From NCBI GenBank assembly GCA_965178125.1, contig OZ237739.1, positions 310,001-374,000 on the forward strand: a stretch of DNA of 64,000 nucleotides, read 5' to 3'. The notes below the pieces were generated by a model. The model had not been told where the DNA came from. It was given only the letters and a program-made list of their open reading frames with translations, and searched no databases. The DNA is from Bilabrum cf. latius (Eukaryota). The position numbers and the translations under genes were made by a program. Position 1 is the stretch's first letter, and each line of letters begins with the position of its first letter. This document shows positions 1 to 64,000 of the stretch, one piece after another.

Positions 1-486
1 GATGATGTTGATAGTGCTGAAGAATCATCTGATGAAGAAGAGGGCGAAGACAGCCAGAAGTCTGGCGAGAAGGGGGCACCGAGGGGCAGACGGGATCGGC
101 TCAGGAAAGGAGAGCTGAAGATGGTCCTGTTGGTTCGTCAAGACCTGAAAATGTCCCCAGGAAAGGTTGCGGCGCAGTGTAGTCACGCGAGCCTGGGTGC
201 CTACCGGCATGCGATGCGAAGCCCGAGGACGGCAAGGCACGTGGAGGCATGGATCCGCCGCGGGCAGGCCAAGATTGTCTTGAAGGTGAAGAACAAGAAG
301 AAGATGGACGCCGTCAAGAAGGAACTGGACGAGGCGGGCCACCCGACGTATGTGGTGGAGGACGCGGGCAGGACCGAGGTGGAGCCTGGGAGCGAGACGG
401 TGATGGCGGTGGGGCCAGCCTTCGTTGACGAGCTCGACAAGATCACGGGCAGGGACGGGAGCCACAAGCTGTCCCTGTTCCGATGA
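1..486 (+). CDS. PTH2: Peptidyl-tRNA hydrolase 2 (Pth2/Bit1 family), 5'-partial
   Basis: The frame is open from base 1 (acidic linker DDVDSAEESSDEEE...). It then shows the Pth2 motifs KMVLLVRQDLKMSPGKVAAQCSHA, GQAKIVLK and VEDAGRTEVEPGSETVMAVGP. It ends TGA (484-486), immediately followed by TAA. Confidence 0.95.
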   Translation, partial: DDVDSAEESSDEEEGEDSQKSGEKGAPRGRRDRLRKGELKMVLLVRQDLKMSPGKVAAQCSHASLGAYRHAMRSPRTARHVEAWIRRGQAKIVLKVKNKKKMDAVKKELDEAGHPTYVVEDAGRTEVEPGSETVMAVGPAFVDELDKITGRDGSHKLSLFR

Positions 487-658
487 TAAAACAGTCGCTG
501 AGATTTTGACTTTTAGCGACGTGTATGGGAAATGCCAGATGCCAGGGCGGCAGATGCCAGGGCGGCAGAAGTAGGTGGGGCCGGGGGCCGCGGGCCGGTC
601 ACTGGGCCAAGCACTGAGCATGCACACGTTTTAAATCTATGCGTCTTCGTGCAAGTCC

Positions 659-1878
659 TTATCCTACGGCCTACTAGGCACACACACCCACAGGCACCGC
701 CGACACACTCACCCCCACCCCCACCATGCACGCACACGCCAGCACGAGCAGCAGGAGTACCCCGACCCCAAGGAGGCATACCACTGGCACCTCCACAACT
801 GCCTATTCCTCATTTCCTTTCCTGCCGAAGCACGAGGCTGACCAAAACCAAGACGGGGGCGGGCGAGCAACGAGCACTTGCTCCGGCTGCAACGGCTCCG
901 TGACCGGCAGACCCACGCTGGACTTGGTGCCAAAGGCCGGCCTGCCCCCACCTGCTTGCAGCCTGAGGGGGCGTTCCCTGCGGCGCTGCAGCTCGTGAAA
1001 TAAATCCCTGCACATGGGCAGCGATAGCTTGGGCCCTGCCGTGCGGAAGAAATCGGACAGGTCCGCGGGCCCCGGGGTCATCGTCGACTCGGATCTGTTC
1101 GTTCCATCCCCCGATGTAGGCTGCCTCCGGGACCGGCTCCGGCTTCGATTGCTTGTTTTCTAGCCACCAGATGGGGATGGCTGCTATGAGTCGGTCGATC
1201 GGCCTCTCTTCAAGTTGGGCCCTCTGCCGCCGCCCCTACTAGTACTCTCCTGCGAGTGCTCGGCCGCTGGCGGCAACCGAACGAGCGCATGGCCTGGCAC
1301 CGGAGCCATGCCGCAGTCTTGCTCGTACTCTAATGCCTACACGCACATTTCAAGCTTGTCTATCTGTTTTACTAGGGTTGCCTCCGGCGTCGCGCCGGCA
1401 TCGTACTGCGAGGGTTGCGGTGTGACGCCCCGGGCCACGATGGCACAATGCAGAGTATACCTCCAAAGATATCCGGTACAATGCTTCGGCTTGTACTCAC
1501 CTCTTCCCATAGCTCGATAAGCTCTGCAGCGAAATCAGATCCTGATGCGCCCTTAACGGACTTTGCAATCCTCTCTACAGCACTCAGCTCAATCTTGTGT
1601 TTGTCGCTGCCCTTGATGTTGTCAGATGGGGTTATGTCGCCACAGATCGCTTCGGCTATATCATGAACTAGAGCCATCTTCACGCACCGCTCAACATGCA
1701 CAGCTGGATCCAACTGGGGAGCAATAAATGCTATCATTACTGCCATGCGCCAAGAATGGTCCGCAACGGATTCAATCCGGGCTGGGACACGCCTATCTAC
1801 CCATCCTTGCCGCAACACAGTCTTTAAACCCCCAAGGAGCTGGATAAAATCAACGGCACATTCGATTTTGGCTTGCAT
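659..1878 (-). CDS. HDDC2: HD-domain 5'-deoxynucleotidase (HDDC2/YGK1 family), 2 exons, TAG read as Gln
   Basis: Motifs LKTVLRQGW, ESVADHSWRMA and MALVHDIAEAICGDITP. Intron 1406-1500 joins LWEE|YDAGATPEATLVKQIDKLEMCV*ALEYE (TAG 1337-1339). The frame continues to DLSDFF and on to the first non-TAG stop, TAA 659-661. The 3' end is less certain. Confidence 0.85.
1406..1500 (-). other. Spliceosomal intron (95 nt) in HDDC2
   Basis: GTGAGT...CTCGCAG; removing it restores the conserved LWEEYD motif in frame. Confidence 0.85.
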
Positions 1879-1948
1879 CGCACGATTGATATGATTTGGG
1901 GAAATGGTAAACTTGGGTTCCGGTTTGACTCACCCACTGGCGTGCACA

Positions 1949-4900
1949 TCACTGAAGCCTGTGCCTCTTTCGGGCCGGCGGAGCCTCCTCCTCCGCGGCA
2001 GAGGAACTCCCTACAGCCCCAACTCCAGCGCCGGCACCGGCAGGCTTACCCACCGCCACTGGCAGTGGCGCTTTGCCAGTGGCGACGGCTGCCTCTGCCA
2101 CCACCCCGGCCGCCACTGCCCCTGGCTCCGAAAGCACAATCCGCTTGCCAGCATCACCCAGCTGCCGTGACCTGCGCCCACTGACACCGCCGCTAAACGT
2201 GGACGAGGAAGACGGCCGGTTGCTCTCGACCGCCTATCTCCCACCCACGCCCCTGATCGCCTGCTGGGGAACTTCAGTTGAGTGCGAGTATCGGCTGCGC
2301 TTCTGGCCCACCACGCCGCCCCCCCGAGCACTTATTCCCTGGCCGATGCCTCTCCTCGCTCCCTGCTGGGCTGTCGAGCTCGCCGCACCCGCACCCGCAC
2401 CCGCACCCGCACCTACACCTGCACCTACACCCACCCCCCCTGCCCCTACCCCCGGCCTACTTCCGCGAGGCAGCCCCGTGGAGACCGTGGAGGCAGCTGG
2501 TGGCAGCACCAGGCGGCCCCCCAGGCCCTCATCCAGGGGTGGTATGGACTGGCTCTGGCTCTGGCTCTGGCTTTGGCTCTGCTGCATGGACCTCCTCTGC
2601 CTGTCGTATGCCGCCGAGGGTGGCTCTAACTCGCTGCCCTGCGAGGGGCCAGACGATGAGAGCACACCCGAATGCGACTCCCGCGCAGTCGCTGGTCCGA
2701 TCTCCGCTGATCCGAGCTCCGCTGATCCGATCGAAGACGCGGAATGGGACGAGGCCCCGCTGGATGACCCGGGGGGCACGGCTGCAGAGCTCTCCGGTGA
2801 GCCCAGGTGACGAGTGCGCCGGCGGCCAGCGGGTCGTGTGCCGGCCTGCCAACGGGTCACTCTCTCCCCCGCCCCAGCTGGTGCCCTTGGCCCCGCGAAC
2901 CCCGCCACCCCCATTCCATGCCCCGTCCCACTTCCAAATCCCGTCCCGATGCCCACGCCGCGACCCCTGGTAGGCCGCCGCAGCTCGTCGTGCTCACCCC
3001 GGAGCACTTGCTCGGCGCGGCGAGCACCTTCGGCTGCTCGCACAGCGGCCGCATCCGTTGAGCTAACGGTCTCTTCTCCGCTGGTGTGGTTGCTGCTGAA
3101 CCGCTGCCCGTCTCCGTGGCTGCTGCCGGTGTGACGAGATTCGGAAGAGGACGAGGAGGACAGCTGCCCGATCCCACCCACCTGCCCCGCAGATCCAGCC
3201 GACCCCGCGGCTCCTGTCCCCGGTCGCACGCCACCTGCACCCAGCTCCATCGCAGTACCCCCGACGGTGCCAGTGCCGGTCACACCGGTGAGAGAGGAGA
3301 GCGACGCAATACGCCGGAGCTGTCTGCCCAAGTCACCACCAGAGGCAGAGGCGCTGCCCCCACTGTCCCCGCTGCCTCGCCGAGGGAGGCTCCCTGCCCT
3401 GCTACCAGAGGCGCTCACCCCGCTGTCCACGTCGCCGCCGCTCGGTAGCAGGTCAATCCCGCTCGCAGGCTCCAGGCCTGGGCTGCTGCCCAAGCTCATG
3501 GAGAGGCTGTCTCCCATCGACTCGGGCACGTGCTGCATCACTGGCTGCGAAGCTGAGCCCATGCCCAAGCCCGAGCCAGAGCCCGGGCCCGTTGCCCTCG
3601 CCGGTGAGTTCAGCCCGGCTTGCATGTCGTCGGGCGTCATGTGGAGGTGCAGCGCACTGCTGGATGACGACGATGACGACGATTGCGCCGCCTAGGATGC
3701 CGACGCTCCCGCCTCCTGTGCTGCTGCCTCTCCCACGGCCACGGCCACGCCGCTCGTTTGCCCTGCTGCCTCTGACCCCTTCCGGCTGCCTCCTGTCGCG
3801 GATGCAGACTGGGCCCCTGCAGCCCCTGCCTAACCGCTCGAATAGACATCCCTGTCGAGCGTTAGCCCTGAAGACAACGAGAACGACGACTGCGAGATGC
3901 CCCCCTCCGCCTGGCCGACCCCCGGACTCGCACTCGCACTCGCACTCGCACCTGCTCCTGCACTATGCGTCTCGGGACCGTGGCTTGCAGCGGGATGCAG
4001 TGCAAATGCATCGGTGGTTCCGGTCCAATGGGCGCCACGGCGTCGAGCCTCGCTACCGGAGCGCGCCTCGTGCTCGAGTGTCGGTCCGGGCCCGGACGAG
4101 CGCCCTTCAAGCTGGCGACGGTGCACACGAACAGATGGCGCAGGGACGCCTACCATGCTAATACCCGAGTCATGAGTATCGTCTTCGTCCTGCGTCGCGC
4201 CTCCCTTGCTCGCCGCCCTCGGCTGCAGCCTGCGAGCGACGTTGCTGGCCGGGCCGGCGCCAATCTCATCGCGCATGCCGGGCTGTGATGCGTCCAGGTC
4301 AGCGCCATCAGAGGCATGCGACAGCGGCTGAAGCACTGCGGACTGGAATTCGTGTCCTATTCTATCCCCTGAGCCGGACTGGGGTCGTTGCTGCGCTCCC
4401 GAATCACTCGACTGGCTGTACGGACCCGCACGTGAGCCGCCGTGTCGTTGCAATGGTCCGAGCTGACCCGGCATCTGCTGCTGCGCGTGAACAGAATGTC
4501 TTCTAGACTGACTAAATCTTACGTGATGGCCGCTACGCCGGGTCATTCCCGAGCTTGATGCCATTTCCTCGCCGGCATCCGCAACCACCCGCACACCACT
4601 TTGGCGTGCCCCCCCCACCGGTTTACGACCCGCAGCACCACTAAATGCCATATGACCAGCCTGTCGCCTGCTCCGCATCTCGGCATGACTCTCCGCTGAA
4701 GAAGCGTCGGCCACTGATCGCTGCCGTCCGGTCGGCAAGCCTGCTGATGCTTCTCTCCGCGATTGCAACGATTGCTAGGAGCCGCTTGCTGATGAGCCCT
4801 GCGGAATTGACTCATGGTTTGCACCCTAGGGGTGTTCCGGGGGGCCATCTTCCTACACGAAGTACTGCTCGAGCTGCGCCACGCTTGGCCAGCTTGCGAC

Positions 4901-6837
4901 CGCTTGCTGCGCGTCTCGCAAACTCACAAAAGCGACCAGAAAGCCGGACGACTTCGAGTCAGTTGGGCTCACTGCACCCGTGATTGGGTCTATATGATCA
5001 GGAACCGAGCTTCCGTCGCAGAATACCGCCTTTCTGTCCTTCAACGAAGCCATGAAGGTCGATAGCGGAATCTTGGATGCAAACTCATGCAGCTTGTCTG
5101 TAGAGCTTCCGTCGCCTTCGGCTTGAAGATCTGATTCTAATCGTCCTCTGTCGATGAAATTGATGTTCTCCTGCGACCCGTCCCCAGTAGAAGGTGCATG
5201 AGTCGACTATGGTCCCAGGGCAGTCCCTACGCTTGTGGCTGGCCGTGGTGACTCGCTCGCACCCACGCCTTGATGCATCGAGCTTGTCGATGCTTGGAGC
5301 GGCAGGCCTTGCTAAACCTACTACGCGTACTACTGAGAGCCAGCATCGCTGTTGGGTGCAGCATGGGCCTGCCAGTTGACTGCAGAAGCCCCTGGCATTG
5401 CCGCAGCGGGGTGTTGGCGAGCGTGGCCTTGCATCGATCCCTGCTGCTACTAGTACCCTACAACTCCTCCTACCATTGGCTGAAAATATACTAATTGCGG
5501 CTACGCCGCGTAAATGGCCGGCCAGGCTGCTGCCGCACTGACGGGACCGCTTACACCGGGCATGATGCCTGTAATGGACTCGTCCATTGATAGCTACGGC
5601 GTATGGTCAGGGCCGCTAACTTGCGCGGTAGAACTAAATGACGATGGTGCGGGAGGAGCCGGTGGTATCTGGTTCCACGGGCTTGTCGCTCCGGGCGCGG
5701 GAGCTTGAGCGGGTTTCTGCTCACCGGCCGCGCGCTGAACTGCAACTCGCGCCGTGGCACGCGGTGCGCCCGCCGGCTAATCTGCAAACTGGCCGCCATC
5801 GTCAGAGTTCGAGCTGTTATCATCCTCCTGGGAATCAACGTAGTCTGAATCAGAGCCGCTGCTGTCATGCGACGCCATGCCTCTTCGGCGGGAGCCCTGG
5901 GTACTTGCTCGACGAGCACGGGAGGCGCCGCGCCCGCCAACGGCGCTAGCACTGGTTTTCGATGTGCGAGCGCCTCGCTAGGGACGCGAACGGGACGCGC
6001 GAGTGGCCGCCGCTCCCCCGGTCGCTGCTGCTCGCCGACTGGACCTCGAGCCAGACGATGCCGCGCCGGATCCGGACGCCGCCGCGCTCCCAGGGTCGAA
6101 TTTCTGCTCAATGGCCCACGCAGTTGAATTTTGCGCTGCCACGGCCATGTTCTCGGGCGGGGGAACGAGCTCCACCCCCCGAATCCGAGTAGAGAATGGA
6201 TCTCGCGCCAACTGGGCCTCGAGGAAGGCGCGCATCTCGTCCGTGAAATTGACCGAGCGGCAGTAGTGCGCCTGCGTTACGAGCATCACCTGGTCGTGTG
6301 CCACTGCTGCTTCCAGTTCCGTGGTGAACTGCCCGATGAAGAAGGGCTTGTCGTGCCCCGGAAGCCGGGCCTGTGCCCGCCAGGATCGCCCCACGCGTTC
6401 CTTGCTCGGATAGCAGCCCACGAAGATGCTCTTGCCGCGGCGAGTCTTGGAGTACAGCTTGGTCTTTGCAGTCTGTGATATCTGGTAGCAGCATCCTGGG
6501 CGCAGGCCGTGCGTGGCCAGTCGCTGGCGGACCGATGCGATCAAGCGCTCGCCCAGCGGCTTGCTGAGCTGCGTCACAGCCTCCGGTGGAATCTGAGGCC
6601 CGGGCGCCGCCTCCGCGAAATGAATGTGCTTCGGCTTCTAGGAAGGAGAACTAAGTAATTCCTATTCCTAGCTTGTTATGCTGGACCAGGTTTGCAAGAC
6701 TGGCCTCCTCTCAGGAGTGCGACGAGAGCTTGCCGAGGAAGGAGCCTTGTCGGGCGATTTGCTCGACGGCAACTTCTTGGGCATGTCGCAACTCGCTGTT
6801 CCACGAACAGGTTCTAAATTTGTGCTTCCTTCAGATC
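1949..6837 (-). CDS. Very large low-complexity protein with one AP2/ERF-like DNA-binding domain (putative transcription factor); large terminal exon
   Basis: ORFs 5978-6577, 4853-5053, 3830-4768, 2234-3640 and 1949-2137 share one frame, separated only by TAG (about 20 counted). The frame ends at TGA 1949-1951. AP2-like motif: FVGCY...SWRAQARLPGHDKPFFIGQFTTELEAAVAHDQVML...SVNF. A splice acceptor (ttgctccgcag) lies at about 6838. Confidence 0.75.
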
Positions 6838-7004
6838 CTGCGGAGCAAAAATATCAAACAGTCGCTAGCGTGCGGCTACAATTGAATGTCGTTGAGCACT
6901 TGAAAGGTTGCAACCGCCTCGCGATCTAATTCCAGCGCCGGTCTTGATCCCTCTCGGAGATCGGCGGTCGCAAGGATGGTTCACTTTCTCGGCAATACTT
7001 CGCT

Positions 7005-7727
7005 TTACCACAACTTAATCAGTATACTGGGCCTGGGAAGATTCCCGGCAGTCTCACGGTCTAGTTGTGACGGTGCCCGCGAGGCACGCCCTGCCCTTCG
7101 CGGCCTTGTCGCTGCAAGACTGTCCTGTTTGGCCGCCTGTTCCTCGGTATCTGCGGAGGCAATTGAATGCAGGAACTGGTGAATCCAGCAAGTACCAACT
7201 AGAACAATACTTGTTTTTTTGTGTGACTGGGAGCAACCGCGCAACATGCCGTGCACCACCGGTCGCTGCGGTTGCGACAAAAGTGTGCAATCCGAGTTCA
7301 GCCACTGGACAAGATAGAGCCGGTCGTGGCGGAGACTGATTCCCCACGAACTGTTCGTAGAAACTGCGAAGTTCATCTGGGTTGCCTCCAATTTTATCGA
7401 GAGCACGCATTTTGGCGGGAATGGGTTGGCATGGAATGCCCGCACCAGTTGCCGGTGGTCGCTGGGCAAAAGCAAGGGCGTAGTCAAACCCAGGAACATC
7501 CACTAATCAAGCCGCACGTAGAACTGCAATGTCAGTGTTTCGCACGGCGCAAACTGACGCAACAGATCCGTCCGCCGCAAAGCGACCGCGACAAGCTCAC
7601 CTGCTTCGGTCTCCTGAGCTAGCCGGCAGGCCTCTACGAGCTCGGGGGCGACCATGCTGAAAGTGTGGATGCGTACTGATCGGTTATGTTCGGAAGCACC
7701 AACGCACGGCCTCTGCAAACACTCCAA
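7005..7727 (-). CDS. Probable upstream exon(s) of the AP2 gene, or a separate hypothetical protein
   Basis: ORFs 7503-7727 and 7005-7499 are in one frame, joined through TAG 7503-7505. A possible GT donor (TG|GTAAAG) lies near 7008. No recognisable domain. Confidence 0.4.
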
Positions 7728-8283
7728 TTAAACCTCTCGGGGCCTGCACGCCAAGCACCCTGGCCTGTTCGCTATCGCCAGCGCAAGCGACGATAGTAGC
7801 AACCAATTTGGACAACCTCAGCAAATACAATCGAACAACATGAACTTAGAATGATTTCGTGGTATCACAGATATACACGAGCTGTGTGGCACTTTTAATG
7901 TTGAAGTGTTCTGGCGTCGGCGCGGTCGCAACTGTGTCAGGCGCCCGTAGCACGCGAGTGCAAGGACGAGGTCGCAGGGACGGGTCAGCGTGTCGGGGCG
8001 GCACGTGCTGACACGCAAACTCGCAGCCAACAGTCTAAACGTGATCGGAGAGGAGATGCGCACTGGCGGGCCGCCTGGACCACCCTCGTCTGCTGGAGGT
8101 GAACACCCGCGCTGCGTTCGTGTTGACTGCGTTCGCCGAACAAATCGAGAACGTTCGTTGGTTGCTGCGATTTTTGTTGCCGTTTGGATCGATATGGTAA
8201 TACTAGGGGCTGCAGATCGAAAGATCTGCAGAGTTTTTTTCCTGGCGCTCCCGACCTTTGCAAGAATTTTGCGTTCAGCCTGA

Positions 8284-11200
8284 ATGGAAGGCTTAAGCGG
8301 TCGGCTTCCGCGAAGCCCACCGAGACCCTCGCAGAGCAGGGACGCCGATTTGTTCCGAAGCGAGCTGCTCGGCGCCGATGCATCTATGCTATCATCATCA
8401 CTTGATGCTGGATACAGGCAGCCATTGTTTGCTGCTGTCGCGGGGGACCGGCGGCGGGCGTCCGCTGCAGCTGCCGACGACGTGCTGGGTCGGTCCGTGC
8501 TGGAGGCCCGCAGCGCCGAGCTTGCGGCATCAAAGCTGTCGAGAGAGCTCCACTCTACTAAATAGAACCTACAGAGTGCCCAGTCTCGCCTGGAGCTCGA
8601 AGCGAGCCAGCTGGCCGATGCGGCGGCTGAGGCAGAGCTCTCCAAGCTATCAGCCCGCCGCAGCAGCAGGGCGGCGGCCGACGCCCGAGCGCGCGCAGAA
8701 AACGCCGAGCGCAAAGAAAGGCAGCTGCACCTCACAGTGATCGACCAGTCCCGCAGCATACACGCCCCCAGGGCCCGGGCCCTGGAGCAGTCCCTGGGGG
8801 CGGCCTCCAGGGAGCGAGACTCCGCGGTGCTAGCGCTGAGGAGCGCACAGTCCGCCGCGCAGGTCTCTTTCGCGGATGCAGAGGCGCAGCGGCACTGGGC
8901 CGGCAGGCGCGGGGAGGCCGCGCGCGCCGCTGCTGTGCTGGTGCTGGTGCGGGCTATGCGGTCGGCGGAGCGAGGCCTCCGGCTGCGGCAGGCCTCGAGG
9001 GCATTCCGCTGCATGGCCGAGCAGGCCGCCGTGGCGGTTTCGCGGGAGCAGCTGCTCAAGGAACACGCCCGCAGAGAGGCCATGGACCGCGGCAGCATGC
9101 GCAGCACCCGCAGGCGCGCCGCTGCGGCCGTGCACCTGGCCCGCGCGAGGGCCCAGGCAGTGGGCGTGCTGCGCACCTGGCGAGCCAGAGCCTCGTGGAG
9201 CAAGGAGGCGCGGGGAAGGCTGCGGGACGCGATGCAGAGGGGGAGGTTGCAGCGCACCAGGGAGTGGTTCCGCAGCTGGCGCCGCGCAACCGAGGGCGTG
9301 GCGGCCCGCCGCCGGGCGACCAGGCTGCTGCTCGAGTCGGCGAGACTCGGGAGAATGCGGGCGGCGCTGTCGGCCTGGCGGAGCCGAACCTCCGGAGAGT
9401 GCAGGTCCATGGCGCGCCGGCTGCCCCGCGTGGCGCAGTGCCTCCTGGAGGGGCTGCGGTGGGGGAGGCGGCAGCGGTCGCTGATGGAGTGCTGGCGGAG
9501 GCTGGCGGCGGGGGCGGCCCAGGGAAGGGTCAGGCGACGGAGGGTGGGGGACATGGAAGCGAGGGCGCGCGGGCGGGTCGCGATGCGGTTTTTCTCGATC
9601 TGGCGGTCCGTGGCCGGGAGGAAGAAGAAGCTGGCCGTCCTCGAGCGCAGGCGAGACGGCAGGCAGCGGCGGGCGGTGCTGCAGGGCTGGTTCCGCATCG
9701 CGCAGGAGGAAAAGGCGCGGCGCCTCTGGAGCGAGCTGGAGGGCAAGGCGCAAAGAGAGAAGGAGCATCGCATGGCGGTGCTAGACGGGTTCTTCGAGCG
9801 GCGCCGCGCAGTGGCCGAGCGGAACACGTTCCGCGGAATGCTCGCGGCGTGGCTGCAGGCGGCGAGGGACCGAGCCATTCTCCGCGCCAAGCTGCTCCGC
9901 AGGGGCCGCGAGCGGAAGGAGGCCCTCGTCAGGGAACACGCGGCGGCGTGGCGAGCCCAGGCCGAGGCGGGGCGGCTCCGGCGCGCGGCGGCGGAGAGCT
10001 TGCGAAGGGGTCGGGCGGCGAGGGGGCTGAGGCTGGCGTGGGGCGCGCTCCAGGCCAGCAGGGAGCAAGGGCTCGCGGCCGCCGCGCGTGCCGACCGGTT
10101 CCGCAGCTCCAAGGGCGCCGCGCACAGGCTGAAGCGCGGCCTGCGAATGTGGAGGCGGGTCGCCGGCGTGCGTGCGGCCCGGCTGGCCGTGCGGAACCGG
10201 CGCCGCGCAGCCACGGCCAGGGCCGCTCTGGCGGGTTGGAGGGCTGCTTCCTTCGTCCGCACCACGAGGCGCCTGCGGGCCGCCGGCCGGGCCACGGCGC
10301 TCCGACGGGCGGCGGAGGCGGCCACTCACCTGGCTGGGAGGGCGCTGGCCGGGATGCAGAGGCAGACGGAGCGGAACCGGCGCCGCGCAGTGCTGCTCGC
10401 GCGGGTCCTGGCGAGGCAGCGGGTGCTGGCCCTGTCACGCGGCTTCGCGGCGTGGGCGCGGGCGGACGCCCGCGCGGGCGGGTACGCAAGCGGCTAGGCC
10501 AGGATGGCCGCGTGGGTCAAGCGCTCCGTGCTGCTGCTGCGGGGTGCCCGGAGGCAGGCCCGGGTGCAGCGCACGATGGTTGTCTGGCGGGAAGCCGCGC
10601 GCCGGTCCAAGCGGCACCGCAGTGCGGTGCACGCCATGCGTGCTCGCAGGGTCAGGGCGAGCCTCTATGCGCTGGGGAACCACGCAGCCGAGCAAAAGAA
10701 GGACCGGCGCAACGCCATCGCCGCGCAGCGGCACCGCAACGCAGTGCTCCTGCGGCGTGCGATGCGCGCGTGGCAGCGCGGCAGCTCCCTCCGCTGGCGA
10801 GAGAGGGTGGTGCAGGAGCAGCTCATCCCGGCCATCAAGCACCACAAGAAGATGGAGAGGTTGGCATACGCGGACGCGGCCTGCTTTTCGCTCTGCCAGC
10901 GGGCCTTCGCGGGCTGGAAGGTAGCTCTGGTGGCCCACAGGGAGAAGGGAATCCGCGCGACCTGCATGGCCCGCGACAGCCGCAACCGGCGGCACAGATC
11001 GATCCTTGCCGCGTGGAGGGCGGCTGCCCGGCGCACGGCCCAGGCCCGGATCGCCCTGCTGAGGGTGCTGGAGCGCATGCGGGCCCGCACGCTCTCCACC
11101 GCCCTCAGCCACCTGCGCGCCAAGGCGGCCGCGAACCTTGGGCTGAGCCTTGCGCGCGCACAGGCAGAGGGGGAGGGCACAGCGGCTCGACTGCATCGGG

Positions 11201-12459
11201 CCGAGACGCTGGCCCGCGTGTCGGAGCACAGGCGCGTGGTGCTCGTAGAGCGACTCGCGGCGGCCTACAACGCGCTGAGGATGTCGAGGCCGGCGGGATT
11301 ATCGTCTTCGTTCTCGTTCTCGTCCTCGTCGTCGTCGTCGCGCGACGTGGCAGGGATGGGAGTGGCTGGTGGCAGGGCCTCTGCCCCGCGAAGGGGCGGC
11401 CGTCGGCGCGGGTCCGTGTCCCGGCAGATCCTGGATGCCGCGTACCGCGAGGCAGTGCACGGAGGCGTGGAGCTGCGCGGGAGCGGCCTTGCATCCGAGG
11501 TGGTGGCCAACGAGCACGTGAGCCTGGGTCTGGGGGGAGCCGGCGGAGGCAAAGGGGACGGGAGCGACGGCGCGACTGGGGAACAGCGGGCGGTTGCAGC
11601 CACCAGCAGGGTGCCGTTTGAAGGCAACGAGAGCGCGGGGCCAGAGGCAGGATCCTACGGGGCGCTCGCCGCTGGTGGCGCGAGGAGGAGGGACCCGCAG
11701 GGGGGCGCCCCCACCACTGTGTCGGAGGGGCGCGCGGGTGCGGTGCAGCGAACGAGGCGGAGGAGGCGCTCGAGCATCCTGCAGCAGTTGGCGCTGCAAG
11801 GCAGTGCAACGGGGAGCGGGTTGTCTCTGCTCGACGCGAGCGGGTAGCTGGTCTCTCGGGTGTTCCGCGCGTGGGCCTCTAGAGCCAGAGCGTACGGGAG
11901 GCGCAAGACCCGCGGTGTCGCCGCGATCCAGCTGGGCCAGGTGCATAGGAGGAAGGTTGCCGCGCGCGCGTTCTTTGGGTGGAGGAGGGTGGCCGCGCGA
12001 CGGTCCAGGCGGAAGCTGGCGGCTCGCATGCTGCTGGGCCAGTGGAAGGGCAGGATGGTGGCGAGGGCGCTGCGGAGGTGCATACGGAGGCTTCACCGGG
12101 CCGCAGCCGCGAGGGCTTTCGCGCGCTGGAAGGGCGTGTCGGGCGCCGAGGGTGCGCACGCTACGGCTCGAGCGGGCATGGAGCGAGGCATGGCGGCTGC
12201 TGCATCGCTGGCGGCCGGCATTGGATCCTTTGCATGGCGCACCGCGCGATGCGGGTCCGCGGGCGAGCTGTGGTCTGCTGCCACGGGCACGCTGCAGGAG
12301 GTGGCCGACGAGGTGCTGCGCTCCTGGGCCGATGCAGGCGGTAGCAACTTAGGTGGGGGTGCTGGCGGCGCGGCGGGCCGGTCCCGCGTGTGCGTGTGGG
12401 TATGCGACTCACAGATGGAGCAGGCGTGGTCCATGGTCTCGTCTGGTGACTACCAGGAA

Positions 12460-12510
<51 letters not shown>

Positions 12511-15378
12511 AGGCATGGGCATGGGCATGGATCAGGACGCGATGCGAGCGGGATGATGTTCCAGAGCCCGGGATTGGGAGGAAGCCTTGGCGGTGCGGGG
12601 CGAGCCAGAACGCGAGCGCGAGGAAGAGCGGGACGTAACCGAAGGGGATCCATGGCTGGGCTAGTAGACCGGCTGGCTGGGCTGCAGGGGGCCTCTGCCG
12701 CCCGCGAGGCGCACGTCGCCGGAGGCTCCCTCGGTCTCGCGCCCGAACCAGGGTCTGATAACCCGCAGCAGCTGCTGCCGGGCTCCAGTTCCCTGGGTCT
12801 GCCCGTCGGTGGGATCGCAGGGGGCGGGCGCGGGCCGGAGGCCTCCTTCCTGAGTGACTCTGGGGTGGAGAGTGATGGTCCTCCGGCGGTTGGCCAGAGT
12901 GGCGTCTCATCGTCGCTCGCCGGTCCGGGCGCAGCCCGAGGAAGGGCAGGGAAACAGGGCAGCCCGCGGCGAGGCCAGGGCGAGAGCAAGGGCGGAGGCG
13001 GAGGCGGGGGCGGGGGCGGGGGTGCAACGGTTGGCGGTGCGAGGGGCGGCATGGTCACGGAACAGGGGATGACTCTGCTGCAGCGGCAGCCGGTGCTGTC
13101 TCCGGAGGGGGCGGCCCTCGGGGAGGACCACGACGAGTCGCTGGCCTTCCTCCTCTCCCAGAGAGACCTTCCTTCGGGTGTGACGAGTGGTGGTGCACCC
13201 GGGGAGGGTGTCTCGTCCGCGGCGGCGGGGGCTGCTGCGGCGCTGCTGCTCAGCGGCGGGGGGCCCGCGGGTGGGGCGGGGAGCGAGGGCACGGGCTGGC
13301 GCCGCGTGCGCGTGGCGGTGGATGGCAGCCGGCTCGCGTCCCTTGTGCTGCGGTGCTTGTGCGGCGCGGGTGCGGCGGTGGGGATCGAGGAGCCTGTTCG
13401 AGCAGCGAAAGAGGCGGCGAGGGCGTCGGCGGCGCAGGCCAGATCGTCGCTCGCACAACCTCCGTCCGGAACAAGCAGTCGACACCCCCCCTCTGGCGCA
13501 AGCCACAGGGGGGGTGCAGATAAAGAGGAAGCCTCCGGTGTCGAACTGTCCGGAGCAGCAGGAGGCTTGACTGCTGGGGAACACGAAGCGATGGTTCCCC
13601 ACTACATCGGCCTGGCGTCCACTGACGGACCGCTGCGTGGTGCTTCCAGGTCATGCCGGAGCCTCCAGGCACAGGACACCGCGAGGCACCCGTGGTACGA
13701 CCCCAGTTGCGACCTGGCGGCACAGATGGCCCTCCAGGACGCGCACAACCACCGAGCGAGCGCCGCCGGTGCCGGTGGTAGGGCTCGGGAAGAAGCAGGG
13801 ATGGTGCGATCCACCACCGTGTGCGTGGGTGGGGGTGGCGCATCTGGGGGGGATGGTGGTTCGGACAACGTGACGGTCGTGGTGCAGCTGGCGAGGGCCG
13901 GCGGGCCGCCCCCACTCGAGGTGGAGTCGAGGCTCCTGGCGGCGGCCGCGCCCATATTCGCCGCTGCAGCCGCGCGCCTCTCCGGGTCCGTCAGGACAGA
14001 GGCCACCCGCGCGGCTGCCAGGGTGGCGATCGGGCGGGCCAAGGCCGAGATCCGAAGCGCGGCGCGTGACATGGCCACCGCCACCGACAGCTCCGAGCGC
14101 CTGCAGGCCGAGATGGGCCGGCTGCAGCGGAGGGTGAGGGAGCTCGTGCGAGACGGTGCGAGGTGGGAGCAGGAGAGGAAAGAGCTCCGGCATAAGGCAA
14201 GGGAGGCGGGCAGGGGCACGGAGCAGATCCAGAGGGAGGCGGCGGAGTCTGCGGCCAGGGAGGGGCAGGCGAGGGAGATGCTGCAGCAGGCGAGGCAGGA
14301 GGCTCGGCGGGCGGAGGAGGCTGCCAGCGTGGCGGCTGCGCGGGTGGAGCAGGAGCTGAAGAAGAGGCAGGAGGCGGAGGAGGCCGTGGCGCGCGCGAGG
14401 CAGTCTGCGGAGGCAGAGGCCGAGCGCAGGTGGGCGGGCGTGACTGAGCAGGCCCGTGCAGAGGCAGCGGAGGCGCAGGAGCTGCAGGCGCGACTGGTGC
14501 TGGCCGAGGACGATTTCGTTCGTTTAATGGGCCACTCCAGGCTCCTCGCGTCTACTCTGAGGGGACTCGTGGCTGCGGACGGCAGGATCACAAAGTCGAG
14601 GCTCAGGCGCGCCCTAGGCTCCTGCCAGTCGGTGGAGGACACGGACTCTGGGATCGATGCGATCGAGGCGCAGCAAAGGCAGGGTCAGGTGCCAGTGGCC
14701 GGGATGCTCCTCCAAGGACCGGACCAAAGCAGAGGCGGCGGAAGGGCGATGCCGCTGCTCACGGACGGAGTCAGCTCGACGACTGCCGTTGGCCGCTCTG
14801 CTCCCCAATCCATCCCTCCGCCGAGGCCTCCTTTCGCTCTGGTGGGGACGTCTCGCACGAGCGAGGGCAGCGAGCCATTCAGGGTCATGGGGGGGTCCTC
14901 CATAACAGGCAGCCACCATAACAGCAGGGCCGGTAGCGGTAGAGCAATTCTCGGCTCGGCTGGCAGTGCTGGTGCTGGTTCTGGTGCTGGTGCCGCTTTC
15001 GGTGGCATCAAGAAATCCACCAGCCGACGGGTTTCATTTTCCTCGGAAGGCGAGCACGGGGGCCGAGCACCTGCTCCGTCGTCTCCCGCGCGAGGAAGTG
15101 CTCACTCTGTCGCAAGGGAACAGCGCGCTGCGGGCTCCGACTCGCTAGGGGAAGGCGCCCCGTCGCTGGTGGACTCGAGCGTGATGGGGTAGCAGCAGCA
15201 GCAGCAGCAGCAGTTGCCACAGGGCGGCAAGGAGCTGGGGGTGGAGGGGTAGTCCGGGAACGGCAGGGTCGATGAGGGCGATGCACGCATGCAATCTCCC
15301 GGGCAAGAAGGGGGGCACTCGGATCTTTTGAGTCCTGCCTCGTGGCGCGAAGGGGGTGGGCAGGAAGGTCTTGGATGA
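8284..15378 (+). CDS. Giant Sfi1-like centrin-binding repeat / coiled-coil protein (about 2360 aa with TAG=Gln)
   Basis: ORFs 8284-8565, 8737-10497, 10504-11847 and 11860-15192 are one frame joined by TAG; the first TGA is at 15376-15378. Many Arg/Ala-rich helical repeats with periodic Trp (e.g. VLRTWR, WFRSWR, FFSIWR, AFAGWK, AFFGWR) resemble Sfi1 repeats. A C-terminal E/A/R coiled coil follows. Confidence 0.7.
12460..12530 (+). repeat. (CATGGG)n microsatellite encoding a His-Gly dipeptide tract
   Basis: About 12 near-perfect CATGGG units, translated HGHGHG...HRHGHGHG within the Sfi1-like CDS. Confidence 0.9.
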
Positions 15379-15457
15379 TATGAAACCAGATTTTCGGCAT
15401 AGAACTACACGGTATAAACACGAAACGCTCTCGGGAAAAAATACTTTTTCGGTCGCC

Positions 15458-16945
15458 ATGCTCGGCTACACCGCCGTCTTCTTGCTTGCATTTGCAGCTA
15501 CCATATCTGCCGAGCCAGGGCCTCGCTCATGGATGCCACTTCTGGAGGCAGGGACGCAGACTGGGGTCGTGTACGGCGAGGGTAGCTCACCGCTGGCTAG
15601 CAACAAGACGTCTGCTGGCTTCTAGATTCTCGTAAAGGCGGGGGCGCGTATCTTCCCCATGGCCATGGCCTGGAGTGATTTGGAGACATCTCCGGGCAAC
15701 ATTAATGTCACAGAGCTCGAGAACTTGCTCCAGGTGAGCATCCGCCTACTTTGTGGTCCGTTGTGAACGCCAGTTTTGGGTCAAATCCACGTCCTGGCAG
15801 CATGATTTGCCGCTCTTGTTCTTGCGATTTCACAGGTGTTGCATGCGGGTGGTTTCAGGGCCATGGTTCACATTGATCTGATCCAAACGTACGGCGTAAC
15901 GGTCCCCTCGGACTTGCAAGATCCTAAGGACCAGAACAAGCTCAGGCCAGGTCTGAATTTCGATTCTCTGCAGCTCATCCAGCGCTATCTCATGGTTCTC
16001 TCCAAGGCTGCCCCGCTGGTGACGAAGTACAACGGCTTTTTCCTCGGCTTCGGCCAAGAGGTCGGCCAGTTTTTGATCCAGAACCCCATCTACTAGGACC
16101 CCTTCGTCCGTCTGATTGCGCTCTCGGCGGAATTCAGCAGGAACGTAAGCTCGCCTCAGCTAGCCACGGGCGTGTCGCTCACACACCGAACCCTGATTGA
16201 CGAGCGCTCGCACCCCGTCATCGAGCACCTGCTCCAGGCCTGCGACGTCACCCCGCTCACTTACAAGGCGTGGGACTCCAAGAGCGATTTCATGGTAGAG
16301 GACCCCAGCGCCCCCGCCGAGGACCTCCCCGCCATGGTGCTGGCCCTCCCCCAGGGAGTCCCACTGGTCCTGGCCCAAGTGGGCTACGCCTCTGGGTATC
16401 TACCCCCGAGGAAGGCCGGGGACAACAGCACCATCTTCAAGCAGTACGCCTTCTACCACACACTCTTCTCCGTCCTCGCGGGGCCCGGGGAACAAGGGAT
16501 CGCGGGGGTCCTGAGGAGCGGCCAGGGGCACGGCAGCGCAATGGCAAAGCAGATGTCGCGCGGCGCCGCAGCGGTCACCGTACCACAGGAGGGGCCGCAG
16601 CGGTCACCGTCGCGCGGCGCCGCAGCGGTCACCGTCCCACAGGAGGGGCTCGGGGCCATTGCAAAGGGCCAGGGTGCGGGGCCCAGCATCCTGCGGGTGC
16701 TCGTCGTGGACATGCTCGTGGACGTGCCGCGTAGCACCTGCGAGCAGCTGAGTCGCCAGTACACCATCCCAGCCGTGTATCTGGAGGACCTGTGCTCCAC
16801 GGGCCTCTTCGCCGAGGACGGGGCGCAGAAGCCTGCGATGGACAGCGTGATCCACGGGTTTCTGTCGCTCTCGGCAGCGGCGGAAGCAGCCTCTGGCTCC
16901 TCACAGCCTCGCGCTGACGCAAGGAGGCTGGCTGCGGCGCTGTGA
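15458..16945 (+). CDS. Secreted glycoside-hydrolase-like (clan GH-A TIM-barrel-like) protein, 2 exons
   Basis: Signal peptide MLGYTAVFLLAFAATISA and motif AWSDLETSPG. Intron 15734-15835 (GTGAG...CACAG). In-frame TAGs at 15623-15625 and 16094-16096. GFGQEVG and PLVLAQVGYAS resemble GH-A catalytic strands. Ends TGA. Confidence 0.6.
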
Positions 16946-17248
16946 GCGCGGTGCCCCTTTCCGGCTCTCGGTGGCAATTTGCGACCGAAGTGCTGCGTCC
17001 ACGCCGCCACAGTGACATCCGGGCTGGCACGTGTGCACGCCCGCTGGCGCGGCTTGAGAGGGTGGGGTGGACAGCACAGCTATTGTAGCTATAGTGATTT
17101 GTACTTGCTCAATAACAACACTTGCTTATTTACATTCAACACAACACTTGCCAGCCGGACAGTAGTTTACAGTGCCGTATGCCGGCATCCACCTGGCACG
17201 CCCAATCGTGGATGCCCCGAGAAACGCAGCCAGTAGAGCGGCTCAACA

Positions 17249-19588
17249 TCACTCGTGGACAATTGCGGGCCCTGCCATGGTCGTCCTGGTCGGCAGCCGG
17301 GCCGCCTCTGCGTCTGGATCCCCCGCCCTCCGCGCCTCCTCCCCGCCCATGCCCCTGTAGAACTTGCTGTACCACAGCGCCACGGGCTCTCGGAGGCATG
17401 CAGTCTTTCCCACTCTTTCTTCCATCCCGATCTTCGTGTCGCTCTGCTTGTCTAGACTTGCTGGTTTCTTCCCCATCGACGTGAAGTGCATGGTGAACGC
17501 ACCGTCATCGTACCCGGTGGGTCCCTCCCTGGGCCTCCAGGCCTTCCTGACTTGGGTGTCATTCGCGTGGGGCTCGTAGGGAATCCGCACCATCAGCTGG
17601 GACCCGTACAAGAGCTCCTTCTCTTCCGCTGTCAGGGAGCGGAAACGGCCAGCAGGTGAGCGAGCAGAGTTGATGCCGCCTGCCGCACGGTCGCCCCGCA
17701 AACTCTGCTGGTCCTGCTGCTGCTAGCCCTCTTGACCTGAGGTTGCTCCCTCTTGACCGGAGGCTGCTCCCGACCCACTTAGTTCTCTTTCTCCATCTAA
17801 TTCCTTCTCATTTGCCGCATCTTTGCCGGCCAGCCAACGCGCACCGCCATCCCCAGGCGACCTCCAGGTGCCGTTCCAGAGCGACCTGATGGTATCCACA
17901 TCAGGCTGCACTGGCCATTGCTCACTGCCAACGCTGCGCCAAGCCAGCGGTTGAAGTGCTCTCTACAGCCCGCCCTCTCCCTCCCCTGCCACTGCTGCAG
18001 CCGACAGCTGCCTTAGAACCCTGCTCCCATTGCCACCACCTCCACGCTGGGTCTACGTATTACGAATGACGCCGTCACCGCCCTCCTATCCGCCCTTGGT
18101 TCTATTTGCCTTCCTCTCCGCAGCCAGCTCGTAGAACTTTCTGAGTGGAGGCAGCGGCCTGTCCACGGGCCTGCCCTTGCCGCAGGGCACAGGCAGCGCG
18201 GGGTCGCACCCGATGGCCCGGAGGTACCCCGGGATGGCCTCTTTCTTGTCGTAGTCGAACCCGGGCGGATGCATGGGCGGGCCATACCACTCGTCATACG
18301 CCGCGCTCGGTGGCCGCGCCTCTCTCTCTTTCTTGGTGGCGTTGAGGGGCGCGGGCCAGCGCATCCTCAGCCTGGCCAGGAGATCCAATTCCACCTTGCG
18401 CCTGGCGCGGGAGTTCTTGGGAGCTGACTGCAGGACCCGTTCCTCGTGGGGGGTTGCAACCGCCCGCCAGGGCTCTGCGAATCCGGCCTCCACCGCGCTG
18501 GCCCGGGACAGTCCCAGCCACCTGGGGTTGCACGAGCACATGGTCGCTATCTGGTCGTACCTGGGGTCCAGGAAATGGATCAGGGGCATGCCTTTCTGCC
18601 TCCTCTCCAGCTCCTTCTCCAGATTGTAGCCCTTTGGTATGGCGGCGGTGTTTCCCGTCCTTGGGTCCCTGTGCTGCCCCTTGGCGTACTGGGAATCGAC
18701 GTACTGCACGTTGGGAATGTACGCGTGGTCCTGGTCCGACGTGTAAGGCCAGTGCCCGGGGGGGTCACCCTCGTGCCATGTCCTGATGTATACGGATCGG
18801 ATCACCGCCATGTCACCCTGCCTCCACTCCTGGTTCTGCGGGAGTGGCTTGTGCATCATGTCCTCGAAAAACTTGATCCTTTCCTTGGACGGCTTGAGGC
18901 TCCAGGTGCCCCCGCCCACCTTGCCGCCCTCGTTCAGATTGCAGGCATTCCCAGTCAGCGCGCAGATGAGCTCATCATCCGTGAGCAGCAGGTGGTCTAT
19001 GTTCCTCTGCACTATGATGTCCGAGTCCATCCAGAGCACCTTGTCGAACTCGTAAAAGCCCCACACCTTGAGCTTGCTGAGAGCCACGCCCCAGAACGTG
19101 GTGCGCCCCCCGGCCACCTGTTTGTTGTACTCTGTCTCCTTGAAGGCATCTACTACGCGCACCTGGACTCCGAGACGGTGGAATGCCCGCAAGTACTCCG
19201 GAGAAGCCACTGCAAGCGGGCTCCTCGAGTTGCTGCAGGTTGTCTCACCCTTGAGTAGGACGCTTTCCCCGTGATTCTTGCAGTACATAGAGCCAGTCGT
19301 TGGCTATACTAGCATTGCAATAAGATTGGGAACGCGAGTTCCTACGTCTCTGAGGCTCTGGAAGAGAGCTACGGCGTTTCGAGCCGAATCGTCAGTTGCT
19401 GCCATCGTTACTATAGCCTTTCTAGACAGGTCGCTCGTAGCCTACATTGATGGGATCAACCGAGACTAAGATAACTATCTATATTGCATGCCATAGTCGG
19501 AGGTCACCTGCTCAGCTCCAGGGGCAGCACCGGCGGATGCTTGAATAAGTGTGAATAGCACGACCAGAGCCCAGGTATGCCCAGCCAT
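17249..19588 (-). CDS. Glycosyltransferase family 8 (glycogenin-like) with N-terminal signal/anchor
   Basis: Core ORF 18086-19288 has LSKLKVWGFYEFDKVLWMDSD (DxD motif) and QGDMAVI. Reading TAG as Q extends it 5' to MAGHTWALVVLFTLIQASAG...KAIVTMAATDDSARNAVALFQSLRDVGT (the GT8 N-terminal motif) and 3' to TGA 17249. Confidence 0.85.
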
Positions 19589-19951
19589 CGTATCAAAGAC
19601 CATTCAAAACCGACTGATAGACAAACAAATGCCAATCTAGTGTAGGCATGCGCTTCTAGCTTGAACGATGCCGCACGGCACAACTTCGTTTGGTGTCACA
19701 GTACGGACGCTTCGTGATAGGATATAGATCTAGTTTAAAGGAGACAAACCGCCAACGCACCTAGTGAGATTGAAGCAGTATGAATCCTTGATTCTTATGA
19801 TATGTCGATGGCTACGTGGTTGATGCGAGGCGGTAGGCGCCATGATCCAATCACTCCGAGTCTTCGCTGCAGCCGTGCCCACCCTGCACCTCCATCAATA
19901 GGTCATAGTCAACACATAAGCTGCACCACCGCATTTATCAATTTCATACCC

Positions 19952-22900
19952 TCACCGGCCCGGAGCCTCAATGGCTGTGGCCCCTGCCAGCGCTTGCCCT
20001 TGCTCCCCTCCCTGCTGACACTCGCGATACAACACCTCTCCGCATCGCAGCAACTGCCACGCACGAACGCGCAGGTCATTCAATCCCTCGAGTGCGTCCC
20101 AACCACTCTGACCGTCCCCACTTTGACCATGTAGCCGCAGCCGATCGAGTGGACTCTGGCCCTCCCTGACCCAACGGGGGCACCCTTCCAGATCCACGCG
20201 CAATGGGGGCCTGCAGCCGAGGGTGGGGCGCCAGCAGCCCGATGCAGCAGCCTCCGAGAGCAAACTTGCGATGCCTATGTCTCTCTTTGCAGGTTCGGAG
20301 ACAGTGGTGGATTTTGGTGCCGGTGCAGGGGATGAGCTCTAGTCCGAGGGTGTACTGGCAGCTGGGCTGCGTCCTCCATTGCCATGCTACTGCATCCAAG
20401 ACACGTCCCACAGCAGCACGTCCTCTTCCAGAACCGGCCTGTTCCAACCAGCCGCAATGTATGATGCACGCCCGCTCGAGGGAGCAGAAGACGCTGCCGC
20501 CGACGACTCATTGGCTGCACGCCCAGTGCCACGTACCGCCTGGCCGACGTCAAGCCATGTCCGCGACCCGACCGCTTTGCACAAGGCAGCTACCTCCCGC
20601 AGCAGCGCTCCTAGCAAGTCCCGGTGCGTGCGCATTCGAGGCGGAATCGGCTTCTTAGACGGGCTCATCTTGAAGGAATGGCTGCTGCCTCTCCGCCCCT
20701 TCGATCCCTTCGATCCCTACGCCCTCCCTCTCCCGGACCTCTCCGCCCCTCTTCTCCCAACCCCCGTTGCTGCTGGTACTGCTGTTCGTGCTAGTGCTTG
20801 CGTTCCTGCATGCGCTTGATTCCATCTGCCTCTGCTCGGTGCATCCATGGCTCCAGCAAGAGCTAGTCGCAAGACAGGGCCATGCCGCAGCGCACACTCT
20901 GCGCACACCCGAGCTACTGCCATCCACTTGCAGGCTGCCTCCAGCCTCTCCTAGCCACTTGCTCTACTGGCCGAGAACCGAACGCCTGCAACTGCGACTA
21001 CACCTGCGCCTGCGCCTGCAACTGCAACTGCACCATTGCCTTCGTGCGGCGTGCTTGGCCCCGCCCGAGATCGAGTCTAAAAAGGCCCGATGGCCTATGC
21101 CAACACACCCATTGAATCGGCAGTCCGCGTCTCAGTTCGTGCCCGCTTTGCCTTGGGCTCCGACGCTCCATGCAGCCCTTGCTCGCAGTTCAGTCCCTGC
21201 TCGGAGCTGGCACCGGCTTCGGCAGAGGCTTCCAGCACATCTCTGGGCCGAATGTGCAAAAGGGCGGCTCTGGAATGAGCGGTAACTCGACTAGCGAGCA
21301 ATATCCACGTGCGAAGGAGCATATTTCGCATGTTTTGCGTCCCAGCGGATTCCTCGGGTGGAGGAGGTGCACCTAGTCCTGTCTGCTATCGAGCAGCCGA
21401 GCCACCACCCCCGCGCCTGGAGCTATCAGCAGCTGGCTGAGTTGTCCTAGAGCTGCTGCCTGCCAACCATTGCTACTTGCACAGCCCGTGGCCCAGCAAG
21501 AGCAGCAGGATAGTGAGTGCTTGGCCTGGCTGCATCCAGCCAGCGTCCAACAATCGACGGAAATCTCGAGTCACCCTCGACTGCAGGAGCATGCCTCTGC
21601 TGGGTGCCCAAGCTCCCCCGTCCCGACTGCTGCCGTGGGTGTGCGGGCTGCAAGAAAGCTGACTCGCGGCCGGCTATGGCTATGGCTATGGCTTGGGCTT
21701 GGGCTTGGTCGGCATGCGTCGACCTGTGGCAGCCCTGCTGCCGTTTCTTGCAATTGCGCGGTCGTCTTCGCTGTTGCAGGCTTGACCCGCCGCGCTGGCC
21801 ACCATCTGCAGCATCCTCAGCTGCAGCAGCTTCCACATTGTCCTCCTGGCGACGCCTGACTTGACCTAGGCAGAGGCAGCATTGACATTCACGGGCTCCG
21901 GAGACTCGTCATGCAGCGCCCCAGCCGGCCTGGTCGCGGCACTGCCACCGTGACTGCGTCCAGCCGTGCTGCGCTCGCTCCGCAGCTGCGCCGACCCCGT
22001 ACTCTCCAGTCGCCGCACGAGCCGCGCCTGCCGAGCGACGGCTCTAGCGCTCGATGCTGTGCGCTACTTCCGGTGGGTCTGCCAGGCACGATGCGGTTGC
22101 AATGCTTGCACTGGCCCATCCGCGGTAGCGTGACTCGGGTCCAAGCCAGTGCCAGTGGCAGTGGCAGTGGCAGCCCTCGCGCCGCCTTTGGAGTTGGGTG
22201 CTCCGATCGGGCGCTTCCTCTTGCAACCGGCAGCCGATGAAAGCGGTGCTGGCGGCTATTGGACCCAATTAGGACCAGCGAGTGGGTCTTTTGGCTGACT
22301 GTCGGGCTGCTTGGATTGAGCGAGCGTCTCGGCCTGCCCCAGCGCGAGGCAGGCGGTCCGAACGACCTAGCGTAGTGAGGCGTGTGAAGCGAGACACGAC
22401 TCACGTCGCCACAGAGACAATGAATAGAATGCTGCCGCAGAGGCCAGCTGTTGCTTAGCTGCTTCTGTGTACCCCAGCTTGTGCAAGGCCAGTCCGTGCC
22501 TGCCAGCAGCGTGAGCCTGCCAGTACCAGACTCCTGGCGCCTGCCGTTTGTCAGCGCCTGAAAGCAGCCTCTCCCGGTACCGCATGATATCACCCTCTCG
22601 GACCAGCAATATCTGGATCAAGGCTCTCGCAACTGACTGATCACAATTCTGGAATTGGCATATTTCGTGCCGAAGGTGTCCACAGGATTGAGCGATTTGC
22701 AAGAGCAAGCTCGCATCTTTCGTTCGCGACGCCGCAGGGTGCACTTTAGTTTTCCATATATTAGCCTCACGCTTGATAGCGGCCTCCAGATTGACTGGGG
22801 CATCGGCGTCGTGGGGCTCCGTCACTGATTTGAACGCAAGTGCAACCTCGTCACAGAGCGCCATCAATCGCTCTACCACAAACCCTAGGGGCTGTCTCAA

Positions 22901-23107
22901 TGAATAAGGGTCAACTGAAGCATCCGCCGCTGCATTGGACTCTAATACTGCTACGTCAGCAGTATGCGGGGTCGATGTGCAAGCAGTGATGAGTGTGACC
23001 TCGGCAAGAACAGCGTGCGCTCGTCTGCACGTGAAGCCGGGGTGCTAGGTCGAGCAAGGAATGGCAGAAGCAGCTGATACAAGTAGTAAGACTTCGCTAC
23101 GACCCAT
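19952..23107 (-). CDS. Est1/SMG5-SMG6-SMG7-like protein (14-3-3-like N-terminal domain); start uncertain
   Basis: LVREGDIMRYRE...WYWQAHAA...GLALHKLG...AAAFYSLSL resembles the Est1/SMG GDLxRYR...YYxxA...GxxYNQLA...YYxRSL pattern. ORFs 22367-22900, 21095-21331, 20717-20923, 20387-20668 and 19952-20263 are one frame joined by TAG, ending TGA 19952. An in-frame ATG lies at 23107. Confidence 0.55.
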
Positions 23108-23118
23108 GGCTCTTTGCG

Positions 23119-23748
23119 GTGCTGTTCTCGAGACAAAACATAGATTCCCGTGCGATCCATTGCTTAAGTTTCGCAGAGCTCAAGTTTGTTGTGGAGTACA
23201 CAGGGCTTATGCGAGACAGCGGGGAAGACTACACAATTGATAGGAAGCATACAGTGGGTTTTAAGGACAGCGAGTCGCTGGAGCTGCTACAGTCCAAGAT
23301 TTCGACCCAACGCGCTACGTACGTTCCCGGCGGTCACCACCGCTCACTGCGCTTTGCCGGATGGAAATACGTGGATGACGATGTGTGCAACTGGAATCAT
23401 ACAGACAACGATGGGTGGAAGGAGCACCGAGGCCTGCTTGTAGTCGGCGGGAAGGTGTCGGCGGTCTCAGAGATGGAAGGGGTTTTGCAGGTCACCGTGG
23501 AGGCAGCCACGGAAGGCACCGAGCGCGACTATCACGCAGTGGTCGTGGAATCTGCTGCTACATATATGAAGTGGATCGAACCCGAGGGGGCTGACGGGGA
23601 CACGTACTTTGCGGGCGAGAGGGAGGGGCGCAGGCGGCGGCAGCCGTACTCCAAGCAGGACTACGACAACGCGTACAGCGCGATGAACGAGATGGCGCAG
23701 GGCGGGTGCGGCCCTGAAGATGAGGAGGAGGAGGAAGATGAGGGGTGA
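23119..23748 (+). CDS. Hypothetical protein with acidic C-terminus (start uncertain)
   Basis: A 209-codon open frame of globular-looking composition that ends EDEEEEEDEG-TGA. No recognised domain. Confidence 0.55.
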   Translation: MLFSRQNIDSRAIHCLSFAELKFVVEYTGLMRDSGEDYTIDRKHTVGFKDSESLELLQSKISTQRATYVPGGHHRSLRFAGWKYVDDDVCNWNHTDNDGWKEHRGLLVVGGKVSAVSEMEGVLQVTVEAATEGTERDYHAVVVESAATYMKWIEPEGADGDTYFAGEREGRRRRQPYSKQDYDNAYSAMNEMAQGGCGPEDEEEEEDEG

Positions 23749-23870
23749 TTGAGACGGTGCACCTTGGGAACTTATTCGATGTTACGCAGCCGTGACGCGC
23801 GTGTCAGTGCCGTGAAGCGCGTGTCAATGCATGCTCACAGTCTGATGCTGGTGTGGTTTCAAGTTGGCGC

Positions 23871-24140
23871 CATGTATCACACCATCTCAGCTGCCAGTGC
23901 GTTGCAGGCACCTGTCATGTATCACACCATCTCAGCTGCCAGTGCGTTGCAGGCACCTGTCATGTATCACACCATCTCAGCTGCCAGTGCGTTGCAGGCA
24001 CCTGTCATGTATCACAACATCTCAGCTGCCAGTGCGTTGCAGGCACCTGTCATGTATCACACCATCTCAGCTGCCAGTGCGTTGCAGGCACCTGTCATGT
24101 ATCACACCATTTCAGCTGCCAGTGCGTTGCAGGCACCTGT
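23871..24140. repeat. Minisatellite: 6 tandem copies of a 45-bp unit
   Basis: Unit CATGTATCACACCATCTCAGCTGCCAGTGCGTTGCAGGCACCTGT starts at 23871, 23916, 23961, 24006, 24051 and 24096. Copies 4 and 6 each carry a single substitution. There are no spacers. Confidence 0.97.
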
Positions 24141-26567
24141 CCCTGTCATTGCCCCCGCTGCTCCGATAGTATGCGCGCTCGGACCGCCCGATTGGGCGGC
24201 ACCGGCACCGGCACCCTGGCCCTGACTGCTGCTGCCATGGTCATGACCCAATCCCTACGCCTGCCCCGCATCACTCGTCACACCCACACCCACCGAGGAC
24301 TGCCTCTTTTTCTCGCTGGCTGAGGCTCGGCGCCGAGCACACGATAGCTGGTGCTCCAGACACGGCCCGAAGGCGCACTCGGCCGCCCCGTCCTCCTCCT
24401 CCTCCTGAGCCTAATCTTCACCTTGCTGCTACAACCGGCTTGCGCCCTACCCCGACAATTTCTGCTCCGAGCCCTCTTCCAACGCCACGCTCGCAGCAAT
24501 TTCCACCGGGCGAGTGTCGTTCTACGCCCTGCCGCTTCCATCCGCAGAAGCCAGGTCATTGCTTGACCTGGCTTCCGTGCTTGACCTGGCTTGATACCGC
24601 ACTTGCCCATCGCTACCACCGGCATCTCCTGCGGCACGTACTTGCACTGCCTCAACCACCACCGGCAGCTAAAGCTGATCTGCATTCGACGAAGATGCGC
24701 GCAAGTCGCTGGATTTCTCACCGTGCCCAACCGCTGCCTCGCCTTTGTTTCCACCGTTCAAAGCATCCTTGGCCAGCGCGGCAGCCAGCTCGGAAGGCAC
24801 GTGGCCCGGTGCCCCGGCCGAGCCGCGCCGGGTCTAAAAGCTGAACGCAGTGGAAAACGCCGCCGCCTCCTTGTCCTTCTTGGTTCCGCTGGCGCCGCGC
24901 ATTTCATCGAACTGGTCCGTGACCACGTACAGAGCAGCTACCGCCACGCACAGCCCCAGTAGGCCGAGCCCGTCGCCCGCCCACAGTGCACCCACAACCA
25001 GAGGTGCCACGCAAAGCAGCCCCCTGCACACCCACAGCATCCGGCGGAGTCCAACGGCTTCCCACCATCTCTGCTTGCACTCCCCCTCCCCCTCTTCCCC
25101 CTATTCCCCCTCCTCCTCCTTGCTATCAGCCGACCCGTGGCCACTCTGGCTACTGCGCGGCAGCTCCGCCGCCCCCTCCGCATTCGCACCCACGCCCACC
25201 TCCCAATCCCACCCCCGGTGCTGCATCCTGGACAAGGACAGCGAGACCAGGCTAAGCGTCAGACACACGCACAGCATCCACTCCTCTCCCCGCTGCAGCC
25301 CGCCCGTCTCCTCTTCGTCTGCTGTCGTGGCTCCGCCTGCCAACCGCCTCCTGTCGTGAACCGCCCCCCCACCGTCGCCTTGTTCGCTGCTGCTGCTGCT
25401 GTCCTCCCAGCCATTGCCTGGGATCGGCAGGTGAGACAGGATCGATTTGAGCGCGATTCCCACCCCTACGAGGCCGAGGATGTTGAACCGCTGCGCCACG
25501 ATCCACGTCCTCCCCGCGTTGCTGGTCCTCCTCATCGCGTGGTGCTTGGCCTCGAACGGCTGCCCGTAGTAGTACGTCAGGAAGAGCAGGAATACGAGAA
25601 GCACGCCCAGGCACAGGAAAGCGTAGTGCCTCGCGTCGAAGCGGAGGTCGACCAGTACCAGTGACACGATCAGTTCCCCCAGAGCGAGCAGTGTGATGAG
25701 CGCGAACCGTTCTGCGGTGTGCGCGACGTGGATGGGAACCATGTACTGCTTGGGAATCAGCGACACGAGCATCGGCCAGTACGCCCCGATCAGGCTGGAC
25801 AACGCAAGAATTATACAGATTCCAGTGGCAGTCAGGCCCGCGTGCCCCGCAGCGACGCCGATGCAGAGACCGCCCGCGATCAAATATCCCACAATGTACG
25901 AGTTTGCCATCACCCGTGCTTCCGCCGCGTAGTACGCCACGATGGCATACATGAATGCCAACTACATCCACATGGCACCCAGGCTGCCTGCAAATCCGGG
26001 CAGGGCCTCATGAAAGTACGCCTCGTTATCGCCGCCCGAAAATGGCTCCAGATGGACGGCCGCAAGCACCATGAGCGAAATCGCCAGGAACGTGTAGCCC
26101 TGGTGCACCAGATCTGGCTGGTGAAACCTGGTCGTATACAATGTTAGTGCAACCTGCAAGTCGAATAGTAGGGAAGTCGCAATCGCGCCCATGCTGAGGG
26201 AGAGCGGGTTGATTCCCGCTTCCTTGACGCTTTGCGAGACTCGAATCAGTGCAGCCACCAGGGCCAGGTCGTGAAGCAGCTCCCAAGCTCCGGCTGGCCG
26301 GTGATCATCTATATCGCCCCACCTACGGAGGCCCGCTGGCGGTTGAAACAAGATCCGCATCAATACGGAAAGCCCGATGTGAAGCAGTCTACCGATCTGT
26401 TTCGACTTCAGGAAAGCACGGTCAAGCTGGCGCCTGCTATAACCGTGCAGTACCCCCAGGCAAGAAGGATTCGGTGGAGATTTTTCCTGCTGCTGTTTGT
26501 ACTCGAAAGCAATGTCAAAGTGGTTACAGAGCCGCAAGACAAGAACTGCAAAATGTCGATGCCTCAC
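24102..26567 (-). CDS. Low temperature requirement A (LtrA) family multi-pass membrane protein; 5' end uncertain
   Basis: LtrA motifs RPAGAWELLHDLALVAAL, LYTTRF and HTAERFALITLLALGE, with many TM segments. ORFs 25962-26567, 25101-25961 and 24834-25040 are joined by TAG. The first TGA is at 24102-24104, inside the minisatellite. Confidence 0.8.
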
Positions 26568-26688
26568 AGGATCCGATCAGATCCGAATTGGACCAGCCGA
26601 TCAGCGTTGCGCATTTAGCATTCGCTCGAGCACACGACACCGCGGCACAGCCACCGATTCATCTCAAAGACTTACCCATCGACTCTTT

Positions 26689-29600
26689 TTAGATCCCCGG
26701 CGCAGACATGAGCCCCAGCACGTAGTCGAACCGGTCGGCATCGAGCCCCCCCAGCGCGCCCACGCGAGGCACCGGCCCCTGCCACTGGCTCGGCTTGGTG
26801 TACACATACCCGATCACACCATCGGGGTGCTCCGTGCACGGCGAGTAGCCGTTCTCCTTGGCCCAAGCGATGCTCTCCGCTGCCGCCACCGTGGCATGGT
26901 CGCCGTCCTTCTGGCTAAAGTAGCAGTACAGAGGCACTGTTCCCTCGACCTGCTTCGAGAGAACAAGCCCGTTGCTGAACGTGGCCGGGGTGTACCCCGA
27001 AGGCGCGCTCGACAGTGTGTCCACCCAGTTGTCGCTGATGTCTTGGTTCCACCAGTCGGACATTGGCACCGCGTCCTCGGCCCCCTTGGCCGGCTAATAG
27101 CCCTCGATCCTCATCATGTCGTAGTTGGTGTTGGACAAGTAGCACCCCTCGCTGCCGCACGCCAGCTGGTCCTTCCTGCCCTGGTCGTAGAAAGACACGA
27201 TGCTCGGGGGCATCTGGGGCGGTGGCCCGTACGAGTTCTTAATCTGCTCGATCGCAAAGGGCAGCGTGGCCGACACGTTCTTGACCATCGCGGCGAAAGA
27301 GGCCACGTCACGCCCAGCGGCAAGACCCAGCATCTGGGGTGTCCTCGTGATGTCCTCAATGTAATCGTCTCCCGTGTGGTGCGCGCCAACGGTCTGACGC
27401 ACCTCGTCGAGGGCGTGCTTGGCCAGCCGGGCGCGGCGGGCAATCCCGCCCACCCCATCGAAGTCTGCCTCTGTCGGGGCACCGGGCGCGCCGCTGATCT
27501 GCAGGACGAGGCCGTCAGCGGTGTGTACACCCACCACCACGATCTCAGTCGCCATGGCTTCGCCGTCGAAGCTCCAGTAGCTGGTCGTCGGGGGCCTGTT
27601 GGGGCTGGCCAGGCGGCCCCAGCGGCTGAAAGGGATGGATCCGGACGCGCCACCGGAGACTGACACCGCGGAGGGCGGGCCGAAGTTCGGCAGGCGAACG
27701 GTGTACGTGCGCATGGACGGGAGCTCGGGGTAGCTTCCGTTCGTGGAGATCTTGACGGTGGCGCCGTCGGATGACTTGCTGTACGAGCACGAAGTGAACG
27801 CGAACGCCCCTTTCGTCACGTAGCTCACGGTGCTTCCGTCGTCTTCGTACACCCTGCCCGACCCGGTCGCGGCCCCAGGGACGACGGTAAACTCCAGTTC
27901 GTCGTACTGCCGCTGCGCCACGGCGATCGAGTCGCCCACCCGCACGGGCCTAGAGGGCACGACGGCGCCCGCGCGCCAGTACCGGGGCACCTCCGTCGCG
28001 TCGTACTTGCCGTTTACGATGCTCCCGCTCGCGTTGGTCACCTTGATGACGCTGTGGTCCAGGTCAGAGTACCAGGTACCCTCGGGCAGCCAGTGCGTAG
28101 AGGGCGCCAGGGAGTCATTGCCGCTGGGTGTCACCACGGGAGCCACGATCAGGTCGGGGCCCAGGAAGAACTGGGCGAAATCGCCCGTGTGCGTCCCTGC
28201 GTACGCCATCTCTGCCTCGGGTGCGTACAGATACATGGACCGGACGAGTCCCAGCCCCTCGTCGAAGCCCTCCCGCATGGCGGTGTAGATGTAGGGCACG
28301 TGCCTCGCCCTCCACTGCATGGCGTCCCGATTCGCCTCGAAGTAATAGTGGGGAACGTTCCAGAGACGCACCAGGTCGCAACGCTCGTCGTCCGCGTCAA
28401 AGGCGGGGAAAGGATCCTTGCAGCCGCCGGCGCTCATGCCGCGGTCGTGCGAACGGGCAGCGCCAGAGTGGAAGATGAACTAGGTCCACCTCGTGTACAT
28501 CTCGTGGTCGCCCGAGGGGCCAACGAGGTCGTGCGACCACGAACCGTACCCCACGTTGGTGGCCCTAGACGAGAAATACGGCTGAAAGGCCAGATTGTCC
28601 CAGGTGAGGCCAGCCACGTCTCCACTGAACCCCGCCTGGTACCTGTGGGTGCCGAGGCCCCCGAACCTGGCCAGCACGGCCCCGCGCTTGTCGCTGCCCT
28701 GCCTCTTCGGGGATGTGACCCTCTGCCAGTCCGTGAGGATCGTGGGGTTGAATTTCCCGCTGTTGAGGTGCACCTGCGAGGGCGACTGCTGCCAGTCGAT
28801 CCATCCGTGGACCCCGATGTCGTACAACGGCTTCATCACCACGTCTTCGAGGCATCTCACGTACGTCTTTGACGAGAAATCTGCCTTGATCGTGGCACCC
28901 TGCGAGCAGTCCGACTTGGTGCACTCGCACATGGCCTCGTACTGGGTCTCCCACGCAGCGATGCCGTCAGCGTCGTGCAGGTTCACAAACTGCATCAGCT
29001 TTCGCTCCTCGGTGACGTACTGCATCAGGTCCGTGGCGTTCGGGATGAGGCGGGGGTCCCAGCTGTAGCCCGTCCAGTCGTTCTTGAGGTGCCAGTTCAT
29101 GTCCAGGATGTGCACGTCGAGGGGCAGTCCCCTGGATTCGTAGTCGTTGATGAGGTCGAGCACATCTCTCGCGTCCATGTTGTACCACCGGGACCACATC
29201 ACCCCGCTCATGGCGCGAGGGTACACGGGGATGTGCCCCCCGATTTGCGTGTAGGCCTTCAGCGCCCCCTTGTAGTCGTGCCCGTGGGCGAATAGGTACC
29301 AGTCCACCGTGGAGTTTCGCTCGTACACGGACCCGCTAGGATCCGCCCACCAGTCGTCGCCGTCCCAGACCGGGTCGAAGCTGTCCACGACAAGGGCCCA
29401 GCCGCTTCGGGAGATGAGACCGAATTCACACTGCACCTTTTTGTTCTCTGTGCAGTTCAGCGAAACGGAGCCGGTGCCGTCGAGCGTTCGAAACGTTCCA
29501 AGCAGGTTGCCGGGATCCGTGCTGCTCTGCATTCCCCCGTTCCACTTCTGGAACGCAGACGAGGAGTCCGTGGAGACGACCTGAATCGAGTCGGCAGAGA

Positions 29601-29940
29601 AGTTACCGCCAGTGTACGTCAGGCTCACCGCGGAAGTATTCAGCGAGACGCCATTGGATCCGAGCGGGGACGCGTGGAAGGACGGGACTGGCTGCTTGCG
29701 GTTGACGAACGCAATCGAAGGCCTGTCCTCGAAGCTGTGCGCGGTTTCAGTGTACTCCATGCGAATGATTTCGGGGGAAAGAACCGTGAACCGCGCCTTG
29801 CCGTCGGGCGAAACAACCACAGCGGACGGGTCCGCCACAGGATCGTAAGGCATCAGCTCGTACTTGACTGGGCTAATTGCTTCATCTGCTGCAACAAAAG
29901 CAATAAAATAGCATAGTCCTAGCCTTGAAAGGGATCTCAT
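26689..29940 (-). CDS. Secreted glycoside hydrolase family 31 (alpha-glucosidase/xylosidase-like) with C-terminal accessory domains
   Basis: Signal peptide, then RGLPLDVHILDMNWH, WTGYSWD, WIDWQQ, HRYQAGFSGD, WSHDLVG, MYTRWT*F, QFFLGPDLIVAPV and YEDDG. Three ORFs are joined by TAG at 28480-28482 and 27094-27096. Ends TAA 26689-26691. Confidence 0.93.
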
Positions 29941-30119
29941 CGGAGGAGCACGTCCAGAATGGCAAGAAAGTGAAGCTGCCCAACCGGGTCAGTTTTTGTC
30001 TTCTTCTTTGTACATTGGTTGCAACCGCCCTCCACCTCCAGACAAAATCTAGATAGTCTGGAGGATTGCGCATCGACAAGCTCGCGATAACAAATAATCA
30101 TGCATGGGGCATTCGTCAA

Positions 30120-32156
30120 TCACAAATCCCCGTCGTCACCAAACGGGGATGCGTCCGCCCCGAACGGGTCCCCTTCCCCTTCCAAGAACCCGCCCTCGCC
30201 CTCGCCCTCATGATCCACATCCGCCCCCAGGTCAATGTCCAGCTTGTCAGAGGCAGAGGCCGAGCCCGCTGCGGGTGACGAGGCACCCACACCTGGTGCT
30301 GCTGCACTTGAATCGCCTGCCGCTGGGGCCGGCGAAGGGGCCGCACTGCTGCTGCTAGAAGCAGGCTCTGACAAGCCACCTACCCCTGCACCTGCTCCTG
30401 CTCCTGTTGTTCCGTCGTCTTCGTCCTCGTCCGAGAAACCGCCAGCGGGGCTGCTGCTGGCAGTGTGTACCTATCCAGAAGCCCCGTCCGATTTTGGGGC
30501 GGACGGCGCCCCCGCCCGCGCCCCTGCCCCGCCGCTCGCAGCCCCTGCCCCTGCCCTGTCAGGCTCCTGTCCCGCCTCCTTGTAGTGGAAGCACAGCCCA
30601 AGGAAATGAAGCAGGAGCGGCCTGCCCGCCACCTTGAGCTTCGCCATGAGGACTTCGTAGGGCATACCCAGCACGGCCTCACCAGAGACGCGGCTGATCC
30701 TGCGGCGGGCAAGAAGAACCCAAGCCATTCGAGGCGCATACTGTTTTTCAACGCAAAATGCTGCAAAGGCGACAGAGCTGGCGCAAGCACACTTCAGGTT
30801 CTAGCCCAGGCACCCATCAATGCGTGGCTTCTCACCTGTACCCCACCCCGATGGGCCCCGCCTGCTAGATGGCCCCTGGCTTGCCGTTGGGCAGAGGGAG
30901 AAACCCAGCCACTGTCACGTTGCCATCCTTGTCTGCAAATGCAAAAGTAAAAATGAAGCATAAAGAAGAATAGGGAAGCGATGGACAAGACGTATGTCTC
31001 CAGTGCAGCGAAGCCCGGGCTGCAAGTCGCGAAGAGAGAAGAGGGGACACATGAGTCAGCAGCCCAGACAAAGATCCACGGCGATCTGCGCCTTCGATTG
31101 TTCCTTCGATTGTTCGTGCTCGCAGCTAGCTAGATAGTACAGGTGCTGACCCCATGTACAATCCGACTCAGACTCACCCTCAACCTTGAGCCCCAGCGGG
31201 CCGGACGGCACCACCACGCTGGCTTCACGCACGCGTCCGCTAAACCCGAGGAACGACACAAAGTCCACGTTGCTTCTCATGCGAGGGATGCCCTCCATCT
31301 GGGCCATAAACCTAGCCAAGGCAAGGCGCCTGTTCTCGATAAAGTCGGACGCAAAATGGTCCTGGAACAGCGTGAAGCCGCGGGAGGGCGGCGTGGGGAG
31401 GGTGGCGTAGAGCGCCGTACCCGCGTACGAGCCGAGCACGGCCTCGTGCATGTTGAGGAAATCCGAGAATCGGTGGTGCACCATTGTCATGTGACCGTCA
31501 CTCTTTCGCGTTGTCTCCAGCTTGTACCACACGACCTGAGAGTGGTGGGGGGGGGGGGCGCGACGGACCAACTGAGTGCGCTGGCGGGTAACGTCGAGAG
31601 TCGGGAACCGAGCGCGGATTTGCTGTGAAAAATCTCACCTTCTTGCCATTCTGGTCGAGCGCAAGCGAATGACCAACAACTTTGACTGACATAGAGCTAC
31701 CGCTGCCATCACTGGCTGCTTTGTCTCCTGCTGCTGTCTTGCCATCCGCCGACGCCATCCCTTGCTCAACGAGCCAGTGGCCCTCAAACCTGCAGGTATA
31801 AGTCACCTCCGTTGCCCCAGATCGAAGCAGCTTGACAACCCCTTTCTTTCCCTCGATTACAAACGAAACTTCGTGCGCTGATCCGAACACACCAATCGTG
31901 CCTTCTCTGCGCGAGAGCATGGGTAGCAATCAGAGCAGCCTGGTGCGAGCTGCATCAGCTTCGAACGCAAATCCAACCCGTTTGGATTGACTCACGCGCC
32001 TGGCACCTACTATCCATCCACAGATAGACCATAAGATCCCTCCAGCGTATTGTGCTGGAGCTGCACCGTGTGCAACTGAGCTCCCACGACCACATCCCAT
32101 GATCTACTGACTGACCCGGACTAAAGAAAGCTGGCTTTACTCTCAAATTTACTCAT
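30120..32156 (-). CDS. FAIM1-like + PX + PDZ domain protein, multi-exon
   Basis: N-terminal WDVVVGAQLHTVQLQHNTLEGSYGLSVDG is FAIM-like. PX domain: VVWYKLE...HHRFSDFLNMH...PTPPSR...FIENRRLALARFM...FVSFL. PDZ-like region: PSGPLGLKV...VTVAGF...ISRVSGEAVLGMPYE...GRPLLLHF. One intron is at 31536-31638. Ends TGA 30120. Confidence 0.75.
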
Positions 32157-32363
32157 CCTACTTTTCTAGAATTCGTTGGCGGACGGGTACGATTTGCAGC
32201 CGGAAGACAGAGCTTAGGCTTCGTGCAAACCTGTTTTAACACCTTACTAATAATCGGCGGATCGCAACCACTGGCAAAGATCTAAACTTGCCGATGATAA
32301 TGGCAAGTTGAAGGAGGAGAAGACAGAAAAGCCGTCTGCGTCTGATCTCTTCTGCAACAAAGT

Positions 32364-35300
32364 ATGCAGCGTGGATTTTCACCCGTCCCACGAACCGCCC
32401 CAGGAGGCGCCGCGCATTTGATTGTGCGGAACATCCAGAAGCTCGCGGAAGGGGAGTGGTCGACAAGCAGATTCAAAATGTCCGGCGGTATTCGATGCCG
32501 GGTAGGACAGGGGCCAAGCGTGCGAGATAGAGCTTTAGCTGCTAATAAACGATTAGGCACAGGCAGCAGTCGCAGGAAAGACCTCTTGTAGTTTGTGCTG
32601 TCCTTGTCCCAAGCGGACCTTCGGTCCCTCAGCACAACCCACGCGGATGTTGTGATGGCAATCTGGACGACAAACATGTCCCTTGCGTCAAAACCGCATG
32701 GATCGTCTGCAGAGGGGGTCCGGGAGTCTGTGCTATCCCTACTAGACGCCGTGGATATTGAAATTAGTAAGCCGTCGGTCGGCTCGGGCCAGACTCCAGT
32801 CGAGTTAGCCATCGAGACAAAGAGGAGGTGCTCGATGTGCATCAAGCATGAGACCTTCCCTCGCGGCGGCCGGGACTTGTTGCGTCTTGCCCTGAGGGCT
32901 GTGCCGCGTTTCCTGCATGCCACTCAGGTGCTGTCAGCCGACTAGCTTCGAAGCGTCGTTCTCGATCGACTTCCCAGGTGCAGAAGCTGGTCAGAGCTTG
33001 CGGGTGCAGTTGGAACCATATTAGAACAGCTCTTGGTTGTTCGGTGGCTCGAATGCTCCGGGCGATTGACCGCAAGAGACGAGCGCGCCGGCGTGGTGCA
33101 GGCGAGCAAATGGCCAGAAGCACTTGCCAGGTCAAGGCGAGCCCGGCGGAAGCTGCGGCGGGCGGCCGACAGTCGAATGCACGGCATTACTACTGCTGCT
33201 GGTGGTGGCATTCCTACAACCAACGAAGGACGAGCTTCGACCGAGCTTCGACCGCAGAACGGCGGCGCGAGGGGGAGCAAATTGAAGGGCCAACCGTGGG
33301 TCCCCTTGTCCCTGCTGTCGCCCTGCCAGTCACCAGCATCAGGTGGGGATGAGAGCAGCAGCACCAGCTGCAGCTGCAGCAGCGGCGGGGGCGGGGGCGG
33401 TGGTGACACCACAGGCGACGAAGGAGAGGGTCCAGGTGTGGGTGGGCTGAGACGAGGCGGTGCGATGAGGGCGAGGGCGCATGCGAACGGAGCGCACTCG
33501 TCACGCGGTCCATCTTACCACCGGCTGGCCAGGGCACTGTGCGCCGCAGACGCGGATTCCGCCGGGCGAGTTTCCCGCACAGCGCGCCGCCGCCGCCGGA
33601 AGCGAGCCGCCGAGAAGCGACGGGTGATTGCCGGCCGGTTCCTGGCCGAATCGCAGAGGAGGCTGGGACTGGGGCTGGGACTGGACCGCGGGCCCGGTGC
33701 TGCCCCCCGGCCCGCCCCCCTAGTGCCTCGCAAGAGACGCGGCGGGCCCAAAAGTTTGCGCAAGAGGCGCCGAGGCGTCCTTGCGGGAGCGGGAGCAGCC
33801 GCGCCCGGTCTGCGCCGCGCAGCAGGCAGCAGTCGGTGGGCGGGTAGGGGGGTGAGCATGAGGACGAGGCGTCCACTGGCGATGAGCCGGAGGACGAGGA
33901 GAAGGAGTATCGGTACTGTTAAGGAGGCGGCTGCTGTTCCCTGGGCGGATCCCCATGATGACGTCGAGCGGCGCGCGGGAGATGGCAGCAGCAGGAAGCT
34001 TGGTTACGCTGTCGACGATGGGTCGTCCGACCGAGGAATGGTGCCCCCTTCTAGTGGCGGAAGGTCCAGCGCGGCACATCCGGCAGTTGGTGGAGCGCCG
34101 GATGATGAGCCAGACCAGGACGCGCTGGATGCCACGAGCATGGACGGGTATTTCTCTGACCCCGGCTGGTGCTGCCTGCCATGGTCAGAGAAAAGGGGCG
34201 GGGTTGGAGAAGCGGCTGGGGAGCACTACGATTTCGCAGGCTGGTTTCCGTCACGGAGCGTGGTACGATCCTGGAGGGAACAGCACCGCGGTGAGATGCA
34301 GTCGGTGGATGCCTACGGAGCTGCCGTAGATGGGGGCGACGCCGTATTGCTGAGAGCTGGCACGGCTTCTGGTGGTGCCGGTGAGCACCCCGTGGACTTG
34401 TTGGGGGCAAGACAGCTGGGCCGGGTCCTGAGTTGCAAGGAGCAGGTGCAGGAGGGTGATGCGGGGCATCAGCCTCCAGGGGATGGTGTGAGACAGGCGC
34501 GCACTATGGACACATGCAGCCCCGGTACTACACAGGCACCAAGCAGTGGGACCTCCTGGCACGAGCCTGTCCCCAGCAGTAAGTATCAGGCACGCTGTGC
34601 GTCTCGTGGACCAGCGCTTACATCGTCTCGAGGTCTGCCAGCGGATCTACTCGAAGATCTGGGAAGTGACGAGGTGGCGAGCCATGAGCGGCAGCACCAC
34701 GAGGCGGACGGCGTGCCTGAGCAGTACGAGCAGCCAGGGGCGGAAGCAACTGACGCCCACCTGGACGGTGCAAGTGGAGAACTCCCGGAGAATGGCCCCG
34801 TATCTTGGCACTCGGGGTCGCCCGACTCGCCGGGGAGAGACATGCGGCGCGACCAAGCCGATGGCGGCGACTGCACCCCGCCCAGCAAGGTGCGCGGTGG
34901 CAGGGGCGGGGGCGCTCCCAACGTCGTTAACGGTCGTGCTTCTGCTTCTCGCAGTAAAGACCGAACTGGGGAACACGGCCACACCTCTCTCGACACGGAC
35001 GTTCGCCATCCGGGCGAAGTCTCCGTGGGAGTTGGGTCGATGCGATCGAGTGCGGCCGCCTGGGAGCAGGACGGCTTCCCGGCTTGGGTGCCTCCTCCCA
35101 GCCAGCGTCTCTCTTTCAGCGCGCAGCACTGGCCGTCCGCCCACACCTGGGAGCCGTTGGGCTGCAGCAGCGGCGGAGCTGTGGCCGCGGGTGCCTTTTC
35201 TGCAGGCAGTCGGCAGGTGACGCCACCCAGACAGTGGTTTCCAGGGAGCAAGGCCGGCGCCGGGGTGCACACCATGCCTACCGGGCCCGGTGTGGGACCA

Positions 35301-36416
35301 CCAGTACCAGGAACGGTTCATCGTGGTCCGGGGTATGACATGCATGGCCCTTTCGGCGCGCATTTCGGGGTTGGTTACGGACACGGGGCAGCCCTCGCGG
35401 GCAGCGCTGGTGCGAGCGGTGGGTTTGTTTCTCTCTAGCGTCCGTCACACCCGCTGTGGCCGACAGGGATGCAATTCGGTGCGAATGGGGGCGTATCGAC
35501 TGGAGATTTCTCTGCATTCGCCGGCCATTCCCACTGGATGAACCAAGAGCTTGCGGGGCCCAAGCCATCCATGCAGGTGCCGTGGGCCCCTTTGCTGCTG
35601 CCGGGAGCGAGCAGTGGCAGCAACATGGCAGGCGTGCAGTTTCATCCTTCCGCATCGCCTGTCGCCGTCAGTGCGTGGAGGCCAGCGGTGCCGTGCAGCG
35701 CGGATCTCGCGCCGGGGTCGAGCCGGCCCGGTCCCGATGCAGCAGCCACTGCCACTGCCACTGCCACTGCCTCTGCAGCGCAGGACCAGCTCCCAGTGCT
35801 CGTGTGGAGCAGCCAAGGGCAGGAACGGCGCCTGCCCAGCGCGCCTTTGGCGAATGCCGACGAAGCACAGGAAATGCTTTCTCCAATCGACGATGTTTTC
35901 AAGGGAAAAGCTCGCCGGGAGCTCGAATCCGGCGGCGGTTTCGACAGAAAGTGCCAACCCATCGGCGATGTTACCGGCTCGGCTTGGTCTAAAGACAAGC
36001 CCAGCGAAGAATCGCGAGGAGGCGGTGAGATTTTGGATGCCTATTCAGGCAACAACGCGCCACTGGATCAGAATCCGCCCGAGAGACTCGGAGAAAAGAG
36101 CGCATCGAGGGAAACCACACCGGCTCGCAGCAGCGCTAGCCGGGGCCGGGAGGCAGAGGGGGCAGCCGCTGGATCTAGCAAAGCCACGGCTCCCGACGTG
36201 GAGCAGCACGGCAGAGCAAACGGCCTGGCAGTTCCAGCGAGCAGCCATGGAGCTGCCGGCGAGCAGCGGGATGCCCCTTGCGCGCCTGAGGTCCTGGCAA
36301 GACTGCTGGGCGGGGCTGGGGCGTCTGCGGGAGCAATTGCCGGACTTAGGATGGGCGGTGGGCCCGGAGGCGGGGTTGTAGTGCAGGAGGTGCGAATACC
36401 GATGTACTGGTCTTGA
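32364..36416 (+). CDS. Hypothetical large protein (helical N-terminal region plus long low-complexity region)
   Basis: ORFs 32364-32591, 32595-32945, 33033-35438 and 35469-36416 share one frame separated by TAG. Ends TGA. Confidence 0.6.
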
Positions 36417-36589
36417 AATAATGACTATTTCGGCAGATATGCGCGTAGCCTCTCGCGTCCCGTGCAAGGCTGCAAAGAAGATGAAGATTCCTCCCCACCT
36501 TCCAACCCATTTGCCGGGCTCGCCAGAATCGCCCTGTTGCGCCATGGTTCGAAGATTTGAAGCCAACTAAATCACGTCATCGGTCAAAT

Positions 36590-39500
36590 ATGCCACGGTT
36601 ACGGACTTCTCACGCGCCAACAGACGCAGAGCTGCAAGCTCTGGCTCTGGTTGTGATCCGGCGGTCGGGTGCCTCATTCAGCGATGTGCAGGTCCTTTCC
36701 ATTGCGTATGGCTACAAGGCCCGCGTCCATTAGCTCAAAGATTTCATCATCAAGTCCAAGGACATGCGCGATGACGAGTACGGTGAGCCAGTGTGGCTGC
36801 CCGGCGACTGTGCACCGTAACTGACAAGATGCACAGCCCGAATCTGTGCATCTTGTGCGGTTGATGCTACCGCCGCGCTCTCCAGCGAAATATAGAATTG
36901 TACTCGTCAAATTTATTTCGTTTTATGCCCTTTTGGGAGGTAGTCTGCCGCTGACCGTTCAACGATTCGTACGCACCGATGTCCAACGACTCGACTCTAT
37001 TGCTTCGCAGACCGGCTCGTGTTGTGCGCTGATGAAAAGGATATTATTGTAGATAGGAGTCTGCCTTAGGTTTGGTCAGAAGAGATATCCAGAGAGATGC
37101 AGAGAAAGGCGTGGATTATCGAAACCCACAGGGACCACCTCGAACGTCAGCAGTGGAGACGAGTTGCAGCGGGGGCTAGAAAACGGTAGTCAGACACTTG
37201 GAATGCATTAAATGAGCACGCTGAGTATGTTGCGAGGGCTGCATTCCCTCGAAGGCGGCGCACGCGGGGGCCTCGAATGGAACCTGGGGCAGCAGGGCAC
37301 CTGTCGGCGGCCTGGACGCAAGGGGGTAGTGGAGTTGCCAGCGGCGCCAGCACGGTGCAACTGCCAAGCCTCCCGAATCAACAGGCAAATGGGCAAGCCC
37401 AAAGCTCCGGAACCGTCGCAAGAGACGCTGCCCCGCAGCGCCAAGCCACGCGGTTTGCCTCGGCGCCAAACGCCAGGCTCGCCGACAGGTAGCAGCACCC
37501 GAGGTTGCCCATGCCCCGTGTGGCGCGAAGCGCCGTAGCAATATCGAAAGAAGGATCCTTTGCAGCAGCCCAGAGGGCCGGGGCGGCCCCCAGCACTTGG
37601 TCTCCGGATGGGACCGAGACTGGCGTTCCGCACGAGAATCTACCCAATGACGGGGTCCATTCGATTGCACAGCCCCTGCACGGGGGGGGCGGCAATCGAT
37701 CTGCGGGCGATGGAGCGCCACGCAGTGCTGCAGATGCGAGTGCCTTATCGGTTCTACGGGATTCTGAATTCGGGAGCGCCGCCCCTGGTTACGCAGGCCG
37801 CGGGTAGGGTTAGGAGGATGAGGATGACGAGGCCACGAGGCGGGGGTCGAGGCGGAGGCGGGCGGACTAGCGGGGGCAGGGAAGTGCCATCAACAGCTCC
37901 GTCAGCGCTTCCATGGCGGAAGGGGCGAGCCAGGTGATCATTGAAGGCGCCAGCGATGGCGGTTCCTTCGTGTCGCCCCGGAGGCCCGGTTCTCAGCAAG
38001 CCCCGCAGGTCCTCCGCACTGGGTCCTCGGCGACCGCGGCGACGGCTTCGGGCATCGGCTTGCAGAACATGGGGTCGCGCACGGGCTCTATGGCGACCGC
38101 GGCGACGGCTTCGGGCATCGGCTTGCAGAACATGGGGTCGCGCACGGGCTCTATGGCGACCGCCGCGTCCGCCTCGGGTGTCGGGCTGCAGTACGCTGGG
38201 TCGCGCACGAGCTCTATGGCCTCAGGCATGGGCAGCTCTATGCGAAAGAACAGCAGCAGCGTCTCTGGGGCCCGTTCCCGATTCGGTGCCTCCAGCTCCG
38301 CCTCCCTCTCACGCCAGGAACAGGACCCGTCCTCGGCTGGCAGGAGGCCAACGCTTGGGGGTTTGCAGGCCGTGATGGAGGCGGGTTCGGAGGTAGCGGG
38401 GGCTGGAACCGCCGAGTCTGGATCTGCGACAGGCTCTGGATCGGGCACTGGCACAGGAAGTGGGTCCGCAGAACGAGGTCTCGGTCTCGGACCTGGGCCT
38501 AGCACCGCCGGCGTCAGGGCCCCTGGGCCCGCCCTCGGAGGCACCAGCACCGCGAGTTCCACCGAAGCGGCTGGGTCCCTGCTGATGGAGCGAGGCGGGG
38601 CCATGCGGACGGCCAGCAGCGGCACCAGTGTGACGAGCGGTCGGCGCAGGGGAAAGCGGTCGGCTGCCGTGTCGCCCATGCCGGGCGTACGCGACGTGGA
38701 TGGGATGGGCAGCCACTCGAGCGCCCGCGTGGTCGGTGCTGGCAGGTCGGAAGGGCCCGAGCCGGAGCCCTCCGACTCGGGCCGGCATAGTTCCAGCGCC
38801 TCTGGAGGCAGACCGAGCATGCACGCCACACTGGAGGAGCATGAGGACGTCGGGGTGCGCTGGAAGGTCCCCGCCGACGTGCTTCGCGTGATGACGCCGC
38901 TGGACCCGTGGGGCAGAGTGGTGCTCGACCCGTCCTTCGAGCTGGAGAGGTTAAGGCACGGAGCGGTGCTGACCTACTTTATGCTTACCAAGCCATCTGC
39001 CACGGAGTCCGAGCTCACGGCAGCCTATAACTACAAGCAGAAGCGGCAGGGGATGCACGGAAGCGTGGGCGCGCACGAGCAGGACCTCGACGCGATCCCC
39101 CAGCTGCTGCACGTTGACGTGGATGGACTGGACGAGTGGACTACGGATGAAGAGGATAGCGACAAGGACGATGATGGCGATGACAGCAAGGTTGAGGGCG
39201 AAGACAATGGGGGCGGCAAGGGTCGGGGCGGCAGGGACGGTGGCGCCGGTGCTACTGCTGCTGCTGCTGCTGCTGATGGATAGCCTGGTAGGGGGGCAGC
39301 CAAGCGTGCGTCTCGAGCGGCGAGCCGCCCCCCCTCTACAGCGGAGCAGCCGAGAATGCCTCGCGGGTCGCAACACGGTGCCAATGGACACAGTCCTGGC
39401 CTGCGCCACGCCCCGCCCCCTAGCTAGCAGCTGGGAGCGATGGACGCACAGCCCGATGGGAGAGCATCAGGCATGGGCACGGGAGGACACGTCGCTGGAT

Positions 39501-42500
39501 CGGACCGCTCAGTGATCGAGCCCGCGGGGGGTGGAAACTCGGTCGCCATGTTGGGTGGGCAGGACGCAGCCAACATGGCAGCGGATCCAGACGCAGCCGC
39601 CGAGGACGCTGCGATGTGCCGCCGCGGCGGGAGGTAGCAGCAGACAACGACGGGAGCCGCCTCCAGCAGCGCCGAGATCCCAGCAGCCTCTTTGCGGCAC
39701 CGTGGGATCATACACGGGTCTTCACAGGATCGAACCGGCCAGCAGGGCAGCGAGGGCTCCGCGATTTCGTCCAAGGGAGGCAGCAGGCAGGGGCAGGGGC
39801 AGGGGCAGGGGGGCGGCTCCAGGCCACCGACGGTGCCCCCGCCCGGCGGCTCCGACATCGAGGTGGATCGGATGGATCCCGTGCAGGAGATGGAGGAGCG
39901 CGAGACCGACACTGGGCTCGAGCACGACCGCAGCGCTACGTCCCTGGCCCAGACTGGGGTAGGTGGGGAGGCTGCGAAAGGGGGTCACAAGCTGGGCGGA
40001 GTGGCTGCCCTCAGCAAGAGCGGTGTTCATGGCAGTAGCCGAACGACGGTGCCCCGGCTGGACATGGGTCGTGCCGCCCTGGCGCACTCCGGGGAGATGG
40101 CGCAGGACGTTGGCGACACGCTCGACGGGAGCGCGCCCCAACTCGTTAGTAAGCACAACGAACCGCACTGGTAGGCGCAGCAGCTGCAGCAACAGCAGCT
40201 GGGGGCCGTACCTGAGCCCGAGACGCATGAGCAGGACATGCAGGGACAAGAGCAAGAGAGGCGAGGCGGGCGTCCGCAGTAGTTGCCGCATGCTGACAGC
40301 CACACCGAGCCTGCAGCCGGTGATGGCCTCGAACCATCGGCGCACTTGCCGCAGCAAGCTGTGGAGCACCACGACGACCAGAACAGGCAGTTCGAGAGAC
40401 ATGAGCAAGCCAACGGCGGGGAGCCGCGCGTGGAGCCCAAGCCGGGCCCTGGCACCGCTGTCGGTACGCTGGCGCACCACTAGACGGCAAGCACCGTCGT
40501 GTCCCTGCCTCGCGGGCCGCAGACCTCGATGAACACCACGCAGATGCTGCAGAACAGCTTTGTTGCCCGCGCCAGGAACGAGTCGGGTGGGGCCATCCCC
40601 ATGGGTGCGCAGTCCTCTCCAAGGCAGGCCCACGGGCGCGCCACGGAGAGGCCGCAGCACCGCAACCTGCAGGAAGCCGACCCGGACCCGAGGCTGCCCC
40701 GGCACGGTGCCTCTGGCACAGTGGCATCCTCAAGCCAGGCGGACGACGAGGAGGACGAAGAAGAGGAAGACCAGCCTGCTCTGGAAGCCAAGGACATGTA
40801 CGCCCTGTCTGGGCTCCCGCTTTCGGCTTCCCGGCTTGCGGCGCTGTTCGATGAGGGCGCCACTGCCCCCGGTGGCTCCTTATCTGCGAGGATCAGGGAC
40901 GGTGCCCCGCTTGAGCTCGCCGCCTTTGCCGTTCCAAGGCACCTGGAGGAAGCCAAGGCGGCCCTACGACGGAGGAGGCAGTCCGTGCGGGACTACCAGG
41001 CCCAGGCCCAGCAGGCCGCGAAGCTTCGCTCCATGGCTTCCATGAGGAGGGACCGGAGGGGCAGCGACGGCGGCGATTTCCACGAGGAGGTGCATCGGTT
41101 CTCGCTCAAGAAGGACCTCGGGCTGGAGGACGAGGAGGACGCTGAGGACTGGATGGGCCTGGGGTCGGGGGAGTAGCACGCGGGCGGGCAGGGTGTCGCC
41201 CGCAGGGTGGCTTCGATGGCGCCTCATGCTCAGGGTGCCGTTGGTGAGGGGCCGCGAGGGGCGTCCCATGCAGAATCGCAGGCACAGGGGCGGTCAGACT
41301 AGCGTAGAAGTCTCGTTCCGGCGAGCATGCGGCGACTCTCATCCGCGTTGGGTCGCCGCGGCTCCATTCAGGACATTGGAAAGTTCGCCATGCCCGACAG
41401 TCTCCCGCTCGCCATGGAAACCCACCGCACGCCCCAGACGCATGTCACGGGACTGGGTGTTGTGCCTCCCGAATCCGACCTGGTGCTGGACCTGCTGCAA
41501 CCTGAGGTGGCGGTGATTCGCGGAGGCAAGCGCATGGACAACTTCGCCAAGCGGATCGTAGAAAAGCAGCAGGCCGAGGAGCTGGACAGGCGCGACGTGG
41601 GCGCGACCTGCCTCGCGTTCCTGGAGTTCCTAGGGTGGGCCGAGGGCGACGAGCATGCCGCGCTCGGGGCCCAGTCGTCCGTCGAGAGCTCGGCGGAGCT
41701 CAGCCCGGAGGAGAAGCAGAGGCGGCTAGTTCGCCGTCCCGCGCGGCGACGAGAGTACGGGTGGCTGGAGCGGTCCGCAGACGCATTCGCCCCGAAATCG
41801 CCCGAGGATCTGACGTGGGCGCTGCAGCAGCTGCAAAGGCTGGAGCGCATGACGGAGCCGAGGCATCTTGACAAGGCGTTTCCCCGCGCCTCCACGGCGG
41901 CTGCGCCCGCTGTCCGGACCGCCGCTGTGCCGGTGCCGCCGCCGCCTGTGGGAGCGAGAGCAACCGCGCCGGGCTAGATGCAAGCCATGGCACCGCCACC
42001 GCTGCCCGCTCAGAGCGCAATCACCATCCCCATGGCACCATCGGGCGTGCTGTCGGTGCGCTGGAACGTGAAGCAAGCCCTGAAGGACTACGCTGAGGGC
42101 CTGTACTGGCGGGCCCGCAACTCTGGAGTGCGGTGGCACTTCAATCCCAGGAGAGCGATGCCCAGCATGCAGATATACAGGCTGGGCAGGCACCACGTCG
42201 TCAACGGCTGGATCAACGTGAGCTCTGCTCTGCTGCTGGTGGCGGCCGCAGCGGCAAAGGGTACTGCAGGGACCAACGGCTCCGCGCCTGCAAACCGCTC
42301 GGGCGAGTCGGTCAGGCACGCCCACGCCCTGGCGCGCAATCCGTCCATCTCGAGCAAGCGCGCCTCGGCGAGGCATCGCTCCATCGAATCGGACCAGAGA
42401 CAGCGCTCCACCTCCATGCAGGCGGGGCAGGACCCGCTGATACAAGCACCCAGGCCCACGGGGATCCGCATGGTGGGCAGCTCGCCCGCCTCTGTCGCCA

Positions 42501-43600
42501 CCGACATCTCAGCGATGGAGATGTCCCACTGGAAGTCCTCTGCCAGGCTCAAGGGCTGCTGGCAGGAAGACGTCGCGCTGGATTCTGGTGTCGTGCTGAC
42601 GCCCGAGATGCACGCTCGCGAGGTACTCACCGGCCTGTACTGGGGCTCCATCGCCATGTCGCATGACCTCCGGTCTGCCACCCTGGACCTGTGGCTCAAG
42701 ACCGCGGGTATCAGGGAACAAGGGGGCTGGATCGACGAGGACTCGCTAGGGAGCGAGGGGCAGCGGCAGGGACAGCAAGACCAGTTGCAGCCGCAGAATC
42801 AAAGCGCGGGACGGGGAACATCCTCGGCAGTATGGAAGAATAGCATCCGCGAGTCCACTAGAGCTGGGCAGCCCGGGAAGGCCAGGCAGCCGATGGTCAT
42901 GGCGGGCCCAGCTGCGGGGGAGTTCTTGTATCCCGACGATGGTCGCGGTCGCGGCCATGACCACGAGGACGACAGGGACTTGCAGAGCCTCGGAATCGTT
43001 CGAAAGGGCCGGGGCAAGGGAGTTGCCTCGGGCAAGAGGCTGCAGGAGCTCCGGCAAGTGCGTCCCTCCCTGGAGCATCCCCTTCCTCACGAGCAGCAGC
43101 AGCAGGGCCACCGCGAGAGCAGCAGAGAGGACCGGCAGGGGGAGGGTGGGTCGTCCTCTCAGACGCAGCAGCAGGAGCCCGCAGTGATGGCGAATGCCAA
43201 GCTGCTGGGCTCGAACGACAGGGGCACGGGCAGCCGAGGCATGGTGTCGGTGCGGACACCCTCGGGCAGGCCAGAGGCAGCAGCTCCAGACGCAGCCAAC
43301 AAGTGGGAAGTTAGCGGTCTCATCCGGCAGGTTCAGATGCTGCCTCGGCTGCCGAAACCCAAGACGAAGCGGTGCGGCCGGCCCATGGTGTTTATGCCAC
43401 AGCTCGCGCGCTCGGTCAAGGTGATGCAGTACGAGGGATGTGACGTTGCGACCGAGTAGTCGCTGCTCGCCTACCGGATCACCAGACCCAAGGCTCTCTG
43501 GATGTCCAAGATGTATTTGGCAAAGCAGGAGCACGATCGCTCGCTGCAGCTGGAGACAGAGCCGGACTGCAATAGCCACCAGGCGACGGTTCAAGGGTGA
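36590..43600 (+). CDS. Hypothetical giant low-complexity protein, probably with two short 5' introns
   Basis: ATG at 36590, with probable introns starting at about 36783 (GTGAGC) and about 36940. After these, ORFs 37277, 37505, 37913, 39440, 39692, 40283, 40499, 41327 and 41978 are all in one frame linked by TAG, ending TGA-TGA at 43598-43603. Confidence 0.6.
38030..38218 (+). repeat. 63-bp coding tandem repeat (2 near-perfect copies + 1 degenerate)
   Basis: ATAATASGIGLQNMGSRTGSM occurs twice, followed by ATAASASGVGLQYAGSRTSSM. Confidence 0.85.
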
Positions 43601-43797
43601 TGAAGTGTCGGATATTTGCGAGACAATGATCTGAATGGAGCTTTAAATAGACTTTATGAATCGCGTGTTCCCCCTTGTGCCTCGCTTCGATAGCGCGCAG
43701 GGCCAAGCTTTAAGCTCTGCGACCTCAGAGTTGGTTAGTAAGATGAAGACCGCGGCCGGTTTCGGGCCCGCGGTCGCCGAACTACTTTCGTGCAATT

Positions 43798-45660
43798 ATG
43801 AGCGACCGCATCGGCTCGGATGGAAAGCCTATGCTACCACCACTTATATTTAATGAATCAAAGGTACGAGGCGTTGAATTAGAGGCAGACGGTGGACTCG
43901 GTCTCGCGAAGGCGGCCCCTTTGCCGCAAGCAACTTCCGCCCGAGAGAGGTACGCTGGAAACGGGCTGGTTTCCGTGCTGGACAAGTTTGAACCGGTCGG
44001 AACAGGCAGTACTTCGGGATCAGTTAGTGCTCGGCCTGCTGGCTCCACGTTTCGTTCACGCATTCCAGCTCGAAGAACCGTTAAGGTTGCTGAGGTCCGC
44101 GGCAACAAGAGCTTCAACCTGAATCGAGCCGTCGAAATACAGAAAGAGAACGGAAGGCTGCTACAGCGTCTCTAGGAGATACAGAACCGGGGCAGTCATG
44201 CAGCGCCGGCTCCATGCAGCGCTAGAGGTACTCTGGCTAGTATTCCGGGCATGGCAAGCAGCGGACCAAGGCAGCCCTGGCAGCGCAAGCGAGGAGAGTC
44301 GGGGACTTCCAGCCGTAGCACCGCTCGGACATCAGAATCGTATGGCAGCGGCAGAGGCACCGGTGCTGCGAGGAGGCCGTGGGCTTCCCCGATCAAGGGA
44401 GCGGGTGCGGCTGCGGTCACGAGGGGGCACCCGGCACCGCCGTCTGGCCCAAGCCCGCACGTGCCACTGGCAGGGGCACGATTCCAAGGAGCCGGCAGAA
44501 TCAAGCATCGCTCCCGCAGGCCCTCTGCCCGCATGACGTAGCAGGCAATGCGCCACCGGGCCATCGAAGAAGAGAACGTCCGCCTCTACATGCGAATCCA
44601 CTCGGTCAAGACGAGCATCCCGGAGCCGGGGGCCGCCCCCCAACCAGAGGGCGGATTTCAAGGGGGTGCTACGCGTATGGGCCACCACGGACACGCGCCC
44701 ATGCTGAGCACAAACCGGAAGTAGGGGCCCCTGCACCAGGACGAGCGTGTGTCGGGCACCAAGCCGCACCACGCCAGGGGGGGATCCACGGCTGGTCCCC
44801 GCGCGGCGAAGAGGAGGCAAAGGGTCGCGCAGCAGTGGAAGAGCAGCAGGGGCAGCGGCATGGATGCCAGTACTACTGGTAATAGGACCATCAAGGCATC
44901 CCCAGTGGCTGTGAACCTTCAATCCAGGTCACCACGTGTGCTTGCGATGGGGCGCTAGGAAGGCCAGGCTCAGGGCACAACAGGCGCAGGCTAGGGTGAG
45001 CGCGGCGGATCGGCCGGCGGGGTGAGCAAGCAAGTGCTCCGAGAGGCTGTGCCCGGCCTGTCAGGCAATGATGACCCGCTCGAGGCACTCCGTAGGCTGA
45101 GGCAAATCCCGCTGCCGGGGACAGCCATGGGCAAAGGCGCAGGAAGTGGTGCTGGCACTGGTGGCACCAGTCCCTCCCGCATCCCCCTGCCTGGCCATTT
45201 CTAGATTGCATCACCGAGAGCTGCCGTCGAAAATCGATCGGCAGCGAGCACGAATCTAGCGAGCAAAGCGCAGCCGAAACAGGCAGTTGACATTCCAATT
45301 GCGGGGCGAAGAGCGGGCAAGCGGCCCTCTCTCGTCCCCGCAGGATAGCAGCGGGCGCCTGTGGCTGTAAGCATCGGTGCGGATACCAGCCAGCTGCGGA
45401 AGTCTCTAGAGGGCCGGAAACCGCTAGCCGGTGCCGGTGCTCGGCTCTTCTCCCCCATGGGTGATGTTGCAAGCTCGGCTGCCAAAAAGAACGCAGGCAG
45501 GCGGAGGCGCAGCTCTGGGCTCGAGCATGCGACGGTGTCAGGAGGCGTGGCAGCTGCAGGCACGGGAGGAAGTGTACCATCCAAGGATGCCCCAAGCGGG
45601 ATGGATGCGTTAGACAAGCTAATAACATAGAAAGCGGATGAGATAGCTGCAATAAGTTGA
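43798..45660 (+). CDS. CFAP97/Hemingway (KIAA1430)-like ciliary coiled-coil protein
   Basis: Two characteristic motifs, RAVEIQKENGRLLQRL*EI and *QAMRHRAIEEENVRLYMRIHSVK, are in frame only through TAG. Ends TGA 45658-45660. Confidence 0.6.
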
Positions 45661-45725
45661 GTGCGGAGAGATTTGACGTTCGAGGATTCAATCAAGTCGA
45701 CAAGAAGTTCGTGAGCTATGCTCGC

Positions 45726-46154
45726 TCACCCCAAAACTCCTCTCGGTTTCCGTTTGTGCATAACTCCCTGCCCATACACAGCATGCTTATGCCGTTCAAT
45801 TCGGGAAAGATCATCCCACTTCATTTTGCTGGCCATCAGCGCTGCTAGCCGCAGCACTCGCAACCTCCTGCTCTCGTGGTGCCTCACGTCCGTGCTCGAA
45901 GTTGGAAGCTGGGTCGGATACACCCGGCCGTTCGATAGCTTGGCAGTTATGGATCGCTCGGATGCATGATCCAGCACGCGCTCGCTGCTAATGCTCTCTC
46001 CACCATACCTGGTTGCGAACGTCTCCGAGCTTATGCAAGCTCCCGTGTCGTCCACAAGCGAGTGGCACATGCTTGCGGGTATCTTAACAGCTTTCGGATC
46101 AAACTCTTTACTTAATTCTTGCATTATGGTCGCGGGTGTGAGCTTTCGTTCCAT
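45726..46154 (-). CDS. Small hypothetical protein
   Basis: A 142-aa ATG-to-TGA ORF that fills the gap between two genes. No domain recognised. Confidence 0.35.
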   Translation of the reverse strand: MERKLTPATIMQELSKEFDPKAVKIPASMCHSLVDDTGACISSETFATRYGGESISSERVLDHASERSITAKLSNGRVYPTQLPTSSTDVRHHESRRLRVLRLAALMASKMKWDDLSRIERHKHAVYGQGVMHKRKPRGVLG

Positions 46155-46316
46155 AATTGGCCGAGATATGACGGTCCGCTCTCACAGTGCTCGCCTCAAT
46201 TCCATGGTCGCAATCTGTGGTCGCAACAAGAATGCGAGTGCTTCGGCTGCCAGTCAATCGCGCATTGAGACTCTAAGCGCGAGCCCACATCAAATACTTT
46301 AAAAGCAATCAACAAG

Positions 46317-49237
46317 TTACACGCCCGTTGCTTCCTAGCCTGACCTTGCCGATGCAGATGGAGTTGGTTCGCTCGCACCCGCCCTTGCTGCGCCAGGGCG
46401 CACGCCGGCCACCGCGCCGATGGAGACCATGCCACCAGCAGCAAAACCAAGCCCTCCGTCCGCCGAAATGTCGTCTTCCTCCGGCTTGAAGGGAAGCTCC
46501 ACGTGGCTGCCAAACTCCGCCCGGCATATGGGGCAGGCCTGCAGCCTTTCGAAGCAGTCAGGACACACGCAGCAGTGCCGGCAAGGGAGAAGCGCGATGG
46601 AGCTAGGGGCGCACATGCAAATGGTGCATTCGTGCTCATCGTCGTCCTACTCCTCCTCGCCATCACTTCCGCTATCGCTGCCGCCACTCTTGGCAGGAGA
46701 AACAGACCAGACCCCTGCCGCTCTCCGGGCAGCATCTCGAGCAGCGTTCCGGATCTCCAGCGGGGGCTTGTACGCGAAAATCTCCTCGACGAAGTACGCC
46801 GTGTCTCGGGTGGCGCACAGCGTCTCTGCGGTAAACACCATCACGCGATGCGCCCGTTGCCGCCGCCTGTTTCGCTGACCAGCGGCTGAGGCCCCGCCGC
46901 TGCCACCCAGACCCGCGCCCGAATCGGCAGCAACCGCGACTTGGTCCCTGGCAGCCTCCTGCCCCGCTGCACCCTCCTCATGGGCCCTTCCACCGCCTTC
47001 AACGTGAGCATAGCCCCCCACACCATCTGCTGCCTGTGGCCCGGCCTCGCCCATGACACCACCCCCCCCTGCCTCGTTGTTCTCTCCGTCCCCGTGCTCA
47101 TCCACGCCAACAGGCTCGCCGCCGCCAGCGGCAGCGGGCCGATCTCGAGCGGCCGTCCGATCCATGAAGCAGTCGATCACAGCCACGCTCAGCACGACGG
47201 AGGAACTGACCTACACCCCCCGCCGACTCGCACCACCGTGCGATGCACCCGCACCGGAGGAGTCCGTCGAATGGAGGCACAGCACGGCGGGAAACCGGCC
47301 TGAGTGCCGCCGGTCGACCCACTCGTGCGATCGGAGCAGCTCGTGAGGCATCCACGCGCGGATCCGGATCCTCCCGTCATCATGCACCGACAAGACCTCC
47401 ACTCCGCCGGGGGCGGGCAGCACCTCCTTGCCAGCAGGGGCAGGCGGCTCGGAGGCTCCACCTGCTCCCCCGTTGGCCCCGCCGCTAACGCCGTCTGCAG
47501 CGCCTGCCTCCCCCTCTCCCCGGGTTTCGCTGTCCCCCCCGCTGCTAGAACCGGCACCCGTGCCAGCACCTCTGCCTGCATCATTGCCGGTGTTGGCGCT
47601 AGTGCCAGCAGCGGTCGCCTGTGCATCCCCTGCCGCATGGCTGTTGCTGCCCGCACCGCCCCCGTCCCCCCCCTCGTCCTCCCCCTCACCCTCCTCGTCT
47701 GGAATAGCCGCTCCCAGCTGCCCGGGCGACAGTAGCACAGGACCCGATATCGCCACGCAGTCATCATGCCCTACACCGAACACTGTTCCCCGCAGCCACC
47801 CGGGCAACTCGCGCCAGGCAGCATCTTCAGCCCTCCCGTGACTGCCCCCAGCAGCCACTGCCATCGTGCTGCTCACGTCGTCGGGACGCACGAAAGGGGC
47901 ACTTGAATCTCGCCAGCCCTCCGGCTGACCCGAACCCCCGGCTTCCTGCCCTGCAGCAGCAGCAGCAGCAGCAGACGTGGAGACGTGGGCCAGCTCAACC
48001 GATACCTCCCCGCCCTCCACAGGGTCTCGAGCACTGTTCTGCGCCAAACCGCCTCCACCGGACGCCAATGCAGCAGCAGAAGCAGCAGCTCCTCCTCCAT
48101 CCTCGTCCTCGTCCTCCAGCCCCCCATGCTGGGCCAGCCGCAGCGGAGCGATGGCAGCGACTGACCCCGCGCTCGACCGCCGGCCATTGCCCTAACCACC
48201 TCTGCCGCCGCTGGACCCCGAAGCCACTGGCAGCAAGCTGACGTGCTCGGGCTGCAGGTAGTACCCCGGCTCCCCTCGCCATGCCGCATCTCGCTGCGCA
48301 AACGTGCCCAATAGGAGGCTGCGCTGGGGGCGGGCCGCTTGGTAGAGTGGCGCGCCCGGGCCTGGGCCCTCCCTTGCGGGGACTGCTCGGAGGACGGTCG
48401 TGCTCTTGACCCCGCCGCCTCGACGCGGAGGGGGGCCCAGTGTCTTGCTAGCGGTGAATTGCGCGGTGCCGCCGCGCACGAGGTTCCGAATCAGCCCGAC
48501 CTTGGCGCCCCACGCTATGCTGAGAGCAATAGGAGGCAAGGGCTGTAAGAGAGCGCGGGTAGGGTTGGGCCCATCTGCCTAGTCTCGAAGGGCCTTGGCT
48601 GCTTGGACCAGGTGCTTCGGAAGCCTCACTTCTGCCTCGATGGCTGGCCATGACCGGAGGCTGCGCGAAGCGTCGGCTGCTGCTGCATCTGTCCGCTAGG
48701 CAGCGGCTGCCCGCCGCGAACGACTATTCGCTGACCTAGTGCTCAACATCCTCGCGGTCCACCTCCTATCCAGCTTGCGCATTGCAGTGAACGTGACCGA
48801 AGACGATGGCACCAACCTGACGTTCGCAAAACGTGCCGCAACAAGCGTAGATACCGCCGGTATCCCCTTGGTAGAGGTCTTGCCCTTAAGCACTCCTCTT
48901 AAAACACGTTTCGGTAATACAAACAGCTCGCTTAGCGTGTAGCCGGCACGCGGCACTACATATAGCTTCGCTTGATCCAAAGCTGCAAACGCCAGCACCG
49001 CAAGGGATGTGGACCAGATACACAGGACGGTACCAACGACAATGAAACCAATCATTATTATCATGGTCACATTGTGAGAGCCTGCGAGACCCAAACAAGG
49101 CCGGTATTTGGCATCGTCGTGCAATATCGGTTTCGTGTAGTAGTAGCTGTAATGTGGCTCCAAGACTCACCGGCGTCCTCTATCTCGGGATACAGGGGAT
49201 ACTAAAAGTTGATGTCAACGTCCGACAGTGAACTCAT
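46317..49237 (-). CDS. Membrane-anchored C3HC4 RING-finger E3 ligase (CGRRF1/MGRN1-like), 2 exons
   Basis: RING CTICMCAPSSIALLPCRHCCVCPDCFERLQACPICR, preceded by YFVEEIFA and an N-terminal TM (IIMIGFIVVGTVLCIW). Intron 49082-49170. Five ORFs are joined by TAG. Ends TAA 46317-46319. Confidence 0.75.
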
Positions 49238-49335
49238 CGTTAACCAAAGAGCATCGACAATGGCCGGAGCCGCAGAATTCCGAATTATAGTCTGGAAGTA
49301 CGCGGTACAATACAAAGTGAATTCTGCCCTTCACC

Positions 49336-50544
49336 ATGGGCGGTCGATACGTGCCAAACCTTGCGATGGACACTGAGCTGCTGACGGCATCGGCAGCAGG
49401 GCGTGTTGCTATGGGCCTGCTGGACCTGATCGAGTGTCCCTCGAAGAAGGGCCTTGATGTTGCGGCCAGGTTCATCCACCAGGGCCGATTCCTGCAGGGA
49501 CCACCAGTACAGACAGGCCCACTCGGGGCCGCGCTGGCACTGGGATTCAGGATCAAGATGGCAGGGTGGACCCAACGGATCGATGACGCGAAGGACTGGC
49601 TGGGATGCCAGGAGACTGCAAAAAAAGTCACAAAGTGGAGGAAATCCAAATCCGGAGCTGCTGACCGATCGTTCACAAGCCTGAGCCTGGGATGCTCGCA
49701 CGATCCGGCACTGTCGGATTGGGACCGGGAGAGAGCTGCGCTCGGAGTGGTCATGCTTAACCGGTACGCAACGAAGGGACGGTATGCCTTCGGACCAGGA
49801 GCCATGCCAACAGCAGCGGTGGTGCAGGAATACGGCCACCAAGGAAGACGAATTCTGCGCATCCGAGCTGGACAATACCCACAACAGGGCACGCCCAACC
49901 TTCAAGTGATGGGCACCGCGGTAGAGCAGATGGAGCGGGCCGAGCATGACCATCATGCCGGAACGAGACCGTGGCAACCCGATGATGCGGATCAGAATAG
50001 AGGGAGGTCCCCTGCCTCTCTCCGGAAAGCATGGGCGAAGACAGCTCTCGCTCAGGACCCTTGGGACGAGAAGCTGGAGCGCACCAGCAGGGCCAAGCCA
50101 ATCGTCGAAGACGCACTCACTCGGATAGAGCGTACGATTGCGCGGTCATCGGAACGGACAGCTGTCAAGGAGCTGGCCAACCGAGTGGTGCAGGTGATCA
50201 GGAACCAGCTGCGCTAGCAGGAGTAGCTGACGTGCAGGCAGTGGATGCGAGGCGATGCGGCGGCTGCTCTTGCCGCCACGGCCACGCAAGAGCTGATAGC
50301 GGCAACCAATGCGAACGCTCGGCTACAGCGACGGATGTTTAAGCCCCACGGCTTGCTAAGGGACATAGAGAGGCAATGGGCCAAAGGCATGAGCGCGTGC
50401 ATGCTAGCCTCTCTGAAGGACCGTGAGACGCAGAGACGGTCATGGAGGAGGAAATGGTGGGTCTCGGCAGGGGACCCTGATGTGGGACTGGACCGCGCTT
50501 TGTGCCGGGCACATGCTCCGCACCTGTATGCTTTCTCCCTGTGA
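49336..50544 (+). CDS. Hypothetical protein
   Basis: ORFs 49336-50217 and 50245-50544 are in one frame through two TAGs (RNQLR*QE*LT). Ends TGA. Confidence 0.55.
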
Positions 50545-50817
50545 AGGCATCAGGCTGAGGGCTTGTGGGGGACCATATTGATGGCGAATAAAGGGGACTC
50601 GGCGGTGTAGGCTGAGATTGGGGGGCCTTTGGCCTGAAAGGGTCGGGGGTCTTGTAGTCCTTGTTTGAGGACTCCTCTGGATTCAGGTGATCACTCGAAC
50701 TCCTTCGGGGGCAACGGTGCATCTGGGTGCTTGTGGAATCTTTACCCAACAATGTATTTCTGTATTTCTGTATTTTCTGCCCGGTTCATTTTATTTCGCC
50801 TTACACAACAGAACAAG

Positions 50818-52082
50818 ATGGCTGCTGCCGGTGCTTCCAGTGGATTCGAAGAGTTGAAGCTTCCTGAGCTGGTGAGACAACTGGATCTAACAGAGACCAG
50901 ATGCGTTAAGAGTTCGTGCCAGCCATGGTTTTCTCCCCGCTGACAACTGCACGCACAGCCGCGATGCGTCCGAAATTCGCTGACCCTGACCCCGCAGCCC
51001 TACAAGTACGACGCATTGGAACCTCACATCGATGAAGGTACCATGGTAAGCATGTTCCTGCAATGTTGCCTGCCGGACTGTCGGAACACTTGGACTGATG
51101 CAAACATGCTCCTGCCGCCAGCTCCCTGTACCACCCCGGCTTCTCGCAGAAGTGAGCCTGTTCAACTTATTACCTCCTGGTACAGCAATGCGGCTGCCTT
51201 GAAAATGGTTCAGGAAACCGCAGCGATCGAGCACGTGCCACGTCACCTGGCGGCTCAGCGATCTTCTAGATGCATCAAGGCAGAAGCCACAAAAATATAT
51301 CGCTCACAGCTATTTTTAGCATCCGAACAGTTTCTTTTTGTTGATATCCATGTAACTGTACATTAATTTTCGATTTTTGTGCCCGCAGGCTGCACCACAT
51401 GGCCCACCACAAGGGGTACACGACCAAGACCAACGCAGCCCTGGGCACGCTCGCCAAGCTCGACGCCGATGCCGCGAAGAAGCCTATCGATGAGATTCTG
51501 CAGAACCTCGACAAGCTGCCCGCCGAGGTGCAGGGCCCCCTCCGCAACGCCGGAGGCGGCTACGTCAACCACGCCCTGTTCTGGACCGTGATGGGCCCCG
51601 GATGCGGAGGAGACCCCGCCGGTCCCCTCGGCGAGGCCATCACCGCGCGCTTCGGATCCGTCCAGAAGTTCCGTGAGGACTTCAGCGCCGCCGCCGCCAA
51701 GGTTTTCGGCTCCGGATGGGCCTGGCTGTACGTGGACACGACCGGCGAGACCCCCAAGCTGGAGATCTGCGCCACCCCCAACCAGGACACCCCGGCCATG
51801 GAGGCGGGCAAGCTGCCCATCCTGGGCCTGGACGTGTGGGAGCATGCCTACTGTGAGTCTAGCCGGCTGCTTCCCCTTCTGCGCTTGCGATTCGCGACTG
51901 TCTCCCCGCCTTTGCGGCTTTATGCTCCGACACACTCTCGTACTGTCTTGTCTTTCCTTTGGTGCATCCCATGTCGCGCAGACAAGAAGTACGGCCCCAA
52001 GCGCGCCGAGTACATTGCCGCTTTCTGGGCAGTTGTCAACTGGGAGGAGGTCGCCCGCCGGTACGAGGAGGCCAGCAAGTGA
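50818..52082 (+). CDS. SOD2: Fe/Mn superoxide dismutase, Mn-type signature; 5 exons including an inferred 2-nt microexon
   Basis: Exons 50818-50871, 50998-51045, 51150-51151, 51389-51852 and 51982-52082 give [33 protein letters not shown]...RNAGGGYVNHALFW...FGSGWAWL...TPNQD...LGLDVWEHAYYKKY...VVNW. The GGG motif and TPNQD are the Mn-type pattern. Ends TGA. Confidence 0.93.
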
Positions 52083-52475
52083 TTGGTGAACGGAAAAGCG
52101 CGGAGACGCCGCCGTACAGGTGCCCATTGAATAGAACCGCGACGATGAGCCGGGGACAGGTTTGTTGGAGTCTCGCCAAGCCAAGCTCTGATTAGGGCCT
52201 GATTGTTGCCCACCCGCCCTGCTGGACGGATGTTGCAACCTAACTTGTGTGATTGCTCGCTCACATCCCTAGAGAGAATGGTCGCCAGCAACCATCGCCA
52301 CATCCCAGCGCTTCCACATCAACACCGAACCCCATGCGGCGTTTTGAATATCACTGTTAATTGCTTACAGTACGAAGCACGCGTAAATCTACGCCCTCGA
52401 GCGTCTAGTGCCGTTCAATGCATTTCAATGTGCGTTGCCGCGCCTTGCCGCCTGATCTTAAATCATCGACAAGAT

Positions 52476-55400
52476 TCACGAGCGCGACGTCAGCCGGGTC
52501 GCGCTCACTCCTCGCCGCAGCATGTTGCTCGGCACACCGCCGCGCTGCCCAGCCAAGGATCCCCCAGTTCCTCGCGTTTGCTGCGCAGCGCCCACCAGAC
52601 CAACCACCTGCATGCCAACCGACTGCCCCGCACCGGCCGCAGACTCCCCCGCCGTCTGCATAGTCCTCGACATAGAGCGAGCACCCGCACCACCGGGCGA
52701 GCCAGGTCTAGATAGCGTGGATCGAGCCGGCAGGCGGGGAGCCTGCGGCGCAGCGACAGCGCGGTGTCTATCTCTCGCTCCAGCAACGGCCGCTGCCCTG
52801 TGCCTCCGTCGAGCAGCAGGCAAGATGCCAAGCTCTGCCAGCAGCTGCTGCGTGCCGGACGACAAGGGGGCACGCAGCCGGTCCAGCTGCTCTTCTGTCT
52901 AGTCGTGGAAGCTTCTGGACCCTGACCCTTTCGATCGCCCGCGGGGGCCATCTGACTTGTCGTGGCGGCGTGACTACCTATCTTGCTGCTGCTGCTGCTG
53001 CTGCTGCTCCATAGCCCGCAGAGAAGGCCCCCTGTGAAGCCGCGGGGCGCCATCGAGGCGACTGGAATGGTCCCGTGCACTAGCGTCGCCCCTTCTCCCG
53101 ATGTTGCCATGAGCCTCTGTTCTCGGCGCAGACACCCCGCCGGCAAACCCTGGGGCTCGAAGCGCGCCTCTCTGCGTGCTCATGCTCCGCCCCTGGACCA
53201 GTCGACTGGCCCGGCCCCAAGCCGAGCTGTGGGCTGCGGCCGGCAGCTGCATGCCACTGCCGGAGCGCCTCGCTTGCTGCTGCCGCTCGGGCTGCTTGTC
53301 CTGCAGTTCGATGGTGGTGGCAGACCCCAGAGCCACCACAGGCAGAGCTTTTGCAACCAGGCTGCGGACAGGGGCGGCTCTTCCGGCCCGCGTGCTGCGA
53401 GCGGTGCTGCGACTCCTGGCCGGACGGTTCCCAGCCGAGGCACTAGCGTGCTGCTGCCTGCCCATCGCGCGCTCAGCGTGAAGATCAAACCGAATCAAGG
53501 ATGCTGCGCTGTCATGACCAGCCGTCCCAGCTGCACCTGGACGCACTCGAACGGGAGAGCGAGGCGGCATGCCCTGCACCCTAACCCTGTCCCCCTTGCC
53601 AGCTGATCCGTCAACACCTGCTGCCGCGGCAAACGGAGGACTCACGCCGGGCCGTCGTCCACTGACTGGCCGACCGCTGCTAGTTGCTGACATAGCGGCC
53701 GATCCAGGCCTGATTCCCGACGCCGGCCTGGGCCTGGGCCGCGATCGCGATCGAGAGGATCTCACGGAGCCTCGCGCCGACATGTACCCCGGCTGCTGCT
53801 CCCGCTTTCCGTTCGCGTCTCCCATAAACCGGCCAAGGAAGGCGAGATCCTCGTCAACGGCACGCTTGAGCTGCTCCGCGTCAGACAGGCTCGGCCTGCC
53901 GCGGCCGACGTCCCACTGGCTTGCCGTGGCAGCTGACTGAGGCCTCCGCCGGAATCGAGGGGGTACCCCTCCAGCAGCGTCTTTGCTGTCGTAGACAAAC
54001 AGCTACTTCCCAGCGCTATCTTCTTTGCTGTGGGCGCTCCCGTCACCACCCAGCCCACGCGCTGATCGAAAGCCTGCCCGACCGCTCGCTGTGGCCCGCC
54101 AGCCGGGCTCGGCACTTCCCTGCGCGGCGCTGCTCCCGGCCATGCGGGGCAGGGACAGCTGCGGGACAGCGCCTGCGCGGCGGCCGTGCTGTGGAGGAGG
54201 GCTCTGCTCCGCGGCGCCGTCGCCATGCTTCGATGCATCGCCAGTCTCCCCGAAATGACGACGAGTACCGCCACCGGCAAAGGGAGGCCGCCCGTTGCCG
54301 ATCAAGAGCCGTCGCACGGCTTCCGCCTTGGCTTGCCTATCCGTGTCATGGTCAATGTTCGTGCTGTCGTCGCCCGCTCCAGAAGAAGGCGAAGAGGCAC
54401 CAGACGAGGCGACACCGAGTGGTCTCTATGCTGAGGAGGAGGCCGTTCGCTTCTCTTCCTGCGGCTCTTCGGCACCTTCATCGTCGTCGTCGTCGTCATC
54501 GCCATCACCAGCCTTTCCTCCACCCTTCGCCTTGCCCCACCACCCGGCCCCGCCCTGCTGCCCGGAAATCTCCTCGTGCAGCAGCGTCCTCGCTCCGCCC
54601 AGCAGCCGATCGTACTCATCCATCCTATCAAAGAGCAGCCTGCGGTAGTCCCCTCGGGCCAGGCGCTGGACCGCGCCCGCGGTCACGCTATCATCGATGG
54701 GCGGGGGCAGCTCCTCCCCCTCTAGCAAGGTAGAATCAGGACGCACTGGGCCGAGTCGGCGGCTGGCTGGGGCCGCGGCATGCGAGACCTGCTCGCCCCC
54801 TGAAGCAGCAGCAGCAGCAGCAGTAGCAGCATCAACATCAACATCACCATCACCATCACCACTGCCAGTGCCAGTGCCTGCGTGAGTGCCGTGGCCGCCA
54901 GCACCGCCGGCGGCGCGGCCTCCCTGTGTGGCGGCACGGCCCGTCCGCTGCTCCATTTCCTGCTGCTTCTACTGCTTAGCTTCCTGGCTCGACTGCAGCC
55001 TCGCCACCGCTGCCCAGCCGTGTTCCCCAACCTCTGGCATCCACGGCTGCTGCCACTGGTCACCCTTTTCGCTTCCGAACACCGGGAAAATCCTGCGATA
55101 TCGCTTCAGCACTTGTCTCTCGAGCCGTTTACGTCTCCTCATGATCAGCTCCCCCACGCTCGGCTGCGCGGGCGCGCTCGCGGCAGACGAACCCGCAGCC
55201 GCACCCGCTTCACCCTGCTGTGATGCCCCGCTTGCCTTGCGGCCAACTTCAGATTCGCCTGCTTCTCCTACGCTCCCGCTCCCGGTCCTTGCCGCATTCA
55301 TTGCCAGCTCCGCGGCGAGAGCGACTGCTGCCACGGAGCCCCTCTTGGGCGTGGCAGCGTACAGGCGTGACCGCGTGGCAGCAGACTGCATTCTAGTGTG

Positions 55401-56648
55401 ACGAGCGCGATCGGTGCCTTTGAGGCCGAGCATGGCCATGGTCTCTCCGATGAGTGCGTACTTGATGTCCCTGTCGATGGGCGCGTCGCAGGTCAGTGAG
55501 GGGCTCGTGTTGACTTCGATGAGCCAGGGCTTGAGCTTCGTGTCGAACATGACGTCAAGCCCCAGGATCTCGAAGCACGTGTGGCTCGTGTGCGACTCGC
55601 CAGTCTGCCCGCCTACTGAAGTGGCGGATCGGAGGGTGCGAGCCAGCCACGGCTGCGTGGCGATCAGCAGCTTGATGGTCAGGTCTGCCACGCTGGACCA
55701 CATCTTGGCCGAATCGTGGCCCTGGGACTCAAGCCAAGCCAGGAACCAGGAAATAGAGCGCTTGTTGCCTTCTCCCGCGAGGGAGAGCTCAGTGTTCTTT
55801 GTGTACCCTTCTGCTGACTTATTCACGGAATAGTTCGTGAGGTGCACCGTGCGATCTCCGAGATTTTTCTTGGTCGGGGCCACATATGGCACGGACGCAA
55901 GCCGAACGAGGCCATCCTCGAAGAGGTAGATGCGCAAGGGGTCACAGCACGTCACTAGTACATAGATTCGAAGGTCAAACTTGTATCCATCTATCAGCAG
56001 TGGCTTGGCCAAGTATCGCTACGCAACCATTGGGACGTCTGAATCTAAATCGGCCAAGTTCCTGGTGAGCATGATACCTCTGCCCTATGCACCCTGCGGA
56101 AAGTTATTGACTTAATAATTCAATTGAAAATCCTTGCTATATCATCAATACGAACGACCGGGGCAAACCAAGTCGGGAGTTGCCGTTGGTCTCACCACTG
56201 ACGGCTTCAGTATATAAGTCTTCTTGCTCCTGCCCCTCGCATCGAAGTTCAACCTGAATCGACCCATTTCTTGCGGTAATATGTACGTGAAGGGGTGGAA
56301 CGAGTACTCGACTGGAAATCGGGCCTTCATGGCGTTCAACGTACGTCCAAGAGCCGCCTTGTGCGCGATTCGTTGCATGCCAGCGAAGTGATTTATCATC
56401 TGGAAATTCTTCAGTGGAACCACTTTATCTGTTCCTATGCTGACGTCCACCCATCGCACCGAAAAATTCTTTGAGGTTTCGCTGCTAGACACTTTCCACC
56501 CGAGGGCTCGTGCGCAATCTCGAACTGCCGTATACTTGCATTCGTTGACGTTGACAATCACGCTGGGTGCCTTGCGTGTTTTCTCCTTTTTGGAGGTCGA
56601 ACCATCGTGGTCTTCGTCGCCTGCCTTGGCAGGCATTGGAATGTTCAT
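52476..56648 (-). CDS. Tubulin polyglutamylase (TTLL6/7/13-like) with long low-complexity C-tail
   Basis: QMINHFAGM, FHPFTYILP, YILKPSV|GA*GRGI, MVA*RYLAKPLLIDGYKFDLRIYVLV, VHLTNYSVNK and CFEILGLDVMFDTKLKPWLIEVNTSPS. Intron 56094-56195. Downstream ORFs join via TAG to TGA 52476. The start Met could be 56648 or 56636. Confidence 0.9.
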
Positions 56649-56787
56649 CCACACAGCCACGAGCCAAACGGCAACTGGTCATCATCCAAGTCCGTCGCAC
56701 GACGCTCTGCAGCACAGCTACATGCTACATAATATCAGTTGCGACTGGCTAACGTACCACCATCCGGTCCTTTACACGCAAAACCCA

Positions 56788-59700
56788 TCATTTCTTAATC
56801 CCGTACACATGCCCCGCCTCCGTGCTGAACACCAGAGACCCCTGGGCCTGCCCTGGGCCCACCCGCACCGGCGCCCCTCCCGCCGTCTCGTCCACCACCT
56901 TGGGTCCCTCAAACGGAGGGTAAAAGGCGAAGGCGCCGCCCACCGTGGAGGTCACGTTCACGCTCACCAGAGGGGCATCAAAGCTCAGCTTGAACCCGCC
57001 CCTAGACCGCAGCCCCCTCACCTTGGCGGGTCTTGTCGCGTCCCACGCAGGCAGGAACTCCGCCGTCGCGCTATCCACGTCTGCCAGCAGATTGATAACG
57101 GCGTCCACTGCGCCCATCTGCTCCAGCCCTCCTCCTCCTAGGCTGGGCCAGTAATTCGGGTTCATTGTCTTCAGCAGGGCGCCCTCGAACGCCTGAAGCA
57201 ACGACGCGCTGCAGTCCCCGTTGTCGCAAAGGCGGGCCGCCGCCGGCCACGCGGAGCACAGGCCGTTCTGAGGCCTCCACCCCGATTTGTTCCCCAGCGC
57301 CCACGCCGTTCGGTTGAATGCCTGCATCAGCTCCACGTCCTGGGACCGCCGAGTCACCACGCGCCCGGGGTACACCGGCATCGTGTCCACCAGCGGCGTG
57401 TTGTAGTTCCCGTACGGTGGCACCACCTCGCCCTCGGGCGTCATGCCGCTCGCCACCTGAGGCTCGGAATCAGACGTGAGCGCGAACGGCGCCAGCGAGT
57501 CACGCACCGCCCGCCACCTCTGGATCTTGCTGGCGTTCTGCATGCCGGCGGCGGCCGCCAGGTCAATGGACTGCGTCAGCATGTAGCGGGCTAGGCCCAA
57601 GTCGGCCGACACCTGCAGCTCGTAGGGCGGCGAGGGCCCCCCCGTCCGCTGGTGGCAGGACTCCTGACCGCATGAAGGGATCAAGTCGAGCCAGGACGAG
57701 TTCGTGGGCGACTGCACGGCGTACGACGCGTAAAAGTCCGCAACGCCAGTGACCCAAGGGTACACCGTCTCACGCAGCAGCGTGTTGTTCATCGTGTGCA
57801 TATACCAGTCCACGAGCGGGGCGGCAAACATGGCCGCGGGCCATCGGTTGCCCCAGTCGGTGTAGAAGCCCTGTCCGCCGAAGGGGCCGCACGAGTTCGG
57901 TGCCGAGAGCCCCTGAAAGGAAGTGGGGTCCGGGAACCCGATGCTGGTTCGTGACACCGACATGGTCACGTCCGCCGTTCCCGTGCCCAGCGAATGAGCA
58001 TGTGGCGAACCGCCCACGGACCAGTTCACGCCGGTCCTCAGCTTGGACATGTTGTACAGCACGCCCGCGAAATCGGCGTATGGCTCGAACAGCTCAAGTC
58101 GGCCGAGAGCAGAGGCGCCGAACATGTTGGCCTCCACGTTGTAGCTGCGGGAACAGAGAGGAGAGCAAGAAGGCATTTAACCATGCAATACCATACACAA
58201 ATCAAGCAGGAATTGCAAGAAGCTGCTCGCGAAAGGAAAGCAAGCCATCCACAGCAACAAGCACTCACTCGATCGTGACATCGTCCCGCCAGCCAGCAGG
58301 ATCAAGGTTGTTGAAGGGACCCCACAGCGACGGCACCACGCCGCCGCTCTGTCCTGACGCGCCGCGCAGGTAGTCCATTCCCACCAAGAAACCGTCCAGC
58401 ACACAACCGGGAGCGCTGCTGCCGGTTGCCCCGCCGTCGCAGACGGTGCCGTCAGGCAGCAAATCGATCACGCTGCCCTCCCACCACGCGTCCCACCACG
58501 CATCGTGCGCCTTGCGGGCCTCATCAGGACCAGGGAACTGCATCACCTCGGACTCGGCGAGGGCAGCGGCCGGGAAATCGTGCGAGCCCGGCGCAGGGGG
58601 CGGGGGCGGCGGCTGCGTCGGATGGTCCCGCGCCGTGGCTGCTTGCACCACCACAACGAAGTCTTGCTGGTCCTGATCACAGTTGAAAAACGAGACCACG
58701 TTCGAGGCGCTCACCGCTGGGCTCTGCGCCGGCACCGCGTCAACCCACGAGCCCGACGATTTCTCCTGCACAAGCACTCTCATGGCAAGAGCCACGTCGC
58801 GGTCGGACAGCTCCGGGACGGAAATCAGGCAGCCCTCGCCGCTAGTGAGGCACACCCACTGCCAGCCATCGCTTGCAGGAGCATCACCTGGTGCCAGATT
58901 GTCCGCAGGAGCTGCTTGCGAGTACCAGCCGTGGGTGCTGCTGCTGTTGCAGCTGGTCAGCCACAGCGTGCTCCCGTTGGTATTGGAATCCACGCACATC
59001 CGGTCATCCGATGACAGCGCGGAGCTCGAGCTCGGGTTCCACACGAGCTGGTCCTGCTTTGAGCCATCGCTGCCGGGCATGCTCCATGTCCCGGCCTGCG
59101 CTACCGGCTCGCTGCATGCCAGTGTCACCACAGGCACCATGGCACTGCTGCTATTTACGTACGCAAAGGCCCATGGTGCAAGCGGCTCATTGTCTGGTAG
59201 AGGTGCGAGGCACTGCGGGCCTGGGCGGGCGGGTTCGAACGACAGTGGGCCATCTGACCTCGATTCCAGCTGGGAGGTCTGGGCGTCAAGCCTGAGCTCC
59301 CGCACGCCGCGCAGCAGTCCCTGGGACGGCGTGGCGGATCCTAGCACAGCGGGCGCGTACCTCGCGTAATTGCTGCGTCGCACCACGGTGTACACGCTCC
59401 CCCGCACGCCGGCCCACGTCGGCAGCCCGTGGTCCAGGCCCTTGAACTGAGCTTTCGCCGGGCTCCCCGCTGGCACCCTGAGATCAAAGCCCACTTGGGG
59501 CAGACCGGTGACGCTGACTCGCGCTACAAAGGTGCGCGTGCGGGCCTGCACAAAAGACTCTGTGATTGAGATGTTCTCAGCTCCGCTGCTCGACGCCATG
59601 CTGGCGGTGACAACGGCCGGCTGGAACGACTGCGTGCCTGCTACGCTTCCGACTTCGTGCAAGTCTGGCGCCCCGAATGCCAATGATCCCACAGCGAGGT

Positions 59701-59980
59701 GTTGGAAAAGCCACCCGTCTCCTCCTTGGAAAATCGCATCGCTCCAAACGTCGTTCTTGCCAAAATAGGCTGCGATCGAAGTGTCCTCATCGCCGCCAGA
59801 TCCAGGCAAGCTGAAAACCGCACCAAAGTCTCCACCAGCGGTCAACGGGCCATCGCTTACTTGCTTAGATGGTGTGTGTGTCGTTGGGCTGTTCCAAATG
59901 CCAACATGAGACGAGGGATGGCCCCGCGAGGCACGCAATGCAAACAGTACGACGGCCACTGCTTGCAACTCTAGCCGCAT
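56788..59980 (-). CDS. Secreted GH95-like (alpha-L-fucosidase-like) glycoside hydrolase with a ricin-B-like lectin insert, 2 exons
   Basis: Signal peptide, then DGPLTAGGDFG, YFGKNDVW, AHDAWWDAWW, PSLWGPF...WRDDVTID|YNVEAN, LLRETVYPW...VADFY and FLPAW...LRSRGGF. Intron 58145-58268. Ends TGA. Confidence 0.75.
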
Positions 59981-60176
59981 GACAGAAACTAGACGATTGA
60001 GCGGCGGACAGGAACTCAGCGATAGGTATTCCGCCTAGCTGAAGTGTGGTATCTTCAGACCCTCCTGTAAATACAGATTCTCTATCAAAATGTTACGTTA
60101 CTACACAATCAATGTCAAAATCGGCATGTCGGTTTTGCGAGAAGTGACAGAGCATCTCGCCTCCCAAACAGCCTCC

Positions 60177-63100
60177 TTAGTCCTCATCCATCTCAAACTC
60201 ATCCTCGGCCTGCCCCACCAGAGCCTCCACCAGGTCCATGTCGCCACCCTCTGCCCCTGCCAAGGCAGCCTCCAGGTCGAAGGCATCGCCAGACAGCCCG
60301 CCGTCCTCGTCATGCTCTGCCCCCCGACTAAAGTCAGCGCTCCCACGGTCTGTACCGCTCGCACCAGGCAATGGCGGCAGCGACGTCTGCGACTGCTTTC
60401 CGGCACCGAAGGCCCCCCTACTACCCGAGGCCAAAGCGCCGCTCTGCTCACTAGACCTGCCAGTCGTGGAGGTCTGCGCCCCGGAGGCTTCGCGACTTCG
60501 TTCAGCGGATTCTTCGAGCCTTTGCTCCTCTTGATCACGGAGGCTCCTCGCTGCGGCTGCCAGCCCGCCCGAGTGCTCTCCCGAAGCCACCGACGATCTC
60601 CTCCTGCCGCCCTTCTTCTTCTTGTGCTTCTTTCTCTTCTTGCCGCTCGAGTCCCCGCCGACCTCCCCGCCGGCTGCATCTGCGTCATCCTGCGAGCTTA
60701 CTACGGAAGACCGCCTCCGCCTGCGGTGCTTCTTTTTCTTCTTGTCGCCGTCGGCACCGTCAGCACCGTCAGCCTCCCCGCCTGCCGCGATGGAGGACCG
60801 TCTCCTCCTCCTCTTGTGCTTTTTGGTGGTCTTGCTCGTTGTGGTGACCACCTTATTGCCGTCAGCGTCCTCGTCCTCCGCCTCTTCGCCGTCCTCGTAC
60901 GTGTGGTACGTGGTGGTGGTCGTGGTTGTCGTTGTCGTCTGAGAAGACGAGCCGCCGCCATGTCCGCCGCCGCTGCCGTCCTGGGCCAGCATCGCGGCAG
61001 CCATCGCGAGTGCATCCTCGCCCTGAACCTCGTCGGCGCCTGCTGCACCTCGCGCTCTGCCGCGCGTGCTTGTGCCCGCACCATCGCCGCCCGAGCCGGC
61101 AGAACCTGCGGACCCTGACGACGTCTCTCGTCCTCGAGCCCCAGCGCTCGTGCTGCTCACGTCGCGCGAAACATCCCGAGAATTCAGACCGTCCTCGTCC
61201 TCGTCAAATCCGTCTTCTGCGTGCTCCACCATCTGCGTCAAAATGTCGAGGTCACCGCCAAGCCCAAAGTCCATGTCGTCTTCTATTTCGCCGTCACCGA
61301 GCCCAGCGCCCTCCCCGCTCCCGCCTCGAGAACCGCCGGTGGCTCCTGCAATGTCGGGAAGAAGAGACGCCCGGCGCTTCTTCCCGCCCGAGCTGGCACC
61401 AGCGGAATCTCGTCCGGCGCCAAGGCGCTCCTTGGACGCTTCAGCAAGAGCATCTGCTGCCTTGTTCGATGTGTCAGCTTCCGCAGCATCTTCAGGAGCA
61501 CTGCCACGCTGCCGCCAACCCGCGCTGCGCACTGGCCCGCTGTTCTCTGCACGGCCCAGCTCCGGCTCGGCATCGACCGCGGGATCGGCAGCAGCACTGC
61601 GCTCACCGCCGCTTTGGTCTGGCCGGATAGGCGCTGCGTTTGTGCTAGCCGAGAGTCCTTCCAGCATGTCTGCCACTCGCTGGTCGTTCGCATCTGCAGC
61701 CGGCGACTCGCGGCCGCTCCCTTGCTCCTGCTGGCCCATACCTCCCATGCCCGGTAGGTCAGGCAGCTTCACGACGGAGCTATTTCTCCTCGCTTTTGAG
61801 TCTTTGCCGATGGCGGCCTCCTTCCCGGCACTCCCGGTTACGTTCTCCTCCTCGTCATCGTCGCCGCTGTCGTCGAACCGGAACATATCGACAGCGCTTT
61901 GCCGGCGGTTGCCGCCCCTGGACTTGGACGAGCCAGCCTCCACGACTTCGTTGCCGTGCGTGTCCGTTCGAGAACTCGTGCTTCCGTGCGTGTCTGTTCG
62001 GCTGTTTGTACCCTTGGACTTGGAGGTCTGACTCCTCCACCGCAAAGAAGCCCGCCGCACCATGGCTGCCTGCTCGGCAACGGATGCCATCGACCCGTGC
62101 GACTTGCCCGACACGTTCACGTCACCTGCACCGAAGAAGCCAGAGCCTGCCCCGACCGCACCAACTGCACCGGCTGGCGTGGTCCCCGCACCCGGTGTCT
62201 TGGGCATCTTGGCGGCCATCTCCGCCGCCATCTGCTCCTCCTCGTCGGGGGCCTCGTGGTCAGCCTCCCTGTCCGCGTTGTCCACTGCCATCGCCACAAG
62301 GTCAAAGTCCTCAAAATCGTCGTCGTCGCCATCGAGGACGATCGCGCCCTCTAGGTCTTGAGAGGCCAGCGAGCCACTCGCCACTGCCGCACTGCGGTCG
62401 CCGTCAGCAGCGCCTTCAGGATCACGCTCTGGCACGCCCTCGAGACCCATGCTGCGGTCGTAGTCCTTCTTCAGCTCGGCCATCTCGTCCTCGTCGATGT
62501 CGCCCTTGCCCTTGTCCTTCTCCAGGGCGTGCGTCGCGGCGCGCAGGTCGATCTGGCTCTGTCTCACCTGTTTCAGAAGGTTCGGTGCCACGTCACCAAC
62601 GCTATGCTCGTTGGCGTCGCCGCTGTCTGTTCGGACGCGGTTGGCGATTGCCATGACAGCGGCATCCACATCATCGCCCTTGCCACCCTTGCCAACCTTT
62701 TCTCCCTTAGCGTTGAAGCCCTCGGGCAGCACCTGGCTGCTGCGCTTGCCCTTGGAGGTATCCCCCCAGTTGCGGAAGAGAGGCAGACCATCGTGCGCCC
62801 GGCAATCCTCAGTGTTCCAATATACCGTGATCGCAACACCCGCAGAAACCCAAATGAGCGTAGCAAGAATGACAATAACGTTGCTGTCATACTGCATGTC
62901 ATTGTTCTCGCGAGACGGCAGCTCGCCGTCTTCGGAGAGATCGCCGACGTCAGGTGCATCTGCAGCATCGGGGATGGCCACGTGTGTGATGAGCAGAAGC
63001 CACGCGATGATGGCTGCGATCACAATCGGCAGGCGGGCAAGGTCGTGCGCGCGCTCGAACGGCAGGGGGTTCTTCAACCACGTGGCGATCGCCAGTGCAG

Positions 63101-64000
63101 TCAGTGCCAGCGTGCCGATGATGATTGCAGCCAGCAGCGACCTCGTCTGCAGGATCACGCCGCACCACACCACGGTCACCATCGCAGCTGCCAGCATCAG
63201 GACAAAGGCTGGCTTGAGCTGCAGCTCCAGGGCCCACTGGTTGACGGCCTTGAAGCGCTTGGCCTCGGCGATGCGCGCCTCGGAGTAGCGCGCGGTCTGA
63301 TCCTCGTTGGCGCGAGTTGCCTCGGCCACGATCAGTCTCTGCTTCACATCCATTGCCTCCCAATCCTCTTCCCGCTCGTCCCTGCGCATGCGAACGCTCA
63401 GGCCCCACGCCAGCGTGGGGATAAACAGGATCAGCGCGACCGCAGAGAAGAACACGCCAGTGATGTGCTCCCCGGTCCAGCACGACACCTGCTCGCACAG
63501 CCCCTCGGTCTGACGGAAGGTACCGAAGGGAAACCCGCACGTCCAGATCTGCATGAAGATGATCAGCATCGGCACAGGCAGAATCAGCAGGATCACGTAA
63601 GCAACGAACACGAAGATCTCCCACAGGAAAGGGTGCATGATGTCGCGGCCCTCCTCAGGCTGCGTGTCTGACCCCTGCGAGTCGTAGCCGTCTTCCTCAG
63701 AGTCCGTACCGGCGGCCTCTGCCTGCCTTGTCTCGTCCTGCGCGTCCGAGTCCGTCGATCCCAGGGACTGCATCCGGCTGCTAAACCCTGCGTTCGTCAC
63801 ACCCGTCATGCCAGTCACGCGGCTGAATTCCGAGTCCTTTCGGCCCTTGGCACCCCTGCCTCCCGTGGTTCCATCCTGCTTTCCACCCCAGCCTGACCCG
63901 CCCTTTTGGGGTGAGTCCAGAAGCGACTTGCCGTCGAAGGGATTGGCGGGACGATCCGCCTCATCGTCGGCATCATCGTCCTCGTCTTGCGAGTTGCTGC
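60177..64000 (-). CDS. Multi-pass membrane protein with long acidic/low-complexity tail, 5'-partial
   Basis: The frame is open from the window edge. About six TM helices include a C..CWTGEH loop motif. The tail is rich in D/E/G/S and K/R. Ends TAA 60177-60179. Confidence 0.75.
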   Translation of the reverse strand, partial: SNSQDEDDDADDEADRPANPFDGKSLLDSPQKGGSGWGGKQDGTTGGRGAKGRKDSEFSRVTGMTGVTNAGFSSRMQSLGSTDSDAQDETRQAEAAGTDSEEDGYDSQGSDTQPEEGRDIMHPFLWEIFVFVAYVILLILPVPMLIIFMQIWTCGFPFGTFRQTEGLCEQVSCWTGEHITGVFFSAVALILFIPTLAWGLSVRMRRDEREEDWEAMDVKQRLIVAEATRANEDQTARYSEARIAEAKRFKAVNQWALELQLKPAFVLMLAAAMVTVVWCGVILQTRSLLAAIIIGTLALTALAIATWLKNPLPFERAHDLARLPIVIAAIIAWLLLITHVAIPDAADAPDVGDLSEDGELPSRENNDMQYDSNVIVILATLIWVSAGVAITVYWNTEDCRAHDGLPLFRNWGDTSKGKRSSQVLPEGFNAKGEKVGKGGKGDDVDAAVMAIANRVRTDSGDANEHSVGDVAPNLLKQVRQSQIDLRAATHALEKDKGKGDIDEDEMAELKKDYDRSMGLEGVPERDPEGAADGDRSAAVASGSLASQDLEGAIVLDGDDDDFEDFDLVAMAVDNADREADHEAPDEEEQMAAEMAAKMPKTPGAGTTPAGAVGAVGAGSGFFGAGDVNVSGKSHGSMASVAEQAAMVRRASLRWRSQTSKSKGTNSRTDTHGSTSSRTDTHGNEVVEAGSSKSRGGNRRQSAVDMFRFDDSGDDDEEENVTGSAGKEAAIGKDSKARRNSSVVKLPDLPGMGGMGQQEQGSGRESPAADANDQRVADMLEGLSASTNAAPIRPDQSGGERSAAADPAVDAEPELGRAENSGPVRSAGWRQRGSAPEDAAEADTSNKAADALAEASKERLGAGRDSAGASSGGKKRRASLLPDIAGATGGSRGGSGEGAGLGDGEIEDDMDFGLGGDLDILTQMVEHAEDGFDEDEDGLNSRDVSRDVSSTSAGARGRETSSGSAGSAGSGGDGAGTSTRGRARGAAGADEVQGEDALAMAAAMLAQDGSGGGHGGGSSSQTTTTTTTTTTYHTYEDGEEAEDEDADGNKVVTTTSKTTKKHKRRRRRSSIAAGGEADGADGADGDKKKKKHRRRRRSSVVSSQDDADAAGGEVGGDSSGKKRKKHKKKKGGRRRSSVASGEHSGGLAAAARSLRDQEEQRLEESAERSREASGAQTSTTGRSSEQSGALASGSRGAFGAGKQSQTSLPPLPGASGTDRGSADFSRGAEHDEDGGLSGDAFDLEAALAGAEGGDMDLVEALVGQAEDEFEMDED

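Follow-up and report, generated by a model that had tools for sequence, protein, structure and literature searches.

Glutamine at UAG, with UGA and UAA as stops, as the best-supported reading of a GC-rich 64-kb nuclear locus from a flagellated eukaryote

Sources cited here describe the separation of UAG from UAA in nuclear codes in only a handful of lineages, namely, Iotanema, Protocruzia, some phyllopharyngean ciliates, one rhizarian, and Scotinosphaera. Iotanema spirale (Fornicata), an anaerobic endobiont, is reported to translate UAG as glutamine while keeping UAA and UGA as stops, with UAA as the primary terminator (Panek et al. 2017, PMC5304391), and the GTS motif of its eRF1 is changed to GGS (PMC9161772). 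This UAG-only reassignment corresponds to the same table as NCBI code 15. An earlier note on the DNA analyzed here had named Iotanema as the precedent for such a code; the precedent stands, but the list was incomplete, since Protocruzia tuzeti and two phyllopharyngean ciliate lineages are also reported to read UAG as glutamine with UAA as a stop (PMC11687900). According to the same source, phyllopharyngean genomes have 27 to 54% GC, UAA is their most used stop, and UGA is their least used. Amoeboaphelidium protococcarum (Aphelida) reads both UAG and UAA as glutamine (as cited in PMC5304391 and PMC6299283), and Amoeboaphelidium genomes have about 40% GC (PMC10608142, Table 1). Other amino acids are assigned to UAG in the rhizarian exLh (leucine) and in Scotinosphaera (serine), as cited in PMC11687900.

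We analyzed a 64-kb stretch of DNA (the window) with a GC content of 63%, and about 15 genes make up the whole sample. The explanation that we regard as best, and hold with high confidence, is that it comes from the nucleus of a GC-rich flagellated eukaryote in which UAG encodes glutamine and UGA and UAA are stops, a code held in common with the organism behind a metagenome contig, L001. Nuclear DNA with few introns from a flagellum-bearing eukaryote would then be translated in the cytoplasm with UAG as glutamine and with protein ends mostly at UGA, otherwise at UAA, and L001 would derive from a related organism using the same code. Its GC content and its choice of stops set the window apart from what is reported for Iotanema, Amoeboaphelidium, and phyllopharyngean ciliates. 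Most likely, it represents a new lineage, whereas the code variant itself is already known.

Like the window, Iotanema is a nonciliate in which, as described, UAG alone has become glutamine and UAA is still a stop; however, its primary terminator is UAA, whereas 11 of 15 genes in the window end in TGA at 63% GC. Protocruzia tuzeti and the two phyllopharyngean lineages have, as reported, a codon table identical to that of the window. The window nevertheless differs from the UAA-dominant phyllopharyngean genomes in being GC rich and UGA dominant, in carrying many genes on one 64-kb locus, and in having GT-AG introns of 89 to 343 bases. Ciliate genomes are generally AT rich and have tiny introns. 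Amoeboaphelidium resembles the window in that a stop codon has become glutamine in a nonciliate with a flagellate stage, but it is described as reading UAA as sense, which the window does not. In exLh and Scotinosphaera, nuclear UAG is decoupled from UAA, as in the window; the amino acids reported for them differ from the glutamine that is favored in the window, where its lead over the next residue is about 15 bits.

In this locus, genes that are expressed, spliced, and conserved use TAG as a sense codon (Table 1). When it is read as sense, 11 nonoverlapping stop-to-stop frames of 784 to 2,364 codons tile the window (2,364, 2,259, 1,634, 1,356, 1,211, 1,099, 1,075, 949, 824, and 784 codons, plus a TAG-free frame of 1,273 codons, which is the longest frame available under the standard code). 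Frame length is a poor guide here, since GC-rich DNA yields many spurious long frames; reading TGA as sense lengthens frames for the same reason, a statistic on neighboring ORFs over all frames did not discriminate, and the frame of 2,364 codons is less certain because other frames are also long in that 71% GC stretch. Codon usage log-odds around the TAGs did not discriminate either, and codon bias is weak in the TAG-rich genes.

TABLE 1 Coordinates of genes, frames, and individual TAG codons in the window (an asterisk in a motif marks the TAG)
Feature	Positions	Strand	In-frame TAGs	End	Remarks
HDDC2-like exon TAG, EMCV*ALEYE	1337..1339	-			Q in 5/5 PDB sequences shown
Low-complexity frame, 1,634 codons	1949..6853	-	20	TGA	
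Frame of 2,364 codons	8284..15378	+	5	TGA	
GT8-like gene frame	17249..19603	-	8	TGA	Two collinear blocks versus P0003
GT8-like TAG, MLV*PTTGS	19304..19306	-			Q in P0003, M in P0002
Frame of 1,075 codons	19952..23179	-	16	TGA	
LtrA-like membrane protein frame	24102..26576	-	9	TGA	PF06772
GH31 alpha-xylosidase-like frame	26689..29988	-	2	TAA (26689-26691)	PF01055, PF21365, PF17137
Second GH31 TAG, EGY*PAKG	27094..27096	-			CAG in L001
GH31 catalytic-domain TAG, YTRWT*F	28480..28482	-			CAG in L001
Frame of 1,356 codons	32346..36416	+	3	TGA	
Frame of 2,259 codons	36821..43600	+	18	TGA	No Pfam match
CFAP97/Hemingway-like frame	43747..45660	+	8	TGA	PF13879 at residues 117-150
RING-finger frame	46317..49166	-	6	TAA	PF13920; intron about 49081-49170
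Fe/Mn superoxide dismutase gene	50818..52082	+	0	TGA	Five exons; Gln codons 4/4 CAG
TTLL (tubulin polyglutamylase-like) gene	52476..56678	-	7	TGA	Two exons; PF03133 matches both
TTLL TAG, MVA*RYLAKP	56019..56021	-			Kept in spliced X6 contig
TTLL TAG, GA*GRGI, ATP-grasp domain	56085..56087	-			Homolog column; spliced X6 contig, no differing letter
GH95-like gene	56788..60097	-		TGA	Two exons; PF22124; intron 58145-58268, joint in X6, X7, X8
Frame of 1,273 codons	60177..63998	-	0	TAA	Open at window end

A count that is independent of the choice of frames comes from the 2,380 codons, in six genes, that are covered by alignments to homologs or to Pfam models. These codons contain 12 in-frame stop triplets, and all 12 are TAG. 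The other two frames of the same stretches contain 28 TAG, 12 TAA, and 80 TGA, and the probability of drawing TAG 12 times is 9e-7 by window-wide triplet shares and 3e-8 by off-frame shares. Alignments run across TAGs in the GH31, TTLL, GT8-like, LtrA, HDDC2, and CFAP97 genes. For example, the PF06772 match of the LtrA-like frame (residues 96 to 383) crosses the TAG at 25962-25964, and the PF13879 match of the CFAP97-like frame crosses the one at 44173-44175. A homolog search with LtrA gave no match. With the GT8-like protein, such a search gave only two matches; P0003 aligns at residues 56 to 378 (E value, 3e-63) and again at residues 685 to 753 (E value, 8e-13), both blocks lying in one frame with four TAGs between them.

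TAG behaves as a glutamine codon. The four TAGs singled out by the earlier note (two in TTLL and one each in GH31 and HDDC2) are all in place on the minus strand, and its expectation that conserved columns at TAG would be enriched for glutamine is borne out in TTLL and GH31. Glutamine occupies the column in 119 of 120 sequences at TTLL 56019-56021, which is also aligned to Q in PDB chains of TTLL7 and TTLL6, and in 126 of 138 nongap representatives at the catalytic-domain TAG of GH31, where PDB 7wj9 has Q and YicI has A. At the second GH31 TAG, 8 of 15 nongap sequences have Q, and the others are M (3), V (2), L (1), and G (1). At TTLL 56085-56087, Q is found in 15 of the 18 best nongap matches, and over 118 nongap matches the column holds M (91), Q (26), and C (1); the M residues at this column come mostly from animal homologs. 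The summed log2 likelihood over the four homolog columns is -4.2 for Q and -19.6 for M, the next best residue. The alignments of the HDDC2-like exon have weak E values (0.29 to 0.55), and the five PDB sequences in Table 1 are three human HDDC2 entries and two other proteins.

The surroundings of the TAGs also point to glutamine. Within two residues of TAGs there are 49 neighbors that are Q or TAG, versus 24.5 ± 5.1 under random placement, and none of 2,000 random placements reached 49. The GH31 protein is 71% identical over 1,129 columns to its syntenic ortholog in L001, which carries in-frame TAGs of its own at other positions than the window, and in the LtrA-like ortholog a TAG of L001 lies opposite a CAA of the window. 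Across the seven window/L001 codon pairs that involve TAG, the partner is CAG (3), CAA (1), GAG (1), GCC (1), or GAC (1); TAG therefore faces a glutamine codon in four of the seven and E, A, or D in three, and by our count in the window/L001 pair table, ordinary glutamine codons face glutamine about as often. Homolog columns, codon pairs with the ortholog, the poly-Q surroundings, TAG retention in spliced RNA contigs, and the lack of interior TAA all support the proposal of the earlier note that UAG is glutamine and that UGA and UAA are kept as stops.

As read from the frames, 11 of the 15 genes end in TGA, 4 end in TAA, and none ends in TAG. This tally agrees with the earlier note but is in part circular, since TGA and TAA served to delimit the frames. 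We give a slim chance to an ambiguous UAG, which would be glutamine inside genes and a terminator near some mRNA 3' ends, a context dependence of the kind found in the Condylostoma and Blastocrithidia codes. In 3 of 12 frames, TAG occurs no more than 10 codons from the frame end (9 codons before the TGA or TAA in the CFAP97-like frame, 5 in the RING frame, and 4 to 5 in the HDDC2-like frame), and these three ends hold four TAG codons where we estimate that about 0.9 would be expected. However, this sample is very small, and the HDDC2-like frame probably does not close at a genuine end of coding sequence. L001 offers a counterexample: one of its TAGs lies 12 codons before a TGA, and it appears to be read through, because the residues beyond it match the conserved C terminus of the window's protein.

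TAA does not act as a sense codon here: the gene frames contain no interior TAA, versus 108 TAGs. That UAG and UAA both encode glutamine, as in the ciliate, Amoeboaphelidium, or ulvophyte type of code (NCBI table 6), with UGA as the sole stop and TAA rare merely through GC richness, has to our minds a marginally poorer prospect than an ambiguous UAG. Triplets of TAA are indeed scarce overall (334 versus 775 TAG on both strands), and all four terminal TAAs are followed within 5 to 27 codons by TGA or another TAA, so that read-through would add only a short tail. Nonetheless, if TAA tracked CAA as TAG tracks CAG (109:590, with 144 CAA), about 26 interior TAAs would be expected, and when only TGA is treated as a stop, TAA in real gene frames is confined to the very 3' end or to an intron or leader on the 5' side. 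The GH31 gene argues in the same direction, in that its last residue is the same in the window and in L001 and is followed by TAA in the former and TGA in the latter.

The retention of TAG in RNA, which the earlier note had asked to see confirmed, is evident in contigs from three sequencing runs (X6, X7, and X8). No RNA run is on record as containing this stretch. Run types are tool guesses, and X6 was flagged as "probably DNA" though its contig is spliced; we conclude that these runs contain RNA-derived contigs because the contigs show spliced joints. Contig ends were not taken as transcript ends. Between 43.7 and 63.7 kb, 19 of 22 in-frame TAGs lie on the listed contig pieces of X6 to X8 with no differing letter, including all eight TAGs of the CFAP97-like frame (X6 and X8), and for eight of the 19, the contigs also carry canonical intron-shaped joints that are absent from run X1. 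The TTLL intron (56094-56195) is one such case: the joint 56092/56195 occurs in contigs of X6, X7, and X8 but not X1, and it coincides with the junction that the earlier note had inferred, with exon 1 ending in V and exon 2 starting with GA*GRGI. The joint of the RING-finger intron, with CT..AC ends, is found in X7 and X8, whose spliced contigs include three TAGs of the frame. In the superoxide dismutase gene, GT..AG joints occur at very high depth in X6 to X8, and the frame (222 codons) is open only when a 2-base exon (51150-51151) is included. The idea that TAGs never reach the ribosome as UAG, being spliced out, edited, or the product of pseudogenes or assembly errors, has no positive support beyond the general expectation that a stop codon terminates, and we consider it largely refuted and the least credible alternative: spliced contigs retain the TAGs, the 11 positions at which contigs are listed as differing all fall outside the in-frame TAGs, homology continues through the TAGs, the interruptions are never TGA or TAA, and the orthologous L001 locus has the same habit at other positions.

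With UAG as glutamine and UAA as a stop, a tRNA-Gln with anticodon CUA would pair with UAG and not with UAA, and eRF1 would have lost recognition of UAG while retaining that of UAA and UGA, on the model of other UAG-only lineages (PMC5304391, PMC9161772). The eRF1 gene is not among the genes of the 64-kb window, tRNA scans found no tRNA genes in the window or in L001, and Rfam models at gathering thresholds gave 0 matches.

In our judgment, the odds are about even that the window records an unreported, independent origin of the UAG-Gln/UAA-stop code, in a GC-rich eukaryote clade, neither ciliate nor fornicate, that comprises at least two species and uses UGA as its main terminator. A search of open-access article texts returned no paper describing a UAG-to-glutamine reassignment in a GC-rich eukaryote beyond ciliates and fornicates. 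Given that 63% GC and mostly UGA ends amount to a different mutational setting, such an origin would test ideas on how stops are lost, whether by codon capture or through an ambiguous intermediate; at so high a GC content, AT pressure should not have made UAG rare, which would argue against simple codon capture. It would also provide, for this code, an organism that is sequenced and already has RNA data, and one that would be an obvious candidate as host of giant viruses with the same code. There is a practical consequence as well: standard-code gene calling cuts such genes at each TAG, as in the public protein P0142, which is 100% identical to the GH31 gene and stops just before the TAG at 27094-27096, and unless TAG is read as Q, proteomes and phylogenomic matrices that include the organism or its relatives will consist of fragments.

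Two runs, labeled as protist and algae metagenome, contain small shares of the stretch, which is not evidence of habitat. A green-algal TGTAA poly(A) motif follows 5 of the 15 genes and is not decisive. Matches in a protein atlas were limited to generic superoxide dismutase clusters and bacterial GH31 clusters. The nearest relatives of TTLL and GH31 with known names are only 40 to 50% identical.

The earlier note had described in-frame TAG across the window, and the four TAG sites that it cited were all found at their coordinates. No frame in the window exceeds 1273 codons when read with the standard code. Reading TAG as sense yields ten frames of 2364, 2259, 1634, 1356, 1211, 1099, 1075, 949, 824, and 784 codons, which together with the unchanged 1273-codon frame tile the window without overlap. 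Frame length by itself is a weak test, since reading TGA as sense also extends frames at such high GC; we therefore limited the stop test to codons inside homolog or Pfam-model alignments. A neighbour statistic across all frames was noisy. Within 2380 alignment-covered codons from six genes, all 12 in-frame stop triplets were TAG (chance probability of 9e-7 under one null and 3e-8 under the other), versus 28 TAG, 12 TAA, and 80 TGA in the other two frames of the same stretches. Homology also crosses the TAGs: GH31 aligns end to end with its ortholog on L001, a metagenome contig, and the GT8-like protein matches protein P0003 in two collinear blocks of one frame (E values of 3e-63 and 8e-13) that are separated by four TAGs. 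Frames, stop triplets, and homology thus confirm the pattern that had been described.

Homolog queries were translated with TAG as X, so that the searches carried no bias towards Gln. Where Met outnumbers Gln over all matches to a TTLL column, Gln occupies 15 of the 18 best non-gap matches, and the Met rows are mainly animal TTLL7. In total, the four large columns give Gln -4.2 log2 units and Met, the next residue, -19.6. Positions within 2 residues of a TAG held 49 Gln or TAG neighbours, against 24.5 ± 5.1 by random placement (0 of 2000 placements reached 49); the share of such neighbours, 0.11, resembles ordinary Gln self-clustering, 0.10. This poly-Q context supports, independently, Gln as the probable residue at TAG.

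Features of the window, with homolog columns and contig evidence where available
Feature	Position	Strand	Observation
TTLL tubulin polyglutamylase	52476-56678	-	product recognised
CFAP97/Hemingway-like protein			product recognised
GH31 alpha-xylosidase-like enzyme	26689-29988	-	product recognised
GH95-like enzyme			product recognised
GT8-like glycosyltransferase	17249-19603	-	product recognised
LtrA-like membrane protein	24102-26576	-	product recognised
RING-finger protein			product recognised
HDDC2-like exon			product recognised
Fe/Mn superoxide dismutase (SOD)	50818-52082	+	product recognised
TTLL TAG	56019-56021	-	Q 119/120
TTLL TAG	56085-56087	-	M 91, Q 26, C 1 (all non-gap matches)
GH31 TAG	28480-28482	-	Q 126/138 non-gap representatives
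GH31 TAG	27094-27096	-	Q 8/15 non-gap sequences
HDDC2-like TAG	1337-1339	-	Q in 5/5 PDB sequences shown; weak E values, 0.29-0.55
GT8-like TAG	19304-19306	-	one Q, one M
Near-end TAG	45628-45630		9 codons before terminal TGA/TAA
Near-end TAG	46335-46337		5 codons before terminal TGA/TAA
Near-end TAG	671-676		4-5 codons before terminal TGA/TAA
TTLL intron	56094-56195	-	deletion in X6-X8 contigs
GH95-like intron	58145-58268	-	deletion in X6-X8 contigs
RING intron	~49081-49170	-	deletion in X7 and X8 contigs only
Frame open under standard code	8631-11621	+	candidate coding frame
Frame open under standard code	7818-10325	-	as preceding
Frame open under standard code	11848-15192	+	as preceding

An 80%-identical fragment (P0124) pointed to L001 (4537 bases, 57.5% GC), on which GH31 is followed by an LtrA ortholog, as in the window. 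The two GH31 proteins are 71% identical over 1129 columns. L001 carries four in-frame TAGs in GH31, which terminates in TGA, and one in LtrA, none of them coinciding with the window's TAGs. Window TAGs pair with L001 CAG twice, and L001 TAGs pair once each with CAG, CAA, GAG, GCC, and GAC; TAG therefore faces Gln in 4 of 7 cases, and by our count from the codon-pair table an ordinary Gln codon in one species is opposite Gln in the other about as often. These TAGs and codon pairs show that the trait is common to two or more related organisms and that TAG swaps with CAG and CAA like a synonym. Homolog columns, poly-Q context, and L001 codon pairs all support the proposed reading of UAG as Gln. 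The GH31-LtrA intergenic gap is ~375 bases in L001 versus 112 in the window, and the contig starts with a short repeat which, in the printed frame, translates into a recurring SPGSSA peptide.

TAG fits a non-preferred Gln codon, and its frequency differs among genes: SOD has 0 TAG versus 4 CAG, and TAG versus CAG/CAA counts are 2 and 33 in GH31, 0 and 44 in frame 60177-63998, and 16 and 47 in frame 19952-23179. TAG was scarce where GC3 is high or contig depth in the spliced runs very high, and common in frames with even GC over the three codon positions, such as the last of these.

UAA and UGA had been proposed to remain stops, and the gene ends support this. We read the terminators as TAA in four genes and TGA in eleven; the clearest TAA stop is that of GH31, which ends PGI-TAA where the ortholog ends PGI-TGA. 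When TGA was taken as the only stop, the TAA triplets of real gene frames were confined to the extreme 3' end or to a 5' intron or leader. UAG may also act as an occasional terminator, as TAG lies within 10 codons of the end in 3 of 12 frames, where we estimate that ~0.9 TAG codons are expected; on L001, however, a TAG 12 codons ahead of the stop is followed by a conserved C-terminus. The near-end TAGs could be due to chance, to base composition at 3' ends, or to a remaining use of TAG as a stop. It is unlikely that UAA encodes Gln as well, because gene frames contain no interior TAA versus 108 TAGs, although ~26 would be expected if TAA:CAA equalled TAG:CAG (109:590; CAA, 144), and because the GH31 TAA stands where the ortholog has TGA.

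Eight sequencing runs from four studies, none recorded as RNA, contain at least half of the sampled words from 52400-60200. Contigs of X6, X7, X8, and X1 (a DNA run) were aligned to 43700-63699. The X6-X8 contigs, unlike those of X1, show deletions bounded by canonical GT..AG on the gene strand, three of them in SOD; at least the deletion-bearing contigs therefore derive from spliced RNA. The TTLL junction inferred in the earlier note is matched exactly by a contig joint. The listed X6-X8 pieces carry 19 of the 22 in-frame TAGs in the aligned region, 8 of these on demonstrably spliced contigs, and none of 11 differing-letter positions falls inside a TAG, in contigs that are blind to rare variants and transcript ends. 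Removal of TAG by splicing or RNA editing is therefore rejected for these genes, whose spliced contigs retain TAG unchanged. In SOD, contigs of X6, X7, and X8 have two additional letters, AA, at the 51045/51389 joint, corresponding to a 2-base micro-exon at 51150-51151 (+; flanks ...cag / gtgagc...); the 222-codon frame is open only with these bases included and otherwise meets a stop at residue 69.

With UAG read as Gln and UAA and UGA as stops, the codon table is already known. UAG-only reassignment to Gln is reported for Iotanema spirale, Protocruzia tuzeti, and two phyllopharyngean ciliate lineages; in a rhizarian the codon stands for Leu, and in Scotinosphaera for Ser (PMC5304391 and PMC11687900). 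According to published accounts, the primary stop of Iotanema is UAA, phyllopharyngean genomes have 27-54% GC with UGA the rarest stop, and Amoeboaphelidium (~40% GC) uses UAG as well as UAA for Gln. The window, with 63% GC and UGA as main stop, is unlike all of these in both respects. The lineage, the GC-rich setting, and the UGA-dominated termination appear to be new. The closest named TTLL relatives are just ~45% identical, and a literature search, with subscription journals and supplements outside its reach, turned up no account of an organism of this kind. By analogy, a tRNA-Gln(CUA) pairing with UAG and not UAA would be the only simple decoder (PMC5304391), and an eRF1 change might be expected as in Iotanema, whose GTS motif is described as altered (PMC9161772). 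The public protein P0142, 100% identical to GH31 residues 721-963 (27097-27825), ends directly before the in-frame TAG at 27094-27096, so gene calls made for this organism with the standard code are broken up in databases.

Flagellar genes and spliceosomal introns indicate that the window is nuclear DNA of a flagellum-bearing eukaryote. Its GC is ~63% (local range, 59-72%), and its genes are long and frequently low in complexity, with a few short GT-AG introns. A tRNA scan found no tRNA genes, and no Rfam families matched, in the 64 kb. Between ~49036 and 51036, summed contig depth in X1 climbs from ~20-36 to 305-2610, and nearly all differing-letter positions are concentrated there; the region looks like a multi-copy element, and its 407-codon frame (49321-50544) has no Pfam match. 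Across 7818-15378 (68-72% GC), open stretches of 800-1000 codons occur in several frames, on both strands, without any change to the standard code. A tandem repeat of six 45-base units (23871-24141; 98% matches) begins within the final LtrA-like codons, so that the C-terminal peptide and TGA recur downstream in frame.
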